A DNA stretch of 64,000 nucleotides, taken from contig JAVHLJ010000004.1 of the NCBI GenBank assembly GCA_031082205.1, positions 8,942 through 72,941 of the forward strand, given 5' to 3'. The notes below the pieces were generated by a model. It saw nothing but the letters and a program-made list of their open reading frames with translations. It was not told where the DNA came from and did no database searches. Below are positions 1 through 64,000 of the stretch, in pieces (positions within the stretch are counted from its first letter, which is position 1; every line of letters begins with the position of its first letter). The stretch is from Elusimicrobiales bacterium. GTDB lineage: Bacteria > Elusimicrobiota > Elusimicrobia > Elusimicrobiales > UBA9959. The position numbers and the translations under genes were made by a program.

Positions 1-1
1 C

Positions 2-781
2 GGCTCGCACGCGCTGGCGGAGAAATGGCTCAAAGAGATAAAGCGGCGCGCCCGGGGAGGGGGGAAGGATTCTCTGCCCTCGGCCCTCATGACCACGACG
101 CGTCTTTCGCTCGGCCGGGAGAAAGAGATCGTCGACGAGTACCGCCGGCTCGGTCTGGGCGGAGTTTTCCTGCGTCCCCTCTCGCCCATAGGCTACGCCG
201 GCTCGGTCTGGGAGGAGATAGGGTATCCTCCTTCCGCTTTCGCCGCTTTCTACGACAAGGCCCTGTCGTATATCATGCGGATAAACCTCGCGGGCGAGCG
301 CTTCGTCGAGCGCAACGCCGCGCTGCTGGCGCGCAAGATACTCTCGCGCGAGGACCCCAACTACCTCGACCTGCGCTCGCCCTGCGGCGCCGCCGCCGGC
401 CAGCTGGCCTATAACTGGGACGGGCAGGTCTATACCTGCGACGAAGGGCGCATGGTCGGCGCGCGCGGCGACCTGCTTTTCAGGACGGGTTCCTGCCGGG
501 ACTCCTCGGCGGCCGATCAGGCCGCCTCGCCCGCGTCCCGGCTCTGCGCCATGGCGTCCTGCCTGGAATCGCAGCATCACTGCTTCCGCTGCGCGTACAA
601 GCCCTACTGCGGGGTCTGCCCCGTCCATAATTACGAGACGCAGGGCTCGCCCTGGGGGAACATCGCCGCCGGCTCCTGGTGCGCCGTGCAGAAGGGGATA
701 TTCGCCGCGGTGTTCCGGCGGCTTTCCTCGCCGCGCGAGCGGCGGGTCATCGAGTCGTGGATAAAAGGGGACGGACGCTGA
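2..781 (+). CDS. hxsB: His-Xaa-Ser system radical SAM/SPASM maturase HxsB-like, 5'-truncated by the window edge
   Basis: Frame is open from position 2 (GSHALAEKW...SALMTTTRLSL). YLDLRSPCGAAAGQLAYNWDGQVYTCDEGRM and CFRCAYKPYCGVCPV match the HxsB SPASM region. Confidence 0.85.
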   Translation, partial: GSHALAEKWLKEIKRRARGGGKDSLPSALMTTTRLSLGREKEIVDEYRRLGLGGVFLRPLSPIGYAGSVWEEIGYPPSAFAAFYDKALSYIMRINLAGERFVERNAALLARKILSREDPNYLDLRSPCGAAAGQLAYNWDGQVYTCDEGRMVGARGDLLFRTGSCRDSSAADQAASPASRLCAMASCLESQHHCFRCAYKPYCGVCPVHNYETQGSPWGNIAAGSWCAVQKGIFAAVFRRLSSPRERRVIESWIKGDGR

Positions 782-1680
782 TGCCCGATATCCCCGTCTG
801 GCACAAGTGCGACAACCGCTGCGTGATGTGCACCAACGGGCCCGAGTTCGCGCGCCAGGAGGCGTCGCAGTACGGCCTGCGCTGCCAGGTGGGCAAGCTG
901 GAGCGCTACCTCAGCGGGCGCTACGGCAAGGTCTATCTCAAGAATCCCGACAAGCCTTTCTTCGTCAGCCTGACCGGCGGCGAGCCCACCATGCATCCAG
1001 AATTCATCAAGCTGCTGGCCTATTTCAGGCGCCGGCTTCCGGGCACCAGGCTGACGCTGCTGACCAACGGCCGCAGGCTGGGAGATAAAGCCTTTGCCCG
1101 CAGGGTGATGGCCGTGGCGGCTCCGCCCTTCTCCCTGGGAGTGCCGGTGCACGGGCCGGACGCGCGGACGCACGACGCCGTCGCGGGCGTGCGCGGCGCT
1201 TTCCGCCAGACCATGGCGGGCCTGCGCAACTTCATGGGGCTGCGCGCCGGCCAGGAACTGGAGATACGCGTCGTCCTGCACCGTCTCAACATAAAGAAGC
1301 TCGGCCCGCTGCTCGGGTTGCTGCTGAGGGAATTCCCGGACACCGCCGGCTACCGCGTCGTCCTTATCCATTACGAGATAGAGGGGATGTCTTCGGCGAA
1401 CAATAAAAAACTTTCGCTGCGCCTGTCGGATTCTGCCGAGGCCATAGCCCGGCTGCGCCCGCTGCTGGCCCGCTTCGCCGAACTGAGGCTCTATCATTTC
1501 CCGAGGTGCGTCCTGCCCGCGGACCTGCGCGGCCTCTGCTGGGTGACGCTGCCCGAAGAGGACCGGCTCTACCCGCCGGGGGCCTGCGGGGGCTGCGCGC
1601 TGAGGCGCGGGTGCGCCGGCCTCATGAAGGATTACGCCGCCGTTTACGGGACCGGCGAGCTGCGGAAGGTGCGCCGGTGA
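781..1680 (+). CDS. Radical SAM protein, HxsC-like
   Basis: Start moved to ATG 781 (TGATG overlap). CDNRCVMC, LTGGEPT, FPRC and C-terminal CGGCALRRGCAG. Confidence 0.85.
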   Translation: MPDIPVWHKCDNRCVMCTNGPEFARQEASQYGLRCQVGKLERYLSGRYGKVYLKNPDKPFFVSLTGGEPTMHPEFIKLLAYFRRRLPGTRLTLLTNGRRLGDKAFARRVMAVAAPPFSLGVPVHGPDARTHDAVAGVRGAFRQTMAGLRNFMGLRAGQELEIRVVLHRLNIKKLGPLLGLLLREFPDTAGYRVVLIHYEIEGMSSANNKKLSLRLSDSAEAIARLRPLLARFAELRLYHFPRCVLPADLRGLCWVTLPEEDRLYPPGACGGCALRRGCAGLMKDYAAVYGTGELRKVRR

Positions 1681-2834
1681 AATACCTGGCCCTGCTCACC
1701 TTCGCCGCTTTCCTCCTCTGGGGGCTGGGCGTGGTGCGCGAGGACGCCGAGCGGCGCAAGATCCCCAACGCCAGGATAGCCGCGGGTCTGAAGCTGCTGT
1801 TCTTCGCGCTGGCGCTTCAGGCGCTCAATACCGCGCTCGGGATGTCCGGCCGCGCCGACAGTTTCCTCAACCCGGAGTTCTACCGGCTGCTGGCCGGCCA
1901 CCTGGCCTGGACCGCGGCCGCCGGGATGGTGCTCTGGTACTCCGAGCTCTGGCCGGCCGGCGACGCCAAGTTCTTCATGGTCGCCTCGGCTTTCCTGCCG
2001 CTCATCCACCCGTTCGTCGGCGGCATGCCCGGATACCTCTTCCTGGTCTTCCTCATAAACACCTTCATAGCCGCCTCGCTTTACGTGCTGGGGTCCTATG
2101 TCGCCGAAGGGTTCCGGTCCGCGGCCCCCTCCGAGTTCTTCGCCAAGCTGCGCGGCGACGCGCGGCAGCGCCTGGCCGCCATAGCCGGCGAGAACGGCCG
2201 CGCGGCCGTGGCCCCGTACCTGCTCAATCTCGGTTTCATCTTCCTGCTGCAGCAGATACTCATGAAGGAGCTCAGCGGCGCGCTGTTCAGGGTCTTCAGC
2301 CACACGGGCGTGCTGTTCTTCTTCATGTTCTTCCTCTGGGACAAGATAGCGCCGTATTTCCGCAGCCGGGCATGGATGAGGGTCTCGGCGGTGTCTTACG
2401 CCCTCTATTTCGGCCTGGGCCTGCTTTTCTTCAGCGAGAGGCTTTTCGAGGTGGTCCTGGGCGCCGGGTCCAATGTCGCCAGGTTCAGCGCGCTGATCTT
2501 CGTCGGGCGTTTCATGCTGGAATACCTGATGGAGAAGAAGGACCTGGTCTACCTGCCGGCCGCCGAGGTGAAAGAGGGAGTGATCCTTTCCGCGGCCGAG
2601 CTGCGCGTCGCCCGCAACAACCCCGTTTTCGAAGGGGCCTTCGAGGACTGTTTCAAGGACGGTCTTTCGGAGGAGCAGGCCCGGCTCCTGCGCGAGTGGA
2701 TGGGCCGCCTGGCGGAGAAAGTGCCCGACCCCAAGATAGAGACCGTCAAGGGCAGACCTTTCGCCCTCTGGATATACGCGGGCGCGCTGCTGACGCTTTT
2801 CCTGGACAGGAACCTGGGACATTACATCAGATGA
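1677..2834 (+). CDS. A24-family prepilin/preflagellin (FlaK/PibD-like) aspartyl peptidase, polytopic membrane protein
   Basis: GTG start overlaps the upstream TGA. REDAERRKIPN and WPAGDAKF carry the two catalytic-type Asp. C-terminal VKEGVIL...GLSEEQ...PFALWIYAG resembles the FlaK C-terminal domain. Confidence 0.75.
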   Translation: MKYLALLTFAAFLLWGLGVVREDAERRKIPNARIAAGLKLLFFALALQALNTALGMSGRADSFLNPEFYRLLAGHLAWTAAAGMVLWYSELWPAGDAKFFMVASAFLPLIHPFVGGMPGYLFLVFLINTFIAASLYVLGSYVAEGFRSAAPSEFFAKLRGDARQRLAAIAGENGRAAVAPYLLNLGFIFLLQQILMKELSGALFRVFSHTGVLFFFMFFLWDKIAPYFRSRAWMRVSAVSYALYFGLGLLFFSERLFEVVLGAGSNVARFSALIFVGRFMLEYLMEKKDLVYLPAAEVKEGVILSAAELRVARNNPVFEGAFEDCFKDGLSEEQARLLREWMGRLAEKVPDPKIETVKGRPFALWIYAGALLTLFLDRNLGHYIR

Positions 2835-3781
2835 AAAAGAAAAAAACCTCCGCGCGCCCGAAGCGGCTGAAAATAGTCCTGTTCACCGGCTACCGGTGCA
2901 ACAACAACTGCCGCTTCTGCATCGACGCCGACAAGCGGGACCTGCCCGAGAAGACCACGGCGGAGCTGCTGCGCGACCTTTACGCCGCCAGACGCAAGGG
3001 GGCGAAGATAGTGGAGATAATCGGCGGGGAGTCCACGATAAGGCCCGATTTCCCGGCGCTGGTGCGGGCCGCCAGGCGGCTGGGGATAAAGGACGTGGTC
3101 GCGGCCACCAACGGCCGCGTCTTCTCCGATCCGGCGGCCGCCCGCGCGATAGTGAAGTCCGGCATCGGCGCTCTTATCTTCTCCGTGCACGGGCCCGACG
3201 CCCGCGTTCACGACGCGCTCACCCGTTCGCCCGGCAGCTTCCGCGAGCTCTCGCGGGGGCTCGAGAACCTGCGCGCGCTGGGCTTCCGCAATATCAACGG
3301 CAACACCACGGTGGTCAAGCGGAACATGCGCCGCCTGCCGGATATCGCCCGGTTCTACGCGCGCAACGGCGTGCGCAACGTGGAGTATATCTTCGTGGAC
3401 CCCAATTACGGCGGCGCGAAGAACGATTTCCGCGCCCTGGTGCCGCGCATCTCCGACGCGGCGCCGTACATGAGGCGGGCGCTGGACATCGGCAACAAGG
3501 CCGGCTTCACGGAGTGGAAGGTCCGCTACGTCCCGCTCTGTCATTTCGCCGGCTACCTCGGCCAGATAAGCGAGATCAACGAGCGGGCCCTTTTCGAGAC
3601 CGAACACTGGGCCCCCGATTTCATCAATCCCGACGCCATCGCCTCGCGCCGCGCCGTGGGCAGGCGCAGGACGGAGCGCTGCCGCGGCTGCGCGGCCTGG
3701 GACGCCTGCGAAGGCATCTGGACCGAATACTTCTCGCGATACGGCGACTCCGAACTCCGCCCAATGAAGAGGTACCCGTGA
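2831..3781 (+). CDS. Radical SAM protein, HxsC-like
   Basis: ATGA overlap start. CNNNCRFC, IIGGEST, VPLC, CRGCAAWDACEG. Confidence 0.85.
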   Translation: MKKKKTSARPKRLKIVLFTGYRCNNNCRFCIDADKRDLPEKTTAELLRDLYAARRKGAKIVEIIGGESTIRPDFPALVRAARRLGIKDVVAATNGRVFSDPAAARAIVKSGIGALIFSVHGPDARVHDALTRSPGSFRELSRGLENLRALGFRNINGNTTVVKRNMRRLPDIARFYARNGVRNVEYIFVDPNYGGAKNDFRALVPRISDAAPYMRRALDIGNKAGFTEWKVRYVPLCHFAGYLGQISEINERALFETEHWAPDFINPDAIASRRAVGRRRTERCRGCAAWDACEGIWTEYFSRYGDSELRPMKRYP

Positions 3782-4818
3782 GGACGCCCTCGCATCTGAC
3801 CGTTTACCTGTCGCGCGCCTGCGACATGGCCTGCGCGTACTGCTTCGTGCCCGGCGGCCGCGGCTCTGTGAAGCCCGCCGCGCTGAACGGTAAGATAGAT
3901 TCTTTCGTGCGGGCCGGCGGCGATAAGATCACTTTTCTCGGCGGCGAGCCGCTCCTGCGCTGGGGAGTGCTGCGGGCCGCGGTCGCGCGGCTGGCCAGGC
4001 TGTATCCCGGCGTCGGCGCGACCGTCTTCACCAACGGCGCGGCGCTTTCGCGCGGTCGCGCGGAGGAACTGCTGCGACTGGGAGCCAGGATAGTGCTCAG
4101 CCTCGACGGGGGCAGGGCCGACAACGACAGGTTCCGCAGGCTGAAGGCCGGGGGGTCGGCCTACGCGGCCGCGCTGCGGGACCTGCCGCGCGGGCTCAGG
4201 GCCCGCATGACCGTTTCCGCGGTGGTGCGGCCGGAGAACGCCGGGCGCCTGGCCGCCAATGTAATGTCCCTCTACTCGGCCGGTTTCCGCTCGATAGCCT
4301 GGGCGCCGGACATCAAGGCCTCCTGGGGCCCCGCCGAAGCCCGCGTTCTTTCGGCCGAACTCCTGCGTGTCGGGCGCGACTACGCCGCCCTGGACCGCGC
4401 CGGCCGGCCCGTCTACGAGATAGCCAATATCTACGAGCTCCTGGGTTCCATGCGCGGGGAGGACACCGCCGGCTGCGCCTCGATGACGCTGTCTCCGGAG
4501 GGGGCCGTCCTGCCCTGCGACAAGCTGCTGGCGGCGCCCGGTGCCTCGCGCCGCCGTTTCTCCGGCGCCGCGGGGCGCGCGAAGTTCTTCGCCGAGGCCG
4601 CCGCGGCGGGGGCCTCTCCGTCCGAACCGCTCTGTCCCGCCGGCTATTATTCGCTGCTGCGCCACGCCGGCGGGCTGGCCCAGTCCGACCTGCGCGCGGC
4701 CATGGACCTCCGCCTCTCATTCTCCAGGGCCTACGGCGCGGCTATGCGCCGACTGGTGAAGGCCCTCTCCCGCTTGCCGGCCTTCCGCCGCCGTCAGGGA
4801 CTGGAGGGGCCGCTATGA
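3778..4818 (+). CDS. Radical SAM protein
   Basis: GTGA overlap start. CDMACAYC, FLGGEPL, SLDG, and a GCASMTLSPEGAVLPC region. Confidence 0.8.
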   Translation: MRTPSHLTVYLSRACDMACAYCFVPGGRGSVKPAALNGKIDSFVRAGGDKITFLGGEPLLRWGVLRAAVARLARLYPGVGATVFTNGAALSRGRAEELLRLGARIVLSLDGGRADNDRFRRLKAGGSAYAAALRDLPRGLRARMTVSAVVRPENAGRLAANVMSLYSAGFRSIAWAPDIKASWGPAEARVLSAELLRVGRDYAALDRAGRPVYEIANIYELLGSMRGEDTAGCASMTLSPEGAVLPCDKLLAAPGASRRRFSGAAGRAKFFAEAAAAGASPSEPLCPAGYYSLLRHAGGLAQSDLRAAMDLRLSFSRAYGAAMRRLVKALSRLPAFRRRQGLEGPL

Positions 4819-6017
4819 AAAAGGGAGCCGGGGTGAAGGGGAAGTGCTACGAGCTGATATTAAATTACAACTGCAGCGCGCGCTGCCTGTTCTGTTCGCA
4901 GGGCAGCTTCGATAAATCTCTCAACGCCCCGACGCCGCGGCTGCTGGCCGATATCCGCGCCGCCTACAAGGGAGGCTACCGCCGTCTCGGCCTGACCGGC
5001 GGCGAGCCGCTCATCCGCCCCGACATGGAGAAGATAGTCGCCGCGGGCAGGCGGGCGGGTTTCGGGTTCATCCGCGTCCAGACCAACGGCATCCGGCTGG
5101 CCGACGAGGCTTTCTGCCGCCGGCTGGCCAGGGCGGGCCTGACGCTCGTTAAATTCTCTTTCACCAGCGACAGGGCCGCCGAGCACGACCTGCTCGTGGG
5201 GGTTAAAGGCGCTTTCGCGAAGGCCTCCGCCGGGGTGGAGAACCTGCGCGGGCTGGGCCTGCGCGTCGCCAATAATATCCTGGTCAACCGGCTCAATTAC
5301 CGCCGGCTGGACTCCGTCATCGACTACTGGCTGCGCAAAGGGATAAGCAGTTTCGTGGTCATCTATCCCGTCTATATCGGCAGCATGCGGGCCAATCACT
5401 CCAGGCTGGGGGTGAGCCTGCCCGACTGCGCGCCTTATTTCAAAAAAGCCGCCGAGCTGATGGAGCGGCGCGGGCTGGGCGGCGAGATCCTTTTCCTCAA
5501 CGTGCCGCCCTGCTTCCTCAAGGGCCGCGAGTCGCTGGCGATAGGGCTCGATAAGTTCAACACTACGGTCACGGACCCCGAAGGCGGGAGCAGCGACCTC
5601 GACGCCAACGCCGAGGAGGCCAAGGTCCACGGCCCGCCGTGCCGGCGCTGCGCGCTGGCCGCGCGCTGCCGCGGCGCCGACCGCAATTACGCGGAGCTCT
5701 ACGGCTGGCGCGGCTTCAGGCCTTTCAGGTCGCTCCCCCGGCCCCGCAGGGAAAAGGGCGGCCCCTCGGAGAGGACTTTCTTCTCCGACAATGAACGCTG
5801 CATGGTGAAAATACTCGAAGGGGGAGGATGGAAGACCACCGCCGCCGTGCTGGCCTTCTCCAAAAAGATGGCCATCTGCCGCGACTGCTCCGACGGCAAC
5901 GCCGTGCTCAACGCCGGCCTGTCGCTGGAGAAGAAGGGCCTTGTGGAGAAGAAACTGGAGCGCGGCGTATTCCTCTGGCGGACCAGGCCCGGCGCGGGCT
6001 CGGAGGAACGCGCATGA
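4815..6017 (+). CDS. Radical SAM protein (HxsC-like) with an extra C-terminal wHTH-like/CxxC domain
   Basis: CSARCLFC, LTGGEPL, VPPC, CRRCALAARCRG, followed by a tail of about 80 aa containing CRDC. Confidence 0.8.
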   Translation: MKKGAGVKGKCYELILNYNCSARCLFCSQGSFDKSLNAPTPRLLADIRAAYKGGYRRLGLTGGEPLIRPDMEKIVAAGRRAGFGFIRVQTNGIRLADEAFCRRLARAGLTLVKFSFTSDRAAEHDLLVGVKGAFAKASAGVENLRGLGLRVANNILVNRLNYRRLDSVIDYWLRKGISSFVVIYPVYIGSMRANHSRLGVSLPDCAPYFKKAAELMERRGLGGEILFLNVPPCFLKGRESLAIGLDKFNTTVTDPEGGSSDLDANAEEAKVHGPPCRRCALAARCRGADRNYAELYGWRGFRPFRSLPRPRREKGGPSERTFFSDNERCMVKILEGGGWKTTAAVLAFSKKMAICRDCSDGNAVLNAGLSLEKKGLVEKKLERGVFLWRTRPGAGSEERA

Positions 6018-6856
6018 GCCCTCTCGTGCACCTTCTGACCGCCTGCGACCAGCGCTGCGTGTTCTGTTCCTACCCGGCCGAGACCTCGGCCCCGGAAGGG
6101 GAGGGTCTCGCCTCGTGGGCGGCGGCGCTCAAAGAGCCGGGCCTGGTCCAGATATCGGGCGGCGAGCCGCTGCTGGCCGACAGGGGCGCGCTGCTTAAAT
6201 TCGTCCTCTACTGCGCCGGCCGTAAGCGGCGGGTGGAGCTGCAGACCAACGGCGTTCTTCTCGCGGGGCTGCCGGAGGCTTATTTCAGGCGGCTGGTCCG
6301 GGCGGTCGGTCTGTCCGGCGGCTATTTCAACGTCAATTTTCCGTCTGACACGGCCGCGGCCGATCTTAAGATAACCCGGGCCCGCGGGGCTTTCGCCGCA
6401 AGATCGCGCGGCGTTCGCCGGCTGATAAAAGCCGGGGCGGCGGTGCGGCTGACCCACGTGATAAATTCGCTCAATTACCGGCGCCTGCCGGCCTTCGTCG
6501 AATTCGCGGCGGGCCGGCTCGAGGGCGTATCCTGGATACAGTTCAGTTTCATAAAGGCTTCGGGCCGGTCCGGCGGCGGCCGGCATGTGCCGCGCTACGG
6601 GGCCGTTTCGCCTTACCTCGTAAAAGCGCTGGGGCTTTGCCGGGAGCGGGGGCTGGTCTGCGAGACCGACCACATACCGCCGTGTTTCCTCGGCGGGTTC
6701 GCGCTTTCAAGCGTGGACGCCAAAAAACTATCATCTGGAGAGCGGGGCCCGCAGCTGGCCGAGAAGGCCTATGTCGCCGCCTGCCGGGGCTGCCGCATGA
6801 AAAATATCTGCCCCGGTCCCCGAAAGGACTATATAAAGGTCCACAAGACGCTATGA
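6014..6856 (+). CDS. Radical SAM protein, HxsC-like
   Basis: ATGA overlap start. CDQRCVFC, ISGGEPL, IPPC, CRGCRMKNICPG. Confidence 0.8.
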   Translation: MSPLVHLLTACDQRCVFCSYPAETSAPEGEGLASWAAALKEPGLVQISGGEPLLADRGALLKFVLYCAGRKRRVELQTNGVLLAGLPEAYFRRLVRAVGLSGGYFNVNFPSDTAAADLKITRARGAFAARSRGVRRLIKAGAAVRLTHVINSLNYRRLPAFVEFAAGRLEGVSWIQFSFIKASGRSGGGRHVPRYGAVSPYLVKALGLCRERGLVCETDHIPPCFLGGFALSSVDAKKLSSGERGPQLAEKAYVAACRGCRMKNICPGPRKDYIKVHKTL

Positions 6857-8097
6857 ACAAGTCCCTCGCCGCGCTCAACAAGGAATTCCCCGTCCTGAAG
6901 GCCCGCTTCTCCGGGCGCAGGCTGGTGTATCTCGACAGCGCCTGCACCGTCCTCAAGATGCGCGGCGCGGCCGACGCGCAGCGGGAGAACCTGCTGCGGC
7001 TGGGCGGCTGCGGCGGGCGCCGCTCCTTCTATTCGCTGTCCGCCGGCATGGAGGAGGAGTTCGAGTCCGCTCGGCGCGCCGTCGCGGACTTCATGGGCGC
7101 CGCTTCGCCCGACGAGGTCATCTTCGCCGGCGGCGTCACCGACGCGGCCAACCTGCTGGCCAACTCTTTTCCCTTCACGAAAGAACGCGACGAGGTGGTC
7201 CTGTCGCCGCTGGAGCATAACGCCGTTTTCCTTCCTTTCGAGCGGCTGGCCGCCGCCGGGCGGGTGAAACTGAAGGTCCTCCCGCTCAAAGGGCTCGCCC
7301 CCGACCTGGACGCCCTGCCCCGGCTGCTGGGCCGCCGCACAGCGCTGGTCTGCCTCAACCACGCCTCCAATATCTTCGGCGGCAGGCAGGAGATCCGCCG
7401 CGCGGCGGCTGTTACGCGCGCGGCCGGCGCTTATCTCTTTTCCGACGACGCGCAGTTCGCCCCCACCCACGGCTCGGGCGCCGCGGCCGAGGGGGCCGAC
7501 GCCTGCGCCTTTTCCGGCCACAAACTGGGCGCGCCCTACTGCACCGGCGCGCTTTACGTCCGCCGGGAGCTGATGGCGAAGCTGCGCCCCTGGCGCGTCG
7601 GCGGCGGCACCGTGGAGGGAGTGGAACGCGACGGAGGCTACAAGGCTAAATATATCGGCGGCAACAGGGGTTTCGAGGCCGGCGTTCAGAATTACGCCGG
7701 CGCGGCCGGCCTGGCCGCGGCGATACGGCGGCTGGAACTTGCCGGCTTCGGCAATATCCGGGCGCATGTCTCCGGGCTGGTCATGGACGCTCATGACAGG
7801 CTGTCGGCCGTAAAAGGCGTCCGCGTTCTGGGCGACCGGGCCGCCCTGGCGGAGGGCTCGCTCATATCGATAGTCCCGGAGAAACGCGGCTTCTCGGCTC
7901 AGGACTTCGCTCTCTTCCTGGACTCGAGCGTCAAAGGGCTTTCGATAGCCGTGCGCTCCGGCCGCCACTGCGCCGACCTGGCCTGCCTGGCCTCGGGCGT
8001 GAAGGAAACCCTGCGGCTGTCGTATTTCACCTACAATACGCCGGCCGACACCGAGACCTTCGCGCGGGCGCTGGAACGCTACCTGCGGATGCTCTAA
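6853..8097 (+). CDS. SufS-like PLP-dependent cysteine desulfurase (aminotransferase class V)
   Basis: ATGA overlap start. YLDSAC, EHNA, FSGHK (PLP Lys), FEAG, RSGRHCA (type II catalytic Cys). Confidence 0.85.
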   Translation: MNKSLAALNKEFPVLKARFSGRRLVYLDSACTVLKMRGAADAQRENLLRLGGCGGRRSFYSLSAGMEEEFESARRAVADFMGAASPDEVIFAGGVTDAANLLANSFPFTKERDEVVLSPLEHNAVFLPFERLAAAGRVKLKVLPLKGLAPDLDALPRLLGRRTALVCLNHASNIFGGRQEIRRAAAVTRAAGAYLFSDDAQFAPTHGSGAAAEGADACAFSGHKLGAPYCTGALYVRRELMAKLRPWRVGGGTVEGVERDGGYKAKYIGGNRGFEAGVQNYAGAAGLAAAIRRLELAGFGNIRAHVSGLVMDAHDRLSAVKGVRVLGDRAALAEGSLISIVPEKRGFSAQDFALFLDSSVKGLSIAVRSGRHCADLACLASGVKETLRLSYFTYNTPADTETFARALERYLRML

Positions 8098-8104
8098 GAC
8101 AGGC

Positions 8105-8145
8105 CCAATTATATAGAATATATTCAGCACATCTACGGAGGAAAA
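8105..8145 (+). promoter_or_regulatory. AT-rich promoter-like spacer and RBS for ygeY
   Basis: TATAGAAT in an AT-rich island, and GGAGG upstream of ATG 8146. Confidence 0.4.
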
Positions 8146-9336
8146 ATGGACAAGAAAGAACTGCTGCACAAGACCGCTTTGAAATACAGGAACGACATGG
8201 TGAAGTTCGCCTCGGACCTGGTCAAGATCCCCAGCTTCTCCTGCAAGGAAGGCCCGCTGGTGGAGCGCATCAAGAAAGAGATGATAAAGGTCGGCTTCGA
8301 CAAGGTGAAGATCGACGCGATGGGCAATATCATCGGCTTCCTCGGCAAGGGGAAGAAGAAGATCATGATGGACGCCCATATCGACACCGTCGGCATAGGC
8401 GACCCCAAGGCCTGGAAGATAAACCCGTTCGCCGGCCTGGTCAAGAACGGCCATATCTACGGCCGCGGCGCCACCGACCAGAAGCTCTCCATGGTCCCGA
8501 TGGTCTACGCCGCCAAGATGATAAAGGAACTCGGCCTCGAGGGCGACTATACGCTTATGGTCGTCGGCTCCGTCATGGAGGAGGACTGCGACGGCCTCCC
8601 GATACTGCATATCGTCAACAAGGAGAAGATCCGCCCGGACTTCGTGGTCATCACCGAGCCGACCGACCTCAAGGTGTACCGCGGCCACCGCGGCCGCATG
8701 GAGATGAAGGTCGTGACCAAGGGACGCAGCTGCCACGCCAGCGCGCCCGAGCGCGGCGACAACGCCGTGGTCAAGATGGCCGACATCACCAAGGAGATCA
8801 CCGCCCTCAACAAGCGGCTCAAGAACGACAAGTTCATCGGCAAGGGCACCGTCGCCGTCACCTCGATAGAGTGCAAGACGCCGTCGCTCAACGCCGTGCC
8901 CGACGAGTGCACGATATACCTGGACCGCCGCCTGACCGTGGGCGAGACGCTCAAGAGCTCGGTCGCCGAGATAAAGCGGCTGCCTTCCGTGAAGAAGGCG
9001 AAGGCCTCCGTCGAGGTGCTGCAGTACTCCGAGACCGCCTGGACCGGCCTGAAGGTCGGCCAGGAGAAATACTTCCCGACCTGGGTGCTGCCGGAGAACC
9101 ACAAGCTGGTGCAGGCCGGCGCCCGCGCCGCGGCCATAGCGCTCAAGAAGAAGCCGGTCATAGACCGCTGGGTGTTCTCCACCAACGGCGTGGCTTCGGC
9201 CGGCCGCCTGGGCATCCCTACGATAGGCTTCGGCCCGTCCAACGAGATCTACGCCCACACGGTCAACGAGAACATGCCGATAGACCACCTGGTCAAGGCG
9301 GCCGTGTTCTACGCCGCGCTGCCCGGCGAGCTCTGA
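8146..9336 (+). CDS. ygeY: YgeY-family M20 metallohydrolase
   Basis: DAHIDTV, GRGATDQK, VMEEDCDG, TEPT, GHRGR, HASAPERGDNA, FSTNG, GFGP...AH. Confidence 0.85.
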   Translation: MDKKELLHKTALKYRNDMVKFASDLVKIPSFSCKEGPLVERIKKEMIKVGFDKVKIDAMGNIIGFLGKGKKKIMMDAHIDTVGIGDPKAWKINPFAGLVKNGHIYGRGATDQKLSMVPMVYAAKMIKELGLEGDYTLMVVGSVMEEDCDGLPILHIVNKEKIRPDFVVITEPTDLKVYRGHRGRMEMKVVTKGRSCHASAPERGDNAVVKMADITKEITALNKRLKNDKFIGKGTVAVTSIECKTPSLNAVPDECTIYLDRRLTVGETLKSSVAEIKRLPSVKKAKASVEVLQYSETAWTGLKVGQEKYFPTWVLPENHKLVQAGARAAAIALKKKPVIDRWVFSTNGVASAGRLGIPTIGFGPSNEIYAHTVNENMPIDHLVKAAVFYAALPGEL

Positions 9337-9365
9337 GCGCCGGCGCGGTCCCGTACGCGGTATGA

Positions 9366-9399
9366 CCCCCCGCGCGAGGGCGCGGGGGGGACGGTTTTT
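9366..9399 (+). terminator. GC-rich hairpin between ygeY and the next rSAM gene
   Basis: CCCCCCGCGC-GAGG-GCGCGGGGGG (perfect 10-bp stem); the T5 tract is offset by 5 nt. Confidence 0.5.
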
Positions 9400-9401
9400 C
9401 C

Positions 9402-10490
9402 ATGAAGTCCAACCCGTTCGTCAAAAAGAACCTCGCGGCCGCGCTCGCGGCAGCACCGGGCGCGCCCGCCGCGGAGCTTCGCCGCCGCCTGGCCCGCGTG
9501 CGCTGGCCGGTGTACCGCAAGCCGAAGGTCTGCGAGGTCACGGTCAATTACCGCTGCAATCTCCGCTGCGTCTTCTGCTATAACCCCGCCGATTTCCACG
9601 CCTCCGACGCGCCGCCGGCGGACATGAAGGACATAGCCCGGGCTCTCTACGCCGGGCGCAGGAGCGGGGCCTGGATAGCCAGCCTCATCGGCGGCGAGCC
9701 CACGCTGCGCCCGGACCTGCCGGAGATAGCCCGACTGGCCCGGAAGATGGGCTACCCGCTGGTGAAGGTCTGCACCAACAGCGTCAATTTTTCCGACAGG
9801 ACGCTGATGCCGCGGCTGCGGGCCGCCGGCGTCAACATGCTCGACGTTTCGCTGCACGGGCCTTCGGCCGCGGTGCACGACCGGCTGGTCGGCGTGAAGG
9901 GCGCTTTCGACCGGGTGGTCGCCACCGTGCGCGCCGCCCAGGCCGCCGGCCTGGAAGTGGGCCTGGCGCAGGTCGTCAACCGCCTGAACTACCGGCGTTT
10001 TCCTGAATTCTTCCGTTTCGTCTTCGGGGAGCTGAAGATCAACTACTACAACATCATCTACGGCCATTACGCCGGCCTGATGGCCGGCAACGCGGCCCTG
10101 CTGCGGACGAGGATATCCTCCACGGTGCCCTATGTCAGGCGGGGCCTGGCCCATATCGCCTCTTCCGGGCTGCCGTCCTTCGCCCGGATGGTGGTCAATT
10201 TTCCGCCCTGCCTGATGCCGGAGTATTTCAACGTCATGGCCGACTGGGAACTGCCATCGTCCGGCGAGGCGCAGGAGGAACTGATGCTGCCCGACGGCAC
10301 CATGCGCGGGCTGCAGGAGATGAAGGCCGAAGGCTCCGCGAAAGTTAAGGGCTGCCGCGGCTGCCTGCTCTACGACAGGTGCAAGGGCGTGGAGAAGAGC
10401 TACATAAAACTTTACGGCGGTTCCGAGTTCAAAGCGATAAAGGCGCTGCCGCCCCAGGAACTGGCCGCGGCCTGGGAGAGGGGCGCCTGA
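9402..10490 (+). CDS. Radical SAM protein, HxsC-like
   Basis: CNLRCVFC, LIGGEPT, SLHGP, FPPC, CRGCLLYDRCKG. Confidence 0.85.
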   Translation: MKSNPFVKKNLAAALAAAPGAPAAELRRRLARVRWPVYRKPKVCEVTVNYRCNLRCVFCYNPADFHASDAPPADMKDIARALYAGRRSGAWIASLIGGEPTLRPDLPEIARLARKMGYPLVKVCTNSVNFSDRTLMPRLRAAGVNMLDVSLHGPSAAVHDRLVGVKGAFDRVVATVRAAQAAGLEVGLAQVVNRLNYRRFPEFFRFVFGELKINYYNIIYGHYAGLMAGNAALLRTRISSTVPYVRRGLAHIASSGLPSFARMVVNFPPCLMPEYFNVMADWELPSSGEAQEELMLPDGTMRGLQEMKAEGSAKVKGCRGCLLYDRCKGVEKSYIKLYGGSEFKAIKALPPQELAAAWERGA

Positions 10491-11527
10491 TGCCGACGCG
10501 CGAGCTGGACCTCTGCGTAACCAACGCCTGCAACCTGCGCTGCCGCTACTGCTACGCGGCGGGCCGCAATATGGGCCGGACCGCGCTGACCGCGGCCGAG
10601 ATGCGCCGCGCCGTCGATCTCTATCTCGAGGGGGCCGCCCGCACCTGCGACAAGATAAGCGTCAGCGGCGGCGAGCCGCTGCTGCTCTGGCGGCTGATGC
10701 CCGGCCTGCTGGGCCACATAAAGTCCGCCAGGCCCCGCGGCGCCGGCACCGAGCTTTTCACCAACGGCCTGCTGCTTTCCCCGGACAAGGCGCGCGCCAT
10801 GCTCAAGGCGGGCGTGAAGGTCAGGCTGAGCCTTGACGGCGAGAAGGAGAGCCACGACGCCTGCCGCCCTTCGGCCTCGGGGCGCTCGTCCTTCGGCTCC
10901 GTCATCGGCCGCGTCCTGGCGCTGCCCCCGGAGCTGCGCGCCCGGCTGGACGCGGTACCCACGGTCTCCATAGTCAGCTACCGCCGCATGACCGAGAACA
11001 TGCTCTTCCTGCTGGCGCTGGGCCTGCAGGCGGTCAAGCCTTCCTTCGTCCTCGACGAGGTCTGGCCGGCCGCCGACCTGCGCGAACTGAGGCGGGTGCT
11101 GGCCGCGCTCAAACGGACCGCCGCGAAGCATCTGCGCTCCGGGCGCCTCAACAGGGTGGCGCTAAAGGACCTCTCCGGCGGCGCCGCGGATTTCAGGATG
11201 TCCAACGAGATATCGATAGGCACCGACAGGTTCTTCTACCCCAGTTCGCTGGTCGCCGCCTCCTCGCCCGCGCTGCCGAAATCCCTCCTCGACGAATGGA
11301 GGATCGGCAGCCTGTCGGAGGGGATAGACTGGGAGAGGCTCGACGCCCTGCGCGACCGGGCCTACGCCGAGATAAAGTCCTGCGGCGCCGACCTCTACCT
11401 CGGCTGCCTGCTCTGCATGTATTACAGCTCCCGGATAAGGAAGGTACCGCTGAAGCCCCTGCTTAAAAGCGGGGAGAAGGTGGCGCGCGCCGTGCTCGAG
11501 GCCGGCCTGGGCGAGGTGTCGCCCTGA
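10490..11527 (+). CDS. Radical SAM protein
   Basis: TGATG overlap start. CNLRCRYC, VSGGEPL, LSLDG. Confidence 0.8.
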   Translation: MPTRELDLCVTNACNLRCRYCYAAGRNMGRTALTAAEMRRAVDLYLEGAARTCDKISVSGGEPLLLWRLMPGLLGHIKSARPRGAGTELFTNGLLLSPDKARAMLKAGVKVRLSLDGEKESHDACRPSASGRSSFGSVIGRVLALPPELRARLDAVPTVSIVSYRRMTENMLFLLALGLQAVKPSFVLDEVWPAADLRELRRVLAALKRTAAKHLRSGRLNRVALKDLSGGAADFRMSNEISIGTDRFFYPSSLVAASSPALPKSLLDEWRIGSLSEGIDWERLDALRDRAYAEIKSCGADLYLGCLLCMYYSSRIRKVPLKPLLKSGEKVARAVLEAGLGEVSP

Positions 11528-12978
11528 TGAAGAGGCCGTCGGTCATCCTGTTCAAAAGCCGCAGCGTCGTCTCCAAGGTGACCGGCGTGACCCCGCCGCT
11601 GGGACTGCTCTATATCGCCGCTTATCTGCGCGACCGCCTCGGGGCGGAGGTGCGCGTGGTGGACGGCACCCTGGAGCCCGAGCCCCTTAAAGCCCTGGCG
11701 GCCGCCGCCCGCTCTTCGCGCCCCGACGTCGTGGGGATAAGCGCGCTGACCCCCGAGGCCTTCCTCGCGCACAAGGCCTCGGCCGCCGTGAAAGAGATCG
11801 ACCCGTCCATCCCGGTGATACTGGGCGGTCCTCACCCGTCGGCCGATCCCGCGGCAGCGCTCTCCGACCCCAATACCGACGCCGCCGTCATAGGCGAAGG
11901 CGAGGAAACTTTCGCGGACCTGGTGCAGCTGATAATATCGGAAGGCCCTGGCTGGGCGCGGCCGGAACTCCTGCGCGCCCTGCCCGGCCTCGCATTCCGC
12001 GCCGATGGCCGCGTCGAACTCTCCGCGCCGCGCGCCCCCATCGCCGACCTGGATTCGCTCCCCTTCCCGGCCTGGGACCTCATCGACTATAAAAAATTCT
12101 GGGGCCGCGGCAGCATGACCAGCGCCGGTTTCAGGCCGTATTTCACCATGTTCACCAGCCGCGGCTGCCCGTATCATTGCGTGTACTGCCACCAGATATT
12201 CGGCAAGAGGTTCCGCGCCCGGTCGCCGGAAAGCGTGGCGGAGGAAACGGCCCGCCTGCTGGCGATGGGAGCGCGCGATATAGAGGTGCTCGACGATATA
12301 GCAAATTTCGACCAGCGGCGGTTCGACCGGATGCTGGAACTGATGCTGGAAAGGGGGCTCCGCCCGGTGCTGAGTTTTCCCAACGCCATACGCGCCGACA
12401 TCATGCGCGAGCGTTCGGTGGAGCTGCTGACGCGCGTCGGCGCCGGCGAGGTCTCCGTCGCCATAGAGACCGCCTCGCCTCGGCTGCAGCGGCTGCTGGG
12501 CAAAGACCTGGATCTCGGGAAGGCCTCGCGCACGATAGACATGCTGGCGGACCGCAGGATCTTCACGCGCGGCTTCTTCATGCTCGGGTTCCCGACCGAG
12601 ACGGAAGCGGAGATGCGCGCGACCATAAAGTTCGCGCACGCCTCGCGTCTGCACCTGGCGATGTTCTTCACCCCCAATCCTTTCCGCAACACCGGCCTCT
12701 ACGGCCTTTTCGAGAAGGCCGGCAAGCTGCCGAAGGACGCGCGAAGCATCGACTACGAGTACTACGGCGCGCCGTTCAACGCCAGCGAGATGTCCGACGC
12801 CCGGTACCGCGCGCTCTACCGCTGGGCCTATTACGGTTTCTATTTTAACCCCCTCCGTGCCCTGCGCATACTGCGCGACAGGCCCAGCCGGCTGGACATA
12901 CCGCTGCGGGCCTGGCGGCTGCTGCGGAACGTGGTATCTTTCAGGAGGCTGAGCGAGGCCGAAGGCGGAGGGGCATGA
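11527..12978 (+). CDS. B12-binding radical SAM protein (class B methyltransferase-like)
   Basis: PPLGLLYIAAYL, ILGGPHPS, IGEGEETF, TSRGCPYHCVYC, GFFMLGFPTET. Confidence 0.9.
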   Translation: MKRPSVILFKSRSVVSKVTGVTPPLGLLYIAAYLRDRLGAEVRVVDGTLEPEPLKALAAAARSSRPDVVGISALTPEAFLAHKASAAVKEIDPSIPVILGGPHPSADPAAALSDPNTDAAVIGEGEETFADLVQLIISEGPGWARPELLRALPGLAFRADGRVELSAPRAPIADLDSLPFPAWDLIDYKKFWGRGSMTSAGFRPYFTMFTSRGCPYHCVYCHQIFGKRFRARSPESVAEETARLLAMGARDIEVLDDIANFDQRRFDRMLELMLERGLRPVLSFPNAIRADIMRERSVELLTRVGAGEVSVAIETASPRLQRLLGKDLDLGKASRTIDMLADRRIFTRGFFMLGFPTETEAEMRATIKFAHASRLHLAMFFTPNPFRNTGLYGLFEKAGKLPKDARSIDYEYYGAPFNASEMSDARYRALYRWAYYGFYFNPLRALRILRDRPSRLDIPLRAWRLLRNVVSFRRLSEAEGGGA

Positions 12979-14525
12979 GCTCCGGTTACGACGCGATAGT
13001 TGTGGGCGCCGGCGCCGGCGGCCTCTCGGCCGCCCTCTCGCTGGCCGGGCGCGGCCTCAAGGTCCTGGTCGCCGAGAAGGGCGGCGCGCCGGGCGGCAAC
13101 TGCACCTCCGTCACGGAAGGCGGCTACACCTTCGACCTGGCCGTGCACCAGCTCTCCGGCGCCGGCGGGGACGGCGTCTGCTCCTCCATACTGAAAGAGT
13201 ACGGGGTGTCCGACCGCGTGGAACTGCGCAGGGTGGACCCTTTCCTGGTCGTGGACATGCCCGACCGCTCCTACGAGATACGCTGCGGCCGCGCCGCTTT
13301 CCGCGACGAACTGGTCAAGGCCTTCCCCGGCGACGCCGGCGACATAGAGCGGATGATAGACGGCCTCGATTCTCTGCGCAAGGACGCGCTCATCGCCCAG
13401 CGTATCGTATACGGCGGGAACCGCTGGATGGACGAGGCCCTGCGGCGCGAGATCGGCGCCGGGAAACTGCTTTCCTTCCCTTTCACCGCGTTCGCCGGGC
13501 TGGTCCTGCGGCAGCGCTCCGACGCCGACTCTGTGCTGCGGCGCTGGGTGAGAGACCCCAGGCTTCGCGCCGTCGTGCACGCCTCGTGGCCGTATCTCGG
13601 TCTGCCGCCGTCGCGCCTTTCCGGCCTGATGATGAACATCTTCGTTTCCATGCAGCACATGTGCGGCGGTTATTATCCGGCCGGCGGCTCCCAGAGGCTG
13701 GCCGACGCCATGGCGGAAGCGCTGCGCCGGAAAGGCGGGGAGCTCCTGCTGGGCGCGCCCGTGAAGCGCATCGTGACCGAAGACGGCCGCGCGCGCGGCG
13801 TGGAGCTGGAGGACGGCCGGCGCTTCGCGTCGGAAACCGTCGTTTCCAACACGGACATCCTCGCCACTTACCGCCGGCTGCTGGACCCCTCCTCCCTGCC
13901 CGCGGGGTTCCTGGCCCGGCTGGAGAGCATGCCTCCCTCCATAGCTCCGTTCCGGGTCTGCCTCGGGCTGGACCGCGACCCTTCGGACGAGGGGCTGGAA
14001 CATCACGAGTACATGATACTGCCCGGCTACGATCACGAATCCACCTTCGCCGCCATGGAGCGCGGAGAGGTTCCGGGCGTCAGCCTCTATTCGCCCTCCA
14101 GAATATCCCCGGACCTGTCGCCGCCGGGATGCGGCACGCTGATACTCACGGCGCTGATGCCCTGGCGGCCCGCGCGGGACTGGCGGGGACGCGAGGAGGA
14201 GATAGCCTCCCGGATGATTGAGATAGCGGAAAAGCGCCGGCTCCCCGGCCTTTCCTCGCGTGTGAAGGTCAAAAAGATCATGACGCCGGAGGACCTTTTC
14301 CGCATCACAGGTTCGCACATGGGCGCGATGTACGGCTGGGCCAATACCCCGGGCCAGACCCTTATGAAGAGGCTTTCCATGTATTCGCCCGTGAAGGGCC
14401 TCTATCACGCCGGCCATTGGACGCGGCCCGGGACCGGCGTCACGGGCGCCATACTCTCCGGCTGGATACTCGGGCGGAGGCTGGCCAGCCCGGCGGGCCG
14501 GCTCTTCGACAGGTTCTTCTCATGA
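12975..14525 (+). CDS. Phytoene desaturase/CrtISO-like FAD oxidoreductase (copy 1)
   Basis: DAIVVGAGAGG Rossmann motif, YYPAGGSQRLADA, TP...GAMYG, GLYHAGHWTRPGTGV. Confidence 0.85.
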   Translation: MSSGYDAIVVGAGAGGLSAALSLAGRGLKVLVAEKGGAPGGNCTSVTEGGYTFDLAVHQLSGAGGDGVCSSILKEYGVSDRVELRRVDPFLVVDMPDRSYEIRCGRAAFRDELVKAFPGDAGDIERMIDGLDSLRKDALIAQRIVYGGNRWMDEALRREIGAGKLLSFPFTAFAGLVLRQRSDADSVLRRWVRDPRLRAVVHASWPYLGLPPSRLSGLMMNIFVSMQHMCGGYYPAGGSQRLADAMAEALRRKGGELLLGAPVKRIVTEDGRARGVELEDGRRFASETVVSNTDILATYRRLLDPSSLPAGFLARLESMPPSIAPFRVCLGLDRDPSDEGLEHHEYMILPGYDHESTFAAMERGEVPGVSLYSPSRISPDLSPPGCGTLILTALMPWRPARDWRGREEEIASRMIEIAEKRRLPGLSSRVKVKKIMTPEDLFRITGSHMGAMYGWANTPGQTLMKRLSMYSPVKGLYHAGHWTRPGTGVTGAILSGWILGRRLASPAGRLFDRFFS

Positions 14526-15079
14526 GGCGGGCTCTTACCAGGGAGAATTTATTTTTCGGGCTGTCGCTGGTCCCGCTCGCCGTTTTCCTCCGCCTGGCGG
14601 GGATGGGCGGATATACCGACGAAGCCTGGGCCCTCTCGTTCAGGACCGGTGCCGCGCTCTGCGCCGGCTTCGCCGTCCTTTCACTTCGCGCCCGGGTCAA
14701 ACCCCGGGACGTATTCGGCGCCGCCGCGCTGCTGCTCTGCACCGGCGCCCTGTCTTTCCTGGCCGGCCTGGCCCCCGTCATAGACCTTTACCGCGAGTAC
14801 CAGGGGGCGGTGTTCATGTTCTGGTACGCGGCGCTGCGCCTGGCGCTCGCCCTGCGCCCAGTTCTCTTCGCCGTCTGGCTCGACGACAGGTTCTCCCGCC
14901 GCCGCGGCCTGGCCGCCCTGCTGGCGGCCGCCGCCTTCGCCTGGTCCTTCTTTTTCCACCGCGATCTGCTGGCCGGTACCGCCGCGCCGTTCATCCTCAT
15001 GAACGCCGCGCTGCACCTGGCCTGCCGCCAGCCGGCCGGCGGCGCGGGCGCCCGCGGGGACGAGGAGCCGTCGGCATGA
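14522..15079 (+). CDS. Hypothetical membrane protein (about 5 TM segments)
   Basis: ATGA overlaps at both ends; hydrophobic segments. Confidence 0.7.
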   Translation: MRRALTRENLFFGLSLVPLAVFLRLAGMGGYTDEAWALSFRTGAALCAGFAVLSLRARVKPRDVFGAAALLLCTGALSFLAGLAPVIDLYREYQGAVFMFWYAALRLALALRPVLFAVWLDDRFSRRRGLAALLAAAAFAWSFFFHRDLLAGTAAPFILMNAALHLACRQPAGGAGARGDEEPSA

Positions 15080-16626
15080 ACGGGACTGTTTACGACGCGG
15101 TGATAGTGGGGGCCGGGGCAGGGGGCCTCTCGGCCGGGCTGGGCCTGGCGCGCCGCGGCTGGAAAGTCCTCGTCGCCGAGAAGAACGCCTGGGCCGGAGG
15201 CAACTGCACGGCCCGGGATTACGGCGGCTACACCTTCGACCTGGCCGTGCACCAGCTGACCGGCATCGGCGGCGGGGGGATGAGCGCGGAGATACTTAAG
15301 GAATACGGAGTTTACGACAGGGTAAGGTTCCTCCGGGTGGAGCCTTTCCTGGTGGTGGACATGCCGGACCGCTCTTACAGGCTGCCGGGGGACCGGGAGG
15401 GGCTTCGCGCGGAGCTGAAAAAGGATTTTCCGGATGACGCCGCGGACATCGACCGCATGCTGTCCGGGCTGGCCACGCTCAAAAAGGACGCGGTCATAGC
15501 GCAGCGCCTGCTCTACGGCGCCAACGCGATAGCGGACTCTATGGTCATGCGGGTGGCCGGCCCGGCCGGCCTCGCCTCCTTCCCGTTCACTTTCCCCTGG
15601 GGCATAGCCTCGCGCGTGCGGTCCGGCGCCGACGCCATGCTGAGGCGCTGGGTCCGGAACCCGCGGCTGCGCGCGGTGATGCATTCCTCCTGGCTTTACC
15701 TGGGCCTGCCTCCGCGGCGGGTGGCCGGCGTCATGATGGACGTTTTCGTGGCGATGCAGCACATGGAGCACAGCTACTACCCGGCCGGCGGCTCGCACCG
15801 CCTGGCCGAGGCCATGGCGGACGCTTTCAGGGAGGCCGGCGGCGAGCTGCTGCTCTCCTCCCCGGCGGCCCGCATCCTGACCGAAGGGGGGCGCGCGTCC
15901 GGCGTGGAACTGGCCGGCGGGCGCCGTATCCATGCGCGGGTGGTTATCTCGAACGCCGACGCCAGGCACACCTATTCGGAACTGCTGCGGCCGGGCGACG
16001 CGCCCGGCCGGTTCGCGCGCGGACTGGCGCGGATGAAGCCTTCCATGGGGCCCTTCCGCGTCTGCCTGGGGCTGGACTACGACGTGTCGAAGAACGGACT
16101 CGAAGAACACGAATACATGATCTACCCCGGCTACGACCACGAGGAGACCTTCGCCGCCATGGAGCGCGGCGAGCCCGCCGCCGTCAGCGCCTATTCGCCG
16201 ACCCGCATCTCGCCGGAACTGGCCCCGCCCGGCCACAGCACGCTGATACTGACGACGCTGCTGCCCTGGAAACCGGAGCGCGACTGGCGCGGCCGGGAGG
16301 ATGAGATCGCGGCGGAGATGATCGCGGCCGTGGAGAGCCGCCGCCTCCCCGGGCTGTCTTCGCATATAAAGGTCAGGAAGATCATGACGCCGGGGGACAT
16401 GAACAGGCTGACCAATTCCTCCGGCGGCGCCATGTACGGCTGGGAGAACTCGCCCGGGCAGGCGCTGACTTTCCGCATGCCCCAGAAGTCGCCCTTAAAA
16501 GGCCTTTATCACGCCGGCCACTGGACGCGCCCGGGTACCGGCGTGACCACGGCGATACTTTCCGGCTGGCTTCTGGCCAACCGCCTCAATGACTGGAGGG
16601 GAAAGGTCCTCGACAGGATACTCTGA
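15076..16626 (+). CDS. Phytoene desaturase/CrtISO-like FAD oxidoreductase (copy 2)
   Basis: Same motifs and same length (516 aa) as 12975..14525. Confidence 0.85.
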   Translation: MNGTVYDAVIVGAGAGGLSAGLGLARRGWKVLVAEKNAWAGGNCTARDYGGYTFDLAVHQLTGIGGGGMSAEILKEYGVYDRVRFLRVEPFLVVDMPDRSYRLPGDREGLRAELKKDFPDDAADIDRMLSGLATLKKDAVIAQRLLYGANAIADSMVMRVAGPAGLASFPFTFPWGIASRVRSGADAMLRRWVRNPRLRAVMHSSWLYLGLPPRRVAGVMMDVFVAMQHMEHSYYPAGGSHRLAEAMADAFREAGGELLLSSPAARILTEGGRASGVELAGGRRIHARVVISNADARHTYSELLRPGDAPGRFARGLARMKPSMGPFRVCLGLDYDVSKNGLEEHEYMIYPGYDHEETFAAMERGEPAAVSAYSPTRISPELAPPGHSTLILTTLLPWKPERDWRGREDEIAAEMIAAVESRRLPGLSSHIKVRKIMTPGDMNRLTNSSGGAMYGWENSPGQALTFRMPQKSPLKGLYHAGHWTRPGTGVTTAILSGWLLANRLNDWRGKVLDRIL

Positions 16627-18074
16627 TGGCTAAAGTCTTCCTGACCACTCCGCCCTGGCAGCCTTTCCATACGCTGCAGGGGCTTTTCCCCGAGGTCCCG
16701 CCGCTGGGCCTGCAGGTGGTGGCCGGCGCGCTGCGCGCCGCGGGCCACGAGGCGAGGGTTTTCAGCGCGCAGCACCTGCGGCCGATGCACCCCGACCTTC
16801 TGCGGGCCGTGGGCGAATTTTCCCCCGACGTCATAGGCTTCTCCAATTCCGAGCTTCCCAACGCCCCTATGGTGCTGAAGGTGGCGGGCGAACTGAGGCG
16901 GCGCCTGCCGGCCGTTAAGTTTTTCGTGGGCGGCCAGGCCCCCAGTTTTTCGCCCGATATATTCCTGGCCCCGGGCTCGCCTTTCGACGCGGCGGTGCTC
17001 TACGAGGCGGAGAACACCGTCTCCCCCGTCGTGGAAGCGCTGGCGGCCGGCCGGCCGCTGGACGGCCTGAAGGGGTGCGCCTGGCGGGACCCCGGCGGCG
17101 AGCTGCGCGTCGCCCCTCCCGGCGAGCCGCCGGCCGACCTGGACGCCGTCCCCCTGCCCTACCGCGAAGGCTCGCTTTACCGGGCGCGCTTCACCGACGG
17201 ACTTTACGCCGCGGTGGAGACATCGCGCGGCTGCCCGTATCAATGCTCTTTCTGTTCCATCCCCGGCTATTACGGCGCCCCGCGCTACAAATCCGCCTCC
17301 CGGATAATAGCCGAACTCCGCGAGCTTAAAAGGATGGGCGTCACCGAGTTCTCGATAAACGACGATTCTTTCGGCACCCGCCCCGATATCGTGCGCGAAG
17401 TTCTGGATGCCATGCTGCGCGATAACATGGGTTTCCGGTTCGGCGTGCAGATACGCGCCGATATAATCGCGGCCGAGCCCTGGCTGATAGAGATGGGCGC
17501 GCGGGCGGGGCTTCACATAGCCGTTGTCGGCTTCGAAGGCTATACCCGTAAGGTGCATGACGAGGCGCGCAAGGGCAACTCGGCGGATATCAACAGGGAG
17601 GCGTCGCGGATACTGCGGCGCAACGGCGTGGCCGTATACGGCACGCACGTCTTCGGCGGCCCCGGCACCTCCATGCGGGATAACCTGGCGACCTTCTTCC
17701 ACGGCCGCCGCAATTCCGACATCTTCCGCATGACCATATACACGCCGCTGCCCGGGTCGAAGCTGTACGAAGAGCTGTCCGCCGCGGGCAGGCTGGCCGA
17801 GAGCCGGCCGGAGGATTTCTACGAGGGCAAGTACCTGATAAAGGACGCGCACAGCCCGCTGCTGGTGCAGCTGGCCTATTTCGGCCTGCTCGCCCTGCAT
17901 TACGCGCTGCCGGACACGCTGCTCAAGCTTTTCCACCGGCGCGAGGTGATACGGGAGTTCAACCGGCGCGCCTACCGCGGCGCGTTCCATTTCGTGCTGG
18001 GGAAGTTATTCCCTTTCCTCTACGGCCGCGGGGTCAGCGCAGCGCCCCGTCCAGCTCCGCGGCGGGTATCCTGA
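16626..18074 (+). CDS. B12-binding radical SAM protein
   Basis: PPLGL, VGG, TSRGCPYQCSFC, INDDSF, VGFEG. Confidence 0.9.
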   Translation: MAKVFLTTPPWQPFHTLQGLFPEVPPLGLQVVAGALRAAGHEARVFSAQHLRPMHPDLLRAVGEFSPDVIGFSNSELPNAPMVLKVAGELRRRLPAVKFFVGGQAPSFSPDIFLAPGSPFDAAVLYEAENTVSPVVEALAAGRPLDGLKGCAWRDPGGELRVAPPGEPPADLDAVPLPYREGSLYRARFTDGLYAAVETSRGCPYQCSFCSIPGYYGAPRYKSASRIIAELRELKRMGVTEFSINDDSFGTRPDIVREVLDAMLRDNMGFRFGVQIRADIIAAEPWLIEMGARAGLHIAVVGFEGYTRKVHDEARKGNSADINREASRILRRNGVAVYGTHVFGGPGTSMRDNLATFFHGRRNSDIFRMTIYTPLPGSKLYEELSAAGRLAESRPEDFYEGKYLIKDAHSPLLVQLAYFGLLALHYALPDTLLKLFHRREVIREFNRRAYRGAFHFVLGKLFPFLYGRGVSAAPRPAPRRVS

Positions 18075-19668
18075 ACAGGCCGCCGGCGCCGGCCACGTAA
18101 AGATATTTTTCCGTGACCGCCAGAGCCGACGGCCGCGGCGTGGCGTAGAAAGAGCCCAGCCTCGCCATCGAGACCGCGTCGTAGGCGACGATTTCCCCGT
18201 CCAGGTAGGCGGCGGCGTACATTCTTTTCCCGTCGGGCGAGAATTTAAGCGAGCGGACGTGGGAGGGGGACGGTATTACGCGGCGGAAGGCCAGCGTGGC
18301 CGCGTCCAGCTCGTATATGCCGTACTTGAACACGCCGGGGGCGTAGAGCCTTTTCCCGTCCGGTGAAAGGGCGAGGTCCATCGACGGGTAACCCGTTTCC
18401 GCGGAATTCACCAGGGAGAAGGTCCTTTCGTCCAGCTCCAGTATGCGGCGGCCCGGCAGGGCGCCCCAGCCCAGCGCCATTCGCTCCCTGTCCGAGGCTC
18501 CCGGGTCCCTGCCGTATACCGCCAGCAGCAGCGTTCCCCGGAACGGGTTGCGTATCAGCTGGAATACCACCGAGCCCTTCTCCAGCAGTCCGGCCTCGTG
18601 CAGCGAAAGCGCCCTGAGCAGGCGGCCGCCGCCGTCGAGCTCGAAGAGGGCGGGATTGACGTTGTTAAGCGCGAACACCCTGCCGCAGGCGTTGTGAACG
18701 GAGAACAGTTCGTTCACCGGGGAGCCCGCGGAGGAAGGGGGCAGCGGATGACGCCGCAGTTCTCCCGCGCCGGGCCTGTACTCCAGCACTTCGGCGCGGT
18801 GCCAGGGCGCGAAGTAGAGCCGGTCCGCGCATTCGGACGAAAAGCGCCTGACCTGGGTCCCCTCTCGGAAGGAGCGGTAGGTCCCGCCGCGCAGGTCCAG
18901 CCAGGCGAAAGTGGGCGGCGGGGAAGGCTTCGGCCCGAAGGTCGCGCCGAAAGATGCCGCCGCCCATGAATCGTCCGGCGCGGCGTACACGTCGTGCGGG
19001 AACATGGCTCCGGCCGGCCAGGCTTCGCCGTCCGCCGGGACCAGTCCCGGGGACGGGAAGATTTTTTCAAGGACCGCCGGCGGAGCGCGATGCGGGCGCA
19101 GGGGGCTTTCGGGGAAGAAATAGAGCAGGGAGAAAAGGCCGGCCGTGGCCAGTCCGGGCAGCAGTATCGTCGCGGTCAGGCGGAACGAGGCGCGCCTGTA
19201 GGTCAGCAGCCAGTAGACGGCCGCTATGGCCGCGCCCGCCGCGGCCGCCGGCAGGGGGCTGGCGGCCCACACGGTCCGCGCCACGAAATGCCAGAGGCCG
19301 ACCAGTGGAAGAAAGACCGAATCGGCGCCCTGCGCGGCGGCGGGGTAAAAGAAGAAGAGGCCGCAGAGCGCGGCGAAGAAGAGCAGCCGTGCGTACAGGC
19401 CAAAGCGCACGGCGGGAGTCATTCCCAGGCGGCGCCCCTCTATGAGACGGGTGGCGGCGTATTCCAGGGCCAGCAGCGGCAGCGGGGGGATCAGCGCGGC
19501 CCAGAGAGGCAGCGGCAGGGAATGGTAGAAATAGATGTGCGCGGAACGGATGTAGTACAATTGTGCCAGCGCGAAGGCGGCCGGCGCCAGCAGGTAATAA
19601 GCCGCTTCGCCGCGGCTCCGCGGTGCGGGGGCTTTCCTTAAAATTTTTCCGAGTTCCTTTTTCATCAT
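18034..19668 (-). CDS. Membrane protein with N-terminal TM helices and a C-terminal YVTN/WD-like beta-propeller
   Basis: Start moved to ATG 19668/19665 (MMKKELGK). Hydrophobic N-half; repeats such as LALSPDGKRLY and LKFSPDGKRMY. Confidence 0.65.
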   Translation of the reverse strand: MMKKELGKILRKAPAPRSRGEAAYYLLAPAAFALAQLYYIRSAHIYFYHSLPLPLWAALIPPLPLLALEYAATRLIEGRRLGMTPAVRFGLYARLLFFAALCGLFFFYPAAAQGADSVFLPLVGLWHFVARTVWAASPLPAAAAGAAIAAVYWLLTYRRASFRLTATILLPGLATAGLFSLLYFFPESPLRPHRAPPAVLEKIFPSPGLVPADGEAWPAGAMFPHDVYAAPDDSWAAASFGATFGPKPSPPPTFAWLDLRGGTYRSFREGTQVRRFSSECADRLYFAPWHRAEVLEYRPGAGELRRHPLPPSSAGSPVNELFSVHNACGRVFALNNVNPALFELDGGGRLLRALSLHEAGLLEKGSVVFQLIRNPFRGTLLLAVYGRDPGASDRERMALGWGALPGRRILELDERTFSLVNSAETGYPSMDLALSPDGKRLYAPGVFKYGIYELDAATLAFRRVIPSPSHVRSLKFSPDGKRMYAAAYLDGEIVAYDAVSMARLGSFYATPRPSALAVTEKYLYVAGAGGLFRIPAAELDGALR

Positions 19669-20413
19669 GAACGATCTCGCGGTGATAATGCCCGCCTTCA
19701 ACTCCGCCGCCGGCGTGGGCCGCACCCTGTCGCGGCTGTCGGCCGTAAGACCCTCCCTGCCGCCGCTGCGCGTCCTGCTGGTGGACGACGGCAGCGCCGA
19801 CGATACCGCCGCCGCGGCCGGGTCCGCCGCGCGGGACCTGGGCCTGGACCTGCGCGTGCTCAGCCACGGGTCCAACCGCGGCTACGGCGCCGCGCAGAAG
19901 ACCGGCCTCGCCGCCGCGCTGGAGGACGGCTGCCGCGCCGCCGTACTCCTCCATTCCGACGGCCAGTACGCCCCCGAAGAACTGGCCGGGGTCTGCGGCC
20001 CCGTCCTTTCCGGCCAGGCGGAGGTATGCCTCGGCTCGCGCCTTCTCTCCGGCCGCGCCCGCGAGCAGGGCATGCCCTTCGCGCGCTACTGGGCAAACCG
20101 CGGCCTGACCGCGCTGGAGAACCTGGTCTTCGGCCTGGACTTCGCCGAATACCACAGCGGCTACATGGCCTATTCCGCCGCCGCGCTGCGCGCGATAAAA
20201 TTCGGGACCCTTACCGACCGCTTCCACTTCGACGGCGAGATGCTGCTCTGCGCCGGCAAGCTCGGCCTGCGCGTGGCGCAGGTGCCGGTCTCCGCTTACT
20301 ACGGCCCCGGCTCTTCCAGCCTGTCGCCGGCGCCCTATCTCGCCGAGGTGGCGGGCGTCATGCTGCGCTACCTGCGCCGCGGCTACTATTTCCAGCGCCC
20401 GGTCACTTCCTGA
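19667..20413 (+). CDS. GT2 glycosyltransferase (DPM1-like)
   Basis: VIMPAFN, VDDGSAD, NRGYGAA, HSDGQY, GSR, FHFDGE. Confidence 0.9.
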   Translation: MNDLAVIMPAFNSAAGVGRTLSRLSAVRPSLPPLRVLLVDDGSADDTAAAAGSAARDLGLDLRVLSHGSNRGYGAAQKTGLAAALEDGCRAAVLLHSDGQYAPEELAGVCGPVLSGQAEVCLGSRLLSGRAREQGMPFARYWANRGLTALENLVFGLDFAEYHSGYMAYSAAALRAIKFGTLTDRFHFDGEMLLCAGKLGLRVAQVPVSAYYGPGSSSLSPAPYLAEVAGVMLRYLRRGYYFQRPVTS

Positions 20414-21860
20414 GCGACTTCAGCGCCTCGTAGGCCAGCCGTTCCGGCAGCGGCCTCAGGAAATTATTCTTCAGCCTGAACCTCGCCACCGGCCTGTACA
20501 TATTGTAGAGCGCTCGCAGGAGCGCCGAGCCGGCCCCGTAATCGTCCATCTTCCGGTCGAGGAACCTGCTGACGAAGCAGGCGCGCTCGAGGAAATCCTT
20601 CAGTCCCGGTTCGCCCGCGTGCATGTGGGAGGTGTCCCACTCGTAACGCCCCCATTCCTCCAGCCGCGACGGGAAGCGGACGCCGTCCTTCAAAAGCCTG
20701 TCGTATATCTCGGTGCCGGGATAGGGCGAAAAGATGTAGAACTGCGGTATGCGGAAGTTGGGGCCCAGGTCCAGTATCCAGAGGCCGAAATCCATGGAGG
20801 CGCGCATCTCCGCCGGCGTCTCGGTGGGCAGGCCGACTATGAGCGAGCAGAGCACGTCTATCCGCCTGCCGCGGAAGCGGGCCAGCTGTTCCCGCGCCAG
20901 CCGCAGGTCTCCCGCCTTGTTCAGTACGTCGCGGCGCACGCGGTCCACGCCGGACTCCACCCCGACCGCCAGGCGCACCACGCCGGCCGACTCGAGGAAG
21001 TCGAGGTCGGCGTCCGTGAGCCGCGCCAGCGTCTCTATGTCAACGCCCTGCAGCACCGAGCCCAGCCCCATCTCCTTCAGGCCGGCCAGTATGGCCATGG
21101 CCCGGCGCTGGTCGATGAAGAAATTGTCGTCGAGGAAATAGACCAGCGAGAAATCGTAGCGGCCGCGCAGTTCGCGTATCTCGGCCAGGGCGCGTTCGGC
21201 CGTCTTCTCGCGCAGGCGGCCGCGGTTATATGCGCGGTTGTAGCAGTAGGCGCAGCGGCAGGGGCAGCCGCGGCCCGACTGGTAGAAGAACATCCGCCGG
21301 CCCTTGTAGGTCTGGGCGTAACGCTCCATGCCGGCCAGGTGATAGGCGGCCATGGGCAGCGAGCCGATCTCGAGCAGGTCCCGGCGTTCCGGCGGCAGCG
21401 GCAGGCCGTCCTTCTTGGTCCAGACGCCCGGTATTCCGGCCGCGTCCGTGCCGGCGGCCAGCCTGCGCGCCAGTTCCGCCAGCGCCAGCTCGCCCTCTCC
21501 CTCCACCACGTAGTCGGCCAGTTCATGCGCAAGCGTGGTCTCCGGCAGCAGCGAGGCGTGTATGCCGCCCCAGACCAGCGGGGCGGCCGTCAGGCGGCGC
21601 GCCTCGCGCGCCATCTCGAGGGCGTGGAAGATCATGCGTCCGGTCATGGCGGTCAGGCCGACCAGCACGGTGCCGCCGTCTATGGCCGCGGCCAGCGCGG
21701 CCCGCCAGTCCCGCTCGACGCGCTGGTCCACAAGCCGCACCTCCATCTCGCGGCAGATCACGGCGGCGGCCGCCAGCGGCCCCAGCGGCGGCGTCGGCCT
21801 GTCGCGGAACATGTCCATGTCGCCGATGCCGGGCTGCAGCAGGACGATATTGTGCTTCAC
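20403..21860 (-). CDS. B12-binding radical SAM protein
   Basis: GTG start. PPLG, VWGGIHAS, GEGE, SGRGCPCRCAYC, LDDNF, IVGLPTET. Confidence 0.9.
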   Translation of the reverse strand: MKHNIVLLQPGIGDMDMFRDRPTPPLGPLAAAAVICREMEVRLVDQRVERDWRAALAAAIDGGTVLVGLTAMTGRMIFHALEMAREARRLTAAPLVWGGIHASLLPETTLAHELADYVVEGEGELALAELARRLAAGTDAAGIPGVWTKKDGLPLPPERRDLLEIGSLPMAAYHLAGMERYAQTYKGRRMFFYQSGRGCPCRCAYCYNRAYNRGRLREKTAERALAEIRELRGRYDFSLVYFLDDNFFIDQRRAMAILAGLKEMGLGSVLQGVDIETLARLTDADLDFLESAGVVRLAVGVESGVDRVRRDVLNKAGDLRLAREQLARFRGRRIDVLCSLIVGLPTETPAEMRASMDFGLWILDLGPNFRIPQFYIFSPYPGTEIYDRLLKDGVRFPSRLEEWGRYEWDTSHMHAGEPGLKDFLERACFVSRFLDRKMDDYGAGSALLRALYNMYRPVARFRLKNNFLRPLPERLAYEALKSLRK

Positions 21861-22801
21861 GGAGCGTCCTCCGCCTGGACGACGAGGTCTTCAAGTACGA
21901 GCGCTCCGTAAAGCGAGGTCCCGGCCGGCACCGAGGCGCCTGGGAAGACGACGCAGTCCTTCAGCCTGGCCCGGGCCCCTATCCTGGAGCCGGCCGCTGC
22001 GACGGAATTTTCCAGCGCCGCGCCTTCGCCGGTCTCCGCCGAGGGGTGCGCGTAGGAGGCCAGGCCGCGCTCGGCTAGCCAGGCCCGGTTGGCCTTGATG
22101 ACGTCGGCGGGCCGCGTGACGTTGACGTCGAGACGCATCGTCTCCATCGTGCGCACGACGCCGCCGGCGGATATGAGCCCCTGTATAGCGTCGGTAAGTT
22201 CTATCTCGCCGCGCAGGGCGGAGGCCGGAGTGGCTTTGAGCGCGGGCATGAAGCGGGGGCCGAAGAAATAGACGCCGCAGGGTTTGGTCATGCTGAGGGC
22301 CCGCTCCGGCTTCTCTATGATGCGGGCGACGCGGCCGTCGGGGGCCAGCTCTATGGTGCACTCCTTCCTGATCTCCGCCTCGTCGCCCACTTCCCGCACG
22401 GACAGAAAGGCGTCGGCGCCGCCGGCGGCCATGGCCGCGCAGGCCGGCCCGAAATCCGCGCCGGAATAATATGTGTCGCCCAGGACCAGAGCGAAAGGCC
22501 CGCCGCCCAGGAAGGGTTCGGCCAGCGAGGCCGCGTGGCCTATGCCGCGCCGCTCGGCCTGGCGCGCCTCGCGGAGTACGGCGCCGGTGCCGTACAGCGC
22601 GCGGGCCGCCTCGGCCGCGGGGCGCGGGTCGGACGGGTCGGTGACGATGACGAATTTCCTGGTGCCGGCGGAGAGGAAGGAGCGGAGATGCATCTCCAGC
22701 AGCGTGCCGTCGCCGACGGGCAGCAGCGCCTTGGGGACGCGCCGTCCGGTCTCCCCCAGCCGGCTGCCGCCGCCGGCCGCCAGTATGACCGCGGGGATCA
22801 T
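21857..22801 (-). CDS. Sugar-1-phosphate nucleotidyltransferase (RmlA/GalU-like) with a short C-terminal hexapeptide-like tail
   Basis: ILAAGGGSRL, PKALL, LGD, IIEKP, RGEIELTDA. Confidence 0.9.
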   Translation of the reverse strand: MIPAVILAAGGGSRLGETGRRVPKALLPVGDGTLLEMHLRSFLSAGTRKFVIVTDPSDPRPAAEAARALYGTGAVLREARQAERRGIGHAASLAEPFLGGGPFALVLGDTYYSGADFGPACAAMAAGGADAFLSVREVGDEAEIRKECTIELAPDGRVARIIEKPERALSMTKPCGVYFFGPRFMPALKATPASALRGEIELTDAIQGLISAGGVVRTMETMRLDVNVTRPADVIKANRAWLAERGLASYAHPSAETGEGAALENSVAAAGSRIGARARLKDCVVFPGASVPAGTSLYGALVLEDLVVQAEDAP

Positions 22802-24123
22802 GAGAGCGCCTTGCCGGCCGCGGCGATGCCCGCCTCGATGCTGTGGTCCATGTTATAGACGGACCATTCGCCGAAACGCCCGGCGGAGATGATCCCCGCC
22901 GAGGCCAGGCGGCCCAGGCAGAAAGGAACGTCCTCGCCGTGGCGGACATGCGGCACCGGGTAGGCCGGGAAATGAGGGTAGAGCCAGGTCCTGACGATGT
23001 CGCGCCGCTTTATGACCCCGGAGCGGACCAGCCCGTCGGTGACCCTGCGCTCCAGCCCGGCGACGGAGCCGCCCGGCGGCAGCGCGCATTCCACGATCAG
23101 GGCTTTCCCGCCGGGCACGGCCCGGGGATTGAGCAGGTCCTCGCGCGTGAGCCTGTAGAACGGCAGCGCCGGGTCCGGCACGTATATCCAGTGGTAGGGA
23201 GGGAGGTCGACCGCCCGCAGGGCGTAATGGAAGCAGGCCACCTTGGTGGCGCGCAGCCGCCCGGCGGCCGGGTAGCACTCTTTCAGGCCGGCCATGCGCA
23301 CGGCGCGGTCGAGCGGCAGAGTGGAGATGAGCCGGTCATAGCGCACGGTCCCGGCGGAGGTGCGCACCGCTTTTTCGGCCGGGTCGATGGACAGCGCCTC
23401 GACGCCGCACAGCGGGCGCAGGGGTTCCAGGCCGGCCAGCAGCCCTTCGATGAGGGACTCTATCCCGCCGCGGCGCGGGTAGATGAAACTGGCGTGAGGA
23501 GCCGGGGCGGGCCGCCCGCCGTCCTTTATTCCGAGTATGCTGTCGGCGAGACCGGACGGGCCGGGGAGCCTTATCTTGGCCGCCATCCAGCCGTAGCCCA
23601 TGCCGGCGAGAGGCGTCTGCCAGAGCTTCTCGTTGTACGGACGGAAAAAGAGGTCCACTATGCCGGAGCCCAGCTCGTTCAGAGCGTATTCTCCCAGGTC
23701 GCGCGGCGCGGCAGCGCCCGGCCCCCCGCGCCGCTCCAGCAGGCTGCGCAGCACCGCGCGCCTGTCCTCGAGCGACAGCTGGCTTATATGGTCCTGGAAG
23801 GGGAAATCCACCCAGCCCCCCTTCCACATCACGCCCAGCCGGTGGCGGAATTCACGCACGGGCCCGGCCATGCGCCTGAACAGTTTCTCCGCGCGGGCGT
23901 TGCCGCCGAAAAAAAGGTGGGGCAGCTCGTCTATGGTCACGCCGTCGCGGTTGGTCTTGAGCAGTCCGCCCGGACGGGAGTCGCGCTCGAGCAGGAGGAT
24001 GTCGCGGCGCCCGGCGCGCAGCAGTTCGCGCGCGGCGACCAGGCCGGTCAGCCCGGCGCCCAGGATAACGACCCCGGCCTTCGCCGGCGGCGCGGAGGTT
24101 TCTTTTCGGGCCTTTTTTGCCAT
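22798..24123 (-). CDS. FAD-dependent oxidoreductase (protoporphyrinogen oxidase / UDP-galactopyranose mutase-like)
   Basis: ILGAGLTG, LLER...GGL, FRPYNEKLW, YPRRGG, AYPV, GRFGEW.YNMDHS. Confidence 0.8.
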   Translation of the reverse strand: MAKKARKETSAPPAKAGVVILGAGLTGLVAARELLRAGRRDILLLERDSRPGGLLKTNRDGVTIDELPHLFFGGNARAEKLFRRMAGPVREFRHRLGVMWKGGWVDFPFQDHISQLSLEDRRAVLRSLLERRGGPGAAAPRDLGEYALNELGSGIVDLFFRPYNEKLWQTPLAGMGYGWMAAKIRLPGPSGLADSILGIKDGGRPAPAPHASFIYPRRGGIESLIEGLLAGLEPLRPLCGVEALSIDPAEKAVRTSAGTVRYDRLISTLPLDRAVRMAGLKECYPAAGRLRATKVACFHYALRAVDLPPYHWIYVPDPALPFYRLTREDLLNPRAVPGGKALIVECALPPGGSVAGLERRVTDGLVRSGVIKRRDIVRTWLYPHFPAYPVPHVRHGEDVPFCLGRLASAGIISAGRFGEWSVYNMDHSIEAGIAAAGKALS

Positions 24124-24220
24124 CGGGAGGTACCTTAGGACAATATTAGCAAATAGGGGGGGAGGCCCCGCAGCGCCGCGGCGTTGGCGGCCCTCTCTCC
24201 AATTGTTATAGAATCAAAAG

Positions 24221-25258
24221 ATGGCCACAAGGGCGAGACCTTCCGGCGCGGATCCCCGCGCCCCGGTGAAGAACTGCGAGATCATCCTCAATTACGACTG
24301 CAACGCGCGCTGCGTCTTCTGCTACCAGCCCGAGGACGACCTGAAGCCCTGTTCCGAGAAGAGGATGCCGTTCGCCGCGGCCTCGAAAGCGCTTTACCAG
24401 GGCTACGCGCGCGGCTGCAGGTGCGCATATTTCATCGGCGGCGAGATCACCCTGCTGCCGGACCTGCCCAAGATAATAAAGCTGGCGGCTAAGATCGGCT
24501 ACCCATGGATACAGGTGATGAGCAACGGCCTGCGCCTGGCCGAAAAGGCTTACACGGACGATCTGATAGCCGCGGGGGCCAACCTGTTCAGGCTGTCGCT
24601 GCACGGGCCGTCCGAAAAGATACACGACAGGCTTGTGGGCGTGCCGGGGGCTTTCGCCAGGCTGACGGCCGCTTTCGACAACATAAAGTCCGGCGGAGCG
24701 GAACTCTGCGTCAACATGGCGCTCAACAAGGTCAATTACCGGTCGCTGCCGGAGATGGTGAAGCTGGTGACGGGCCGCTTCGGGGTCCGGGACTTCAATA
24801 TCATCTTCCCGCATTACAGCGGGATGATGGCCAAGAACTCCGGCCTCCTGAAGGTCAGCGTCGGCCAGGCCGTGCCGTACCTGCGCAGGACGCTGGCCTA
24901 TATGAAGAAGGCCGGCGTGCGGCCCGAGAGCCGCGTGCTCATAAATTTCTGTCCCTGCAATATCCCGGAGGCCGCGCACCTGATGGCCGAGTGGGACCGC
25001 CCCTCCCGTCCGGAGGACGACGAGCCGCTCTATTACGTGGAGGGACAGACCGACGCCGTCTATTCGGTGAAGGAGCGGATAAGGGTGAAGAACCCGTCCT
25101 GCTCCCGCTGCGTCTACGACCCGGTCTGCATGGGTTTCGAGAAGTGGTACGCCGACGTCTTCGGCCGCCGCGAGTTCCGGCCCGTGCTGAAAAAGCCGGA
25201 GCCGTTCCCCCTATTCCCGCTGCCGCGCCGCAAGCCGGCCCGAGAGGGCGGGCGATAA
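24221..25258 (+). CDS. Radical SAM protein, HxsC-like (close paralog of 9402..10490)
   Basis: CNARCVFC, FIGGE, SLHGP, FCPC, CSRCVYDPVCMG. Confidence 0.85.
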   Translation: MATRARPSGADPRAPVKNCEIILNYDCNARCVFCYQPEDDLKPCSEKRMPFAAASKALYQGYARGCRCAYFIGGEITLLPDLPKIIKLAAKIGYPWIQVMSNGLRLAEKAYTDDLIAAGANLFRLSLHGPSEKIHDRLVGVPGAFARLTAAFDNIKSGGAELCVNMALNKVNYRSLPEMVKLVTGRFGVRDFNIIFPHYSGMMAKNSGLLKVSVGQAVPYLRRTLAYMKKAGVRPESRVLINFCPCNIPEAAHLMAEWDRPSRPEDDEPLYYVEGQTDAVYSVKERIRVKNPSCSRCVYDPVCMGFEKWYADVFGRREFRPVLKKPEPFPLFPLPRRKPAREGGR

Positions 25259-25289
25259 AAAAACCCCGGGGCGGTCCCCGGGGTTTTTT
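25257..25289. terminator. Bidirectional intrinsic terminator
   Basis: A7-CCCCGGGG-CGGT-CCCCGGGG-T5 between convergent genes. Confidence 0.85.
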
Positions 25290-25310
25290 ATGGCGACTGC
25301 CGTCCGCGCT

Positions 25311-26522
25311 TTACAGGACCCTTCCGCGGTTCTGCTTCATCAGCCCGGCCAGGACGGCGGCCGGGTCCTTCTTGGTGCAGGCGGCTATCATCGCCGCGAT
25401 GACGAAGGGCTTGTAGCCGGCTTCCTTGTAGGTGCCGATGCGGGCCTTCTCGAAGGTGTCGGCCGCGACCTCGCCGGCCTTGCAGCTGACGCCGGTGATG
25501 TCGGCCGGCAGGCAGTGCATGTACACGGCCTTGCCGCCCCTGGTGAGGGCCATCTTCTTCTCGTCGCATTCCCAGTTCTTGAACTTCGCGTTGTTCTCGA
25601 GGCACTCCTTCTCCAGCGTCTTGAGGCCGGCGTGGTCGCCCTGCTCGAGCAGCGCGGTGCGGCGCTCCATCACCTTGAACGGCGCCCAGCTCTTCGGGTA
25701 GACGATATCGGCGTCCTTGAACGCGCTCTCCATGCTGTTGGAGACCTTGAACGAGCCGCCGGACTTCTTCGCGTGCTTCTCGGCCACCTTGATGGTGTCG
25801 GGCAGCAGGTCGTAGCCCTCCGGGTAGGCCAGCTCCACTTCCATGCCGAAGCGGCTCATAAGGGTGATGACGCCCTGCGGCACGCTCAGCGGCTTGCCGT
25901 AGCTGGGAGAGTAGGCCCAGGTCATGGCGATCTTCTTGCCCTTGAGCTTGTCGAAGCCGCCGAAATGGTTCTTTATGAAGAGCAGGTCGGACATGCTCTG
26001 CGTCGGGTGGTCGAGGTCGCACTGGAGGTTGACCACGCAGGGGCGCTGGTTCAGCACGCCCCGCTTGTGGCCGTCGTCGAGGGCCTCGGCCACTTCCTTC
26101 ATGTAGGTGTGGCCCTTGCCGATGAACATGTCGTCGCGTATGCCGATCGCCTCGGTGAGGAAGGAGATCATGTTGGCGGTCTCGCGCACGGTCTCGCCGT
26201 GGGCTATCTGCGACTTGCCCTCGTCGAGGTCCTGCACGGCCAGGCCCAGCAGGTTGCAGGCGCTCGAGAAAGAGAAGCGGGTGCGGGTGGAGTTGTCGCG
26301 GAAGTTGGAGACGGCCAGGCCGGTCTCGAACATCCGGGCGCTGATATTGCGCGCGTGCATCTCCTTGAGTATCTCGGCTATCTTCAGCACGGCGTGTATC
26401 TCCGCGTCGTTCTTCTGCCAGGTCAGCAGGAAGTCCTTGTGGTAAAGGTCGGCCCCGAGCTTCTGCAGCTCGGCTACGGCTTTCTTGATGTCGAATTTCT
26501 GTGTCGCTGTGGCGGTAGGCAT
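25311..26522 (-). CDS. ygeW: YgeW-family knotted carbamoyltransferase
   Basis: Start moved to ATG 26522 (MPTATAT). FRDNSTRTRFS, HGETVRET, IGIRDDM, NLQCDLDHPTQ, WAYSPSYGKPLSVPQG, MHCLP. Confidence 0.9.
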   Translation of the reverse strand: MPTATATQKFDIKKAVAELQKLGADLYHKDFLLTWQKNDAEIHAVLKIAEILKEMHARNISARMFETGLAVSNFRDNSTRTRFSFSSACNLLGLAVQDLDEGKSQIAHGETVRETANMISFLTEAIGIRDDMFIGKGHTYMKEVAEALDDGHKRGVLNQRPCVVNLQCDLDHPTQSMSDLLFIKNHFGGFDKLKGKKIAMTWAYSPSYGKPLSVPQGVITLMSRFGMEVELAYPEGYDLLPDTIKVAEKHAKKSGGSFKVSNSMESAFKDADIVYPKSWAPFKVMERRTALLEQGDHAGLKTLEKECLENNAKFKNWECDEKKMALTRGGKAVYMHCLPADITGVSCKAGEVAADTFEKARIGTYKEAGYKPFVIAAMIAACTKKDPAAVLAGLMKQNRGRVL

Positions 26523-26624
26523 TTTTTCTCCTCTTTTATCGTTCCCAACGGAAATCTTACGGCGGCGCCCGGCCTCCCGGGTGCCTAATGGATTAAATAT
26601 ATTGTATCGTTTTATTGTCAAGGT

Positions 26625-27293
26625 ATGCGCCATATCACGCTCGCGGCCCTGCTGGCCGCCATATTGTCCGGCTGCGCCGCCCCCTACCGCCTGGGCCCCG
26701 ATTCCCTGGCCGGGTTCGGGCAGCTGGAATCCTCCTACACGGAGGGCCGCGACTATTCCGTCGAGGCCTATGACCGCGGCTCCGCCATAACGGTACTGGC
26801 CCCGCACGGCGGCGACCTGGAGCGCGGCACCTCGCGGCTGGCCCGGGCCGTGGCCGGCGCCGACTGGAACCTCTACATCTTCAACGCCTGGCTGGGCCGC
26901 GGCAGCGGGCGGCTCCACCTCACCTCCGCCAATTTCGACGACCCCAGGGCCCTGGACCTGGCCGGCCGGTCCCGGCTGGCGGTCTCGCTGCACGGCCAGG
27001 CGGAGAAGGGGAAATGGATATGCGTGGGCGGCGCCAACGCGGAGGCCGGACGGCTGGTCTCGGAGGCCCTGGCGAGGGCGGGTTTCAGGACGCAGTTCCC
27101 CTGCCGGCGCCTGCCCGGCAGGTCTTCGAAGAACATCACCAACCGGGCCGCCGCGGGCGGCGTCCAGCTGGAAGTGAGCCTCTCCCTGCTGCGGGAACTT
27201 GATAAAGGGGGGGCGGATTTACCAAAATTTACGCTTGCCGTCAGGGAAGCCCTGTCGGCCGCTTTAAAGGACATCAAGGAGAATCCCAGATGA
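26625..27293 (+). CDS. Poly-gamma-glutamate hydrolase family (PghP/DUF867-like) lipoprotein
   Basis: Lipobox LSGC; APHGGDLERGTS, HLTSANFDDP, SLHG, QLEVS. Confidence 0.8.
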   Translation: MRHITLAALLAAILSGCAAPYRLGPDSLAGFGQLESSYTEGRDYSVEAYDRGSAITVLAPHGGDLERGTSRLARAVAGADWNLYIFNAWLGRGSGRLHLTSANFDDPRALDLAGRSRLAVSLHGQAEKGKWICVGGANAEAGRLVSEALARAGFRTQFPCRRLPGRSSKNITNRAAAGGVQLEVSLSLLRELDKGGADLPKFTLAVREALSAALKDIKENPR

Positions 27294-28390
27294 AAAAGAT
27301 AAGGATATTCGCTTTCGGCGGCAACGAGGTCGCCCCGGTCGGCCTCAAGGACAAGGACGGCAAGACCATAAATCCAGACATAGCCATGCAGTGGCAGCGC
27401 ACGGCCGAGACCGGCAAGCTGGTGGCCGACATCTTCGAGAAGCATCCCGGGGACCGCTACGTCATCACCCACGGCAACGGCCCGCAGGTCGGCAATATCC
27501 TGCAGCGCGCCGAGATGTGCCGCCCTACTCTCTTCCCTCTCCCGCTCGACGTCTGCGTGGCCGACACGCAGGGCGCCATGTCGTTCATGATGGCCCAGCT
27601 CAACAACGAGCTCAATATCCGCGGCATAGACAATATCCTGGCCGGGGTCGTCACGCAGGTGGTGGTCAACAAGGACGACCCTGATTTCCAGAACCCCTCC
27701 AAGTACGTCGGCCAGTCCTATACCGCCGAAGAGGCGAAGCAGCGCATGGCCGAGGGCTGGGTCATGAAGATGTACAAGAAGGACGACAAGGGCAACGAGA
27801 TCTGGCGCCGCGTCGTGCCCTCGCCGGCCCCGGTCGACATAGTCGAGATAGACGCCATCGAGGCCCTGCTCGACAAGGGCATAGTGCCGATAACCGTCGG
27901 CGGCGGCGGCATACCGGTGCGCGAGGTGCCGGTGGAGGTGCGGGACGGCAAAGAGGTCTACACGACCAATTACGGCGTTAAGTATTCCCGCCCCCACAAG
28001 GGCGGCAAGCCGCTCAAGATGTACACCGGGGTCGAGGCCGTCATAGACAAGGACCTGGCCAGCGCCCTGCTGGGCTGCATGCTGATGAAGCGCGCCAAGG
28101 CCCGCGGCGAAGAGGTCGAGGTCAGCCTGACCATCTTCACCGGCGAGGACGGGGCGAAGCTCAATTACCAGAAGCCCGACGAGAAGGCGCTGCGGGTGAT
28201 CAAGGCCTCGGAGCTGGAGGCCATCTATGACCGGAAGCCGGCCCCCTTCCCGCCCGGCTCGATGGGCCCCAAGATCAAGGCCGTCATAGAGTTCATCAAG
28301 AACGGCGGTTCGGTCGCCTATATCTCCAAGACCGAGCTCTTCGAGGAGACGCTCGCCGGAAAGGCCGGCACCACGGTGCTGCCGGGCTGA
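27290..28390 (+). CDS. arcC: Carbamate kinase
   Basis: AFGGN, ITHGNGPQVG, QNPSKYVG, RRVVPSP, GGGGIPV, VIDKD, GSMGPK. Confidence 0.9.
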   Translation: MKKIRIFAFGGNEVAPVGLKDKDGKTINPDIAMQWQRTAETGKLVADIFEKHPGDRYVITHGNGPQVGNILQRAEMCRPTLFPLPLDVCVADTQGAMSFMMAQLNNELNIRGIDNILAGVVTQVVVNKDDPDFQNPSKYVGQSYTAEEAKQRMAEGWVMKMYKKDDKGNEIWRRVVPSPAPVDIVEIDAIEALLDKGIVPITVGGGGIPVREVPVEVRDGKEVYTTNYGVKYSRPHKGGKPLKMYTGVEAVIDKDLASALLGCMLMKRAKARGEEVEVSLTIFTGEDGAKLNYQKPDEKALRVIKASELEAIYDRKPAPFPPGSMGPKIKAVIEFIKNGGSVAYISKTELFEETLAGKAGTTVLPG

Positions 28391-28400
28391 GGCGCGAATA

Positions 28401-29642
28401 ATGAAAAAAATAAAGACGCTGCAGTGCATACACTGCGGCAAGGACCATAAGCTCTCCGAGACGGAGTACAACTGCACGGCCTGCGGCGGGAACCTCCAGG
28501 TCATCTACGACTACAACCTGATAAAGAAGCGCCTCAACTACGAGGTGCTGCAGGAGAACTGGGACCGCAGCATCTGGCGCTACGCCGAACTGCTGCCGCT
28601 GCCCAACCTGAAGCATGTCCCGCCGGTGCAGATAGGCTGGACGCCCCTCTACCGGGCGGAGAAGCTGGGCCAGACGATAAACGTCCCCAATCTCTTCGTG
28701 AAGGACGACGGGCGCAACCCCTCGGCCTCGTTCAAGGACAGGGCCAACGCCATCGTAGTGGCGAGGGCCATGGACCAGAAGGAGAAGGTCATAACGACGG
28801 CCTCCACGGGCAACGCCGCGTCGTCGCTGGCCTGCCTGACCGGCAACCTCGACATCTCCACCGTCATCTTCATGCCCGAGAACGCGCCGCCGGCCAAGAT
28901 AGCCCAGGTGCTGGTCTTCGGCGCGACGGTAATACTGGTCAAGGGCAATTACGACGACGCCTTCGACCTCTGCCTCAAGGCCAGCCGCGAGTACGGCTGG
29001 TACAACCGCAGCACCGGCTACAACCCCTTCACCCGCGAGGGCAAGAAGACCTGCGCCTTCGAGATCTGCGAGCAGATGAAGTGGGAGGTGCCGGACAAAG
29101 TGGTGGTGCCCGTCGGCGACGGCAACATCATCAGCGGCATCTGGAAAGGTTTCGTGGAGTTCCAGAACCTCGACATCATAGAGAAGCTGCCGCAGCTGGT
29201 GGCCGTGCAGGCCGAGGGCAGCGACGCCGTCAAGCGCGCCTGCGAGTCGGGCTCGGACATACAGGCCGTCAGCGGCAAGACTCTGGCCGACAGCATCTCG
29301 GTCTGCGTGCCGCGCGACGGGCAGGCCGCCGTCAGCGCCATAAAGGATTCCGGCGGCTTCGCGGTCTCGGTCACCGACGAAGAGATAATAGCCGCCATAC
29401 CGGAGCTGGCCCGCGGCTCCAACGTCTTCGCCGAGCCCGCCGGTGCCTCCTCCTGGGCCGGCCTCAAGAAGGCCGCGGCGCAGGGTCTGGTCAGGGAGAA
29501 CGAGAGCGTGGTCCTGCTGGTCACCGGCAGCGGCCTCAAGGACGTCGGCGCCGCCATGAAGTCGGTCGGCAAACCGCACGTGATAAAGCCCGACCTCGGC
29601 GAACTGAAGAAGCTCGTCGCCGGGCTGAAACTGCCCGCCTGA
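28401..29642 (+). CDS. Threonine synthase-like fold-type II PLP enzyme
   Basis: N-terminal CxxC/CxxC ribbon, NPSASFKDRA, ASTGNA, EGKKT, VPVGDGN, AEPA, TGSGLK. Confidence 0.85.
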   Translation: MKKIKTLQCIHCGKDHKLSETEYNCTACGGNLQVIYDYNLIKKRLNYEVLQENWDRSIWRYAELLPLPNLKHVPPVQIGWTPLYRAEKLGQTINVPNLFVKDDGRNPSASFKDRANAIVVARAMDQKEKVITTASTGNAASSLACLTGNLDISTVIFMPENAPPAKIAQVLVFGATVILVKGNYDDAFDLCLKASREYGWYNRSTGYNPFTREGKKTCAFEICEQMKWEVPDKVVVPVGDGNIISGIWKGFVEFQNLDIIEKLPQLVAVQAEGSDAVKRACESGSDIQAVSGKTLADSISVCVPRDGQAAVSAIKDSGGFAVSVTDEEIIAAIPELARGSNVFAEPAGASSWAGLKKAAAQGLVRENESVVLLVTGSGLKDVGAAMKSVGKPHVIKPDLGELKKLVAGLKLPA

Positions 29643-29659
29643 AGGCCGGCGCCCGAAGG

Positions 29660-29688
29660 AAAGGCCGCCCCGGCGGGGGCGGCCTTTT
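29660..29688. terminator. Bidirectional intrinsic terminator
   Basis: AAAGGCCGCCCC-GGCG-GGGGCGGCCTTTT between convergent genes. Confidence 0.85.
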
Positions 29689-31761
29689 CTAATTCTTCTT
29701 TTTTACGTATTTGAGGCGGCTTATCGAAGTGCCGGGGAAGTAGAAATCCAGGATCTCCCTGTAGAGTTTCCCGTGCCTGCCGGCCATGCCGGCGGCGCCG
29801 GACTGGCACAGCCCTATGCCGTGCCCCCAGCCGCCGCCGTAAAGCCAGTAATTGCGGACCCTGCCGTCGGGGAACCTGTTGGTCTCCATCGAGAAAAGCG
29901 TGCTCTTGAGGGAGCCGAAGCCCAGGATATTGCGTATCAGGTGCTCGCGGTCTATGTCCACGGTCTTCCTGGAGCCTACGAACCGTATGGAGTTTACGTT
30001 GCCGGCCGCCGCCCGGCGCAGCGGTATCGCTTCCTTGAGCGAGCCTATGCCGTAGCTCCGGTTGACCCTGAACTCTATGTCCTTGTGCTTGAGTATGCGC
30101 AGCCACCTGTATTCCGAAGAACGCACGGCTTCGGGGTAATTGCAGTTGGCCGGCGGCTCGCCTGTTATCCAGAGATGGAAATCCCACGGGCCCCGCGCGG
30201 CCGACGCGGCGGCCGGCGTCATGTCGGGCCGGCCCTGCAGGTAGGCCAGCTTGCCCCAGCCCGTGACCTCGCCCGAGGACTGGGTGTGCCCGCCGCAGTT
30301 GGAATGGTAGAAGGTCCAGGCCGGCTTGCCCTTGTAGGTCAGTATCTCCGACTCCGTCTCCAGCACGGCCTTGTTGGTAGAATTCGCCTCGTGGCCGACG
30401 CCGCGGTAGACCTGGCAGTGCTGGCTGTCGCAGATATGGTAGCCGTCGGCCTTGTGCGGGCCGCTGCGCGAGCGCAGCACGGCCTGGGTGCGCGCGATGA
30501 CGGCCTGCGCCTTGAGCGACTCGTAGGCCCACTGCGGCGAGACTTCCGCCGGCACCACTCCCAGCAGGTAGAGTTCCATGTCGATATGGTTGCGCACGCC
30601 TATGCCGCGGCCCGGCATGGGGTAGAGTTCCAGCGCCCCGCGGTACTGCCTGTCGGAATGGCGGAAGTAGGGGTTCCTGGACGTCTTTACCGCCTCTATT
30701 ATCACCGAGCCTGACTTCGGGTCCGTAGATTCCAGCGTTATCGGGCCCTGGAAGCGCCCGTACACGGTGCCAGCGGCGTTCTTCACCACTATCCTGTCCT
30801 GCTCGAAGAGCGCCGTCCAGCTCTCTCCCGCCGGCACGGCCGCGTAGAGCTTCCCGCTGGCCCTGCCCTTTATGGTGAAGCCCTCGAAGGAGCGCAGCCG
30901 CAGGATATTGTTCCGGGCCTGCTTGCCGGTATTGTCGGTGCCGACGCCCACCTTCAGCTTCACGGATTTCTCCAGCGCCTGCACCGCGTCCACGAAACCC
31001 ACGCGCGTCGGGCTGGTTATGCGGAAGGGCGGCCTTATGTCCTCGGGCTGCTTCGTCAGCTTGCCTTCCAGGACCTTGATGTTCTCGGCGGCTATCGGGT
31101 GGCCCGGCGCGTAGTCCAGCACCCTGTAGTACTGGTTCCAGGCCTCGTCGAACTTCCTCTGGCGGGCGTATATGCCGGCCAGAGGAAGCCGGGCTTCGAC
31201 GAAAGACGGGTCCTGCCGCAGGACATCTATGAGTTTCTCTTCGGCTTCCCTGTACATCTGGAAATTGACATAGTTCCAGGCGATGATATAATCGACGCCC
31301 GAGAAGTCCGGCCTCAGTTCCTTGTACCGGGCCAGCAGGCGCATGGTGCCGGCCCTGTCGCCGAGATGAGCCAGTACGCTGGCCCTGCCCAGTACCGCGC
31401 GCGCGTGGCCGCGGTCCAGCGCCAGGGCCTTCTCGAAGAAGGAGTCCGCTCTCGCGTAGGAAGCTTCGTGGAAATAGAGCCAGCCGGTCTCGCAGAGTAT
31501 GTCGGGATTCCCCGGCTCCTTAAGGGAGGCCTTCTCCAGCAGTTCCGCGGCGCGCAGGCCCTTGCCCAGCTGCCGGAACACCATGGCGGCGTCCAGGAGC
31601 GGCTTCACTGAAGAGGGGTCGGCGAGGAAGGCGTCCTGGTAGGCCCGGGCCGAGTCCGTCAGCCTGCCCTCGAGGTATAGGCGGTAGCCGTCGGCCGACG
31701 CGGCGGCCGGGCCGGCCGCCGCCAGCGAGAGGAACAGCGCGAGCGGAATGTTCTTAGCCAT
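29689..31761 (-). CDS. TPR-containing SpoIID/LytB family peptidoglycan lytic protein
   Basis: Signal peptide and TPR helices; YLLGVVPAEV, LKAQAVIART, CDSQHCQVY, YHSNCGG, GGGWGHGIGLCQSGA. Confidence 0.9.
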   Translation of the reverse strand: MAKNIPLALFLSLAAAGPAAASADGYRLYLEGRLTDSARAYQDAFLADPSSVKPLLDAAMVFRQLGKGLRAAELLEKASLKEPGNPDILCETGWLYFHEASYARADSFFEKALALDRGHARAVLGRASVLAHLGDRAGTMRLLARYKELRPDFSGVDYIIAWNYVNFQMYREAEEKLIDVLRQDPSFVEARLPLAGIYARQRKFDEAWNQYYRVLDYAPGHPIAAENIKVLEGKLTKQPEDIRPPFRITSPTRVGFVDAVQALEKSVKLKVGVGTDNTGKQARNNILRLRSFEGFTIKGRASGKLYAAVPAGESWTALFEQDRIVVKNAAGTVYGRFQGPITLESTDPKSGSVIIEAVKTSRNPYFRHSDRQYRGALELYPMPGRGIGVRNHIDMELYLLGVVPAEVSPQWAYESLKAQAVIARTQAVLRSRSGPHKADGYHICDSQHCQVYRGVGHEANSTNKAVLETESEILTYKGKPAWTFYHSNCGGHTQSSGEVTGWGKLAYLQGRPDMTPAAASAARGPWDFHLWITGEPPANCNYPEAVRSSEYRWLRILKHKDIEFRVNRSYGIGSLKEAIPLRRAAAGNVNSIRFVGSRKTVDIDREHLIRNILGFGSLKSTLFSMETNRFPDGRVRNYWLYGGGWGHGIGLCQSGAAGMAGRHGKLYREILDFYFPGTSISRLKYVKKKN

Positions 31762-31867
31762 CTAAATCTTATAATATCTTATGAAATTACCGGGGGCCAG
31801 CGAAAAATCCCCCGCGTCACGCAATAAAACATGACCCCCGCGCGTTACACTTATGAGAGGAGGCCCG

Positions 31868-32431
31868 ATGCTGGAAGACGCTGAACTGGTCCGGGCCTTC
31901 AATGGCGGCGACGAGGCCGCGCTGGGAGAACTGATAGCGAGGCACAGGGACAGGCTTTACGCCTACCTGCGCCGGCTGGCGGGGGACGATGCGGGAGCCG
32001 AGGATATGTTCCAGGACACTTGGATAAAGGTCGCGCGAAACATGGGCGCCTACAGGGAGGAGAACAGGTTCTCCGCCTGGCTCTTTTCGGTGGCGCGCAA
32101 CACCGCGATGGACGCGCTCAGGCGCCGCCGGCCGGAGAGCGTTTCGCTGGACGCCGCCGTGGCGGAGGACGGCAGACCGCTGGCCGAGACCATAGGTTCG
32201 GCCGAGCCGGGCCCCGAGGCGTCCTACGCGGCCGCCGAATCCCGCCGGGCCATAGACGCGGCCCTGGCGGAGCTTTCCCCGGAGCAGCGCGAAGTATTCC
32301 TGCTGAGGCATTACTCGGGAATGTCGTTCAAGGAGATAGCCGACGCCCTCGGCGTGCCGATAGGGACCGTGCTGGCCCGGGCCTCCAGGGCCGCGGCCAA
32401 ACTCAGGGACAAGCTGGCGGGGGAAATATGA
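31868..32431 (+). CDS. ECF RNA polymerase sigma factor (sigma-70 family)
   Basis: GAGGAGG RBS; DAELV, AEDMFQDTW, FSAWLFSVARN, region 4 SFKEIA..LGVPIGTV. Confidence 0.9.
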   Translation: MLEDAELVRAFNGGDEAALGELIARHRDRLYAYLRRLAGDDAGAEDMFQDTWIKVARNMGAYREENRFSAWLFSVARNTAMDALRRRRPESVSLDAAVAEDGRPLAETIGSAEPGPEASYAAAESRRAIDAALAELSPEQREVFLLRHYSGMSFKEIADALGVPIGTVLARASRAAAKLRDKLAGEI

Positions 32432-32901
32432 GCTGCGAGAAAGAAGGTAAAACGCTTTTGCTCCATTACGGCGAACTGCCCGCGGCGGAAGCCTCCGCCG
32501 CGCGCGCGCACGCGGCGGTCTGCCCGGACTGCCGCCGGCTGCTGGAAGGGCTCGGCAGGGCCGAAGCCATGCTGTCCGCTTCCGACGCCCCCGCGCCCGC
32601 CGGCCTCGCCGCGGCGGCGCTCGAGCGCGCCCTGGCCGGGAGCCAGGGGCTGTTGTCCTGGCTTTTCACTGACTGGCGCCGCGCCGCGGCTGCGGCCGCC
32701 GGCGTCATGCTTATGTTCGCCGTCTTCCGCGGCGCCGCCCCTGAGCCGGCGCAGCAGGTGGCCTCGCTGGAGATCATCGAGGAGAGCCTGGATAACCTGG
32801 AATATTCCATCTACCAGGCCCGGGTGGACTTCTCCACCCGGGAGATACAGGATTTCGACTATAAGTACGCGGATATGGAGTCGAGAAAAGAAAGCGTCTA
32901 G
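32428..32901 (+). CDS. Zinc-finger (HxxxCxxC) transmembrane anti-sigma factor
   Basis: ATGA overlap; MSC...LLHYGEL...HAAVCPDC followed by one TM helix. Confidence 0.8.
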   Translation: MSCEKEGKTLLLHYGELPAAEASAARAHAAVCPDCRRLLEGLGRAEAMLSASDAPAPAGLAAAALERALAGSQGLLSWLFTDWRRAAAAAAGVMLMFAVFRGAAPEPAQQVASLEIIEESLDNLEYSIYQARVDFSTREIQDFDYKYADMESRKESV

Positions 32902-32916
32902 TATAACGGAGGGGTT

Positions 32917-33648
32917 ATGAAGAGGCTGTTCGCGGTGTTCTTCGGTTCGCTGTTCGTTTTCGCGGCGTCGCTGCCTTACGCGGCGGCGCAGGGCGAGGGC
33001 ATGGACGAGGAGATAGAGATAGAAGAGGCGTTCGAGGGCGGCCCCGGCATGGGCCCGGGCGGCAGGCAGGGCGGCGGCCCCGGCATGCGGGGGCCCATGG
33101 GCGGCCCCGGGATGGGCGGCCCGCAGCAGCGGCAGATGAACGTCAAGGTGCGCAAGGTTATGCGCCAGGGCGAGGGAGGCCCCGGCTGGCAGGACGACGG
33201 GGGCGCCGAGGAGAAGGGCCTGGAGCTCATCAAGAAGCACGACCCTGCCTTCCACGGCAAGCTGCTCAAGCTGCGCGAATCGGCCCCGGCCAAGTATAAA
33301 ATGGCCATGCGCATGGCCGGCAAGACGCTGATCATGGCGAAGATGGACCAGGACCCGGTCCTGGAGAAGAATACCGTCCGCATGCTGGCGCTGGAATACG
33401 AGACCCGCGAGCTCGGGCTGGCCTACGAGAAGGCCAAGGACTCCGAGAAAGCGAAGATAAAGGCCGACCTCAAGAAAGGCCTCTCCGAGCTTTTCGACCT
33501 GCGCCTCGGCAACCAGGAGGTGCGCGTCAAGCGCATGGAGAAGGACCTGGCCCGCCTCAAGGCCCAGATAGATAAGCGCAAGGCCTCCAAGGCCAAGCTC
33601 GTAGAGGCGCGCCTGGAGCAGATGACCGGCGAAGCCGAGACCTGGTAA
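32917..33648 (+). CDS. Periplasmic Spy/CpxP/heavy-metal-sensor-like helical protein
   Basis: Signal peptide, Gly/Pro/Met-rich linker, coiled-coil C-half; third gene of the ECF operon. Confidence 0.6.
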   Translation: MKRLFAVFFGSLFVFAASLPYAAAQGEGMDEEIEIEEAFEGGPGMGPGGRQGGGPGMRGPMGGPGMGGPQQRQMNVKVRKVMRQGEGGPGWQDDGGAEEKGLELIKKHDPAFHGKLLKLRESAPAKYKMAMRMAGKTLIMAKMDQDPVLEKNTVRMLALEYETRELGLAYEKAKDSEKAKIKADLKKGLSELFDLRLGNQEVRVKRMEKDLARLKAQIDKRKASKAKLVEARLEQMTGEAETW

Positions 33649-33667
33649 GCCGGTCCTCAAGGACGAT

Positions 33668-33703
33668 AAAAAAACCCCCGCGGGGATACCGCGGGGGTTT
33701 TTT
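33668..33703. terminator. Bidirectional intrinsic terminator
   Basis: A7-CCCCCGCGG-GGATA-CCGCGGGGG-T6. Confidence 0.9.
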
Positions 33704-33720
33704 ATTGATGCCGACGCGGT

Positions 33721-33802
33721 TTACTTTACCAGCTTGGCCGCGTCGACCATGCCGGCGCCCTGGTGGACGGGCTGAACGGCCGGGAGCTGCGTGGCCGCGC
33801 CC
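33721..33802 (-). pseudogene. Orphan original 3' end of the S8 peptidase gene (GAATQLPAVQPVHQGAGMVDAAKLVK*)
   Basis: In-frame copy of the S8 C-terminus with its own TAA, followed 17 nt later by the terminator. Confidence 0.85.
33731..33802. repeat. 72-bp perfect direct repeat, copy 1
   Basis: Identical by eye to 34883..34954. Confidence 0.95.
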
Positions 33803-33885
33803 AGGAGCCTGTCCGACATAAGCAATTTCAGCTGCAATTGCCGCTTTTGGCCTGCGCCCTTGCGCCGCTCGACTCGCAGGCTCCT
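33803..33885. mobile_element. 83-bp MITE/IS-end-like element with 9-bp terminal inverted repeats
   Basis: AGGAGCCTG ... CAGGCTCCT; the right end lies in CTAG; no transposase. Confidence 0.45.
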
Positions 33886-34597
33886 AGGACCATAGATGTT
33901 TAATGGTGGTCGAAATGTTCATAAGGGAGTGCAGCAATATGGTGAGGCGGATGTCCGATTTCGCCTCGTAGATCGCCGTGATGTAGCACGAAAATAGAAA
34001 TACGATCCAACCGCTCTCTTGATGAAGCGCCGAGAACAGGATCGAAACAAAGAGAACGGCCGGAACGGGGCTCAGAACGCTTCTCATTCGTGTATATATA
34101 AAGCGGCGGAACAAGAGCTCCTCTCCTACTGGGGCGAATATGCACGCGGATATCAGAAAGAGCGCGGATAATATCGGGGCGGCGGAGGGATCTGCCGCGA
34201 GGATGCCGCCGGAGGCGTCCCCCGATATGGCGACCCTAATCGCCGCAGGCGTTAATGAATCCGGCAGTTTTTCGGCAAGGAAGAGCAGTAATGACGCTCC
34301 ACCATAGTAGAGGGCGAAAAGCTTTGCCGACGCGAACAAGGCGGAAAAGAACCTCGTTTTCCAGTGGGAAAGCGTGAATTCCGGTTCCAGTCTTTTAAAG
34401 TATCTGTAAGCGAGGCCGGCCGCCACGATGCTTTGCGCTGAGAGGTAGAAGAGGGTCGATTCTTCGCGGCTCAATTGAGATCCAAGGTGCCGCATGATCA
34501 TGAATCCGCATGCGAAAATAAGAGCGGAAACGAAGATTATTTGCGCGACAAGAATCAATACGTCTGCCAGCGGGGGCGGGGCGGGTTTGTTTGTCAT
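33884..34597 (-). CDS. CPBP (CAAX protease / Abi) family intramembrane metalloprotease
   Basis: GEELLFR, FSALH and LHSLMN motifs; multiple TM helices; AT-richer than the flanks. Confidence 0.85.
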   Translation of the reverse strand: MTNKPAPPPLADVLILVAQIIFVSALIFACGFMIMRHLGSQLSREESTLFYLSAQSIVAAGLAYRYFKRLEPEFTLSHWKTRFFSALFASAKLFALYYGGASLLLFLAEKLPDSLTPAAIRVAISGDASGGILAADPSAAPILSALFLISACIFAPVGEELLFRRFIYTRMRSVLSPVPAVLFVSILFSALHQESGWIVFLFSCYITAIYEAKSDIRLTILLHSLMNISTTIKHLWS

Positions 34598-34612
34598 GCC
34601 GGGTGTCGGGCC

Positions 34613-34653
34613 AAAAGAAAAAGGGGAGGAGATTCTCCTCCCCTTTTTCTTTT
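34613..34653. terminator. Perfect 19-bp inverted repeat / terminator after the S8 gene
   Basis: AAAAGAAAAAGGGGAGGAG-ATT-CTCCTCCCCTTTTTCTTTT. Confidence 0.8.
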
Positions 34654-34662
34654 GATATCAGG

Positions 34663-36075
34663 CTACTGCGCCCGCTGGATGTTGTGCAGGATTTCGGTCT
34701 GACTGTAAGGGTGCGGTTGCGGTGAGCTGGGCTGTTGCTGCGGCGCTTCGCCGTTGCCGCTCGGCCGCGGGATATTTATATCCGGGCAGCCGGTGGTGAC
34801 ACAGGCGTATACATAGTTTGCCACTACTCCGCCGGCCACGGTCCAAGCGAACGCCCCCGGGTTTTTGGCCGCCGCCGGGATGAGCTTGGCCGCGTCGACC
34901 ATGCCGGCGCCCTGGTGGACGGGCTGAACGGCCGGGAGCTGCGTGGCCGCGCCCTTGAGCGCCTCGCGCACGGCTTCCGCGCCGGTATTGCCGGCTTCCA
35001 CCGCCAGCGCCGCCAGGCCCGCCGCGTGGGGGCTGGCCATCGAGGTGCCGGACATGCTGGTGTAGCCGCCGCCGCGCCTGGTCGAGTAGACGCTCACGCC
35101 GGGGGCGATGACCGCTATCTCGGGGCCGCGGGAGGAGAAGGAGGCTATGCTGTCGTTGGAGGCGCTGGCCGAGACGGCTATGGCCTCCGGGTAGCGGGCC
35201 GGGAAGTTGACCGCGCCCGAGTCGTTGCCCGCGGCGCAGACTATGGCGATGCCGGCCTTGTGGGCGACCTTCATGACCTCGGCGAGAGCGGCGGTGCCGC
35301 TGCGGCCGCCCAGGCTCATGTTGATGACCTGCATCTTGTTCTCCACGGCCCACTCGATGCCGGCGACGATCCAGGAATACTGGCCGGAGCCGTTCTTGTC
35401 GAGGACCTTGACGCCGTAGAGCTCGGCGCGGGGGGCCACGCCGGCCACGCCCTTGCCGTCGCGCACCGCGCCGACCGTGCCGGCCACGTGCGTGCCGTGG
35501 CCCTGGTCGTCCATCGGGTCGCTGGTCTGGGTGACCGCGTTCCAGCCGCCCTTGTAGTTGGGGGCCAGGTCGGGGTGGGTGTAGTCTATGCCGGTGTCTA
35601 TCACGGCGACTTTGACGCCGGCGCCGGTGACGTAGGGCCAGGCGCCGGCGGCGTTAACGCGCTTTACGCCCCAGGGCAGCTCGGCGTCCTCCTGCCTGGT
35701 GAAGGAGAGGACCGGCTCGGCGGCCGGGGTCTCGAGTTCGCCCGCGGAGGCCAGAACGGACTCCAGGGTCGGCAGGGGGGAGGCCTGCAGCGAGGCTTCG
35801 TTGAGCCAGGGCAGGTAGAGGTCGTCCTCGACGTTGGTCACGCCCTTGAGCGACCAGATCTTGAAATCCTTGACGTCCTCGGGGAAGACGGCCGCGACGG
35901 CGCCTATGAGCTTGAGCTCGCGCTCCACGGTGCCGCCGAGGCTGTTTATCTGGACGAACTTCTCCGACGACTTCATGTGCCTGTCGAACGTCACTATCTT
36001 GTTTCCGCCGGCGAAAGCCGATGCCGCGAAGGACAGGGCCAGTACCAGCGCTAACGCTATTTTAAGACGCTTCAT
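34663..36075 (-). CDS. Secreted S8 subtilisin-like serine protease with I9 propeptide and an acquired 72-aa C-terminal tail
   Basis: Signal peptide; VAVIDTG (Asp), GHGTHVAG (His), AAGN, GTSMASPH (Ser). Confidence 0.95.
   Translation of the reverse strand: MKRLKIALALVLALSFAASAFAGGNKIVTFDRHMKSSEKFVQINSLGGTVERELKLIGAVAAVFPEDVKDFKIWSLKGVTNVEDDLYLPWLNEASLQASPLPTLESVLASAGELETPAAEPVLSFTRQEDAELPWGVKRVNAAGAWPYVTGAGVKVAVIDTGIDYTHPDLAPNYKGGWNAVTQTSDPMDDQGHGTHVAGTVGAVRDGKGVAGVAPRAELYGVKVLDKNGSGQYSWIVAGIEWAVENKMQVINMSLGGRSGTAALAEVMKVAHKAGIAIVCAAGNDSGAVNFPARYPEAIAVSASASNDSIASFSSRGPEIAVIAPGVSVYSTRRGGGYTSMSGTSMASPHAAGLAALAVEAGNTGAEAVREALKGAATQLPAVQPVHQGAGMVDAAKLIPAAAKNPGAFAWTVAGGVVANYVYACVTTGCPDINIPRPSGNGEAPQQQPSSPQPHPYSQTEILHNIQRAQ
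34883..34954. repeat. 72-bp perfect direct repeat, copy 2 (inside the S8 gene)
   Basis: Identical by eye to 33731..33802; offset 1152 bp. Confidence 0.95.
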
Positions 36076-36127
36076 GAGGGACCTCCGTTCGGGCCGGCCG
36101 CGGGGCCTGCCCTTTGTACCTAAGGCA

Positions 36128-36157
36128 TTTATAGGACTTTTGGTTGACAGGTGTCAA
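36128..36157 (-). promoter_or_regulatory. Putative sigma70 promoter of the S8 gene with a palindrome over the -35 box
   Basis: Minus strand TTGACA-N18-TATAAA; plus strand TTGACA-GG-TGTCAA palindrome. Confidence 0.45.
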
Positions 36158-36200
36158 GCGCCGGCTTGACCGGGGGCAAGGGAGCGGGGCGGCCGCGGTA

Positions 36201-37091
36201 TCAGCGGCTTCCTTTGACCAGGCTGGTGTCGAATTTATAGACGATGCCGCTGACTTCGGGGTTGGACATGAGCGTGGACATCAGCATCGGGTCCTGCATC
36301 GCCATGCTTATGAGGTCCGGGTTCGAATTGACCAGGTCGGCCACCGCCGCCGGGTCCTTCATCAGCTGCCTGCCGGCCGGGGTGTCGAGCAGCGCGGCGA
36401 CCATGCCGCTGGAGGCGACGGCGCTGACCACGGCGGGGTTGTTCAGGGCGGCTTTAACCACCGGGTTGTTGACGAAATTGGCGGGGCCGGGGCCTTTCAG
36501 GTACTCTTTGAGCGCCTCGGGGCTGGAGGTGGCCTGTTTTACCGTGGAGCGGGCCATGAAGCCTTCCACCACGTACTTGTTGTTGAGAAGCGCTTTGACC
36601 GCGGCCGGGCTCTTCATCGCGGCCCCGACGGCCTTGGTCAGGTAGCCGGTCTGATGGCCCACGGACATCTGCTCCCGCTTCCTTATATCGTCCATGTCCG
36701 GGCGCTGCACGCCCGCCGCGGCGGCTTTGGCCGCCGACATTCCGGAAGAGCCCTTGCCGGCCCCGCCGGAGCCTTCCGGCGCCGCCGTCCCCCGGCCCCC
36801 GGTTCCCCCGGACTCTCCGCCTGCGCGCACCAGGGGCTTTTCCGGGGCTTCCCCGCCGGTGCGGTAGCGCACGCGCAGCACGCCGTCCACGAATTCGGGT
36901 TCGGTAAGCTCGCCCCAGTTCTTTATCTCTCCCTCCGACGAGGCGAAGGCGCCGTAGTCCTCCTGGGACATCTCCAGGTCCCCCGCCTTCATCTGCATGC
37001 TCCACCTGGCCAGCGGCCAGAGCAGCAGCAGGTATACCGGGGTGAGGTAGATCCAGATGCGCCAGCCGGACTTTTTTTCCTGGTTCTCCAT
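36201..37091 (-). CDS. Hypothetical single-pass membrane protein
   Basis: Start moved to ATG 37091 (MENQEKK); N-terminal TM helix, low-complexity linker, helical C-half. Confidence 0.7.
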   Translation of the reverse strand: MENQEKKSGWRIWIYLTPVYLLLLWPLARWSMQMKAGDLEMSQEDYGAFASSEGEIKNWGELTEPEFVDGVLRVRYRTGGEAPEKPLVRAGGESGGTGGRGTAAPEGSGGAGKGSSGMSAAKAAAAGVQRPDMDDIRKREQMSVGHQTGYLTKAVGAAMKSPAAVKALLNNKYVVEGFMARSTVKQATSSPEALKEYLKGPGPANFVNNPVVKAALNNPAVVSAVASSGMVAALLDTPAGRQLMKDPAAVADLVNSNPDLISMAMQDPMLMSTLMSNPEVSGIVYKFDTSLVKGSR

Positions 37092-37144
37092 AAGGGTAAA
37101 TATGATATAACACCAATTGAGGCGCGCTGTCAATACGCGGAGAT

Positions 37145-38398
37145 ATGGCGGAAACTTTACTCCACTACCCGGCCCTGCTGCTGGCCAACCTGCTGCAGGC
37201 CTTCCTGTTCTTCACGGGCATCTATTATCTTTTTCTCAGCTTCCGGGGCCTGGGGCCTCGCCCGGCCAGGCCGGCCGATCCGGGCCGCCGCGCGGTCTTC
37301 GCGGTGATGCTGCCGGCCTACAACGAGGAGAAGGTCATCGCCTACTCCCTGGAGAGCCTGGTGAAGATGGATTACCCGCCGGGGCTCTTCGACGTCTGGC
37401 TGGTCGCCGACCACTGCACCGACGCCACCGCCGCGCTGGGAGAAGAGGCCGGCGTGAAGGTGCTGCGCTACGGCCACGGCGACGGTCCCGCCGGCAAGGC
37501 TCACGCCCTGGCCTGGGCCACGGGAAAGGTGATGGCCGCCCGCCGCTACGACGCCTTCTGCTATTTCGACGCCGACTCGCTGGCCCATCCCGGTTTCCTG
37601 AACGCGATGAACGCCCGCCTGGCCGCGGGCGACAAGGCGGTGCAGGGGCGGCAGCTCTCCAAGAACAAGCGCGAGGGGATACTGCCCCGCATACTGGCGG
37701 CCGGCCACTGCATAACCAACCGCTTCTTCCAGCGGCCGAAGCTGGCGCTGGGGCTGTCGGCCACGCTGCACGGCAAGGGCATCTGCCTGGACGCCGCCAC
37801 GGCGGCGGCCTTCCCCTGGGACGGGCACAGCCTTACCGAGGACCTGGAGATGCAGATGAGGCTGGCCCGTCACGGCGTGCGCATAGGCTGGTCCCACGAG
37901 GCGGTGGTCTACGACGAGGAGCCGGTGACGCTGTCCCAGTACGTCCGGCGCTGCGTCCGCTGGACCCGCGGCGCGCTGGATACGGCCCGCAAGCATCTCT
38001 GGGGGCTCTGGAAGCGGGCCGTTCTAAAAAGGGACCCGCGGGCCTTCGAGGCCTGGCTCTATTGCGCCCAGGCCTACAAGTTCGCGATAGTTTTGCTAAC
38101 CGCCGCCCTTATTTATTACACTAGGGACGGCTTCAACCTCATAGTGTGGTTCTACGGGGTTCTGCCCGGCGCCGAGGCCGCGATGAAGGCCCTGGCGCTG
38201 GTCCCGTTGCTGGTCTACCCTTCGGCCGCCATACTGCTGGAGGGGGAAGGGTGGGACATCTTCGCGGCCTATTTCCTGCAGCCGGTGCTTACCGCGCTGC
38301 GGCTGCCCATATTCGCCGCCGGCCTTCTGAGGGGCCGGGACTGGTGGGGCAGGACCGAACACGCCAGCCAAGTGGCCATTTCGGAGCTGGCGGAATAA
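37145..38398 (+). CDS. Processive-type GT2 glycosyltransferase (PgaC/cellulose synthase-like)
   Basis: LPAYNEE, ADHCTD, GKA, FDADS, TEDL, QYVRRCVRW (QxxRW-like); TM helices at both ends. Confidence 0.9.
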   Translation: MAETLLHYPALLLANLLQAFLFFTGIYYLFLSFRGLGPRPARPADPGRRAVFAVMLPAYNEEKVIAYSLESLVKMDYPPGLFDVWLVADHCTDATAALGEEAGVKVLRYGHGDGPAGKAHALAWATGKVMAARRYDAFCYFDADSLAHPGFLNAMNARLAAGDKAVQGRQLSKNKREGILPRILAAGHCITNRFFQRPKLALGLSATLHGKGICLDAATAAAFPWDGHSLTEDLEMQMRLARHGVRIGWSHEAVVYDEEPVTLSQYVRRCVRWTRGALDTARKHLWGLWKRAVLKRDPRAFEAWLYCAQAYKFAIVLLTAALIYYTRDGFNLIVWFYGVLPGAEAAMKALALVPLLVYPSAAILLEGEGWDIFAAYFLQPVLTALRLPIFAAGLLRGRDWWGRTEHASQVAISELAE

Positions 38399-38438
38399 AA
38401 GACCGGGGCGCGGCGCGCCCCGCGGACGGAGGGAGAAA

Positions 38439-39041
38439 ATGAAGAAGATCCTGTTGCCGGCGGCGTTTATCGCCGCGGCCGTTATAACCGCGGTTTTCGC
38501 CGCCGACCTGAACATTCCCGAGGAGCCCGGTGCTTTCAATATCCCAAGGCCCGAGGCCCGCAGCGTCATCTCCGACCTTGGGGTGCGCCTGCGCCTGAGC
38601 GCCAAGCAGGAAGAACGCATCTCGTCCGCCATACAGAAGCAGACCCGCGACTTTGACAGGATATTCAAGGAGTACGAGCAGGCCGCGGCCGAAGAGAAGA
38701 AATGGCGCTACAAGATGAACGAGCACCGCTATAAACTTTCGCTGATAAGCAGGGGCATCCCGGACCTGGTGCGGGAATACCTGGACTCGGAACAGCGCGA
38801 GGCGTTCGACACGCTGCTGGACGAAAGGCGCAAGCCTATAGCCGAGGTTAAGAAGGACGAGGCCCCGGCCGCCGGGAAAGCCGCCGAGATGAAGCCGGCG
38901 CCTAAGAAGAAGGTCCTGGTGCGCAAGAAGAAGGTCCCGGCCAAGGCCAGGCCCGCTCCGGCCGCGCCCGCGGCTCCGGAACCGGCCGAAGAGCCGGCCA
39001 TGCCGGACGAGGAGTACGAGGACCTGGGGTCCTATCCCTGA
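38439..39041 (+). CDS. Exported hypothetical protein with a helical core and Lys/Pro/Ala-rich tail
   Basis: GGAGG RBS, signal peptide, typical codon usage. Confidence 0.7.
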   Translation: MKKILLPAAFIAAAVITAVFAADLNIPEEPGAFNIPRPEARSVISDLGVRLRLSAKQEERISSAIQKQTRDFDRIFKEYEQAAAEEKKWRYKMNEHRYKLSLISRGIPDLVREYLDSEQREAFDTLLDERRKPIAEVKKDEAPAAGKAAEMKPAPKKKVLVRKKKVPAKARPAPAAPAAPEPAEEPAMPDEEYEDLGSYP

Positions 39042-39141
39042 CGGCCTTTTTGCCCGGATTTGAACCGGATTTGCGTTTTCTTTGCGGTTCGGGGGGTAAA
39101 CTATCGCGAGCCCCGGCCCCCGGCCGCGGAGCGGTGATCGG

Positions 39142-41643
39142 ATGAGAACTGCCTTTAAAAAAACTCGCTCTTCAGGCGGGGGATTCACGCTGCTGGAACT
39201 CCTGCTGGCCTCGGCCATCATGTCGATAGGCATACTCGGCATGGTCGCCTCTTTCCGCTATTTCAATGTCGGCATACAGAGCGCCAAGGGCCGGTCGCTG
39301 GCCAATAACCTGGCGCAGGAGAGGGTCGAATACCTTAAGAACCGCTCCTATTACCGGGTGCTGGTCACCACCGCCACGGCCAGCGACGATAATTTTTCCC
39401 CCGCGCTCACGTACGACCAGGCTCCCAACGGGGAGGAGGACCTGACCGTCGGCGGCATAAACTTCAAGCGCCGCGTTCATATCCGGAAGGTGAGCGAAAA
39501 TCCCGCCACGGGGCAGCTGGAGCACAAGAGCTGGAACGACCCGGATACCGGCCTCAAAGAAATATCGGTCTTCGTGACCTGGTTCGAGGGCGGGACCTGG
39601 AAGAAGACGGAACTGCGCAACCTGCTTGAGAACCCGGACCGCGTAAATCTCAGCGCCTCGTTCGCCGGCAATATCAAGGACGCGGCCTCGAGCGTCAATA
39701 TTTCCAGCGCGGTGGTGCGCGCCCAGGAGAACCCGTCGCGTTACGACTATACCGACGACGACGGGAATTATTATTTCGACATAGAGCCCGGCACCTATAC
39801 GCTGATGGCCTCCAGGGAAGGCTATTTTCTCAAGACCCGCCCGACCGAGGTCATCGCGGAGGGGGATTCTCTCGCCGCCCGCGACTTCCTGCTGACGCGC
39901 ATGTCCAGCGGGACCATAACCGGTACCGTCTACAAGCGAGACCACATGGTGGTCTACATGGTGGTGGGTTCCACGGTGATGGTCAACGGGGACGATATAG
40001 AGTTCGTCTCCCTCTACAATCCCACCACGGCCGCCATGGACGTGGCGGCGGCCGCGGGCAACAATATAAAACTCGCCTATCACGGCGAGAGCGGCCTCGG
40101 CCGCGACGTGAACGAGTTCGCGCTGAACTATATCTCGACCTATGTCCCGGCCGGCCACTATTTCCTGATAGCCAGCTCGGGCTCCTTCACCTACAAGGGG
40201 CACGCCGTCACGGCCGACGCCGTTTACGCCCCTTCCAACTCGCCGCCCTGCTCCTCCGTCGGCTCTCTCATGAACTGTATCCGTACGGGCGAGGCCGGTT
40301 CGGTGAGGATACGGGACTCTTCCGGCGGCGTCATAGACACCCTCGGCTGGAATAATTCCTCGACCGGCAAACTGCCCCAGTATTACGAGGGGACCTACAA
40401 GACCGCGGCCAACGGCATAGAGGTGAACGGCCAGTTCTTCCGCTATACCGCCCCCGGGTCCGGCAGCGAGGGAGCGGGCAGCTGCTACGATACCGACGTC
40501 AACAGCTCCAATTTCTTCTATTTCTCCTCCGCCATTTTCCGGACCATGTCCACCGCTTCCGGCTACAAGGCCCCGGTAACCGGAACACCGGCCGCCGGGG
40601 CCGTCGTTTTCGCCGAGGACGGGCTCTCCTCCGCGGTAACGGCCAATTCGGCCGGCTATTTCAATCTCAAGAGCGTGGCCACCGGCTACTGGACGGTGTA
40701 CGCCAGCAGCGGGCCGCTTATGATCAGTACCGGCCCGGTGGGCGGCGCTTCAGCCAGCTTCTCCCACTCCGTCGGGAATCTGGTGCTTTCCTCGGACACG
40801 CTGTACGGCTATGTGACCGGCCGGGTCACCGACGTTAACGGCGTTCCGATGCCGAACGTCAGGATGTACGCCGGCGGCGCCCTCGGCTACACCGGCGCCG
40901 ACGGGCGCTATACGATAACCGCCCCCGAGGGCTCGGCGAACGTGGTGGCCAATTACCAGACCCACGACCCGGCCTATATCGAGTATTCCTCCATGGGCGT
41001 CGTCATAGCGGCCGGCGGCGTCGCCGATCCCCCCGTGGATTTCACCCTGATGCAGGGCGGCCGGCTGACCGGCTGGGTGACCACCAACGGCGTGGACCCG
41101 CTGCCCAACGTGCCGGTCATCGCGCTGAAGAACGGGGTGGAACAGGGCAATACCGTGACCGGCTCCGACGGTTATTTTACGGTCTGGGGCGCCGGGATCT
41201 CCACCGGCACCTACGAGGTGATACCCAAGCTGGAAGCCGGGGAGGCGTCCTCGCCCTCCACCCACACCATTACGCTTTCGGCCGGCGAGACCCTTTTCGT
41301 CGGCACCTTCACCGTCACCGGCGCAATGGGCTACATCGAGGGCTCGGTCGCCGCCGGGGCGGCGCCCATAACCACCGGCGTGCTGATATACGCCACCACC
41401 GGCACCATCACATCCACGCCGCCGACGCTGGACAGCTCGCTGCGGTCCGGCGTCGTGGCCTATTACGCGGTCTCCTCCGACGCCGCGGGCAGTTACCGGC
41501 TCGCCGTGCGCGGCGGCTATTCCTACAATGTCTACGCCTGGTATACGGCGTGGAGCGGGGAAACCCCGTCCACATCCAGGCTCGATCATTCCGGCGTGGC
41601 CGTTACGCCCGGGGGAACGGTGACGAGGGATTTCTCATGGTGA
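39142..41643 (+). CDS. PilV-like prepilin fused to carboxypeptidase-regulatory-like Ig domains and a lamin-tail-like domain
   Basis: GG|FTLLELL class III signal; repeated G.ITG.V.D..G.P motifs; EFVSLYNPT. Confidence 0.8.
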   Translation: MRTAFKKTRSSGGGFTLLELLLASAIMSIGILGMVASFRYFNVGIQSAKGRSLANNLAQERVEYLKNRSYYRVLVTTATASDDNFSPALTYDQAPNGEEDLTVGGINFKRRVHIRKVSENPATGQLEHKSWNDPDTGLKEISVFVTWFEGGTWKKTELRNLLENPDRVNLSASFAGNIKDAASSVNISSAVVRAQENPSRYDYTDDDGNYYFDIEPGTYTLMASREGYFLKTRPTEVIAEGDSLAARDFLLTRMSSGTITGTVYKRDHMVVYMVVGSTVMVNGDDIEFVSLYNPTTAAMDVAAAAGNNIKLAYHGESGLGRDVNEFALNYISTYVPAGHYFLIASSGSFTYKGHAVTADAVYAPSNSPPCSSVGSLMNCIRTGEAGSVRIRDSSGGVIDTLGWNNSSTGKLPQYYEGTYKTAANGIEVNGQFFRYTAPGSGSEGAGSCYDTDVNSSNFFYFSSAIFRTMSTASGYKAPVTGTPAAGAVVFAEDGLSSAVTANSAGYFNLKSVATGYWTVYASSGPLMISTGPVGGASASFSHSVGNLVLSSDTLYGYVTGRVTDVNGVPMPNVRMYAGGALGYTGADGRYTITAPEGSANVVANYQTHDPAYIEYSSMGVVIAAGGVADPPVDFTLMQGGRLTGWVTTNGVDPLPNVPVIALKNGVEQGNTVTGSDGYFTVWGAGISTGTYEVIPKLEAGEASSPSTHTITLSAGETLFVGTFTVTGAMGYIEGSVAAGAAPITTGVLIYATTGTITSTPPTLDSSLRSGVVAYYAVSSDAAGSYRLAVRGGYSYNVYAWYTAWSGETPSTSRLDHSGVAVTPGGTVTRDFSW

Positions 41644-42146
41644 AGAAAAGGCCGGGCTACACGCTGATGGAGCTGATGCTGGTGGTGGCCATCCTGGGCG
41701 TGCTGACGCTGGGGGCGCCGCAGCTCTTCACCCGCGTCTACCAGTTCGTCCGCCTTACCATGGCCCGGGCCGAGATACAGAAGAACGCGCGCGAGGCCCT
41801 CTCCAACGTCAACCGCGAGCTGCGCCAGGCCGTCGCCACTTCTGTCGTCATAGACCAGGTCAGCGGCCAGCCGCCGCATTCCAGGATAACCTTCGACTAC
41901 TACAAGTCCGACGGCACGGTGGAGCAGATGTCCTACTACCAGAGAGGCAGGCAGCTTTTCCAGGCCAGGCAGGGCGCCGCGGAGGGAAGGCTGGTAGCCG
42001 ACAGCCTGCGCTACCTGGCCTTCAGCTACCCCCGCACCGACGACGACACGATAATATCGCTTTCGGTCACTTTCGAGAAAGACACTTACGAGGGCGGGAC
42101 CAAGGCCCTCCAGATGGCGGTGGAAAAAGTGAGGATAATGAATTGA
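41637..42146 (+). CDS. PilW/GspJ-like minor pilin
   Basis: PG|YTLMELMLVVAILG class III signal with E5. Confidence 0.85.
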   Translation: MVKKRPGYTLMELMLVVAILGVLTLGAPQLFTRVYQFVRLTMARAEIQKNAREALSNVNRELRQAVATSVVIDQVSGQPPHSRITFDYYKSDGTVEQMSYYQRGRQLFQARQGAAEGRLVADSLRYLAFSYPRTDDDTIISLSVTFEKDTYEGGTKALQMAVEKVRIMN

Positions 42147-43582
42147 GGCCATACTTGACTACGATGCGAGGGAAGATCGCCGGGCTGGCCCGGCGCGCCG
42201 GCAGGGGGCAGATGGCCATAGTGATGGTGCTGGTCATCCTTCTTTTCCTGCTGATAATGATCCCGGTCATAGAGATGTTCGTGCGCAACGAGGCGGTCTG
42301 GACCGTCAAGGAAAAGAAGAACACCACGGCCTTCCACCTGGCCGAGGCCGGCGTGGACAGGGCGTACTGGAAGCTCATCGAGAAGCAGGATAATTTCAAG
42401 GACATAACCGAAGGAGCGGTCATCCCCGGCTACGCCGACGACGTGGAGTACGCCGACATAGAGGGCGGCGTGTACAAGATCAACATGACCGTCGGCGACA
42501 CGAACACCAAGGTCCAGGTCATAGCCACCGGCAAGGACGTCTCCTCCAAGGAGTTCCGGGCCATAAAGGCCGTCTTCTCCAAGGCGGCGATAGACGCCGC
42601 GCTGCAGGCGCCGTCCATCTCCGGCGCCGGCAACGCCAATATACACTGGGGCCCCGTCATGTCCATGAGCGGCATGAACCTGGCCGGCGGCGCCAACGAG
42701 CTTTACCCGCGCAAGTACGCCCGCGGCGCCATAACCGCCTCCGGCGGCTACCCGGACAGGGACACCGACCCCAACGCCCCGAACAAGGGCCCTTATACGA
42801 ACAATGTGAAGACCGAGTGGTGGTCCTATAACGAGCCGCCGGGCGTGCCGGACATACTTACACCGGACACTTCCCACTACGCTTCGCTGGCCCAGGCGCA
42901 GGGCTACTATTACCCGAACGCCAGCTACACCATGAACAATGTCGTGGATACGGTTTGCACGGTAGGGGCCAATCCCAAGGTGCGTTTCTTCCAGGGCAAC
43001 GTCACTTTCGGCGGCAGCAAGTATTTCTGCGGCATACTGATAGTGATGGGCAATCTCACCTTCAGTTCCGGCGGCAGGCGGCCGGAAGGCGAAGTTACCG
43101 TCACTCCTCCGGCCAACGCCTGGCAGGAATACCAGCTGAACGTTCCCGTCCATTCGGGCGCGTCCTCGGGCGGGGCGATGGATTCCTGGACCTACGAGGC
43201 CGCCGGCGTGCATCCCGGCGCCTGCGGCGGCGGGCCGCACGGCGACACGGCCGCCGTGGACGAGTACCCCGGAGACGCGGGCTATCACACGGTCAGCGAC
43301 TACAACTTCTATACCTGCAGGGTCGCCTCCGGCCATTGCGGACTCGGCAATAACGCTACCGCCGGCCGCCGCGAGCTTTCTTTCAAGGGTTACATATACG
43401 CGGCCAACGGCTTCACCGGCAGCGGCTCTACCAGGATATTCGGGGCCGTGCACGTGGCTCAGGGCGCGGCCTTCAGCGGCGGCGGCATGGATATCTTCTA
43501 CGACGACAATCTGAACGTCCGCTTCCTCAACGACAATATCCGGCGCGTCAGCTGGCATGAAGTGCGGCCGACCGAGTTCTGA
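42143..43582 (+). CDS. PilX/GspK-like minor pilin with a large C-terminal domain
   Basis: TTG start in a TTGA overlap; GRG|QMAIVMVLVILLFLL (no E5); AFHLAEAGV. Confidence 0.75.
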   Translation: MRPYLTTMRGKIAGLARRAGRGQMAIVMVLVILLFLLIMIPVIEMFVRNEAVWTVKEKKNTTAFHLAEAGVDRAYWKLIEKQDNFKDITEGAVIPGYADDVEYADIEGGVYKINMTVGDTNTKVQVIATGKDVSSKEFRAIKAVFSKAAIDAALQAPSISGAGNANIHWGPVMSMSGMNLAGGANELYPRKYARGAITASGGYPDRDTDPNAPNKGPYTNNVKTEWWSYNEPPGVPDILTPDTSHYASLAQAQGYYYPNASYTMNNVVDTVCTVGANPKVRFFQGNVTFGGSKYFCGILIVMGNLTFSSGGRRPEGEVTVTPPANAWQEYQLNVPVHSGASSGGAMDSWTYEAAGVHPGACGGGPHGDTAAVDEYPGDAGYHTVSDYNFYTCRVASGHCGLGNNATAGRRELSFKGYIYAANGFTGSGSTRIFGAVHVAQGAAFSGGGMDIFYDDNLNVRFLNDNIRRVSWHEVRPTEF

Positions 43583-44366
43583 GCCGGCCCCCTCCGGCCT
43601 GGGCCTTTCCCTGGCCGGCCGGCGTTTCGGCTTCGCCTTCGATACCGCCTCTTTCGCCGCGGCCATGTCCCGGCGTTACGCCGCTTTCCTGGCCCCGCCC
43701 CCGGCCGGCACGGTGGAGGTGCGGGCCGGGGGTCCCGTCCGGCCGCCCTTCCTTCCGCGCGTTTCGGGCTGGCCTCTCATATCGGGCCGGCGCGGCGACT
43801 TCGGGTTCTCCTTCGACGCCGTTTCCGGTTCAGGCCGCGCCGTGGTCTCGCCTCGGGCCCAGAGCTTCGATTCTTTCCTGCGGACTCTCTGCTCGGCCCT
43901 GCTCAACGGGAGCGGCGGCGCGCTGGTACACGCCTGCGGGCTTGCCGTGAGCGGACGGGCCCATGTGTTCATCGGCCGCAGCGGGGCCGGCAAGTCCACC
44001 CTCGCGCGGCTGGCCGCCGCGGCGGGAGCGGAAGTGATAAGCGACGAGATCGTTCCGCTGCGCCTTGAGCGCGGGCGGTTCTACGTTCACGGCTCGCCTT
44101 TCTGGGGCGAGCTGCGCTCGGCCGGCCGGCCGCTGCGGCTGCCGCTGGGAGGGATATACGCGTTGCGTAAATCCCGGATAAATTCCCTTCGCGCGGGGCC
44201 CGTCGCCGGCTTTATCCCGCTTTTCATGCGCTGCTCCCTGAATTTCTCCAAAGAGCCTGCCGCCTCCTCCGGCCTGCTGGACGCCGCCGCCCGGGCCGCG
44301 CGGCTCTATAAGGGAGCCTTCTCCTTCTCCAAAAAGAACGCCTCGTTCCTGCGGCTGCTGAAATGA
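43557..44366 (+). CDS. HPr-kinase-like P-loop protein (ScmC-like, RiPP cassette)
   Basis: VHACG, GRSGAGKST Walker A, ISDE, HGSPFWGE; start uncertain (alternative ATG 43665). Confidence 0.75.
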   Translation: MKCGRPSSEPAPSGLGLSLAGRRFGFAFDTASFAAAMSRRYAAFLAPPPAGTVEVRAGGPVRPPFLPRVSGWPLISGRRGDFGFSFDAVSGSGRAVVSPRAQSFDSFLRTLCSALLNGSGGALVHACGLAVSGRAHVFIGRSGAGKSTLARLAAAAGAEVISDEIVPLRLERGRFYVHGSPFWGELRSAGRPLRLPLGGIYALRKSRINSLRAGPVAGFIPLFMRCSLNFSKEPAASSGLLDAAARAARLYKGAFSFSKKNASFLRLLK

Positions 44367-44641
44367 TTTATAATCAAAGCATGGGGTGGAAGCCTAAAAA
44401 GGGCCTGGCGCACAGGGAAATAGACGGGGCGGTCTACATCGTGGACGCGGCCGGCTCGCGCCTGCACCGTCTAAACGAGACCGGCTCTTTCATCTGGAAG
44501 TCTCTGGCCGCCGGCCGCCCGCGCGCAGGGATAGCCGCAGCCCTGGCCGACGAGTTCGAAGTTGACGGGCCCGCCGCCGAAGCCGACGCGGAAAGTTTCA
44601 TCCGGGAACTGGAAAAAGCCGGATTGCTGGAAGAACGATGA
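44363..44641 (+). CDS. PqqD-family RiPP recognition element (RRE)
   Basis: REIDGAVYIVD, LNETGSFIW, LADEFEVD, FIRELEKAGLL; alternative start ATG 44381. Confidence 0.9.
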   Translation: MIYNQSMGWKPKKGLAHREIDGAVYIVDAAGSRLHRLNETGSFIWKSLAAGRPRAGIAAALADEFEVDGPAAEADAESFIRELEKAGLLEER

Positions 44642-44775
44642 AGAAAAAACGCAAGTATTCAAAGCCGGCGATGAAGACGGAGAGGGTGTTCGAGACCGCC
44701 GCGCTCGCCTGCGGCAAATGCCAGAGCGGTCCTACCGGCCAGGCGGCCTGCAAGACGCTCAGGCGCTGGTCCTGA
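44638..44775 (+). CDS. 45-aa RiPP precursor peptide MKKKRKYSKPAMKTERVFETAALACGKCQSGPTGQAACKTLRRWS (absent from the ORF track)
   Basis: ATGA overlap with the RRE gene; stops 1 nt before the peptidase ATG; YxxP-type leader motif; three Cys in the core. Confidence 0.85.
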   Translation: MKKKRKYSKPAMKTERVFETAALACGKCQSGPTGQAACKTLRRWS

Positions 44776-44776
44776 A

Positions 44777-45121
44777 ATGCCCGTCGGCCGGGAACCGAAA
44801 GCGTTCCGCCTGGAAGGGAGCAGCATGCGGCCCCTGTTCCGGGATGGCGATACCGCGCTGGTGCGGCGGGGGCGGCTGCGGCGCGGCGACTGCGCGGTAT
44901 ACCTGGCCGGCGGCCGGACGCTGCTGCACCGGGTAGCCGGTTTCGCCGGTGAGCGGGTAGTCCTGCGCGACGACGGCTGGGAGACTCCGCCGCACGCGGT
45001 CCACCCAAGGAACATCGTCGGACGCGTCGTATCCGGCAATCCCCTAAAGAGCGGGCTGCCCGGTTACGCCTGGTTCCTCGCCCGCGGCCTGTTGAAATGG
45101 TTCAGAAAGAATCCCTGTTAG
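44777..45121 (+). CDS. S24/S26-family peptidase (RiPP cassette)
   Basis: GSSMRPLFRDGD (Ser nucleophile), LLHRV, RDDG. Confidence 0.8.
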   Translation: MPVGREPKAFRLEGSSMRPLFRDGDTALVRRGRLRRGDCAVYLAGGRTLLHRVAGFAGERVVLRDDGWETPPHAVHPRNIVGRVVSGNPLKSGLPGYAWFLARGLLKWFRKNPC

Positions 45122-46137
45122 CCGGGCTTAACCGCGCTTCCCTTGAAAAGAACATCCCCCTGACGGCGGTCGTCGAGCTGACGCGCCGCTGTCCCCTCTC
45201 CTGCGTCCATTGCTGCCTGCCGGAGACCCGCGGCCGCGCCGAGCCCGGCCGCGAATTGACCGCCCGGCAATGGCTGAAAATTTTCAAAGAGCTGGCCGGG
45301 CTGGGCTCCATGAACCTGGTGCTGACCGGCGGGGAGCCGCTGCTGCGGCCCGATCTTCCCGCAATAGCGGCCGGCGCGGCGGACCTGGGTTTCGGCGTGA
45401 CCGTGTTCACCACCGGCCTCCCCGCGGCGCCGGCCCCGCTGCGCGCGCTGAAAAAAGCCGACGTCTCTTCCTTCGAGCTCAGCCTCTACGGCCGCCCGGC
45501 GGCGCATGACGGGATAACGGGGCTGAAAGGATCGCAGCGGCGCACGCTGGCCGCCGCCCGGCTTATGCGGCGGCTGGGTTTCAAAGTGAAACTGAAATGC
45601 CCGCTGATGTCGGTGAACGCGGGCGAGGCTTCATATATCATGAGAACGGCGAAGAAATCGGGCTTTGAATTCTCCTTCGATATCTCCATGGCCCCCGGGA
45701 ACGACGGCGAGCGGACCCCGCTGTCCCTGAAACTGCCGGATAAGCGACTGAAGCGATTGCTGGGCCTTCCGACCCTGCGGCCGGAGCCGAATACGGAAGG
45801 CGGGGCGGGGGACCTGATCTGCGGCGCCGGGCGCAATACCGTCGCTTTCGCCCCGGACGGAACGGTCTATCCCTGTCTTCAATTGCCGCTGCCCCTCGGC
45901 AATGCCGTGAAGACCCCTCTGTGCCGTATCTGGAAAGGTTCCGGACGGCTCCGCTGGTGGCGTTCCCGGCGCCGGCGGAATATAGAAAAATGCCGTTCCT
46001 GCCGCCTCTGGGATATCTGTTCGCGCTGCCCGGGGTTGGCCCTGCTGGAGGACGGCGACATGATGGGCCCTTCCGCGCAGGCCTGCCGTTCGGCGGCCAT
46101 AGCCGGCCGTATCTTCAAAAAACGGCTGGGGAGGTAG
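45097..46137 (+). CDS. Radical SAM/SPASM peptide maturase
   Basis: CPLSCVHC, LTGGEPL; SPASM CGAG...PDG.VYPC...CRSCRLWDICSRCPG...C. Confidence 0.9.
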   Translation: MVQKESLLAGLNRASLEKNIPLTAVVELTRRCPLSCVHCCLPETRGRAEPGRELTARQWLKIFKELAGLGSMNLVLTGGEPLLRPDLPAIAAGAADLGFGVTVFTTGLPAAPAPLRALKKADVSSFELSLYGRPAAHDGITGLKGSQRRTLAAARLMRRLGFKVKLKCPLMSVNAGEASYIMRTAKKSGFEFSFDISMAPGNDGERTPLSLKLPDKRLKRLLGLPTLRPEPNTEGGAGDLICGAGRNTVAFAPDGTVYPCLQLPLPLGNAVKTPLCRIWKGSGRLRWWRSRRRRNIEKCRSCRLWDICSRCPGLALLEDGDMMGPSAQACRSAAIAGRIFKKRLGR

Positions 46138-46150
46138 CCCTTTCCGGCAC

Positions 46151-46183
46151 TTGACATCGCCGGGCGGGGTGCTATACTATAAT
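46151..46183 (+). promoter_or_regulatory. sigma70 promoter upstream of the Rrf2/adhesin operon
   Basis: TTGACA-N16-TATACT with a TGn extension; an overlapping TATAAT at 46178. Confidence 0.7.
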
Positions 46184-46189
46184 GAATCA

Positions 46190-46276
46190 ATGGACGGCGC
46201 CCGCCGCGGGCGCTCTTTTTTGGGTTTTTCATCGGACACCGCCTATCCAATGGACTTCTTATGCCCGTCAAAATGA
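46190..46276 (+). CDS. Possible 28-aa leader peptide MDGARRGRSFLGFSSDTAYPMDFLCPSK
   Basis: ATG 6 nt after TATAAT; spans the hairpin; its TGA overlaps Rrf2 ATG 46273. Confidence 0.3.
   Translation: MDGARRGRSFLGFSSDTAYPMDFLCPSK
46197..46221 (+). terminator. Terminator-like hairpin in the 5' leader of the Rrf2 operon
   Basis: GCGCCCG-CCG-CGGGCGC followed by TCTTTTTT. Confidence 0.6.
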
Positions 46277-46659
46277 ACCGCACCCTCGCCTATGGGCTGG
46301 CCTGCCTGGATCACCTGGGCCGGAACAATGGCGGACAGTGGAACCAGGTTACCGATATCTGCCGCTGCCAGGGCCTGCCTGTCGCCTACTGCAACAAGGT
46401 GCTGCAGGCTTTGGTCCACGCGGGCCTGGTGGAATCGCAGAAGGGCAGGGGCTACCGGCTCAACAAGGAACTCGATGACATCAGCGTCTGGGACCTGATG
46501 GAGGCCTTCACGCTCAACGGCGCGCCGAAAGCGGAGCGGGCCGAATCCGCGGGCAAGCTTTACCGCAAGCTGAAGGAGCGGGTCGACCATTGGCTGGTCG
46601 GCCTGACCGTGAAGGACATCGTGGAGATGGTCAAAGAAGAGGAGGGCGGCGGGGATTGA
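46261..46659 (+). CDS. Rrf2-family transcriptional regulator
   Basis: YGL.CL..L, wHTH, KVLQALVHAGLVESQKGRGYRL, ISVWDLMEA; alternative start 46273. Confidence 0.85.
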   Translation: MPVKMNRTLAYGLACLDHLGRNNGGQWNQVTDICRCQGLPVAYCNKVLQALVHAGLVESQKGRGYRLNKELDDISVWDLMEAFTLNGAPKAERAESAGKLYRKLKERVDHWLVGLTVKDIVEMVKEEEGGGD

Positions 46660-46663
46660 TCTT

Positions 46664-49600
46664 ATGAGTCCGGCCGGAATAAAGAGGAGCGTTCCGCGCG
46701 GCGGCCTTAGGGGCCTGCCGGCGGCTCTCTTTTTCCTGCTGCTGCCGGCGCTGGCGCCCCGCGCCGCCGCCCAGACCACGGTATATCTGAGCGATACGGT
46801 CTCGCCGATAAATCCCGGCGCCGACGACGAACGCAGGCTGAACCGGCTGCGCGGCGCCGCGGCGGTCACCTATACCAAGGCCACCATGGCGGGCCCGGTG
46901 ACGCCGCCGACCTCGGCCACTCAGATGACCAAGATCTCCGGGGGCACGCCGATGGTCTGGTACACGGACCCGCTGGACGCGGTGACGATAGGCGGCAATA
47001 TAACTTTCAACTTCTGGGCGCGGGAAAGCCATAACCAGGCCAATGCCGGCCTTACCGGCGAGCTCTGGCGCGCCAGCGGCTCGGGCGCCCTGCTCGAGCT
47101 GATCGCCGCGGTTCACGACGTGTCACTTTCGGAGCTCGGCACCACGCTCTCCGCCCAGAACTGGGTCCGTACTCCGGCCCCGACGGCCCTGGCCAACGGC
47201 GAACGCCTGTCCCTGCGCCTCTACATAGACGACGCCGGCGGCACGATGACCAGCGGCCGCTTCGTCGAGTTCACGCTCGACGGCCCGACGGCCGGCGCGA
47301 GCGGCGACAGCTGGTTCAGGACCGCCGAGGCGCTGGCGCCGGCCCGGCCGGTCGTCGGTTCGGTGACGGGCCTGACCCAGACCGGCTTCTCCGCCTCGTG
47401 GACGCTGGTGGAGGGCGCCACCGGCTATACGCTGGCGGTTTCTCCCAATCCGGGGAATCCGCCCTCGCCCATAAGCGCCTCGCTCAGCGCCTCGGACAAT
47501 TCGGGCGCCTTTTCCTCGCTGACTTCCAATACGACCTATTATCCCTTCGTGCGTACCAACGGTCCCGGCGCTTCCAGTTCCTGGTCTGCCTACCCCGTTC
47601 AGGTTACGCCGGCCTACGCCCCGTCCTTCTCCAATTTTACGAACGTCTCGTCCCATACCGCCCGGTTCAACTGGAACGCCAACGGCAATCACGCGGCCAC
47701 GCTCTACCATGTCGTCATGTCCACGGCGGCCGACCCCCTTTCGCCTTTCGGCGCGCCGGTGACCTCGTCGTTCACCTACAACACTTTTCTTTCCTCTTCG
47801 GGGCTCCTGGCCAACAGGTCATATTCTTTCAGGGTGGCGGCCGTAAATCACGGCGGGGTATATACCTCCTATACCTCCGTGGTCTCGACCTATACGCTGG
47901 CCGGCCAGCCGGCGGCGGGGCTTTTCTCCGGCGTATCGGAGACCGGGGTCACGGCCTCCTGGACGGACGGCGGCAATCCGTCCGGGACCCTCTACCGCCT
48001 TTTCGTCTCTACCGCGCCGGACCCGCTATCGCCTCTCGGGGCGGCCTTCAGCGAGCATGAGACCTATAACCTGTCTTTCAGCACCGCGGGCCTCGCGCCG
48101 AATACGACCTATTATTTCAGGGCGGCCGCGGTGAACGGCGACGGGGCGGCTACGCTCTATTTCTCCGCCGCCTCCACTGCCACGCTGGCGGCGGCGCCGG
48201 TATTCTCCGCTTTCGGCAGTGAAACCTCTTCTTCGCTGTCTTTCTCCTGGAACGGCGGCGGGAACCCGGCCGGGACGCTGTACCGCGTGCTGTCGTCCAC
48301 CGCCGCGGACCCCCTCTCGCCTTCGGGCGCCAGGGTGGCCTCGTCCGACACCTACAATCTGTCGCTTTCCTCCGCCGTCCTGGTCCCGGACACCCGCTAT
48401 TATTTCCGCGCGGCGGCGGTCAACCGCAACGGCGTGCTCACGGCCTACAGCGCGCCGGAGGGCCGGGCGACGCTGCTGGCCGCCGCGCCGGCCGCGCCCG
48501 CTTTCGGCGCCGTATCGGAAACCGGGATCGGCTTCTCTTTCTCGGCCAACGGGAACGCCTATCCAGGCACGCTGTTCAGGGTGCTCTCTTCGACCGCGCC
48601 TGACCCGGCGAACCCCGGGGGCGCGGCCGCCGTCTCGTCCGACACCTACAATAATTCGCTGGCGCTGTCCGGCCTGGTCCCCAACGCCACTTATTATTTC
48701 CGCGCGGCCGGCGTGAACAAGGACGGCGTCCTGACCGCCTACACCGCCATAGCCGGCACCTCCACGCTGGCCGCCGCGCCCTCCGGCCTGGTCTTCACCG
48801 AGACCACGCAGGAGAAAGTCCGCCTGGAATGGGCCGCCTCCAACGGTCCCGGCACGCTTTATACGGTGCGGGTCTCGACTGCGCCGGACCCGCTCGCGCC
48901 GGGGGGCGCGGTCGTGACCAGTTCCGACACTTATAACCTTTATCTGTCCACGGAAGGGCTCGCGTACAGCACGGAGTATTTTTTCAGGGTGCGCGCCGTG
49001 AACAATAACGGGATACTTACCGCCTGGTCGGCCATAGCATCCACCACCACGCTGGCGCCCGGCACGCTGGCCGCCCCGCTGGCCGGCGAGCTGGAGCCGC
49101 ATGTCTCGTCCATGACCGCGGCCTGGTCGCTGGTGGTCGGCGCCACCGGCTATACGCTGGCGGCCGCGCTGTCGCCGGACAATCCGCCGGCCGTCTTCGC
49201 CTCCAGCACCGTACTGGCCCAGGCCTACGCGCAGGTCGCGGGGCTGGTCCCCGATACCGTCTATTACCTCTTTGTCAGGGCTAACGGCCCCGGGCTGGCC
49301 AGCGCCTGGAACCCCTATTCCCCGGCGGCCACGCGGCTGCAATACGCGCCTGCTTTCGGCTCTTTCACCGGGACCGCGGCGGATTCGATATCCTTGTCCT
49401 GGACCGCGGCCAATCCGGCCGGCACTCTTTACCGCGTGGTCTCGTCCACGGCGGCGGACCCGCTGTCTCCCGCGGGCGCGGCCGTGGTCTCGTCGGACAC
49501 CTATAACCTCTCCCTCTCGTCCGCCGGCCTGACGGCCAATACCGCCCATTATTTCAGGATAGCCGGCGTCAATAAGGACGGCGTTCTTACGGCCTGGACG

Positions 49601-52600
49601 GCCGCGCGGGGCACCTCCACGCTGGCCGCCCAGCCGGTGTTCTCTGGTTTCTCCGGGACCGGGACCTCTGCCATTACCTTCGACTGGACGGCCGCCGGCA
49701 ATCCGGCCGGCACGCTCTACCGCGTTCTTTCCTCCAGGGCGCCCGATCCGCTGAACCCCGGCGGGCAGCCGGTAGTTTCTTCCGACACCTATAACCTCTC
49801 GCTGTCCACCGCGGGCCTGTCGCCGAATACCAGCTATTATTTCATGGCCGCCGCGGTAAACAACGACGGAGTTCTCACGGCTTTCTCCGCGCCGCAGGTC
49901 AATCCCACCCTGCCGGAGGACGCCGCCTTCCCCGGTTTCGGGACGATCACCGATTCTTCGGTGGATTTCATGTGGTCCGGCGGGGCCAATCCGTCCGATA
50001 CTCTCTACCGCGTCCTGGTCTCGCCGGCGCCCGATCCCCTGAACCCCGGCGCCGAGCCGGTGACTTCCTCCGACACCTATAACCTCTACCTCAGCTCGGC
50101 CGGGCTGGGCGTGGACAGGGATTACCATTTCATCGTCGCCGCCCTGCGGCGCGGCGGCCAGCCGGGGGCCTGGACCTCGCCGGAGCGGGCGCACACCCTG
50201 TCCCGCCAGCCGGTATTCTCGGGTTTCGGTACGGTCTCGGCCGGCGCCATAGAAGCGCAGTGGTCGGCCAACGGGAATCCCGCCGGTACGCTCTACCGCG
50301 TGGCCGTTTCGCCGGCGCCGGACCCGCTGGACCCGGGCGCCGAGCCGGTCACGACGCTGGAATCCTACGGACTCTCGGTCAGCAGCGCCGGCCTGGCGGC
50401 CGACACCACTTACTACTTCCGCGTCGCCGCGGTGAACGGGGACGGCGTGGCGACGGCTTATACCGCCCCCCGGGGCACGGCCACGCTGGTCTCCTATCCG
50501 CCGCTGTTCCAAGGGTTCAGCGACCTGCAGACCGACGCCATACGCGTATTGTGGGGGCCGAACAGCAACGCCGAGGGCACGCTCTACCGCGTGGCCGTCT
50601 CCACCGCGCCGGACCCGCTGGCCCCGGGCGGGGCGGCGGTCACCTATGAGGACACCTACGAACTTTCGCTCGCTTCTTCCGGTCTTCGCACGAACACGCT
50701 CTATTACTTCCGCCTGGCCGCGGTGAACAAGAACGGCGTGGCGACCGTCTATACCTCCACGCAATCTGAGCGCACCCTGCAGTCGGTGACCAAGCTGTAC
50801 CTGCGCGACACGGTCTCCGCCGCGAACCCGGCCGGCGATTCCGGCGAGGAGCGCCGGCTCTCCACGGTTCGCGGCGCCGCCTCCGTCACCTACACGAAAG
50901 CCACGCTTTCAGGCACCGTCACGCCGCCGACCTCCGCCACGCAGTTCACGCGCGCGTCCGGCGGGGCGGTACAGACCTGGTACACCTACCCGCTTGGGGC
51001 CGTGACGATAGTCAGCAGCGTCACCTTCAATCTCAGGGCCTGGGAGAGCGCCGCCCAGGCCAACGCCGCGGTCACCGCGGTCCTTTACCGCACGGACTCA
51101 GCCGGCGTGGTCATCTCCACCGTCGCCACGGCCCTGATCCCGAGAACTGAGTTGGGAACCGGCGACGCGGCCCAGACATGGAGCCGGGAGCCCGCGCCCA
51201 CCGCGCTGGCCGAAGGAGACCGGCTGGCCCTGCGCGTCTATATAGACGACGGCGACGGCGTAACCATGGCCAGCGGCCGCAGCGTCTACATGTCCATAGA
51301 CGGCCCCACCGCCAACGCGCCCGGCGACTCCTGGGTGCAGCTGCTGGAGGAACTGCGGCCGGCCAGCCCGGCCGCGCTGACGGTGACCGGGGTCACGGCC
51401 TCGCAGATGTCCGCCTCCTGGCCATTGGTAGCCGAAGCTACCGGCTATACTCTTATCTCCTCGGTGGAGCCCGGCGGCGACCCGGTCTATTCGTCCAGCC
51501 GTACGCTGGGCAACCTCTCGGCCGCGCTGGCCTCGCCGTCCATGGCGGCCAATACCACTTATTACCTTTTCGTCCGCAGCGAGATGGAGGGGGCGTCCGG
51601 CGGCTGGCGCTCCCATCCCGCAACGGCCACGCTGCTCGCTTTCTCGCCGGCCTTCTCCGGCTTCGGCCCGGTGGCGGCCGGTTCCATCCGTTTCGACTGG
51701 TCGCATAACGGCAATCCGGCCGGCACTCTCTACCGCGTGTTGTCCTCGACGGCGCCGGACCCGCTCTCGCCCGGCGGCGCGGCGGTCTCGGCGGCCCTGA
51801 CTTACGACACTTTCCTGAGCTCGTCGGGGTTGTCGGCCGACACCACCTATTATTTCCGCGTGGCCGGCCTGAACCACGGCGGCGTGCCGACTGCCTATAC
51901 GGCGGCGGCGGGCACGGCTACATTGCTGGCCTATGCGCCGGCCTTCTCCGCTTTCAGCGGCGTCGGCCAGACCTCCATGCAGTTCGAGTGGTCGCATAAC
52001 GGCAACGCGCCCGGTACTCTCTACCGCGTGGTCTCGTCCACGGCGCCCGACCCGCTGGCTCCCGGCGGAGCGGTGGCGGTCAGCTCGCTGACCTACAACA
52101 CTTTCCTGAGCACGGCCGGGTTGTCGGCGAACACGACCTATTACTTCAGGGTGGCCGGCGTTAACAAGAACGGCGTCTCCACGGCCTACACTTTGGCGGC
52201 GGGGACCGCGACGCTGGCGTACGCCCCGGTCTTCGGCTCTTTCACCGGCGTCTCCGCCGCGGCGGTCTCTCTCTCCTGGACTTCCGGCGGCAATCCGGCC
52301 GGCACTCTCTACCGCGTGCTGTCCTCCACCGCGCCCGACCCGGCCTCGCCCCAAGGTGCCGTCGCGGCCTCTTCGGACACTTATAACCTGTCGCTGTCCT
52401 CCTCCGGCCTGGCCGCCGATACCACCTATTATTTCCGGGTGGCGGCGCTCAACCGCGGGGGGGTTCCCAGCGCGTACACGGTCCCGGCCGGCACGGCCAC
52501 GCTGCTGGGCTTCGCCCCGGTCTTCTCCGGCTTCGCGGACGTCGCCGCCGGTTCGATGCGCGCGGACTGGTCGCATAACGGCAACGCGCCCGGCACGCTC

Positions 52601-55600
52601 TACCGCGTGGTCTCGTCCACGGCCCCGGACCCGCTGTCGCCGGCGGGGGCGCTGGCCGTCAGTTCGCTGACCTACAACACTGCCCTGAGCACGGCCGGGC
52701 TGTCGGCCGACACCACCTATTATTTCCGCGTGGCCGGCGTGAACAAGAACGGGGTCCTTACGGCTTACACGGCGCCGGCGGGCACGGCGACGCTGCTGGG
52801 CTTCGCGCCCGTCTTTGCTGGTTTCAGCGGCGTGGCTGAAGGCGCCATGCAGTTCGGCTGGTCGCATAACGGCAACGCGCCCGGCACGCTCTACCGCGTG
52901 GTCTCGTCCACGGCGCCGGACCCGCTGTCGCCGGCGGGCGCGGTGGCCGTCAGTTCGCTGACCTACAATGTCGCGCTGACCACGGCGGGGCTGTCGGCGA
53001 ACACCACTTATTATTTCCGCGCGGCAGGCGTGAACAAGAACGGGGTCCTTACGGCTTACACGGCGGGGGCCGGAACCTCCACTTTGGCGAATGCGCCGAC
53101 CGGACTCTACGAGACCGGCGTCACCAGCTATACGGTGCAGCTCAACTGGTCCGGCTCCGGCAACGGCCCGGCCGCGCTCTACGAGGCCCGTGTTTCTCGG
53201 GCGGCTGACCCGCTGGACCCAGGGGGATTCCCGGTCACTTCCTCGGCGACCTACAACCTTTATTTTTCCACCGCCGGGCTCGCGCCCTCTACGGCCTATT
53301 ATTTCCGCGCCAGAGCGCTCAATAACAACGGCGTCTATACGGCCTGGACGGACCCGCCTTACCGCGTGGATACGCTGGGCGCGGACGAGATCGGCAGCCC
53401 GGCCTCGGGCGAGATCTCGGGCGTGCATGTCAGTTCGCTGGCCGCGACCTGGTCGCTGGTCTCCGGCGCCACGGGCTATACGCTGGCCGCCTCGTTGTCC
53501 CCGGATAACCCGCCTCTGTCCATAGAGGCTTCCAGCGAGACCGTGAACAACGGGTCTTACGCCCAGGTTCCGGGGCTGGCCGCCGATACGGTATACCATC
53601 TCTTTGTGCGGGCCAACGGCCCGGGCATTTCCGGCGACTGGTTCGCTTTCCCGGCCCGGGCCACGCTGCTGGAATTCCCGCCGGCCTTCGTCTCCTTCTC
53701 GGGCGTCGCGGCCGGCTCGGCGCGGTTCAATTTCTCGCTTAACGGCAACGCGGCCGGCACGCTGCACCGGGTGCTGGTCTCAACGGCGCCCGACCCGCTC
53801 TCGCCCGGCGCGGCGGCTTTCAGCTCCTCGGACACCTACAATGTCGCGCTGACCACGGCGGGGCTGTCGGCCGATACCACCTACTATTTCACGGCGGCGG
53901 GGGTGAACAAGGACGGCGTGCTCACGGCCTATGCCGCCGTACAGGCCACGGCCACGCCGGCCAATATCCCGGTCTTCGCCGGCTTTACCGGCGTCGGCGC
54001 GTCGGAACTGACGTTCAACTGGTCGCGCAACGGCAACCGCAACCCCGGCACGCTTTACCGCGTGCTGGTCTCTACGGCGCCGGACCCGGCCAGCCCCGGC
54101 GGCGCGGTGTTCACCAGTTCCGAGACCTATAACCTGCACCTGACCACGGCGGGCCTGTCAGCGGACACCACTTATTATTTCCGCGCCGCGGCGCTGGGCG
54201 TCAACGGCCTCTCCACGGCCTATTCGGCGGCGGCGGGCACGGCCACGCTGGTAGCCTACCCGCCGGTATTCGCCGGCTTTACCGGCGTCGGCACGGGCGC
54301 GATGCAGGCGAACTGGTCGGCCAACGGCAACCGCGATCCAGGAACGCGCTATCGCGTCCTGGTCTCTACGGCCGCTAACCCTTTGAGCCCGGCCGGGGCC
54401 GTTGTGACCAGTTCCGAGACTTTCAACCTCTACCTGAGCAGTTCGCCGCTGACGCCCAATTCGACGCGCTACTTCATGATCGCGGGCGTCAATCATAACG
54501 GCGTCCTGACGGACTGGACCGCCGTCGCCGGCACGGCCACCCTCGCTAATATCCCTCTGACGGCCGTCTCCACTTTCAGCGCGGTCACCTCCGGCGGCTT
54601 CAGCGCGGCCTGGGCGGCCAATGGCAACCCGGCCGGCACGCTCTACCAGGTGCAGGTCTCCACCGCCCAGGACTTCAATCCCGGCGCGCACGGCCAGACG
54701 GCCTCCACGGCTCCGGCGGACGGCTACTCCTACGCCTTCAGCGGCCTGCTCTCCAACCGGGATTATTATTTCCGCGCGCGCGCTCTCAACCATAACGGCG
54801 TCTACAGCGATTACGCGCAGCTCGGCTCCACGCGCACGCTCGGCCTCTCCGCGCCGTCCGTGCTGCCGGTCACCCAGGTTTCCACCTTCTCCATAACCGC
54901 GTCCTGGACCCTGATTGCCGGGGCGACGGGCTATACGCTGGCCGCCTCGGAAGATTCCGGCGTCGAGCCTTCGTCCGTTTACGCCTCCAGCGCGACGGTC
55001 GGGACGTCGGCCGCGGTGTTCAGCCCGGCCCTCGCTCTCAACACCACTTACTACCTGTTCGTCAGAGCCGGCGGCCCCGGCGACTCAAGCCCCTGGGCCG
55101 TCTACCCCGCCACCTCGACGCTCGCCAATACGCCGACGGCGCCGGGCTCCCCGTTCGGCAGCGTTACGGATAACGGCTTCACGCTCAGCTGGGGGGCCAA
55201 TTCCAATCCGCTGGGAGACACGCTGTACACGGTGCAGGTCTCGACCGCCGTGGATTTCAACTCCGGCGTGACCAACCAGCTGACGCTGACCACGGCGCCG
55301 GCCGGCGGCCCCATGGCGACTTTCAGCAGCCTGAGCAGCGATACCTTCTACTACGCCAGGGTCAGGGCGCATCACAACAACGGCAACTTCACCGACTGGG
55401 TGAGCCTGGGCAACGCCAAGACGCTGATCCTGGCCGAACTGCACGAGGCCGGCGACGGGGTGCTGTTCTACGGTCAGAGCGGCAACAGCACGCCGCAGTT
55501 CAGGGACTATGTCTACGCTTCCAATTCGTTCAGCTCCGTCCGCCAGACCATAACGGGCGCGGCCGGGCGGCTTTTCACGATAAGGACCAACCCGCTGACC

Positions 55601-58600
55601 ACCAAGCAGGAGGCCGTGGCCGCCTATGTGCGCGACGGCACGCTGCGCGTGCTCTGCACCGACGGCGCCAACTGGTACGAGGAGTGGACGCAGACCGTCG
55701 GCGGCACCGACGGCACGCGCCGTTTCGACGTGGCCTTCGAGACCGCCAGCGGCGACGCCGTTGTGCTGTACTCGCGCAATGTTTCGGGCGCGAACGAACT
55801 CGGTTACCGCACCAAGCCCGGTTCCGCAGCATGCGGTTCGGCCAACTGGTCTTCCGCGCAAACGCTGGACCCCGTCCGCACCTCCGGCGTAGTGCAATGG
55901 GTCAGGATGGCGCCCGACCGCCGGGCGGACCGCGACCATGTCGCGGCCATCTGGGCCGACGCCAATTCCGCGCTTTCGGCCATGGTCTGGAACGGCGCCG
56001 CCTGGGAGAACGAGCCGTCCGCGGCGCTGGAGACCTCGTTGGAGACGGCCGCGGCCGCGCAGGACGTGGAAAGCTTCGCCGTGGAAACCGAGTCTCTTTC
56101 CGGGGACCTCATGGTCATCTGGGGGCATAGCGGCGGCACGGACGGGATCAACGGCGTGCGCTACGCCACGGCGGCTTTTACCGGCGGCAGCCCGGCGCAC
56201 GCCTGGGGCGGCGTCGTCAACGCGCCGGCTTTCCTCGACGACGCCACGAACCTGGACCTGGCCGCCAACCCGGCCACCGACGAGCTGGTCTTCGCCTCGA
56301 TAGGCAACGCGGGCTCCGACCTGCAGGCCGGCTACTGGAACGGCTCGGCCTGGACCAATACGGCCAACCTCGACACAACGGCGCAGACGCCGGCGGCCGG
56401 CAACAAACTGGTGGCCGCCGCCTGGATAAGCTCCGGCACGGCCACGCGCAGCGTCATAGTCTACAACGACGCGGCCGCGACGAACGTCGGCTGGTACACG
56501 GGCAACGCCGGCGTCTTCACGGCCCAGACCGATTTCACCCCGGCGCCGGCCTTCGCCAACCCGCAGCGCTATTACGGCCTGCAGCAGGACCCGGTGCACC
56601 GCGACAGGCTGATGCTGACCGTGGCCGACGCCAACGCCGACCTGTTCGCCAAGCGGCTGGTCATGACCGCCGCGGCGGCCTTCACCTGGACCAACGCGGA
56701 CGGCGGCGCGGCGCTGGAGACCAATCTCGGCTCCGCGCTGGCCGGCGGCCACGCCTTCGTCTTCTGGCCGGCCCCGCCGACCACCACTTTCGAGGCTAGC
56801 GCCCACCGGTTCTACGCCAATACGGATTCGACGGACGTCGGAATTCCCCTGGCCGCGCAGGACGCGCTGGCCGTGCTCCCCTCTTCCGGCTCGGCTTTCC
56901 GCCTGCGCCCGCTGGTCACCATAGGGCAGGTGGACCTGCCGCAGTCCGGCCAGAGCTTCAAGCTGCAGTTCGCGGGGCAGGGTTCCGGCACCTGCGCTTC
57001 CCCGTCCGGCGGCTCGCCGGCCTCCTGGACCGATGTCACGGCCGTGACGGCGGTGGCCTTCAACGATAATCCCTCCCCGGCGTCCGGGGCCCCGCTGACG
57101 GCCAACGCCGCCGACCCGGCCTACGGCGTGCAGGCCAATCTGAACCAGACCTACGCCGAGGCCGGCGGCTTCTCCAACTCCGTCTCGGGCGTGGCCCGCA
57201 ACCGCAACGCGATGTGGGACCTGGCGCTAAAAGACAACGGCATGGCGCCCGGGGCCGTCTACTGCCTGCGCCTGGTAAAGAGCGACGGCGTTCCGCTCGA
57301 GTTCTACACCTCTTATCCGCGCGTGGCCGCTCCGTCGGCCGTAGTTCTCAACGAGGTCTATCCCGCCGGGGCCTCCTCCTCCGCGGACTGGGTGGAGCTT
57401 TACAATAATTCGCACAGCACGGCGCCGCTGCTGGGCTGGCGGCTGGAATACGTGGAGAACACGATAGCCCTGGGAGGCTCGGCCAATACCGTCTGGACCG
57501 GGGGGGCGGACCAGTTCGTCAACGCCCTCTCCACTTTCCTGGTCAGCGGTCTGTCCGCGGACCTCAACGGCGCCCAGGGTTATCACGTGCGGCTGCTGGA
57601 CGCCTCGGGCGCGCTCGTCGACCGCGCGCAGTGGCCGGCCGGACTGACCGCCGGCCAGTCCTTCGCCAGGATAAGCGACGGGCATCCGGACTATTTCGAG
57701 ATAGACCCGACCCCTACGCCGGGATATTTCAACTCCGTCTCCACCGACGCCCTTCATATCAACGAACTGGCCTACGGCGACGCCATATCGGAGTTCGTCG
57801 AGCTTTACAGCCTCGACGCGGTCTCCACCCGCGCCCTCACCGGCTACTCTCTGCGCAACGCGGCCTCTTCGGCCGCCGGAAAGGTCTTCCGTTTCGACAG
57901 GCGCGTCTACCCGCTGGACTTCACGGCGCTGGACGGCTCCTCGCTCAGCCGCGACGGCCTGACCTGGACGCAGGTCTTCGGCGCGGAGGGACTGGCGGCC
58001 GCGGGCGACTTCCTGGCGCTGGAGAACTCGACGGGCGCCGTGGTGAGCCGCGTGACCTGGCAGTCCGGGTCCGCCTACAGCCGCTACAATTACGCCGCCC
58101 AGCTCGTGCCTTACGCCAACCCGGCTCCGGCCAACGCCGTTCACTCCATAGCGAGGGGGCCGTCGGAGGGCGCTCATTCCGGAGTGGATTCCGCGGACTT
58201 CAGCGCCTCGGCCGCGACGACGCTGGTATCGCGCAATAATAACGCCGGGACGGGCGCCGCCAACGCGCTGTATTATCCGGACCCCTCGTCTTCCGTGCGC
58301 CACCTGTCGCGCTATTTCCCGCTGCGGCTGACGCTGGGCGCGGACGCCTCGGCCGGCCGGGGAAATAATATCGTGCTGTCGCGCCGAGGCGGGACGGCCG
58401 ACCCCGGCTCGCCTCACATCTACCGGCTCGAGGATATCGGCTTCAGCCTGTCGTCCCTGCTGGAGCAGGCCACGGCGCAGTTCGGCCTGTCCTTCCCGGA
58501 CCAGGACGGCAATTCCCTCGTGAACGGGAGCTGGTACAGGCTGGTCCTGAACTCCGACACAGGCTCCGCCTCCGCGCCGCAGGTCGTCATCGCTTCGGCC

Positions 58601-60310
58601 GCCTACGACGCCTCGGTTCATTCGGCCTCGGCCGCCGGTCCGGCCGGCTATACGCTCATCAACGACGATACGCGCAGTTCGGCGCTGCGGCTGGAGGTCT
58701 CCAATAATTCGCCGGCGGGTTTCAACGGCGTGGAGATAGCCACAGTGTCATTCCGCCTGTACGACGCGGACCTCGCCGCGCCTCTGACCGCCGCCGGGGC
58801 GGCGGCGCTTTTCGACGCCATTGCGCTGGTGGCCGACAGCACCCATACCGGCCTCTCCGGCACCTATGAGCCGGCCATAGACCTGGCCACGGCCGCCTGG
58901 GTGCCCATGTCCTCGATAACCCTCGACGCCGACGGCCGTTCCACTCTGACCGTCCCGACGGCCGGCCTCGGAGCCTCCTTCGTCGCGGCCGGTTCCACGC
59001 GGCCCTTCTACATCGTTTTTGTCACGACCCGGAACGCTTCGTCGAAGTCGCCGGACACTTTCCGCGTCCGGTTCGACCCCTCCTCCGGGGTGAGCGTGCG
59101 CGACGCCTCCGGCCTGCTGGTCCAGGACTTCGTTCCCGGCGCGCAGGTGGACACGGCCTCGTTCACCGTCATAGCCCCGGCCCTGCCGCCGCCGGACACG
59201 GATTGGCCCTACGTAAGCGAGTCTTCCGCGCCTATAACGGGCGGCGTAATGTCGTGGGTGGGCGCGCCTCTGGACGAGGGCAGGCTCTACCTGCCGTCCA
59301 GCGACGGCACCGTGGTCGCTTTGAGCACGACCGGCGCGCTCAGGTGGGCCTTCACCACCTCGCCGCTTACTTCCGTAGGGGCGACGCCGTCCTTTCCCGC
59401 CAAGGAGGGCGCGGAGCTCTACCTGTACTTCACCGGCGCCAACGGCGACGTCTACAAGATCGAGGATGAGGGGGGTTCGGTCCGCCAGGCCTGGAAAGTC
59501 CCGCTCGGCGCGGAGGCCGTATCCATCCTGGACACCGACGCCAGGGTGTACGTGCCCACCGTAGACAAGAGAATTCATTGCCTCAACAAGTCGGACGGTT
59601 CGGCCTGCTCCCCCTGGGCCTTCTCTTCGGCCCTGACCGGCGTGCCGTCCGGCACCCCGTCGGTGGACGAAAGGGCCACGGTCGCCACGGCCTGGATAGG
59701 CCTTGAGGACGGCAAGGTCGTCAGTATAAAGACGGGTGACGGTACTTCCGACACCGCCTTCCAGGCCGGCGGCCCCATCAGGTCGTCGCCCTACCTGGAC
59801 GCCTATGCCGCCAGTCCCGACAACGCCCTCTACATAACTTCCACGGACGGCCGTATCTACGCGCTTAATTCCGGCAATATGACGAAGGTGGACACCTGGG
59901 AGCACTACGACACGTTCTCTTCGATACACACCTCTCCCTTCGTCTGGCCTCTGGGCGGGACCAAGTATGTCTTCTTCGGCGCGGACAACGGACGACTGTA
60001 TAAGCTGAACGCCGCCACCGGCGATCTGGTCTGGTCCTTCCAGGCCGGCGGGGCGATAAGGTCTTCGCCGGTAGTGGTACCGTCCAATTTCGAAGGGCTC
60101 GGCCTGGCCGAGGGCGAGGATTACGTCTATTTCGGCTGCGACGACGGGAAGATATACGCCGTCAACGGCAATACGGGCGCGATCAGGACGGGTTGGCCGG
60201 TCTCCACCGGGGGGGCCGTCCGCGCGGACCCGGTCTACGACCCGGACTCCAAGACCATTTCCGTGGGCTCCAATGACGGCAGGCTGTACACTCTGTACGT
60301 GGGACCGTGA
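46664..60310 (+). CDS. Giant secreted surface protein/adhesin (4548 aa): two copies of an unknown domain, about 26 FN3-like repeats, propeller-like region, two lamin-tail domains, C-terminal PQQ/BamB-like propeller
   Basis: Signal peptide; recurring W..N.NP.GTLYRV..STAPDP...L..DTTYYFR; VVLNEVYP and LHINELAY; YFG.DNG.LY / W.F.AGGAIRSSP blades. Confidence 0.9.
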   Translation: MSPAGIKRSVPRGGLRGLPAALFFLLLPALAPRAAAQTTVYLSDTVSPINPGADDERRLNRLRGAAAVTYTKATMAGPVTPPTSATQMTKISGGTPMVWYTDPLDAVTIGGNITFNFWARESHNQANAGLTGELWRASGSGALLELIAAVHDVSLSELGTTLSAQNWVRTPAPTALANGERLSLRLYIDDAGGTMTSGRFVEFTLDGPTAGASGDSWFRTAEALAPARPVVGSVTGLTQTGFSASWTLVEGATGYTLAVSPNPGNPPSPISASLSASDNSGAFSSLTSNTTYYPFVRTNGPGASSSWSAYPVQVTPAYAPSFSNFTNVSSHTARFNWNANGNHAATLYHVVMSTAADPLSPFGAPVTSSFTYNTFLSSSGLLANRSYSFRVAAVNHGGVYTSYTSVVSTYTLAGQPAAGLFSGVSETGVTASWTDGGNPSGTLYRLFVSTAPDPLSPLGAAFSEHETYNLSFSTAGLAPNTTYYFRAAAVNGDGAATLYFSAASTATLAAAPVFSAFGSETSSSLSFSWNGGGNPAGTLYRVLSSTAADPLSPSGARVASSDTYNLSLSSAVLVPDTRYYFRAAAVNRNGVLTAYSAPEGRATLLAAAPAAPAFGAVSETGIGFSFSANGNAYPGTLFRVLSSTAPDPANPGGAAAVSSDTYNNSLALSGLVPNATYYFRAAGVNKDGVLTAYTAIAGTSTLAAAPSGLVFTETTQEKVRLEWAASNGPGTLYTVRVSTAPDPLAPGGAVVTSSDTYNLYLSTEGLAYSTEYFFRVRAVNNNGILTAWSAIASTTTLAPGTLAAPLAGELEPHVSSMTAAWSLVVGATGYTLAAALSPDNPPAVFASSTVLAQAYAQVAGLVPDTVYYLFVRANGPGLASAWNPYSPAATRLQYAPAFGSFTGTAADSISLSWTAANPAGTLYRVVSSTAADPLSPAGAAVVSSDTYNLSLSSAGLTANTAHYFRIAGVNKDGVLTAWTAARGTSTLAAQPVFSGFSGTGTSAITFDWTAAGNPAGTLYRVLSSRAPDPLNPGGQPVVSSDTYNLSLSTAGLSPNTSYYFMAAAVNNDGVLTAFSAPQVNPTLPEDAAFPGFGTITDSSVDFMWSGGANPSDTLYRVLVSPAPDPLNPGAEPVTSSDTYNLYLSSAGLGVDRDYHFIVAALRRGGQPGAWTSPERAHTLSRQPVFSGFGTVSAGAIEAQWSANGNPAGTLYRVAVSPAPDPLDPGAEPVTTLESYGLSVSSAGLAADTTYYFRVAAVNGDGVATAYTAPRGTATLVSYPPLFQGFSDLQTDAIRVLWGPNSNAEGTLYRVAVSTAPDPLAPGGAAVTYEDTYELSLASSGLRTNTLYYFRLAAVNKNGVATVYTSTQSERTLQSVTKLYLRDTVSAANPAGDSGEERRLSTVRGAASVTYTKATLSGTVTPPTSATQFTRASGGAVQTWYTYPLGAVTIVSSVTFNLRAWESAAQANAAVTAVLYRTDSAGVVISTVATALIPRTELGTGDAAQTWSREPAPTALAEGDRLALRVYIDDGDGVTMASGRSVYMSIDGPTANAPGDSWVQLLEELRPASPAALTVTGVTASQMSASWPLVAEATGYTLISSVEPGGDPVYSSSRTLGNLSAALASPSMAANTTYYLFVRSEMEGASGGWRSHPATATLLAFSPAFSGFGPVAAGSIRFDWSHNGNPAGTLYRVLSSTAPDPLSPGGAAVSAALTYDTFLSSSGLSADTTYYFRVAGLNHGGVPTAYTAAAGTATLLAYAPAFSAFSGVGQTSMQFEWSHNGNAPGTLYRVVSSTAPDPLAPGGAVAVSSLTYNTFLSTAGLSANTTYYFRVAGVNKNGVSTAYTLAAGTATLAYAPVFGSFTGVSAAAVSLSWTSGGNPAGTLYRVLSSTAPDPASPQGAVAASSDTYNLSLSSSGLAADTTYYFRVAALNRGGVPSAYTVPAGTATLLGFAPVFSGFADVAAGSMRADWSHNGNAPGTLYRVVSSTAPDPLSPAGALAVSSLTYNTALSTAGLSADTTYYFRVAGVNKNGVLTAYTAPAGTATLLGFAPVFAGFSGVAEGAMQFGWSHNGNAPGTLYRVVSSTAPDPLSPAGAVAVSSLTYNVALTTAGLSANTTYYFRAAGVNKNGVLTAYTAGAGTSTLANAPTGLYETGVTSYTVQLNWSGSGNGPAALYEARVSRAADPLDPGGFPVTSSATYNLYFSTAGLAPSTAYYFRARALNNNGVYTAWTDPPYRVDTLGADEIGSPASGEISGVHVSSLAATWSLVSGATGYTLAASLSPDNPPLSIEASSETVNNGSYAQVPGLAADTVYHLFVRANGPGISGDWFAFPARATLLEFPPAFVSFSGVAAGSARFNFSLNGNAAGTLHRVLVSTAPDPLSPGAAAFSSSDTYNVALTTAGLSADTTYYFTAAGVNKDGVLTAYAAVQATATPANIPVFAGFTGVGASELTFNWSRNGNRNPGTLYRVLVSTAPDPASPGGAVFTSSETYNLHLTTAGLSADTTYYFRAAALGVNGLSTAYSAAAGTATLVAYPPVFAGFTGVGTGAMQANWSANGNRDPGTRYRVLVSTAANPLSPAGAVVTSSETFNLYLSSSPLTPNSTRYFMIAGVNHNGVLTDWTAVAGTATLANIPLTAVSTFSAVTSGGFSAAWAANGNPAGTLYQVQVSTAQDFNPGAHGQTASTAPADGYSYAFSGLLSNRDYYFRARALNHNGVYSDYAQLGSTRTLGLSAPSVLPVTQVSTFSITASWTLIAGATGYTLAASEDSGVEPSSVYASSATVGTSAAVFSPALALNTTYYLFVRAGGPGDSSPWAVYPATSTLANTPTAPGSPFGSVTDNGFTLSWGANSNPLGDTLYTVQVSTAVDFNSGVTNQLTLTTAPAGGPMATFSSLSSDTFYYARVRAHHNNGNFTDWVSLGNAKTLILAELHEAGDGVLFYGQSGNSTPQFRDYVYASNSFSSVRQTITGAAGRLFTIRTNPLTTKQEAVAAYVRDGTLRVLCTDGANWYEEWTQTVGGTDGTRRFDVAFETASGDAVVLYSRNVSGANELGYRTKPGSAACGSANWSSAQTLDPVRTSGVVQWVRMAPDRRADRDHVAAIWADANSALSAMVWNGAAWENEPSAALETSLETAAAAQDVESFAVETESLSGDLMVIWGHSGGTDGINGVRYATAAFTGGSPAHAWGGVVNAPAFLDDATNLDLAANPATDELVFASIGNAGSDLQAGYWNGSAWTNTANLDTTAQTPAAGNKLVAAAWISSGTATRSVIVYNDAAATNVGWYTGNAGVFTAQTDFTPAPAFANPQRYYGLQQDPVHRDRLMLTVADANADLFAKRLVMTAAAAFTWTNADGGAALETNLGSALAGGHAFVFWPAPPTTTFEASAHRFYANTDSTDVGIPLAAQDALAVLPSSGSAFRLRPLVTIGQVDLPQSGQSFKLQFAGQGSGTCASPSGGSPASWTDVTAVTAVAFNDNPSPASGAPLTANAADPAYGVQANLNQTYAEAGGFSNSVSGVARNRNAMWDLALKDNGMAPGAVYCLRLVKSDGVPLEFYTSYPRVAAPSAVVLNEVYPAGASSSADWVELYNNSHSTAPLLGWRLEYVENTIALGGSANTVWTGGADQFVNALSTFLVSGLSADLNGAQGYHVRLLDASGALVDRAQWPAGLTAGQSFARISDGHPDYFEIDPTPTPGYFNSVSTDALHINELAYGDAISEFVELYSLDAVSTRALTGYSLRNAASSAAGKVFRFDRRVYPLDFTALDGSSLSRDGLTWTQVFGAEGLAAAGDFLALENSTGAVVSRVTWQSGSAYSRYNYAAQLVPYANPAPANAVHSIARGPSEGAHSGVDSADFSASAATTLVSRNNNAGTGAANALYYPDPSSSVRHLSRYFPLRLTLGADASAGRGNNIVLSRRGGTADPGSPHIYRLEDIGFSLSSLLEQATAQFGLSFPDQDGNSLVNGSWYRLVLNSDTGSASAPQVVIASAAYDASVHSASAAGPAGYTLINDDTRSSALRLEVSNNSPAGFNGVEIATVSFRLYDADLAAPLTAAGAAALFDAIALVADSTHTGLSGTYEPAIDLATAAWVPMSSITLDADGRSTLTVPTAGLGASFVAAGSTRPFYIVFVTTRNASSKSPDTFRVRFDPSSGVSVRDASGLLVQDFVPGAQVDTASFTVIAPALPPPDTDWPYVSESSAPITGGVMSWVGAPLDEGRLYLPSSDGTVVALSTTGALRWAFTTSPLTSVGATPSFPAKEGAELYLYFTGANGDVYKIEDEGGSVRQAWKVPLGAEAVSILDTDARVYVPTVDKRIHCLNKSDGSACSPWAFSSALTGVPSGTPSVDERATVATAWIGLEDGKVVSIKTGDGTSDTAFQAGGPIRSSPYLDAYAASPDNALYITSTDGRIYALNSGNMTKVDTWEHYDTFSSIHTSPFVWPLGGTKYVFFGADNGRLYKLNAATGDLVWSFQAGGAIRSSPVVVPSNFEGLGLAEGEDYVYFGCDDGKIYAVNGNTGAIRTGWPVSTGGAVRADPVYDPDSKTISVGSNDGRLYTLYVGP
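51650..53090 (+). repeat. High-identity intragenic tandem repeats with a 288-291 bp period
   Basis: TCGCATAACGGCAA at 51701, 51992, 52571 and 52862 with near-identical flanking sequence. Confidence 0.85.
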
Positions 60311-63300
60311 TGATTATGGAAAGGCGCAAAGAAAGGATATGTGCGGTTCTTAAAGCGGCGGGAGCGGCGGTACTGTCGCTGGCCCTGCTGCCTGCCGCCG
60401 TCCCCTGCGCGGCGGCGGACTGGCCCATGTTCCGCGGCAACGCCGGCCGCACCGGCTACGCCTCCGAGCAGGCCGCGCCGGACCTCGTAAAGGTCTGGGA
60501 ATACCAGATGCCGGGCGGCTCCGTCTCCAGCCCGGCCGTCTACGACGGCAAGGTGTACGTCGGCTCCCGCGCCAACAGGCTTTACGCCCTGGACGCGCGT
60601 ACCGGAGCGCTTCTGTGGTCGCGTCTTACCGCCGGCTGGGTGGACTCCTCGCCCTATGTCTCCGGCACGACGGTGTACGCCGCCTGCCTGGGCGGGCGCC
60701 TCTACGCCATCGACCGGCTGAGCGGCGAACTGCGCTGGATAGTGGATCTGGGCGCGGCCTCCGCCTCTTCGCCGCTGGAGCTGAACGGGCGCGTCTACGT
60801 CGGCACCGGCTCTCCCGAGAACAAGCTCAAGGTCTACTCAGCCGCCAACGGCTCCCTGCTGGCCGCCTTCCAGGCGGGTCAGCCCGTGGACTCGGCGCCG
60901 TCCACGGACGGGACTTATGTCTATTTCGGCGCCAATGACGGCAAGGTCTACGCGCTCGACGCCCTGACGCTCTCGACCCGCTGGTCCCCATATCCCACGC
61001 TCGGGGCCTTCGGCCGGAACGCGGTGGCCGTCTCTTCGGGGACCCTGTATTTCCTGCCGGGCCGCGACGTTAAGACCGCTTCGGCCTTCGACGCCGCCGC
61101 CGGGTCGCTGCTGGCCGAGTCGCCGTACCTGGTCCGGGCCTCGACCGTTAATTCCTGGGACGTGGGCGTGCCCTGGATGCAGGCCGGCTCCCCGGCCGTA
61201 AGTCCCGAAGGCTTCGCTTACTTCACGGCCGCCGGCGGCTCGGCGGCTAACGACGATCCAGCGGGCCATCTCGCGGCCCTGTCTTCGGGGACGCTTTCTG
61301 CCGTCTGGCCTTCTTCCGCCTCTCTCGGCGGCGGCTCCCCGGTAGGGGTCCTCGCTTCGCCGGCCATGGCCAACGAGGTGATATACGCGGCCACTCCGGG
61401 CGGCCGGCTGATAGCCGTCAGTTCGGCCGGTCCCGCTCTGCTGGCCGATCTCGATCTCGCCGGGCCCGCCTACGCCTCGCCCGCCGTCTCCGACGGCATG
61501 GTCATAGCCGTCAACTACGCCGGCAAGGTCTTCGGCTTCAGGGCCGGCCGCCACGCCTCCGTCTCTTCGCCGGGGGAGGGGGACGTGCTCTCCGGCATAG
61601 CCGCGGTGACGGGCTGGCTCGACTCGCCGGACCTGGCCGGTTACGAAGTCGAGTACAGCACCGGCGGCGCGCTTCCGCAGTGGACCAGGATAAGTTCCGC
61701 CGCGGTCTCCTCCGCCGTGGAGGGCTCCGCGCTGGCCGCCTGGGACGTTTCCGGCCTGGAGAACGGGGAATACCTGCTGCGCCTGCGCGGCCTGGAGGAC
61801 CCGCCCTCGGCCTACGACGCCTCCGCCGTCGTCCGCGTCCGCGTCAACGCGCCGCCGCTGCCGCCGTCGGGCCTGGCCGCCGCCGACGTGCCCGGCGACG
61901 GGGGCAATAACATAGCGCTCTCCTGGACCGCCTCGCCTTCGGCCGGAGTCGCCTCTTACCGGGTCTACCGCGACGACGGCTCCGGTTCCGGCTTCGTTCT
62001 GCTGGCCTCGACGCCGTCTCCCGCGTACGCCGACTCCGCGGCGCTCACCGGCTCCACCTTCGCCTACGCCGTCTCGGCCTGGGACGGCTGGGCCGAGTCG
62101 GCGAGGACAGAAGAGGTCTACGCTTTCTCGGTCAACGATACGGGCGACGATACTCCGCCCGCCGCCGTGACGGACCTCGCGGCCGCCCCGGGCTCCGCGG
62201 GCGGCCGCGTCTTCCTGGTCTGGACCGCGCCCGGCGACGACGGCGGCGTGGGCGAGGCCTCGCATTACCTGATACGCCGTTCCACCGACCCGGCGCAGGA
62301 CTGGGCCGCCTTCGATCCGCTGGCCGGGAGCAGCCGGCCGGTGGACGGCCCCGCCGGCATAATAGAATCGGACGAGTACGGCGGCCTGCTCGGCGGCGTC
62401 ACCTATTATTTCACGCTCAAGGCCGTCGATGACGCCGGCAATGTTTCCGCGCTCTCCAATACCGCTTCCGCCTGGGCGTCCTTCGATCCGTATCCGCCGC
62501 TGCCGCCTTCCGGGCTGACCGTCTCGGATACGCCGGGCGACGAGGGCGGCAGCCTGGACCTGGTCTGGACGCTTTCCCCCGACGACGGGGCCGGCGCCGG
62601 CGACGTTTACGGCTACCGCGTTTTCAGGCGCGCCTTCGACGGCGCCTACGACCCGGCCGCGCCTTACGCCTCCCTGGGCGCGGGGGCCAGGTCGTACAGG
62701 GACCCGGCCGCGACGGCGAACATCCGGTACTACTACGCCCTGGCCGCTTTCGACAGCACTAATCAGTCGGAACTTTCTGGCGAGGCCTCCGGCGTTTCGG
62801 CGGACAACTGGCGGTTCATGAACGCCTCCAGCGGCGGCCTGGTCCGGCTGGTCGACGGGATGGAGGTGCTCGTTCCGGGGGCCGCCCTCTCCCAGAACGA
62901 CAGGATAATGGTGACCCGGCTGGACCCGGCCACCCATGAGCCCCTGTTCAAGGCCCGGGCGGGCGGCGCGGCAAATCCTACGGACATAGTTTACGAGGTG
63001 AAATTCCAGAACCCGGCCACGAGGCTGACCGCGCCGGCCGTCATAAGCCTGCCCTATACGGACGCGGAGACGGCCGGCATGGAGACGGAGAACCTGCGCA
63101 TGTACACGCTCTCCGGGGGGGCCTGGTCCATGCTGAACACCTCTTCGGTGGACGCCGCCGCGAAGAAGGTCAGCGCCGAAGTGTCGCATTTCTCGATATT
63201 CAGGATAATGGAATACGTGCCGTCGGGCGCGGTCATCGGCGAAGGGGAGGTCTACACCTACCCGAACCCGGCGCGCGGCGGCACCGTCACCTTCAAGTTC

Positions 63301-63516
63301 ATGCCGGCCTACAAGGCGCACGTGACGATAGACGTCTATAACCCCGCCGGGGAGAAGGTGGCGCGCTTCGAGCGCGCCGACGCGCCGGCCGGCATAGCCT
63401 CCGAGATCGTGTGGCGCGCCGGAGGGATCGCCAGCGGCGTGTACGTCTACAGGGTGGAGGTCAGGACCTCCGCCGGCTCGAAGACGGTGACGAAGAAGCT
63501 GGCTGTGATCAACTGA
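60307..63516 (+). CDS. Secreted PQQ-like propeller / FN3 / ZU5-like protein with a T9SS-type (FlgD-Ig) C-terminal domain
   Basis: GTGA overlap; WPMFRGNAGRTG, SSPAV blades, PPAAVTDL FN3, VSHFSIF, VYTYPNP...ASGVYVYRV...KKLAVIN. Confidence 0.85.
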   Translation: MMIMERRKERICAVLKAAGAAVLSLALLPAAVPCAAADWPMFRGNAGRTGYASEQAAPDLVKVWEYQMPGGSVSSPAVYDGKVYVGSRANRLYALDARTGALLWSRLTAGWVDSSPYVSGTTVYAACLGGRLYAIDRLSGELRWIVDLGAASASSPLELNGRVYVGTGSPENKLKVYSAANGSLLAAFQAGQPVDSAPSTDGTYVYFGANDGKVYALDALTLSTRWSPYPTLGAFGRNAVAVSSGTLYFLPGRDVKTASAFDAAAGSLLAESPYLVRASTVNSWDVGVPWMQAGSPAVSPEGFAYFTAAGGSAANDDPAGHLAALSSGTLSAVWPSSASLGGGSPVGVLASPAMANEVIYAATPGGRLIAVSSAGPALLADLDLAGPAYASPAVSDGMVIAVNYAGKVFGFRAGRHASVSSPGEGDVLSGIAAVTGWLDSPDLAGYEVEYSTGGALPQWTRISSAAVSSAVEGSALAAWDVSGLENGEYLLRLRGLEDPPSAYDASAVVRVRVNAPPLPPSGLAAADVPGDGGNNIALSWTASPSAGVASYRVYRDDGSGSGFVLLASTPSPAYADSAALTGSTFAYAVSAWDGWAESARTEEVYAFSVNDTGDDTPPAAVTDLAAAPGSAGGRVFLVWTAPGDDGGVGEASHYLIRRSTDPAQDWAAFDPLAGSSRPVDGPAGIIESDEYGGLLGGVTYYFTLKAVDDAGNVSALSNTASAWASFDPYPPLPPSGLTVSDTPGDEGGSLDLVWTLSPDDGAGAGDVYGYRVFRRAFDGAYDPAAPYASLGAGARSYRDPAATANIRYYYALAAFDSTNQSELSGEASGVSADNWRFMNASSGGLVRLVDGMEVLVPGAALSQNDRIMVTRLDPATHEPLFKARAGGAANPTDIVYEVKFQNPATRLTAPAVISLPYTDAETAGMETENLRMYTLSGGAWSMLNTSSVDAAAKKVSAEVSHFSIFRIMEYVPSGAVIGEGEVYTYPNPARGGTVTFKFMPAYKAHVTIDVYNPAGEKVARFERADAPAGIASEIVWRAGGIASGVYVYRVEVRTSAGSKTVTKKLAVIN

Positions 63517-63536
63517 GGACGCCGGCGGTGAAATAT

Positions 63537-64000
63537 ATGGAAAGAGGGAAGGGCATCGCGATAAAGACGGGAGCGGCGGGCCGCGGACTGGCCGCCGCCG
63601 CCGTCCTGCTTGCCTTCGCCGCCGCGGCCGCGGCGCCCCTGCGCGCCGCGAAGATCCACGCGGAGGCGGGTTCCACGGCGGCGGCCTTCCTGAAGCTGCC
63701 GGTCGGCGCGCGGCCCGCCGGCATGGCGGGGGCTTTCGCCGCGGCCGAAGGAGATCCGTACTCGCTTTACTGGAACCCGGCGGGCATCGCCGGCCTGGGC
63801 GAGCGGCGCGCCGGCTTCTTCCACAACGAGCATTTCCAGGGTTTCGGGCAGGAGTTCCTCTATTACGCGGCGCCGGCCGCGGGCCTGAGGCTGCCGTTCA
63901 TCGGCCGGCTGCGCGACGGGGCCTTCGGCCTCTCGCTGAACTATTTCTATACGCCCGACGACCTGGAGAGGCGAAGCGGTCTTTACGAATCCGACCCGGC
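63537..64000 (+). CDS. PorV/PorQ-family (UPF0164) outer membrane protein, 3'-truncated by the window edge
   Basis: Manual translation: signal peptide, then AAAFLKLPVGARPAGMAGAFAA...DPYSLYWNPAG; alternative start GTG 63528. Confidence 0.8.
   Translation, partial: MERGKGIAIKTGAAGRGLAAAAVLLAFAAAAAAPLRAAKIHAEAGSTAAAFLKLPVGARPAGMAGAFAAAEGDPYSLYWNPAGIAGLGERRAGFFHNEHFQGFGQEFLYYAAPAAGLRLPFIGRLRDGAFGLSLNYFYTPDDLERRSGLYESDP

Follow-up and report, generated by a model that had tools for sequence, protein, structure and literature searches.

Why does a short stretch of the genome of an uncultured Elusimicrobiales bacterium carry so many genes for radical SAM (rSAM) enzymes? Two key questions are: (i) whether these genes form a single system; and (ii) what substrate their products act upon. 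The window is the whole stretch of 64,000 nucleotides that was analysed. Positions 2-25258 hold twelve rSAM genes, in contrast to one (45097-46137) in the remaining 39 kb, and the clustering is therefore not a matter of chance.

Gene content of the cluster

By GC3 frame analysis and inspection of start codons, 23 genes were called in positions 2-26522 (Table 1). The 16 plus-strand genes between 2 and 18074 abut or overlap by 0-4 nt, except around ygeY. That gene, embedded in the cluster, is apparently its own transcription unit: a promoter-like site precedes it at 8096-8124, and its terminator is a hairpin of 10 GC pairs with a T run behind it at 9366-9389. A first-pass annotation, made from the sequence alone, had proposed twelve rSAM genes in 25 kb, six of them HxsC-like. 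Profile matches confirm this count, which comprises the HxsB fragment, the six HxsC-like genes, two PapB/HxsB-N-like genes and three B12-rSAMs, and all of the gene starts that it gave are correct. Its description of an HxsB gene followed by six paralogues holds for their presence but not for a simple succession, since a membrane protein, a SufS-like gene, ygeY and an accessory block of 13.6 kb lie among them.

The g1 fragment matches TIGR03978 with 247.8 bits over profile positions 219-466, the C-terminal half. The rSAM core of g5 is 32-34% identical to those of HxsB proteins, and PF02310 together with PF04055 was found on orthologues of all three B12-rSAMs (for g12 in locus L001, for g19 in L095). 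Family-profile searches gave no match for g14, and weak PD40/WD40 matches for g17.

Table 1. Genes of the rSAM cluster and its right-hand flank (window coordinates; scores in bits unless marked E).
Gene	Position	Strand	Assignment	Profile scores and remarks
g1	2..781	+	HxsB-type rSAM/SPASM maturase, C-terminal 259 aa	N-terminus before window
g2	781..1680	+	HxsC-type rSAM, nearest paralogue to canonical HxsC	TIGR03977 152.9 (cut-off 267.9)
g3	1677..2834	+	Polytopic membrane protein, divergent prepilin-peptidase (A24)-like family	
g4	2831..3781	+	HxsC4-like rSAM paralogue	NF038332 140 (cut-off 500); HxsC 76
g5	3778..4818	+	PapB/HxsB-N-like rSAM without full SPASM domain	PapB 78.6
g6	4815..6017	+	HxsC-like rSAM paralogue, C-terminal extension of ~100 aa	HxsC 79
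g7	6014..6856	+	HxsC-like rSAM paralogue	HxsC 71.6
g8	6853..8097	+	SufS-like PLP cysteine desulfurase	TIGR01979 258.5 (cut-off 475, not reached)
g9 (ygeY)	8146..9336	+	YgeY-family M20 hydrolase	TIGR03526 561 (above cut-off 321)
g10	9402..10490	+	HxsC-like rSAM paralogue	AhbC 81.8; HxsC 79.9
g11	10490..11527	+	PapB/HxsB-N-like rSAM, opens accessory block	PapB 88.3
g12	11527..12978	+	B12-binding rSAM (BchE-like)	BchE 154, under cut-off
g13	12975..14525	+	CrtI/phytoene-desaturase-family FAD oxidoreductase	TIGR02734 210.7 (cut-off 238); Pfam Amino_oxidase
g14	14522..15079	+	Small membrane protein, hydrophobic segments	Orthologues in L005, L094
g15	15076..16626	+	Second CrtI-family FAD oxidoreductase	TIGR02734 210.7
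g16	16626..18074	+	B12-binding rSAM (HpnR-like)	HpnR 127, under cut-off
g17	18034..19668	-	Membrane protein, hydrophobic segments, C-terminal beta-propeller-like domain	Likely start 19668; orthologue in L095
g18	19667..20413	+	GT2 glycosyltransferase resembling polyprenyl-phosphate sugar synthases	PF00535 E 1.6e-19; PpgS, AglJ weak
g19	20403..21860	-	B12-binding rSAM	ApyD 95; Sden_1168 94
g20	21857..22801	-	Sugar-1-phosphate nucleotidylyltransferase	TIGR03992 105.6; RmlA-long 97.5
g21	22798..24123	-	FAD amine-oxidase-family protein (PRK07208-like)	Orthologues in L094 (70% identity), L095 (49%)
g22	24221..25258	+	HxsC4/HxsC-like rSAM paralogue, last gene of cluster	NF038332 94.8; HxsC 71.9
YgeW	25311..26522	-	Knotted carbamoyltransferase, right-hand flank, outside system	NF005538 675; start re-examined

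The HxsC-like family

The six HxsC-like genes match PF04055 with E-values of 4e-9 to 2e-22. The HxsC-like identity proposed for them stands in that HxsC or HxsC4 is the best or near-best NCBIfam match, but none of the paralogues reaches the cut-off for HxsC (267.9) or HxsC4 (500), and only g2 comes near canonical HxsC. Their alignment has 18 invariant columns and seven invariant cysteines; the invariant residues include C23/C27/C30 of CxxxCxxC, GGE, C237 of P-x-C, and C284/C287/C293/G295 of CxxCx5CxG, so that the motifs described in the first pass as common to all six were right. The C-terminal CxxCx5C is shared with canonical HxsC of Aeromonas. All of the HxsC-like genes belong to a single family that has these cysteine motifs in common.

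The paralogues diverged anciently, with pairwise identities of 25-40% (40% between g10 and g22). An NJ tree with canonical HxsC as outgroup resolves 1:1 orthogroups over three Elusimicrobia species, those of g6 and g7 being found in all three, and the Aeromonas HxsC outgroup has the g2 orthogroup as its sister. The paralogues other than g2 are sister lineages nearer to HxsC4. In every gene tested dN/dS is 0.08-0.28, indicating purifying selection. The AF2 model of g4 matches SPASM/twitch-class rSAMs, namely GDGT-MAS, BlsE, SuiB, SkfB and MoaA.

Upstream precursor and conserved core

The window contains no HxS-repeat ORF in any frame, in agreement with the first-pass annotation, which had suggested that a precursor might lie upstream. 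Upstream gene content was read from a 98%-identical contig, and the precursor was seen in close relatives only (87-98% DNA identity). There, 3.1 kb before window base 1, lies an HxsA4-type peptide gene (107 aa; profile score 69.7 bits, cut-off 55), which also occurs on three other contigs from the species group. The peptide consists of a conserved leader, whose motif F-L-x-S-E-E-G-K hardly varies among 19 sequences, a single hydrophobic helix, 13 H-x-S repeats and a C-terminal GGWC. The same contig carries upstream two HxsD genes (34.5 and 40.8 bits, below the TIGR03976 cut-off, with Pfam PF27806 in addition), two more HxsB-type genes and a seventh HxsC-like gene. Two full-length HxsB proteins exceed the TIGR03978 cut-off of 370, one with 444.8 bits and the other, the orthologue of g1 (L001:8574-10001), with 432.7 bits; a third HxsB-like gene scores 277.9 bits. 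With two HxsB above cut-off, two HxsD and a single HxsC-like family, the proposal that the system is of the Hxs type and rich in HxsC-like paralogues is upheld. The whole cluster comprises about 15 rSAM genes in ~33 kb, and positions 2-25258 are its downstream three-quarters. This upstream layout recurs in three other contigs from the species group, with bamA-ompH-lpxD as the left boundary. At its left edge the cluster has a conserved barnase-barstar pair.

We surveyed the neighbourhoods of 37 metagenome loci of at least 12 kb each (GC 26-72%). HxsC-like genes flank a g3-type protein in all 37; HxsB is nearby in 30, HxsD in 20, a g5-type rSAM in 12, and SufS, positioned downstream of the rSAM run, in 15, while YgeY adjoins the cluster in 11. 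Within 10 kb on either side, the median number of rSAM genes is 6 and the highest is 13. For many of the related loci, the fetched flank did not contain the precursor, or the precursor stood over 10 kb away from the core. In an Omnitrophota locus (L011) the genes run HxsD, HxsB (536 bits), a partner protein, HxsA4, two HxsC-like genes, a g3-like gene and an HxsC4-like gene; this locus also encodes a B12-rSAM fused to an HxsC-like rSAM (738 aa). The core is conserved over Elusimicrobia and in Omnitrophota, and the cluster is vertically inherited in Elusimicrobiaceae. The paralogues thus do not divide into unrelated families, and their clustering is maintained over 37 loci and two phyla.

The membrane protein g3 is a candidate leader peptidase. 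It has 96 homologues, named Elusimicrobia for nearly all, and its family shows an invariant D23 and W-P-A-G-D96-A-K-F-F. PF01478 matches 11 of 21 homologues, with a best E of 6e-6; g3 itself gave no match to that profile and no PDB sequence match, nor was there a PDB fold match for its AF2 model (pLDDT 82.7). Among 36 related loci, a g2-type gene lies directly 5′ of g3 in 28 and a g4-type gene directly 3′ in 29, with the complete triad in about 28. The HxsA4 leader does not match the Flp pilin Pfam model, and A24 substrates do not typically have a Lys where it has one, next to the putative cleavage Gly on its C-terminal side.

Possible substrates and products

The explanation that we consider likely takes the cluster to be an enlarged His-Xaa-Ser maturation system of the HxsA4 type, in which some 15 rSAMs act on one HxS-repeat ribosomal peptide. 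The gene inventory comprises three HxsB-type SPASM rSAMs, seven HxsC-type rSAMs (six in the window), two HxsD, two PapB-like rSAMs, the A24-like membrane protein and the SufS-like desulfurase. By analogy with the canonical HXS system, the HxsB-, HxsC- and HxsD-type enzymes would act in the cytoplasm and covalently modify the repeats at His and Ser positions. Successive or site-specific steps would fall to the several non-redundant B-C pairs and the additional C-like enzymes, and SufS would supply sulfur for the many Fe-S clusters. The leader would be cleaved off by g3 at the conserved Gly, and the product would be anchored in the membrane, its His-rich tail, once modified, lying outside the cytoplasm. 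A heavily or combinatorially modified substrate, as suggested in the first pass, can reasonably be inferred.

The block at 10490-24123, with its PapB-like rSAM, three B12-rSAMs, two CrtI-like flavoenzymes and sugar-activation, GT2 and membrane-propeller genes, is a separable, lineage-variable accessory tailoring module; sister lineages have HemN-like, U32 or nitrogenase-like genes in its place. Its chemistry is perhaps methylation, desaturation or glycosylation, and its three B12-rSAMs may act on another substrate. It is conceivable, though we think it rather doubtful, that two unrelated clusters merely adjoin, namely an Hxs peptide system (upstream to 8097, 9402-10490 and 24221-25258) and an independent cluster for the modification of lipids or glycans (10490-24123) with a different substrate, in which case "twelve rSAMs" would overstate one system. 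The block is absent from sister species S2 and relative L004, where the g10 orthologue is followed directly by that of g22; none of the 37 surveyed loci has CrtI, g17 or GT2 genes; and in Omnitrophota locus L096, CrtI and three B12-rSAMs occur but the 10 kb to either side are free of Hxs genes. Some of the block's genes run in the opposite direction, and its GT2, NTP-transferase and membrane-propeller genes are like those of polyprenyl-sugar pathways. However, the g10 stop and g11 start have one base in common, g11-g16 are coupled, and HxsC-like g10 and g22 bracket the block, while a 36%-GC Elusimicrobia locus from a distant species has orthologues of 9 of the 11 block genes at the same site of an Hxs cluster, between YgeY and YgeW. 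B12-rSAMs also follow SufS in four surveyed loci, and the Omnitrophota fusion joins one to an HxsC-like rSAM. In L095 a g11 orthologue follows YgeY and the g22 orthologue is 62% identical; g13 homologues adjoin B12-rSAMs in Elusimicrobia and Omnitrophota.

The product could alternatively retain the canonical function. HXS systems, of which more than 99.8% keep to a four-gene norm, have recently been shown to block phage DNA entry; in them SHRSS receives a +8 Da modification, HxsC and HxsD form a complex, and N-terminal processing and export take place (PMC13128918). Anti-phage defence, with a modified effector of HxS repeats placed in the periplasm, is an unlikely role here, even though HxsB, HxsD and the HxS repeats are homologous to that antiviral system (PMC13128918), the leader and hydrophobic helix of HxsA4 would place the repeats outside the cytoplasm, and the barnase-barstar pair borders the cluster. 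The syntenic site beside housekeeping genes and the 1:1 orthologues over GC 26-72% are unlike mobile, patchy defence islands; the cluster is without a peptidoglycan-binding domain, PADLOC returns generic viperin-type rSAM similarity only, and fifteen rSAM enzymes are far above the four-gene norm.

A further reading is a role in a small-molecule (tetrapyrrole-like) cofactor pathway, the rSAM suite being that of Meheust et al., who described as many as 13 rSAM genes next to the group VI NifH/D/K of Elusimicrobia and predicted tetrapyrrole reduction (10.1101/765248); its function was still unknown in 2026 (PMC13474568). The suite would then remodel a tetrapyrrole or another cofactor, with His-rich HxsA4 serving only as a metal chaperone or carrier. 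Within the S2 cluster are genes for a NifH-like fusion (CfbC, 217 bits), a BchN-like protein and a HemN-like rSAM, a distant g3 homologue is located among nitrogenase-like genes, and HemN-like genes occur in 8 of 37 loci. The best matches of g10, which scores about equally well against HxsC, and of g12 are AhbC and BchE, respectively, and CrtI-like enzymes belong to the flavin amine-oxidase family PF01593, which also takes in protoporphyrinogen oxidases. We nevertheless regard this pathway as quite improbable: nitrogenase-like, TP_methylase and other tetrapyrrole genes are absent from the window, NFL genes are accessory (3 of 37 loci, as for TP_methylase), the AhbC, BchE and HpnR scores all fall far under their cut-offs, and the conserved core of HxsB, HxsD and HxsA4 carries the hallmarks of a protein-directed system.

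Finally, we note that the cluster, with its ~15 rSAMs, is a greatly enlarged relative of the four-gene canonical HXS. Its product may serve as an envelope barrier, like that of HXS, or in metal binding, or as a cofactor. The cluster probably matches the unexplained rSAM suite beside the group VI nitrogenase paralogues of Elusimicrobia.

The upstream region and its precursor

The left end of the cluster was recovered from L001, a 126-kb JGI metagenome contig found by exact-protein look-up of the gene at 781. This contig matches the window at 98.0% identity over a stretch of 11.7 kb, and it reaches 9.2 kb further upstream; by genome scan, the nearest genomes are Elusimicrobia/Elusimicrobiaceae MAGs. 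The first-pass annotation had found no precursor in the window and suspected one upstream, as proved to be the case: a gene of the HxsA4 type lies on the 98%-identical contig, 3.1 kb before window base 1, and two HxsD genes are also present there. The precursor has 107 amino acids, 13 HxS repeats and the C-terminal end ...HASHNSHGSHSSHGSHGSHASHGSHGSHSSHGSHGSHGSHARGGWC. No HxS ORF, further HxS precursor or HxsA4 leader motif occurs in any of the six frames of the window. The upstream layout recurs in three more contigs from this species group, with bamA-ompH-lpxD as the left boundary. From the upstream content of L001 and the boundary in relatives, the whole unit is therefore about 33 kb long (from u213 to 25258) and includes about 15 radical SAM (rSAM) genes.

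Homologues of HxsA4 occur in Elusimicrobia and Omnitrophota, with one match in a Diapherotrites archaeon, and NCBI already uses the name for some Elusimicrobiales and Omnitrophota proteins. The leader F-L-x-S-E-E-G-K and the hydrophobic helix that follows it are nearly invariant; the repeats number from 3 to 22, and the C-terminus is GGWC or GQW. The leader motif RFLxSEEG presumably resembles Flp leaders. Because no Flp or pilin Pfam match was obtained for 19 HxsA4 sequences even at E<=5 (the matches were low-complexity collagen only), the idea of a Flp-like prepilin was downgraded to a lead.

Three other genes were noted in this region. The u213 family, always located just 5' of hxsD in one to three tandem copies, encodes a secreted protein (213 aa in L001). 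Its N-terminus (..FFLCWHPGFLGSETLTLTTYYPAPYGGY..) is highly conserved, its middle varies, and the motif G-x-M-[LI]-C-C-[KR] is conserved at the C-terminus; the protein could serve as a second substrate or as a partner. The Cys-rich u359 protein, of about 270-360 aa (359 in L001) and without a family, is encoded directly 5' of hxsA4 in several lineages, including Omnitrophota, and also at one locus where hxsA4 is far from rSAM genes. A barnase gene, usually followed by barstar, is kept at the left edge across Elusimicrobia; the screen that typed barnase in 14 of 37 loci detected barstar in only 2.

Positions of cluster genes and neighbouring features (window coordinates unless a contig is named; L001 genes in contig order)
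Feature	Position	Remark
Barnase, then barstar	L001:832-1769	left edge
u213	L001:1887-2528	
HxsD		first of two
HxsB	L001:2979-4421	
HxsD		second of two
u359	L001:4717-5796	relatives at L013:8905-9987, L011:9027-10004, L012:9208-10026
HxsA4 precursor	L001:5816-6139	
HxsB-like rSAM		277.9 bits
Seventh HxsC-like rSAM		upstream paralogue
Full-length g1 (HxsB)		
Plus-strand genes	2-18074	sixteen genes
HxsB C-terminal fragment (g1)	2-781	TIGR03978 247.8 bits on half of profile
HxsC-like rSAMs (g2, g4, g6, g7, g10, g22)	starts 781, 2831, 4815, 6014, 9402, 24221	NCBIfam/Pfam; g6 ends at 6017
Membrane protein (g3)	1677-2834	
PapB/HxsB-N-like rSAMs (g5, g11)	starts 3778, 10490	NCBIfam/Pfam
g8-ygeY segment	6853-9336	
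Promoter-like site of ygeY	8096-8124	
Hairpin and T run	9366-9389	between ygeY stop and next rSAM gene
Accessory block	10490-24123	
B12-rSAMs (g12, g16, g19)	11527, 16626, 20403(-)	NCBIfam/Pfam
Mixed-strand group	18034-24123	
Last plus-strand gene	24221-25258	g22
Right flank	25311-29642	ygeW, poly-gamma-glutamate hydrolase-like lipoprotein, carbamate kinase, threonine-synthase-like PLP enzyme
Thirteenth rSAM gene	45097-46137 (+)	346 aa; PF04055 and SPASM domain
Giant protein	46664-60310 (+)	4548 aa; fn3/lamin-tail/beta-propeller-rich
PQQ-like propeller	60277-63516 (+)	1079 aa
B12-rSAM::HxsC-like fusion	L011:14898-17114	738 aa; Omnitrophota locus

The radical SAM paralogues and their conservation

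With a GC content of 64-70%, the window gives noisy raw ORF lists. Genes were modelled by GC3 frame analysis and start-codon inspection, and families were assigned by NCBIfam and Pfam scans. The plus-strand genes, whose stop and start codons mostly overlap or are shared, are followed by the mixed-strand group, the last plus-strand gene and ygeW on the minus strand. The scans recovered the twelve rSAM genes that had been counted in the cluster part of the window. The nine non-B12 genes match PF04055 (E 4e-9 to 2e-22) and have CxxxCxxC, except that the HxsB fragment is without this N-terminal motif only because the window begins inside the gene (the full-length orthologue has it), and the three B12-type genes have CxxxCxxC together with B12-rSAM family matches. 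Only one further rSAM gene occurs in the remaining 39 kb. This gene lies 20 kb outside the cluster, just 5' of the gene for the giant protein; the latter and the propeller protein encoded after it are probably cell-surface proteins.

The motifs originally noted in the six HxsC-like proteins were borne out by an alignment with 18 invariant columns, which include CxxxCxxC, the P-x-C cysteine and CxxCx5CxG. Four of the invariant cysteines (C237, C284, C287 and C293) lie outside CxxxCxxC and are candidate ligands of an extra [4Fe-4S] cluster; the C-terminal CxxCx5C is also present in canonical Aeromonas HxsC. Pfam SPASM is unmatched in all six; an AlphaFold model of g4 (pLDDT 78) is nearest to the SPASM/twitch-class rSAMs GDGT-MAS, BlsE, SuiB, SkfB and MoaA. 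The modelled fold fits an auxiliary-cluster enzyme, without assigning a reaction. In g6, a C-terminal extension of about 100 residues (residues about 300-400) is missing from the other paralogues; this possible peptide-recognition domain has no match among PDB sequences.

Scoring against family models gave different answers for the HxsB and the HxsC-like proteins. The HxsB assignment stands, with 444.8 bits for the first upstream gene and 432.7 for the full-length orthologue of g1, above the TIGR03978 cut-off of 370. The HxsC-like proteins fall outside the family models: no paralogue reaches the TIGR03977 cut-off of 267.9 (g2 is best at 152.9, the others score 72-83) or the HxsC4 cut-off of 500 in NF038332 (upstream paralogue 156, g4 140, g22 95, g10 77). 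Among NCBIfam models, HxsC4 is matched best by the upstream paralogue, g4 and g22, AhbC and HxsC are tied for g10, and only g2 is markedly HxsC-like. The two HxsD genes score 34.5 and 40.8, below the TIGR03976 cut-off of 50, and both have precomputed matches to the Pfam HxsD family PF27806; an Omnitrophota HxsD reaches 69.7 bits. The precursor, also at 69.7, is above the HxsA4 cut-off of 55 (NF038313), and neither the canonical HxsA model nor a PG-binding domain was found in it. By these profile scores, the cluster is classified through its precursor and HxsB as a member of the HxsA4-type group, outside the canonical four-gene HXS system, and its paralogues as outside the HxsC and HxsC4 equivalog families. 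The original observation stands, and the first reading of an Hxs-type, multi-paralogue system was essentially right.

Pairwise identity is 25-40% among the HxsC-like proteins and 36-50% among the three HxsB types. When orthologues from S2, a sister species (L003/L007), and from S3, a distant Elusimicrobia species (L008/L013), were included in a paralogue tree rooted on Aeromonas HxsC, the paralogues resolved into clean 1:1 orthogroups. All three species have the g2, g4, g6 and g7 types, whereas each of the g10, g22 and upstream-paralogue types is found in two of the three. Every gene that was tested has a dN/dS ratio of 0.08-0.28 in comparison with relatives. On this evidence, the HxsC-like paralogues are best described as old, maintained and non-redundant enzymes, not as recent duplicates or decaying copies.

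The neighbourhood is likewise conserved. A metagenome scan with the g3 alignment gave 80 loci, and the 37 of at least 12 kb (GC 26-72%) were typed by blastp against the cluster proteins. HxsC-like genes are present in all 37, HxsB in 30, HxsD in 20, u213 in 19, SufS and U32 in 15 each, barnase in 14, g5/g11-type rSAMs in 12, YgeY in 11, HemN-like genes in 8, B12-rSAMs in 4 and nitrogenase-like genes in 3. The order g2-type/g3/g4-type is kept in about 28 of 36 loci, and the rSAM genes within +-10 kb have a median of 6 and a maximum of 13. Many of these +-10-kb loci are without a precursor because it can be about 13 kb away, as in S3, where it lies that far 3' of g3, beyond YgeY-YgeW-HxsB. A locus from Omnitrophota has the order u213-like, HxsD, HxsB (536 bits), u359-like, HxsA4, HxsC4-like, HxsC-like (179 bits), g3-like and HxsC4-like, and the next gene encodes a fusion of a B12-rSAM with an HxsC-like rSAM.

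The membrane protein, SufS-YgeY and the accessory block

A polytopic membrane protein is encoded by g3. Of its 96 homologues, nearly all are from named Elusimicrobia, and the family invariants are D23 and the motif W-P-A-G-D-A-K-F-F (its D being D96). PF01478 (Peptidase_A24) matches 11 of 21 homologues (best E 6e-6) and leaves g3 itself unmatched; a few homologues are annotated as prepilin peptidase or CpaA. The family profile has no meaningful match among PDB sequences, and Foldseek found no fold match at E<0.1 for the g3 model (pLDDT 82.7). The A24 assignment therefore rests on the Pfam matches in homologues and the invariant Asp motifs. At E<=1e-30, an exhaustive profile search recovered 166 representatives out of 1.84 billion; for a distant representative, the context consists of 2-kb contigs only.

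Downstream in the cluster, g8 is SufS-like and g9 is a true YgeY (561 bits). The ygeY gene has its own promoter-like site and, 3' of it, a hairpin of 10 GC pairs with a T run. These features make ygeY a probable transcription unit of its own within the cluster, and its terminator argues against operon membership. A chance insertion site for ygeY and ygeW was not accepted, because SufS-YgeY(-YgeW) are found again next to the cluster in loci of 26% to 68% GC, which may reflect a functional link or conserved synteny alone. In comparison with L003 of S2, g8 and ygeY have dS values of 0.15-0.18 and the flanking rSAM genes 0.48-0.77; the low values point to strong codon constraint or recent recombination.

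The accessory block has a different distribution. In S2 and another contig (L004), the g22 orthologue directly follows the g10 orthologue, and these loci carry instead extra HxsC-likes, a HemN-like rSAM, a NifH-like::nitrogenase-like fusion, a BchN-like gene and a U32 protein. In a 36%-GC Elusimicrobia locus (L095), orthologues of the rSAM genes g11, g12, g16 and g19, one CrtI gene, g21 (FAD amine-oxidase family), g20 (nucleotidylyltransferase), g18 (GT2) and g17 (membrane propeller) lie between YgeY and YgeW, and a g22 orthologue follows them. One Omnitrophota locus has CrtI and three B12-rSAMs alone. This distribution marks the block as an old, portable module, recurrent in the cluster and not obligatory.

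Relation to known systems and a proposed pathway

The canonical HXS system (hxsD-hxsB-hxsC-hxsA; TIGR03976-03979) was described in a 2022 survey as annotated but uncharacterised for HxsB and HxsC (PMC9062424), and in 2026 was shown to prevent the entry of phage DNA (Li et al., Nat Commun 2026, PMC13128918). In that system, the maturation of HxsA by HxsB, HxsC and HxsD consists of processing at the N-terminus and a +8 Da modification on SHRSS, and HxsC forms a complex with HxsD. Pseudomonadota account for 99.7% of the systems, and the four-gene form for >99.8% (PMC13128918). The present cluster shares with it an above-cut-off HxsB-type SPASM rSAM, HxsD-like small proteins, rSAM paralogues with HxsC as best or near-best match and a C-terminal CxxCx5C, and a substrate with tandem His-X-Ser repeats whose N-terminal region is likely removed. 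There are also differences. The cluster has about 15 rSAM genes (three HxsB-type, seven HxsC-type) rather than 2, and about 30 genes rather than four, with an A24-like membrane protein, SufS and accessory modules added; no HxsC-type gene is above the HxsC cut-off; and the precursor, which is short and of the HxsA4 type, contains a hydrophobic helix and 13-22 repeats. The host is Elusimicrobiota or Omnitrophota, and the cluster is syntenic and vertically inherited, not plasmid- or island-borne.

Is this, then, a defence system? In a PADLOC scan, the core proteins showed no more than generic similarity to viperin-type rSAMs, and no defence system was called. Deep vertical conservation beside housekeeping genes also speaks against a defence island of the typical mobile kind; a role as an envelope barrier is still compatible with it. 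With the NCBIfam variants (HxsA4 NF038313, HxsA3, HxsC4 NF038332, HxsD_rel NF038315) the cluster shares its upstream precursor, an HxsA4 member; its HxsC4 scores of 95-156 and the Omnitrophota maximum of 208 are far below the cut-off of 500. No mention of an HxsA4-type system or of the multi-paralogue architecture was found in any paper.

Pathways to ribosomal peptides with several rSAM enzymes include the proteusins/polytheonamides, with rSAM epimerases and B12-rSAM C-methyltransferases, and those with the SPASM maturases SuiB and PapB. In common with the cluster would be a single ribosomal peptide that is tailored by several rSAM enzymes and loses its leader; in addition, the g4 model matches the SuiB/SkfB fold class and PapB is the best match of g5 and g11. 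Unlike those pathways, no RRE/PqqD domain was detected in the cluster, and neither paralogue expansion on such a scale nor the His-X-Ser target is known from a characterised RiPP.

Another parallel is the set of up to 13 rSAM genes that co-occur with group VI nitrogenase paralogues in groundwater Elusimicrobia, for which tetrapyrrole chemistry was proposed (Meheust et al. 2020); 'peptide' and 'His-Xaa' are absent from the main text of that paper, and a 2026 review lists the function of group VI as unknown (PMC13474568). The phylum is the same, and some of those clustered rSAM genes are of B12 or HemN type. The window cluster differs in being without nitrogenase-like genes: tblastn with NifH-like and BchN-like proteins, which are present in S2 and 3 of the 37 surveyed loci, found nothing in the window, and neither TP_methylase nor TPR genes, seen in sister clusters, were found there. 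The nitrogenase-associated loci that were fetched contain g3 homologues and HxsC-like rSAMs, and S2 has NifH-like and BchN-like genes inside the same cluster. That rSAM suite is therefore very probably this Hxs-type family. It is a more speculative and, in our judgement, rather unlikely step to read the group VI suite as an elaboration of HxsA4 peptide maturation instead of a tetrapyrrole pathway, in which up to about 15 rSAMs, B12-rSAMs and flavoenzymes would convert HxsA4 into a new type of heavily cross-linked, membrane-anchored polymer or peptide-derived cofactor, and the nitrogenase-like reductase would in some lineages also act on the peptide-derived substrate.

Alongside the inventory, motifs, orthology, selection and synteny of the cluster, which were observed directly, we propose a pathway for the precursor. 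The HxS repeats of HxsA4 would be modified in the cytoplasm by the HxsB/HxsC/HxsD-type enzymes, and the several B-C pairs and extra C-types may act sequentially or on different repeat variants (HGS, HSS, HAS, HNS). The leader might be removed by g3, a candidate peptidase, and the hydrophobic helix would anchor the product with its modified tail outside. SufS could supply sulfur for the many Fe-S clusters, and the accessory block may provide lineage-specific tailoring.

Finally, the function of canonical HXS was assigned only in 2026. Here, the Hxs enzyme families are expanded to at least 10 non-redundant HxsB/HxsC-type members across a whole phylum and in a second phylum, which suggests that His/Ser-directed radical chemistry is much richer than known so far. 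The many enzyme-substrate combinations that nature provides here could be used to dissect that chemistry, and HxsA4 is a concrete substrate candidate for the rSAM suites that have been known since 2020 to accompany group VI nitrogenase paralogues.

Follow-up and report, generated by a model that had tools for sequence, protein, structure and literature searches.

A membrane protein gene within an overlapping run of radical SAM genes

The 64-kb stretch of DNA analysed here (the window) begins within an operon of eight genes, all on the forward strand, in which every junction is an overlap of 1 or 4 nt. The first gene (2..781) is cut by the window start, leaving 259 codons for the C-terminal part of an HxsB-type radical SAM/SPASM maturase with its SPASM domain (TIGR03978 HxsB, E = 3.6e-70, profile positions 240-466). 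It is followed by a gene for a 299-aa HxsC-like radical SAM protein (781..1680; PF04055, E = 4.8e-11; TIGR03977 HxsC, E = 8.5e-45, 152.9 bits, below the cutoff of 267.9) and by the gene on which we focus (1677..2834), for whose product we use the shorthand A24L. A24L is a 385-aa membrane protein with about ten predicted helices that resembles A24 (GxGD-type) peptidases. Its reading frame runs from a GTG start at 1677 to a stop codon at 2832-2834. The junction with the HxsC-like gene is the GTGA in 'CGGTGAAA' (GTG at 1677-1679, TGA at 1678-1680), and the junction with the next radical SAM gene is the ATGA in 'AGATGAAA' (ATG at 2831-2833, TGA at 2832-2834). Both the overlap with radical SAM genes at the two ends and the translational coupling within the operon, as proposed in an earlier reading made from the sequence alone (the sequence-only reading), are thus borne out by the junctions.

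Downstream, A24L is followed by a gene for a 316-aa HxsC4-like radical SAM protein (2831..3781; PF04055, E = 4.7e-22; NF038332 HxsC4, E = 8.3e-41, 140 bits, far below the cutoff of 500), a 346-aa radical SAM protein for which PapB-type peptide maturases are the best match (3778..4818; PF04055, E = 1.6e-12; NF047865, E = 4.9e-22, below cutoff), and HxsC-like radical SAM proteins of 400 aa (4815..6017; PF04055, E = 1.3e-17; TIGR03977, E = 2.7e-22, below cutoff) and 280 aa (6014..6856; PF04055, E = 3.7e-9; TIGR03977, E = 4.9e-20, below cutoff). The overlapping run ends with a SufS-like class V aminotransferase or cysteine desulfurase (6853..8097; PF00266, E = 2.8e-70; TIGR01979, E = 9.5e-77, below cutoff). 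Overall, the HxsC-like genes of the window score 72-153 bits against TIGR03977, below the 267.9-bit cutoff, and the local HxsC4-like genes score 140-168 bits against NF038332, for which the cutoff is 500.

Catalytic motifs relate A24L to the A24 superfamily

The two aspartate motifs named in the sequence-only reading were confirmed. Motif 1, D23-A-E-R-R-K-I-P-N31 (1743..1769, forward strand; V-R-E-D23-A-E-R-R-K-I-P-N31 in longer context), lies at the cytoplasmic end of helix 1 and carries the putative first catalytic Asp, D23. Motif 2, W92-P-A-G-D96-A-K-F-F100 (1950..1976, forward strand), lies at the start of helix 4 and is the equivalent of GxGD, with D96 as the putative second catalytic Asp. 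D23, W92, A94, D96 and K98 do not vary among 34 close relatives (alignment A1) or 70 diverse relatives (alignment A2), and in both sets D23 is followed by [KR]-I-P-N; N31 is unvarying in A1 and at least 90% conserved in alignment A4. G95 is likewise retained at 90% or more in the family, with the first Gly of GxGD replaced by Pro, Ala or Ser. The diverse members are just 18-41% identical, yet both Asp residues and their surroundings are unvarying. A signature for the family can be written as D-x5-[KR]-I-x-[NH] ... W-[PAS]-A-G-D-x-K ... Y-x-D-G-L-[TS]-x-x-Q ... F-A-x-W-I-F-x-G; when clustered at 50% identity, this WPAGDAK family comprises at least 1,308 clusters, from many phyla.

The window protein alone gives no Pfam call for A24 (PF01478, E = 8.2, 7.4 bits against a cutoff of 26.5). 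Matches to PF01478 at E ≤ 1 were found for 19 of the 34 close relatives and 38 of the 70 diverse ones, 33 of the latter at E ≤ 0.01 (best, 1.4e-7), and the family consensus matches profile positions 2-99 of 104 (E = 5.2e-5, 24.1 bits). PF01478 and Arc_PepC are the sole Pfam families that recur among the 70 diverse relatives. Neither phmmer nor a profile hmmsearch with A24L found FlaK or another A24 chain among PDB sequences; the matches that did appear there (SemiSWEET, a designed transmembrane protein and MthK) were set aside as chance helix matches. Given the unvarying catalytic motifs and the family-level Pfam matches, A24-superfamily homology of A24L is supported at the level of the family, though not by the window sequence alone.

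Predicted architecture of A24L

In the predicted structure, A24L has ten helices, five of them beyond the A24 core. Helices 1-5 make up the core and are followed by four more transmembrane helices, a cytoplasmic domain of about 70 residues and a conserved last helix, RPFAxWI. The helix spanning residues 2-26, which carries D23, was predicted in both models with pLDDT >90, and the helix spanning residues 94-110 begins at the D96 motif. The corresponding FlaK residues are D18, on helix 1, and D79, where helix 4 starts (PMC10117864), and the matching placement of the A24L aspartates was counted for an A24 relationship.

The predicted cytoplasmic alpha/beta domain (residues ~288-357; 2538..2747, forward strand) contains conserved PGMILS and [FY]xDGL[ST]xEQ motifs; within the latter, D328 and G329 are unvarying in the 34 close relatives and nearly so in the 70 diverse ones. 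The last transmembrane helix, R-P-F362-A-L-W-I-x-x-G369 (2757..2804, forward strand), has F362 and G369 unvarying among the 70 diverse relatives. It is also the sole stretch that hhalign paired between the 70-member A24L profile and E. coli GspO (TIAFGPWLALG), at a low probability of 1.9% in what is a thin test with a single template sequence. This motif appears to correspond to the (P)FGP found near the C-terminus of prepilin peptidases.

The sequence-only reading had assigned A24L a FlaK-like C-terminal domain. A soluble alpha/beta domain is present in the model ahead of the last helix, with two strands rather than four, but the match of the A24L consensus to Arc_PepC (PF06819) is below cutoff (E = 0.0014, 19.3 bits against 23.4) and covers residues 284-318 and profile positions 9-43 of 110 only; at E ≤ 1, Arc_PepC matched three of the 70 members and Arc_PepC_II matched one. 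Foldseek with the full-length model gave no match with E <0.35, and FlaK was outside the top 50. With the core model (pLDDT 96.5), FlaK (3s0x) ranked fourth (E = 3.8, probability 0.18) and had the top TM-score of all hits (0.46/0.40), although the match is not significant; the FlaK crystal structure represents an inactive, splayed state (PMC4985597). FlaK thus leads by TM-score without reaching significance, and the wider label 'archaeal-type' or 'FlaK-like' is not supported beyond sub-threshold matches.

The position of A24L next to radical SAM genes is conserved

Among 71 species-level genomes, nearly all from Elusimicrobiota, 65 have a radical SAM gene directly adjoining A24L, and a same-strand radical SAM gene is directly adjacent in 48 of ~70 testable metagenome loci, whose GC content ranges from 25 to 75%. 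The number of same-strand radical SAM genes per A24L locus has a median of 6 and reaches 11. The first gene in most clusters belongs to a family of secreted proteins that we call 'sec213'. No type IV pilus genes were found beside A24L in the two loci for which gene-by-gene domain tables were available. The placement is thus retained in most of the genomes and in distant metagenomic relatives, and the prospect, allowed for in the sequence-only reading, that it would not be conserved therefore falls away. A 440-550-aa 'long form' of the family was considered as a second RiPP context and rejected; its neighbours encode TPR and DUF4932 proteins, not radical SAM proteins, and the radical SAM link is therefore not valid for the whole family. 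Residence inside a large radical SAM 'His-Xaa-Ser' operon in Elusimicrobia and many uncultured bacteria makes it probable that A24L is the pathway's own protease, not the cell's pilin peptidase.

Related clusters encode HxsA4-type precursors

Other Hxs components were identified in relatives. In the 90%-identical relative L002, two HxsB paralogues score 451 and 434 bits against TIGR03978 (cutoff 370), the latter being the full-length orthologue of the HxsB fragment in the window. HxsD-like genes of relatives score 29.6 and 42.2 bits against TIGR03976, below the cutoff of 50, and have precomputed PF27806 HxsD matches. HxsA-like genes were seen in relatives only, outside the window, at L002:4968-5291 and in 17 other genome loci. 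HxsA4 precursors scored 70.8 and 87.8 bits against NF038313 (cutoff 55). In locus L065 the gene directly upstream of A24L encodes the precursor. Among the 52 loci with at least 9 kb of upstream sequence, an HxsA4 gene is present in just 14, whereas 19 have sec213 genes and no HxsA4 gene.

The HxsA4-type precursors are 78-139 aa long with long repeat runs and share a layout in which a Lys-rich N-terminus and an F-L-x-S-E-E-G/A-K-x-x-x-x-D-x-x-K leader are followed by a hydrophobic helix of about 13 residues, (HxS)n repeats and a GGWC tail. Outside the search pattern, 25 distinct sequences have Lys at +1 (23/25), Asp at +6 (25/25) and Lys or Arg at +9 (25/25), with the hydrophobic stretch thereafter. 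AxA or lipobox sites follow the hydrophobic helix, for example LAS|C in L129 and FAA|C in L131. The conserved Gly is separated from the helix by about nine residues, a greater distance than in pilins. A Pfam scan of ten precursor N-termini at E ≤ 10 found neither Flp_Fap (PF04964) nor N_methyl (PF07963), and we therefore do not label them class III signals; the precursors fit the general class III layout of charged leader, Gly or Ala and hydrophobic helix and nothing narrower. The sequence-only reading had expected a pilin-like or membrane-anchored substrate precursor: the charged leader and hydrophobic helix agree with this, but no pilin-like or class III character is recognisable. Among NCBIfam and Pfam models, none describes an A24-like partner, and neither a family model nor a paper in the searchable literature links Hxs systems to A24.

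A proposed role in leader removal

Taken as a whole, these data give what we judge to be an even chance that A24L is a dedicated GxGD-type peptidase that would cut the cytoplasmic leader off membrane-inserted HxsA4-type precursors, rather than a housekeeping prepilin peptidase. The starting point is seen in relatives, whose clusters encode precursors in which a leader, a hydrophobic segment and an AxA or lipobox site precede (His-Xaa-Ser)n repeats and a tail of Gly, Trp and Cys. By RiPP logic and by analogy with E. coli HXS (PMC13128918), HxsD and the HxsB/HxsC-type radical SAM enzymes would bind to the leader in the cytoplasm and act on the repeat or tail region ahead of export. The hydrophobic segment would then insert N-in, and A24L, acting in the A24 mode, would cut at the cytoplasmic face, N-terminal to the segment, with the cut falling behind the conserved Gly/Ala of SEEG or right before the helix at K-x-[G/A/T], and so remove the recognition leader, which might be bound by the cytoplasmic domain of A24L. 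The remainder would presumably be exported and either stay anchored or be trimmed by signal peptidase I or II. Counting against this proposal, the position of the AxA or lipobox sites after a short hydrophobic stretch of ~13 residues means that the precursors could be processed by signal peptidase I or II and nothing else. Also weighing against it are the sub-threshold PF01478 score of the window protein, the lack of a significant A24 match in the PDB sequence, Foldseek and hhalign comparisons, the absence of Flp or N-methyl matches in the precursors, the distance of their conserved Gly from the helix, the presence of an HxsA4 gene in just 14 of 52 loci, and the location of this genome's HxsA4 gene outside the window.

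Alternative explanations

Another cluster-encoded protein could be the substrate, a possibility that we consider unlikely, with sec213 as the main candidate and a Cys-rich protein of ~360 aa as the second. Genes for sec213 occur in one to three tandem copies in 25 of the 52 loci with enough upstream sequence, 19 of which have no HxsA4 gene within 10 kb. The sec213 N-termini are highly conserved, with [RK]-x-A-L, a 12-residue hydrophobic stretch (FFLCW) and then HPGxLGSE-TLTLTTYYPAPYGGY, and their C-terminus, G-x-M-x-C-C-[RK]-[IF], is reminiscent of the HxsA4 tail, GGWC. In archaeal class III signals the helix is preceded by a basic residue followed by Ala, and the occurrence of this pattern in sec213 counts for sec213 as a substrate. 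Against this reading, sec213 proteins have a short hydrophobic stretch with a plausible signal peptidase I site, LGS|E, after it. In many distant loci A24L occurs with HxsB, HxsD and HxsA-like genes but without a sec213 match, and no family model names sec213.

It is also rather improbable that A24L is not primarily a protease, and instead serves as a scaffold, exporter or channel in the membrane, either tethering the radical SAM enzymes and precursor there or moving the modified product. The five helices beyond the A24 core and the conserved cytoplasmic domain would suit such a role. For FlaK/ArlK, ion conduction that does not depend on catalysis has been reported (PMC10117864), and export of canonical HxsA has been described as non-canonical and dependent on other Hxs proteins (PMC13128918). 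Against this, the invariance of both Asp residues and their surroundings at 18-41% identity is what would be expected of a retained active site, and no transporter family was detected by Pfam in A24L relatives.

We think it very improbable that A24L is the housekeeping prepilin peptidase of the cell, serving type IV pilins and placed in the radical SAM operon by chance. The sequence-only reading had pointed to three prepilin-like genes at 39-43 kb, and two of them have N-methylation motifs, one clearly (41637-42146, 26.9 bits against a cutoff of 21.2) and one just below cutoff (39142-41643, 20.7 bits), whereas the third (42143-43582) gave no match. The local type IV prepilins carry canonical G|F/Y-T-L-x-E-L motifs, and their presence in the window would favour a housekeeping role, as would the names 'prepilin peptidase' or 'CpaA' that sources give to some A24L homologues (CpaA, from JGI, for one distant homologue). 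Six-frame motif and family-profile scans also agreed with the sequence-only reading in finding no second A24-like ORF in the 64-kb window, but such an absence says little when only 64 kb of the genome are visible. No canonical G-[GAS]-G-D-x-K ORF was found in the genome loci scanned, and in the literature PilD is confirmed for Endomicrobium only. Prepilins with G|F/Y-T-L-x-E-L motifs normally pair with a bifunctional PilD. A24L starts with helix 1, and Pfam detected no methyltransferase domain (PF06750) in it or in the 70 relatives, so the local prepilins are unlikely to be its substrates. The missing N-terminal domain, the five extra helices and family-specific cytoplasmic domain, and the radical SAM placement kept across genomes and distant lineages all speak against a housekeeping role. 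A24 enzymes cut uncleaved substrates at the cytoplasmic boundary and not within remnants, which counts against the equally improbable idea that A24L clears from the membrane the leader-plus-signal remnant left once the mature HxS peptide has been freed by signal peptidase I or II, as does the apparent excess of a dedicated, strictly conserved gene for that task, even though the AxA or lipobox sites (LAS|C, FAA|C) come right after the hydrophobic segment and signal peptide peptidases share the GxGD class (PMC10117864).

Significance

Somewhat more tentatively than the proposal for A24L itself, we suggest that the WPAGDAK family might be an unrecognised class of GxGD intramembrane aspartyl peptidases, acting as dedicated leader peptidases for radical-SAM-modified His-Xaa-Ser precursors. 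A24 peptidases are known almost only as processors of pilins, pseudopilins and archaellins. A large conserved A24 subfamily in radical SAM peptide or protein maturation, if true, would widen A24 biology and provide a new kind of leader peptidase for RiPP-like pathways, with the family supplying the first A24-type enzyme tied to one. The F-L-x-S-E-E-G-K leader and its own membrane peptidase would then be comparable to exosortase or rhombosortase systems. A24L is a concrete candidate for the processing step in non-canonical His-Xaa-Ser systems and, if our proposal is correct, a candidate type of answer to the question of how HxsA is cleaved N-terminally in HXS defence systems. The A24L signature could serve to annotate more than 1,000 'hypothetical' membrane proteins and to flag unrecognised Hxs-type clusters in uncultured phyla.

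Comparison with known systems

Among known peptidases, FlaK (ArlK) and PibD (MEROPS A24B; PDB 3S0X) share with A24L the lack of a methyltransferase domain, a first Asp on helix 1 and, where helix 4 begins, a GxGD/GxHyD-type motif holding the second (PMC10117864), and a soluble domain besides the membrane core, although the match of the A24L consensus to Arc_PepC is weak. They differ from A24L in that its host is bacterial, it has about ten helices rather than six, and its genomic partner is a radical SAM cluster rather than an archaellum or pilus locus; with FlaK in particular there is no significant match, and the A24L motif W-P-A-G-D-A-K has Pro for the first Gly. The TadV/CpaA Flp-prepilin peptidases, like A24L, have a peptidase-only core. 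By eye, the precursor leader F-L-x-S-E-E-G resembles what we take to be the Gly-ending leaders of Flp prepilins. In contrast to the TadV/CpaA systems, precursors of A24L clusters have no Flp_Fap match, no tad genes were seen at the locus, and A24L is twice the size of TadV. At the level of the family, PilD/GspO enzymes have the PF01478 core in common with A24L, along with a conserved last-helix motif, but A24L is without their N-terminal Cys-rich domain and their linkage to type IV pili or type II secretion, and scores 7.4 bits against PF01478, compared with 104.9 bits for E. coli GspO.

The canonical HXS is a four-gene antiphage system of E. coli, HxsA-HxsB-HxsC-HxsD (Nat Commun 2026, PMC13128918), which requires N-terminal cleavage of HxsA by an unknown protease as part of maturation and has no gene for such a peptidase (PMC13128918). 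A24L clusters resemble it in encoding radical SAM enzymes of the HxsB and HxsC types, small HxsD-like proteins and a substrate that has His-Xaa-Ser repeats and an export signal at its N-terminus; unlike the four-gene system, they have up to 11 radical SAM genes, a SufS-like cysteine desulfurase, A24L and precursors of 78-139 aa. PADLOC gave generic radical SAM/viperin cross-hits only and no specific match on the A24L cluster, and we therefore make no defence-system claim for it; the conservation of synteny across the phylum points to a core function rather than a mobile defence island. Also close are the NCBIfam variant models HxsA4 (NF038313), HxsA3, HxsA2, HxsC4 (NF038332) and HxsD_rel: the precursors of relatives pass the HxsA4 cutoff, so this precursor type has already been recognised by curators.

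The A24L gene is embedded in a radical SAM operon

The first 8.1 kb of the window is filled by one tightly packed operon on the + strand. It comprises the 3´ end of an HxsB-type radical SAM/SPASM gene (to 781; the window begins inside this gene), an HxsC-like radical SAM gene (781-1680), the gene for the 385-aa A24-like membrane peptidase homologue A24L (1677-2834), radical SAM genes at 2831-3781, 3778-4818, 4815-6017 and 6014-6856, and a SufS-like cysteine desulfurase gene (6853-8097), with a 1- or 4-nt overlap at each junction. An earlier reading made from the sequence only had the A24L gene overlapping radical SAM genes at both ends, which the junctions GTGA (1677-1680) and ATGA (2831-2834) bear out. 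Alternative upstream starts are possible at 1506 or 1611; we assigned 385 aa to A24L since all homologues start at the position of the GTG at 1677, with “MKY/FL...”. Further enzymes are encoded downstream: an M20 peptidase (8146-9336), two radical SAM-like ORFs (~9402-11527), a B12-binding radical SAM enzyme (11527-12978) and an amine-oxidase-type flavoprotein (12975-14525), with ORFs resembling the latter two at 15076-16626, 16626-18074 and 20403-21860 (- strand). The biosynthetic region may extend to ~22 kb.

A24L is related to A24 peptidases at the family level

Both reported A24 aspartate motifs, REDAERRKIPN (D23) and WPAGDAKFF (D96), were confirmed. For the window A24L alone, Peptidase_A24 was the sole Pfam line, spanning nearly the whole profile at a non-significant E = 8.2, and NCBIfam gave no significant match. 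A search of 5.8 billion proteins returned 96 relatives, nearly all from Elusimicrobia MAGs (383-385 aa, 45-55% identity), a few already labelled “prepilin peptidase” or “CpaA” by their sources. By profile the family is far larger: among 1.84 billion cluster representatives, 1,308 proteins matched at E ≤ 1e-3 and 159 at E ≤ 1e-30, with lengths from 360 to 550 aa. Across 70 diverse members (18-41% identity to the query), D23, W87, W92, A94, D96, K98, F362 and G369 were invariant (70/70), and G95, F100, L126, N128, F130, D328 and G329 nearly so. PF01478 matched 33 of the 70 at E ≤ 0.01, the best of them at 1.4e-7, and 38 at E ≤ 1; apart from it, Arc_PepC, the C-terminal domain of archaeal A24 peptidases, was the one Pfam family to recur (3/70). 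The family HMM consensus matched PF01478 at E = 5.2e-5 (24.1 bits, cutoff 26.5) and Arc_PepC at E = 0.0014 (19.3 bits, cutoff 23.4). A24 homology is well supported for the family, whereas the window sequence alone stays below the Pfam threshold and fold significance. Retention of the putative catalytic aspartate pair argues for catalysis by A24L.

AlphaFold modeled full-length A24L with pLDDT 84.7 and pTM 0.82, and the core (residues 1-154) with pLDDT 96.5. About 10 membrane helices are predicted (2-26, 31-56, 66-88, 94-110, 121-148, 175-198, ~205-220, 235-251, 253-287 and 363-376), together with an amphipathic helix (151-169) and a soluble alpha/beta domain (~288-357) carrying the family-wide motifs PGMILS and [FY]-x-D-G-L-[ST]-x-E-Q. 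The helix count and basic loops would place both aspartates, the 149-174 loop and the soluble domain on the cytoplasmic side, and the soluble domain is a candidate leader-binding module. The last helix opens with R-P-F-A-x-W-I, a stretch that hhalign paired weakly with the E. coli GspO motif TIAFGPWLALG.

Neither sequence nor structure searches of solved structures gave a significant match. FlaK (3s0x) had the highest TM-score of all matches to the core model, 0.46/0.40, yet E = 3.8. In the models, D23 falls at the end of helix 1 and D96 where helix 4 begins; in FlaK, D18 lies on helix 1 and D79 on helix 4 (PMC10117864). FlaK crystallized in an inactive state, its aspartates separated by 12 Å (PMC4985597), which would lower any superposition score. 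With the FlaK and Arc_PepC matches both sub-threshold, the designation “archaeal-type” is overstated. FlaK has also been reported to conduct ions (PMC10117864); a comparison of the family profile with PDB sequences paired A24L residues ~192-297 (window 2250-2570) with the MthK potassium channel pore region at a non-significant E = 0.27.

The radical SAM context of A24L is conserved

A scan of GTDB contigs, one genome per species, yielded 71 A24L loci, all from Elusimicrobiota or unclassified MAGs plus one Omnitrophota fragment. With neighbors classified by phmmer, a same-strand radical SAM gene directly abutted A24L in 65 of the 71, and loci with ≥9 kb upstream had a median of 6 and a maximum of 11 same-strand radical SAM genes. 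In the close family, the trio HxsC-like/A24L/HxsC4-like is fixed. In a distant Elusimicrobia subgroup (loci L053, L058, L060 and L067), the HxsC-like and HxsC4-like genes adjoin each other directly and A24L comes after another of the cluster's radical SAM genes; A24L can therefore move within the cluster yet stays in it.

Synteny extended across many lineages. A metagenome scan, restricted to distant family members so as not to re-find the same clade, gave 80 loci with GC from 25% to 75%; an HxsC-like radical SAM gene was directly adjacent in 48 of ~70 testable loci, and many of the remainder had an HxsB-like gene within 1-2 kb. The suggested co-occurrence with Hxs (His-Xaa-Ser) clusters was found in both scans. 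The exception is a 440-550 aa “long form” from high-GC organisms (loci L077-L085 and L088, e.g. L078:9983-11578, L081:9992-11380, L082:3414-4760), which occupies a different context: its neighbors encode TPR and DUF4932 proteins and a di-haem cytochrome c peroxidase, and radical SAM genes are absent around it.

Candidate substrates are encoded upstream of A24L in relatives

The head of the cluster lies upstream of the window start and is seen in a 90%-identical relative (L002, GCA_002348085.1). The order there is barnase/barstar, a 213-aa secreted protein (sec213), HxsD, HxsB, HxsD, a Cys-rich 359-aa protein, a 107-aa His-Xaa-Ser precursor, HxsB-like, radical SAM, HxsB, HxsC-like and A24L. This precursor passes the NCBIfam HxsA4 model (70.8 bits, cutoff 55), and a copy in a second relative, L015, scores 87.8 bits. 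HxsA4-type precursors were found in 18 genome and 13 metagenome loci, in one case (L065) immediately upstream of A24L. Their N-termini (25 distinct sequences) read [Lys-rich] F-L-x-S-E-E-G/A-K-[MIV]-x-[KD]-x-D-[VI]-[VL]-K/R-x-[AGT], then ~13 hydrophobic residues; the columns conserved outside the search pattern are K at +1 (23/25), D at +6 (25/25) and K/R at +9 (25/25). Behind the helix lies an AxA-like site, replaced in some lineages by a lipobox immediately after the hydrophobic segment (L129:3363-3599, LAS|C; L131:2237-2473, FAA|C; L136:447-710, FAA|C), and the precursors end in (HxS)n repeats and a short GGWC, GQW or GSY tail. In the lipobox lineages the mature product may be a lipid-anchored Cys-(HxS)n-GGWC peptide.

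A24 enzymes act on a charged cytoplasmic leader and a small residue before a hydrophobic helix, a layout that the precursors share. The proposal of a “pilin-like or membrane-anchored” substrate agrees with the co-occurrence of these leader-plus-helix precursors, but “pilin-like” is overstated, as Flp or N-methyl signals were not detected in the 10 precursor N-termini scanned with Pfam. Given the AxA and lipobox sites, ordinary signal peptidases could carry out some or all of the processing.

A second candidate substrate, for the radical SAM enzymes or for A24L, is sec213 (L002:1041-1682; homologues e.g. L016:5319-6792 and L042:4058-6637), which comes first in most clusters as 1-3 tandem copies and has no name in NCBIfam. 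Its N-terminus is strikingly conserved (...[RK]-x-A-L-x-L-L-x-x-F-F-L-C-W-H-P-G-x-L-G-S-E-T-L-T-L-T-T-Y-Y-P-A-P-Y-G-G-Y; also written FFLCW-HPGxLGSE-TLTLTTYYPAPYGGY-xxLLTT), the middle part varies, and the C-terminus reads G-x-M-x-C-C-[RK]-[IF]. Among 52 loci with enough upstream sequence, HxsA4 occurred in 14, sec213 in 25, both in 6 and neither in 19, mostly since the cluster runs beyond the 10-kb flank. The Cys-rich ~360-aa protein (L002:3869-4948 and homologues), encoded after the second HxsD and before the precursor or the following radical SAM gene, has an N-terminal signal/anchor (MKKG/W plus a hydrophobic stretch), many Cys, a Lys/Glu-rich C-terminus and no family match. Immediately ahead of the cluster, L002:1-920 and L004:2957-3915 encode a barnase-type ribonuclease paired with a barstar; the presence of this pair in two relatives only ~53% identical in A24L indicates that the flank is conserved too.

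Local prepilins and a probable dedicated role for A24L

Three prepilin-like genes had been noted at 39-43 kb. Two carry N-methylation motifs, 39142-41643 (833 aa, G|FTLLELL site, three CarboxypepD_reg domains) and 41637-42146 (G|YTLMELM site); the third (42143-43582) is PilX-like by eye only. The 39142-41643 product, with the prepilin-type N-terminus GGGFTLLELLL, is unusually large for a pilin-like protein. As also noted earlier, a second A24 enzyme was not found in the 64-kb window, which is only part of the genome. A24L is nonetheless unlikely to be the sole PilD of the genome: N-methylation-motif prepilins normally go with bifunctional PilD, and, unlike PilD, A24L has no N-terminal methyltransferase domain. 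The relevance of the local prepilins had been overstated.

Directly after the pilin-like genes lies a second RiPP-like module (43557-46137), encoding a P-loop protein with no Pfam match (43557-44366), a member of the PqqD family (44363-44641, E = 2.6e-16), an S24/S26-like peptidase (44777-45121) and, at 45097-46137, a radical SAM/SPASM enzyme. Two ORFs follow it, a giant one encoding 4,548 aa with a signal-like N-terminus (46664-60310) and another of 1,069 aa (60307-63516).

A24L is probably the radical SAM pathway's own A24-type enzyme, acting on a membrane-inserted precursor; its proteolytic activity, its substrate, and the site and timing of cleavage are putative. The sequence-only reading was correct in what it observed, the motifs, now seen to be invariant, and the operon coupling, and the core of its interpretation stands once the pilin-like, archaeal and local-prepilin elements are toned down.

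Comparison with known HXS systems

A 2026 study showed that the four-gene HXS system found in E. coli and Klebsiella blocks phage DNA entry; maturation involves a modification of +8 Da and an N-terminal cleavage, termed “non-canonical”, by an unknown protease. The study places 99.7% of systems in Pseudomonadota and counts just four genes in >99.8% (PMC13128918). Variant NCBIfam models already exist (HxsA2, HxsA3, HxsA4, HxsC4 and HxsD_rel), none covering the A24-like partner, and our literature search found no paper tying Hxs to A24 or prepilin peptidases. PADLOC returned only generic radical SAM cross-matches for the cluster. The cluster has been conserved vertically throughout a phylum, with its barnase/barstar and SufS flanks unchanged, and in this it resembles a core envelope or peptide pathway more than it does a mobile defence island.

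Follow-up and report, generated by a model that had tools for sequence, protein, structure and literature searches.

Why does the 3' end of a putatively secreted protease gene occur twice, and what has come to lie between the copies? The question is raised by a locus in a 64-kb window of Elusimicrobiales DNA, the window being the whole stretch of 64,000 nucleotides that was analysed. We favor an interpretation in which a polymorphic-toxin-style locus has been evolving through C-terminal displacement and a CPBP gene is likely its immunity gene, and regard this as the probable reading with some reserve. Its cassette and junction architecture is well supported; a toxin/immunity function of the tail and the CPBP is what we infer from that architecture.

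The duplicated 3' end of an S8 protease gene

A repeat search of the window identified a 78-nt direct repeat with 2 mismatches (33731-33808 and 34883-34960). As the initial annotation had described, its first 72 nt are identical (33731-33802 and 34883-34954) and lie 1152 nt apart. An 18-mer of the repeat is found at these two sites only within the window, and 0/100 shuffles contained at least 2 matches. The repeat duplicates the 3' end of an S8 protease gene on the minus strand, which carries every gene of the locus (S8 and CPBPc). The features are collected in Table 1.

Table 1. Features of the window locus (window positions; strand "." where none applies).
Feature	Position	Strand	Description
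S8 subtilisin-family core	34955..36075	-	Putative signal peptide, I9-like propeptide, catalytic domain
S8 gene including tail1	34663-36075	-	470 aa; Pfam Peptidase_S8 E = 1.6e-61
Upstream 72-bp repeat copy, last conserved S8 codons (GAATQLPAVQPVHQGAGMVDAAKL)	34883..34954	-	Junction/recombination segment
Tail1, in-frame S8 fusion	34663..34881	-	72 extra codons and stop; ORF IPAAAKNPGAFAWTVAGGVVANYVYACVTTGCPDINIPRP...IQRAQ
Perfect 21+1+21 palindrome	34612..34654	.	Intrinsic-terminator-like hairpin between tail1 and CPBP gene
CPBPc	33884..34597	-	CPBP/Rce1-like intramembrane glutamic protease, 237 aa; PF02517 E = 3.5e-16
Spacer, 75 nt	33809..33883	.	CPBPc stop to displaced S8 end; single copy in window
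Displaced native S8 3' end	33721..33808	-	78-nt repeat copy (72 perfect) and GTAAAGTAA; reads ...GAGMVDAAKLVK*
Host bidirectional terminator	33669..33703	.	Common to S8 end and convergent 243-aa gene

The PF00082 match of the S8 gene (208.6 bits) and the Asp-His-Ser motifs DTG160, HGTH193 and GTSMA343, located by regular expression, assign the predicted protein to subtilase family S8. Its catalytic residues are D160, H193, N284 and S345, with D160, H193 and S345 invariant in 35 homologs. The N-terminus (MKRLKIALALVLALSFAASAFA/GG) resembles a Sec signal peptide when judged by eye. An AlphaFold2 model of S8-tail1 built with 35 homologs contains a folded S8 core and a tail with pLDDT values of 32-58, for which the model is uninformative. 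The best 120 of 5026 S8 matches are all about 386-415 aa long and lack a tail, and the short form is therefore the norm.

The upstream copy of the repeat leads into tail1, whose stop codon is followed after 8 nt by the hairpin and then a T-run. The downstream copy translates as ...LLGAATQLPAVQPVHQGAGMVDAAKLVK* and runs into the host terminator. This terminator first belonged to the short S8: the empty loci L009 and L010 have the order S8-LVK*-terminator-243-aa gene. The spacer between CPBPc and the displaced end is identical in L002, L005 and L006 and is bordered by a 12-nt inverted repeat (33800-33811 and 33877-33888). It had been taken for a MITE-like piece (33809-33884), a reading that we discard because the spacer is single copy in the window.

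The new parts had also been described as AT-richer than the flanks. This holds for the cassette (GC 0.556) and the CPBP gene (0.529), while tail1 at 0.641 is not clearly set apart from the S8 core at 0.683 (GC3 0.92). Scanning the window for Rfam families and tRNAs gave no matches, which leaves no tRNA-type att site. None of the genes called within ±10 kb encodes a recombinase or integrase, in agreement with the initial annotation.

Syntenic loci and the junction

To place the window in context, we compared about 20 syntenic Elusimicrobia loci. A metagenome scan with the junction 25-mer recovered 3 loci only. Empty sites, the form predicted if the tail is an insertion, are found in L009, L010, L088, L089, L090, L092 and L093. 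L008 and L009 share 95% S8 identity, and a tail and CPBP are present in L008 only. L002 represents a strain of the same species with flanks 98-99% identical to the window at the nucleotide level and a 100% identical S8 core protein, and its S8 is the short form of 400 aa. The gene order in L002 is short S8, orphan tail2, CPBPa, CPBPb, a displaced end, an ISL3 element, CPBPc and a second displaced end, with the ISL3 element located inside the hairpin (window position 34625) and a displaced-end fragment matching that of the window at the equivalent position. A simulated crossover between the two window repeats reproduces the L002 S8 exactly, bearing out the proposal that one crossover would restore the short protease. 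Alternative tails begin at the same junction in L008, L087, L099, L101, L002 and L022. Because of the empty loci, the short L002 S8 and these alternative tails, the downstream repeat copy is, on comparative grounds, the original S8 end and the expressed tail a swapped-in module, as first suggested.

Four mutually unalignable tail families were identified, all beginning at a VDAA(K/R)L junction. Tail1 is paired with CPBPc (window), tail2 with CPBPa (L002, L101), tail3 with CPBPb (fused in L008 and L099, orphan in L022/L098 and L097, a remnant in L007) and tail4 with a secreted 355-aa ORF that is not a CPBP (L087). Among loci with a full-length fusion (window, L008, L087), S8 cores share at least 87% identity. 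Modules have a GC content of 0.49-0.56 compared to 0.68 for S8, and dS values reach about 1.0-1.6 in the tails and 0.4-1.3 in CPBPb but 0.16-0.28 in S8. Judged by composition and divergence, the cassettes are foreign and old, and their divergence greatly exceeds that of the S8 backbone. Within the tail3 family, similarities of tail and CPBPb are not strictly parallel, a point that speaks against the favored reading: the L097 tail is close to that of L008 and the L097 CPBPb is close to that of L022.

The initial annotation had offered two geometries for the repeats, an orphan module of the polymorphic-toxin type, which fits the syntenic loci, and attL/attR integration, which does not. In the latter case the 72-bp repeats would be attL and attR of a site-specific cassette mobilized by a recombinase acting in trans, with a 1152-bp circle as the excised product. 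AT-richer DNA does lie between direct repeats where a conserved gene ends, which speaks for such a cassette, but the junction between S8 and tail shifts by about 15 nt across loci, and the displaced S8 ends found behind cassettes (window, L002, L087, L091, L097 and L099) span 24-78 nt (about 24, 27, 42, 45-52 and 78 nt). Moreover, orphan tails in L002, L022/L098 and L097 are preceded by just 19-22 nt of S8 homology, and viral scans found no viral or phage relative. Variable junctions, displaced fragments of differing length and the lack of a recombinase within ±10 kb lead us to reject the attL/attR geometry, and we consider a site-specific cassette highly improbable.

The repeat structure also raises the concern that the assembler jumped between repeat copies in a mixed population and created a fused gene present in no cell. 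The repeat is 72 bp long, related alleles do share samples (e.g. L005 and L100 from SRR28842985), and in this species S8core-R-tail1 (R denoting the repeat) is spanned by a single metagenome contig, JGI Ga0484001_0000379. Usual reads are longer than 72 bp, however, and the CPBPc-spacer-R-LVK* side recurs in Logan contigs and in an independent MAG. Logan unitigs L003 and L004, which end inside the repeat, contain R (30 nt)-tail1-hairpin-CPBPc, and L008 and L087 each have a complete S8-tail fusion within one contig, with repeats that are at most 25 nt or absent. An assembly artefact is thus very hard to credit.

Tails and partner genes

The tails are 27-75 aa long. Tail1 has no homologs in Pfam or NCBIfam searches, and phmmer against 1.84e9 representative proteins returned three weak multi-stretch matches to long repetitive proteins only, which were treated as compositional. 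Searches of the tails against Pfam, NCBIfam and PADLOC matched no known toxin, bacteriocin or family, and neither tail2 nor tail3 matched a PDB sequence at E<=10.

These short sequences could be accidental read-through, without function, at a neutral insertion hotspot. Tail1 lacks a homolog, a chance 72-codon open frame at about 62-64% GC has a probability of about 10% by our own estimate, and in L091 the AT-rich cargo measures 4.1 kb but supplies a substitute end of just 9 aa, meaning that the junction site also takes insertions without a meaningful tail. Several observations argue against this explanation for the tails in general. Values of dN/dS, calculated for the tail2 and tail3 families since all tail1 copies found are identical, are 0.25 for tail2 and 0.12-0.37 for tail3, with invariant Cys pairs, indicating that tail2 and tail3 are under purifying selection at the sequence level. 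All tails, fused or orphan, are in frame with the VDAAKL codons at every locus. Tail1, tail2 and tail4, the families checked in this respect, each terminate just before their own hairpin, and tail1 has a coding-like GC1/2/3 pattern of 0.64/0.54/0.74 in the fused frame. In addition, each tail family is consistently paired with a particular partner gene. The tails are, on this sequence evidence, real coding sequence, and a purely neutral hotspot seems improbable.

The three CPBP types score 59.7, 73.7 and 65.2 bits against PF02517 (gathering cut-off 22.4), and the EExxxR, FxxxH and HxxxN motifs, intact in CPBPc, are present in all three. By Pfam score and motifs, CPBPa, CPBPb and CPBPc are predicted CPBP/Rce1-like intramembrane glutamic proteases. 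Searches of the CPBPs and the 355-aa ORF with Pfam, NCBIfam and PADLOC gave nothing past the generic CPBP core. In a word-index search of 5.8e9 proteins CPBPc matched only itself, and CPBPb forms 7 clusters only, all within the Elusimicrobia clade of the locus. A promoter scan detected no sigma-70-like site for CPBPc, the sigma-70 criterion being uninformative for this phylum.

Partner genes can outlast tails. CPBPc is present without tail1 in L002, L005 and L006, and CPBPb persists without its own tail in L002 and L007, a pattern that would be immunity-like behavior. We propose that CPBPc is the cognate immunity partner of tail1 and, more generally, that the CPBP is likely the immunity gene of the locus. 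Since bacterial CPBPs may also process peptides or serve as receptors (PMC9298176), immunity is not the sole role that fits their adjacency to the tails.

One such role would be that of a processing or anchoring pair in which the tail is a C-terminal recognition signal cut by the adjacent CPBP, so that the protease matures, is anchored or is set free, as in MrtJ/JDVT-CTERM or MroQ/SilX, with the polymorphism representing co-evolving enzyme-substrate pairs. In its favor, every tail combines invariant Cys with a neighboring CPBP gene whose catalytic motifs are intact; co-operonic CPBP systems with one target are known (10.1101/2023.06.07.544157) and CAAX proteases are able to process peptides (PMC9298176). 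The best NCBIfam models for the CPBPs are indeed MrtJ, MrtS and Mrt_core, but all scores are well under the cut-offs (29.4, 32.7 and 43.7 bits compared to 75 for MrtJ), and scores for the remaining Mrt models are lower still relative to their respective cut-offs. The tails also lack the tripartite sorting signal: the 19-residue Kyte-Doolittle hydropathy maximum is 0.28-1.41 in all seven tails, and the Pro/Gln-rich, hydrophilic sequence after the Cys contains no TM segment and no terminal Arg cluster. By signal and score, a C-terminal sorting signal of the myxosortase/MrtJ type is missing. CPBPs remain intact despite a deleted or silent tail (CPBPb and CPBPc in L002, CPBPb in L007), the tail4 partner is a secreted protein other than a CPBP and three of the families have a terminator between tail and CPBP. 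We thus view a processing pair as rather unlikely, though less so than read-through at a neutral hotspot.

Proposed mechanism and relation to known systems

For the favored polymorphic-toxin-style reading, the genetic layer, the grafting of modules at the S8 3' end, is largely shown by the loci compared. A module consists of a short Cys-containing tail, a terminator and a downstream cognate gene, grafted at the VDAA(K/R)L codons. In the window these parts are tail1, the hairpin and CPBPc, and the graft moved the native end (R-LVK* and terminator) 1152 bp downstream, constituting C-terminal displacement. Exchange likely proceeds through S8 3'-terminal homology, its distal join being irregular, and is not a site-specific recombinase reaction. 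The identical 72-bp copies would still be a substrate for RecA-type deletion, which would bring back the protease of 400 aa at the cost of both tail and CPBP gene. The S8-tail protein would be exported by means of its Sec signal peptide and the tail would act as a small disulfide-bonded effector peptide, possibly freed by S8 itself. The co-inherited CPBP intramembrane protease would shield the producer, similar to Abi/CPBP proteins in class II bacteriocin loci, and strains with a lost or silenced tail may hold partner genes as an immunity collection. The toxicity of the tails is conjectured for sequences that match no known toxin, bacteriocin or Pfam/NCBIfam family.

The genetic hallmarks of polymorphic-toxin loci are recognizable in the compared sequences: a conserved body with unrelated C-termini at a conserved junction motif, a downstream partner that changes with the C-terminal region, taken as a genetic pairing, and orphan modules with partial upstream homology together with displaced C-termini. 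Orphan CT/immunity modules are known in CDI/Rhs loci (PMC3150448). As in those loci, a variable C-terminus follows a short motif (VENN there, VDAA(K/R)L here), the cognate gene lies directly downstream, silent orphan CT/partner pairs keep variable upstream homology, IS elements are located within the arrays and deletion between homologous segments would fuse an orphan to the main gene. In contrast to CDI/Rhs, where the body is a filamentous or YD-repeat delivery protein, a 400-aa housekeeping-type S8 forms it here. The tails are short and show no toxin fold known so far, a polytopic CPBP protease stands in place of a small soluble immunity protein, and one module consists of just the native stop and terminator. 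If true, this would extend polymorphic toxin/immunity logic to the uncultivated phylum Elusimicrobia in a minimal format, an ordinary secreted protease bearing a variable effector.

S8 peptidases have been described as processing proteases of Sec-type polymorphic toxins (PMC3482391, PMC9424270, PMC13556192). Like S8-PTS (Li, Tan & Zhang 2022), the present locus couples a secreted S8 peptidase to candidate polymorphic toxin/immunity genes, with proteolytic release or activation as the logic proposed in both. In S8-PTS, however, peptidase and toxin are encoded by different genes, the toxin being a BetaH-domain protein with nuclease-type domains; no separate toxin gene is found beside S8 in the window neighborhood. 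In the present locus the protease itself carries the variable peptide, and CPBPs are the candidates for immunity. Neither a BetaH nor a nuclease domain was detected (the tails having been compared without a BetaH model), and the host is a diderm Elusimicrobium. It is possible, though we advance this only tentatively, that S8 is the self-processing carrier of an unseen class of small disulfide-bonded antibacterial peptides, exported as its own C-terminus, cut off by the protease and countered by the cognate CPBP. If so, the three natural tail/CPBP pairs would form a ready specificity set for studying the mechanism of Abi/CPBP immunity.

MrtJ/JDVT-CTERM systems and myxosortases (10.1101/2023.06.07.544157, PMC11980579) likewise place one CPBP gene beside one protein with an invariant-Cys C-terminal extension. 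They differ from the present locus in their tripartite signal with TM helix and Arg cluster and in family cut-offs of which the CPBPs described here fall far short. The present CPBPs moreover belong to a hyper-polymorphic locus with orphans and stand-alone CPBPs.

CAAX/Abi proteins are reported to give bacteriocin immunity (PMC9298176, citing Kjos 2010). Class II bacteriocin loci with Abi/CPBP resemble this locus in that a small Cys-containing secreted peptide adjoins a CPBP with the same three motifs and peptide/CPBP pairs vary by strain. The locus differs from them in lacking a double-glycine leader, an ABC exporter and a stand-alone peptide gene, the peptide being the C-terminus of an enzyme and the hosts Elusimicrobia, not Firmicutes. 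If the immunity role is correct, CPBP/Abi intramembrane proteases would join the immunity repertoire of polymorphic-toxin-style loci. The natural tail-CPBP pairs, fused or silent, and the stand-alone CPBPs make the role of CPBP/Abi in bacteriocin loci, be it immunity, processing or receptor (PMC9298176), testable. The loci also provide a multi-genome example of C-terminal displacement in which empty, armed and disarmed states are all observed.

Organization of the S8 locus and its native 3' end

The S8 protease gene of the window encodes the DTG160, HGTH193 and GTSMA343 motifs, and its 3'-most conserved 72 nt recur perfectly at a spacing of 1152 nt, as described in the initial annotation. The match reaches 78 nt if two mismatches are allowed; a repeat 18-mer has no third site anywhere in the window, and chance would not be expected to produce it. 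Past the upstream copy the S8 frame continues into tail1, and the CPBP/Rce1-like gene that follows has all of its EExxxR, FxxxH and HxxxN motifs intact. GC content is 0.53 in the CPBP gene, 0.64 in tail1 and 0.68 in the S8 core. The initial label MITE-like is not supported for the spacer, of which the window has a single copy. An assembly artefact is unlikely; in its favor, the path from S8 core through the repeat into tail1 is represented in this species by one contig, that of the window (JGI Ga0484001_0000379).

Searches at E<=1e-30 returned 5026 S8 homologs, the relatives being Elusimicrobia, and all 120 best of these are about 386-415 aa long. The lengths, together with an alignment of 35 S8 sequences terminating in QGAG(L/M)VDAxKLVx, show that the short end in LVK is normal for the family, to which the 470-aa form is an exception. 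Empty sites consisting of S8 ending in LVK, terminator and 243-aa gene are found at syntenic loci of close relatives (L009, L010, L088, L089, L090, L092 and L093), bearing out the proposal that the downstream copy is the original end. In silico removal of one repeat unit yields an S8 of 400 aa, the same protein as in the same-species strain L002, which agrees with the short protease predicted from a crossover between the repeats.

Three genes converge on the locus and are kept in every relative, cassette present or absent; the 243-aa protein among them is a Gly/Pro/Met-rich coiled coil without family match. The 310-aa protein directly upstream of S8 is kept beside it in all relatives and weakly matches ubiquilin/STI1 DP-domain models of eukaryote type, with a sub-threshold E of about 1e-5. 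Some 8 kb away from S8, a row of genes that includes a radical-SAM/SPASM gene resembles a peptide-maturation cluster of the RiPP type.

Features of the S8 locus in the window and in related loci (displaced end, former S8 3' end downstream of a cassette; orphan, tail not fused to full S8)
Locus	Feature	Coordinates	Strand	Details
Window	ECF sigma factor, zf-HC2 anti-sigma factor, 243-aa protein	31853-33648	+
Window	Bidirectional terminator	33669-33703		Common to second repeat copy and convergent 243-aa gene
Window	Second repeat copy	33731-33802	-	Reads …GAGMVDAAKLVK, stop; leads into terminator
Window	Spacer			75 nt, between CPBP gene and second repeat copy
Window	CPBP/Rce1-like gene (CPBPc)	34597→33884	-	237 aa; PF02517, E=3.5e-16
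Window	Perfect hairpin, then T-run	34612-34654		21-nt arms; starts 8 nt past tail1 stop
Window	tail1	34881→34666	-	72 codons continuing S8 frame past upstream repeat copy
Window	Upstream repeat copy	34883-34954	-	Within S8
Window	S8 protease gene	36075→34663	-	470 aa; Pfam Peptidase_S8 residues 151-388, E=1.6e-61
Window	310-aa protein	36201-37133	-
Window	Radical-SAM/SPASM gene, 125-aa ORF, 45-aa ORF, PqqD-like gene, 257-aa ORF	about 43,700-46,100 (L001 1-2380)	+	In series
L002	1st: short S8 and its terminator
L002	2nd: 22-nt S8 fragment in frame with tail2, then hairpin			70 aa, differs from tail1
L002	3rd: CPBPa, then CPBPb
L002	4th: displaced S8 end			About 45-52 nt (…AAKLLK, stop)
L002	5th: ISL3-family element	8624-9972		Transposase PF01610, E=1.4e-70
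L002	6th: CPBPc, spacer, displaced 88-nt end			All same as in window
L008	S8 fused to tail3, then CPBPb			S8 461 aa
L099/L100	Fused tail3 family			Displaced end downstream of CPBPb
L022/L098, L097	Short S8 and terminator, orphan tail3, CPBPb			Tail3 preceded in frame by about 20 nt homologous to S8
L007	Reduced tail3, intact CPBPb			Last ~17 codons of tail3
L101	S8 end into tail2', hairpin, CPBPa', 5'-truncated tail3, frameshifted CPBPb			At least 55 nt of S8 end
L087	S8 fused to tail4, hairpin, 355-aa secreted ORF, displaced S8 end and terminator			S8 427 aa; tail4 27 aa, four Cys; displaced end 25 nt
L091	S8 ending …VDAKILAKIPQP, stop, then cargo			4.1 kb, 49% GC
L091	Cargo: two paralogous secreted proteins, 303-aa FG-GAP protein	7557-10863		Weak Peptidase_M74 (murein endopeptidase) similarity of the paralogs

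Alternative modules at the same S8 site

Four unrelated tail families (tail1-tail4) occur at the VDAA(K/R)L junction of S8. In L002 (GCA_040752315.1), with flanks 98-99% identical to those of the window, the ISL3 element has a displaced S8 end on one side and CPBPc on the other, lacks a target-site duplication and cuts the window's hairpin at 34625, tail1 and half of the hairpin being gone. The ISL3-CPBPc junction recurs in two Logan samples (L005, L006). The 355-aa secreted ORF of L087 has no match in Pfam/NCBIfam profile searches. The L091 cargo also includes a pseudogene of CPBPb plus a displaced S8 end; it may represent an effector/immunity set directed at the cell wall and not a tail/CPBP pair. 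At a contig end (L097 1-135), a non-S8 frame (…ANEALDKLAHALNGRGIFGGGGRVLSIDWGPWK), by eye recalling a ketoreductase/PKS-type motif, runs in frame into the final 13 S8 codons (GAGMVDAAKLAK, stop); this could be a further cargo gene with a displaced S8 fragment at its end or a contig-end chimera.

Constraint on the modules and a proposed toxin/immunity function

In alignments of tail3 (four variants) and tail2 (two variants), the Cys pairs are invariant and the Trp/Tyr cores are conserved. dN/dS is 0.12-0.37 for tail3 (dS 0.96-1.61), 0.25 for tail2 (dS 1.11), 0.17-0.38 for CPBPb (dS 0.16-1.31, 0.4-1.3 for most pairs), 0.25 for CPBPa (dS 1.17) and 0.19-0.45 for the S8 core (dS 0.16-0.28). By these values the modules are constrained coding sequence and far older than the underlying S8 backbone, and the tail dN/dS contradicts neutral read-through. 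Module age and low GC content (0.49-0.56) indicate horizontal exchange or long-maintained alleles. Tail1, known solely as identical copies, resembles coding sequence in its GC3 when read in the fused frame (GC by codon position 0.64/0.54/0.74), and it has its own terminator.

Unrelated C-terminal modules at one junction, each with its own downstream partner, silent orphans, partners without tails and IS elements match the pattern of polymorphic toxin/immunity loci and, together with the displaced ends, support the polymorphic-module reading raised initially. S8 peptidases process Sec-dependent polymorphic toxins (PMC3482391 Table 1; PMC9424270; PMC13556192), and for CAAX/Abi proteins bacteriocin immunity has been reported, as well as a bacteriocin processing or receptor role (PMC9298176). 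Locus pattern and precedents favor a model in which the tail would act as an effector peptide that is secreted and disulfide-bonded, with the CPBP as the immunity protein against it. The main alternative is a dedicated CPBP-substrate sorting pair similar to MrtJ/JDVT-CTERM, but the S8 tails lack the transmembrane segment and Arg cluster of that system, the CPBPs score far under Mrt cut-offs and they persist where their tails are gone. The tails have no matching family or structure in Pfam, NCBIfam, phmmer (tail1) or PDB sequence searches (tail2 and tail3), and AF2 gave no reliable model for tail1. From sequence comparison, the genetic architecture of a swappable-tail locus is solid, while a toxin/immunity function is plausible, at an evenly balanced probability; both layers combined, a polymorphic toxin/immunity-type locus is the best explanation and somewhat probable. 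New within such loci would be a housekeeping S8 protease as carrier, very small novel variable peptides and CPBPs as partners.

Proposed exchange of modules at the S8 3' end

The attL/attR geometry suggested initially did not hold up. A precise att-type reaction is excluded because S8-to-tail divergence points scatter over about 15 nt across loci, displaced S8 ends begin at differing positions (78, about 45-52, 42, 27 and 25 nt), no recombinase gene is encoded within 10 kb of the window locus, in keeping with the first reading, and viral scans found no phage relative. We infer instead that homology in the 3' end of S8 would drive the exchange, the distal join being irregular, which fits C-terminal displacement as reported from Rhs and CDI loci (PMC3150448). 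In the window, the two 72-bp copies both bear sequence variants proper to this species, so that either the duplication drew on resident DNA or the copies were later homogenised. The repeats would be long enough for RecA-type deletion, taking out tail and CPBP gene together.

An internal stretch of tail3, GCCGGCATGGT (…AGMV…), has the same sequence as the S8 junction, GAGMV (L101 1019-1036; L022 681-691). The 5'-truncated orphan tail3 of L101 starts exactly at this stretch, which suggests microhomology-mediated joining.
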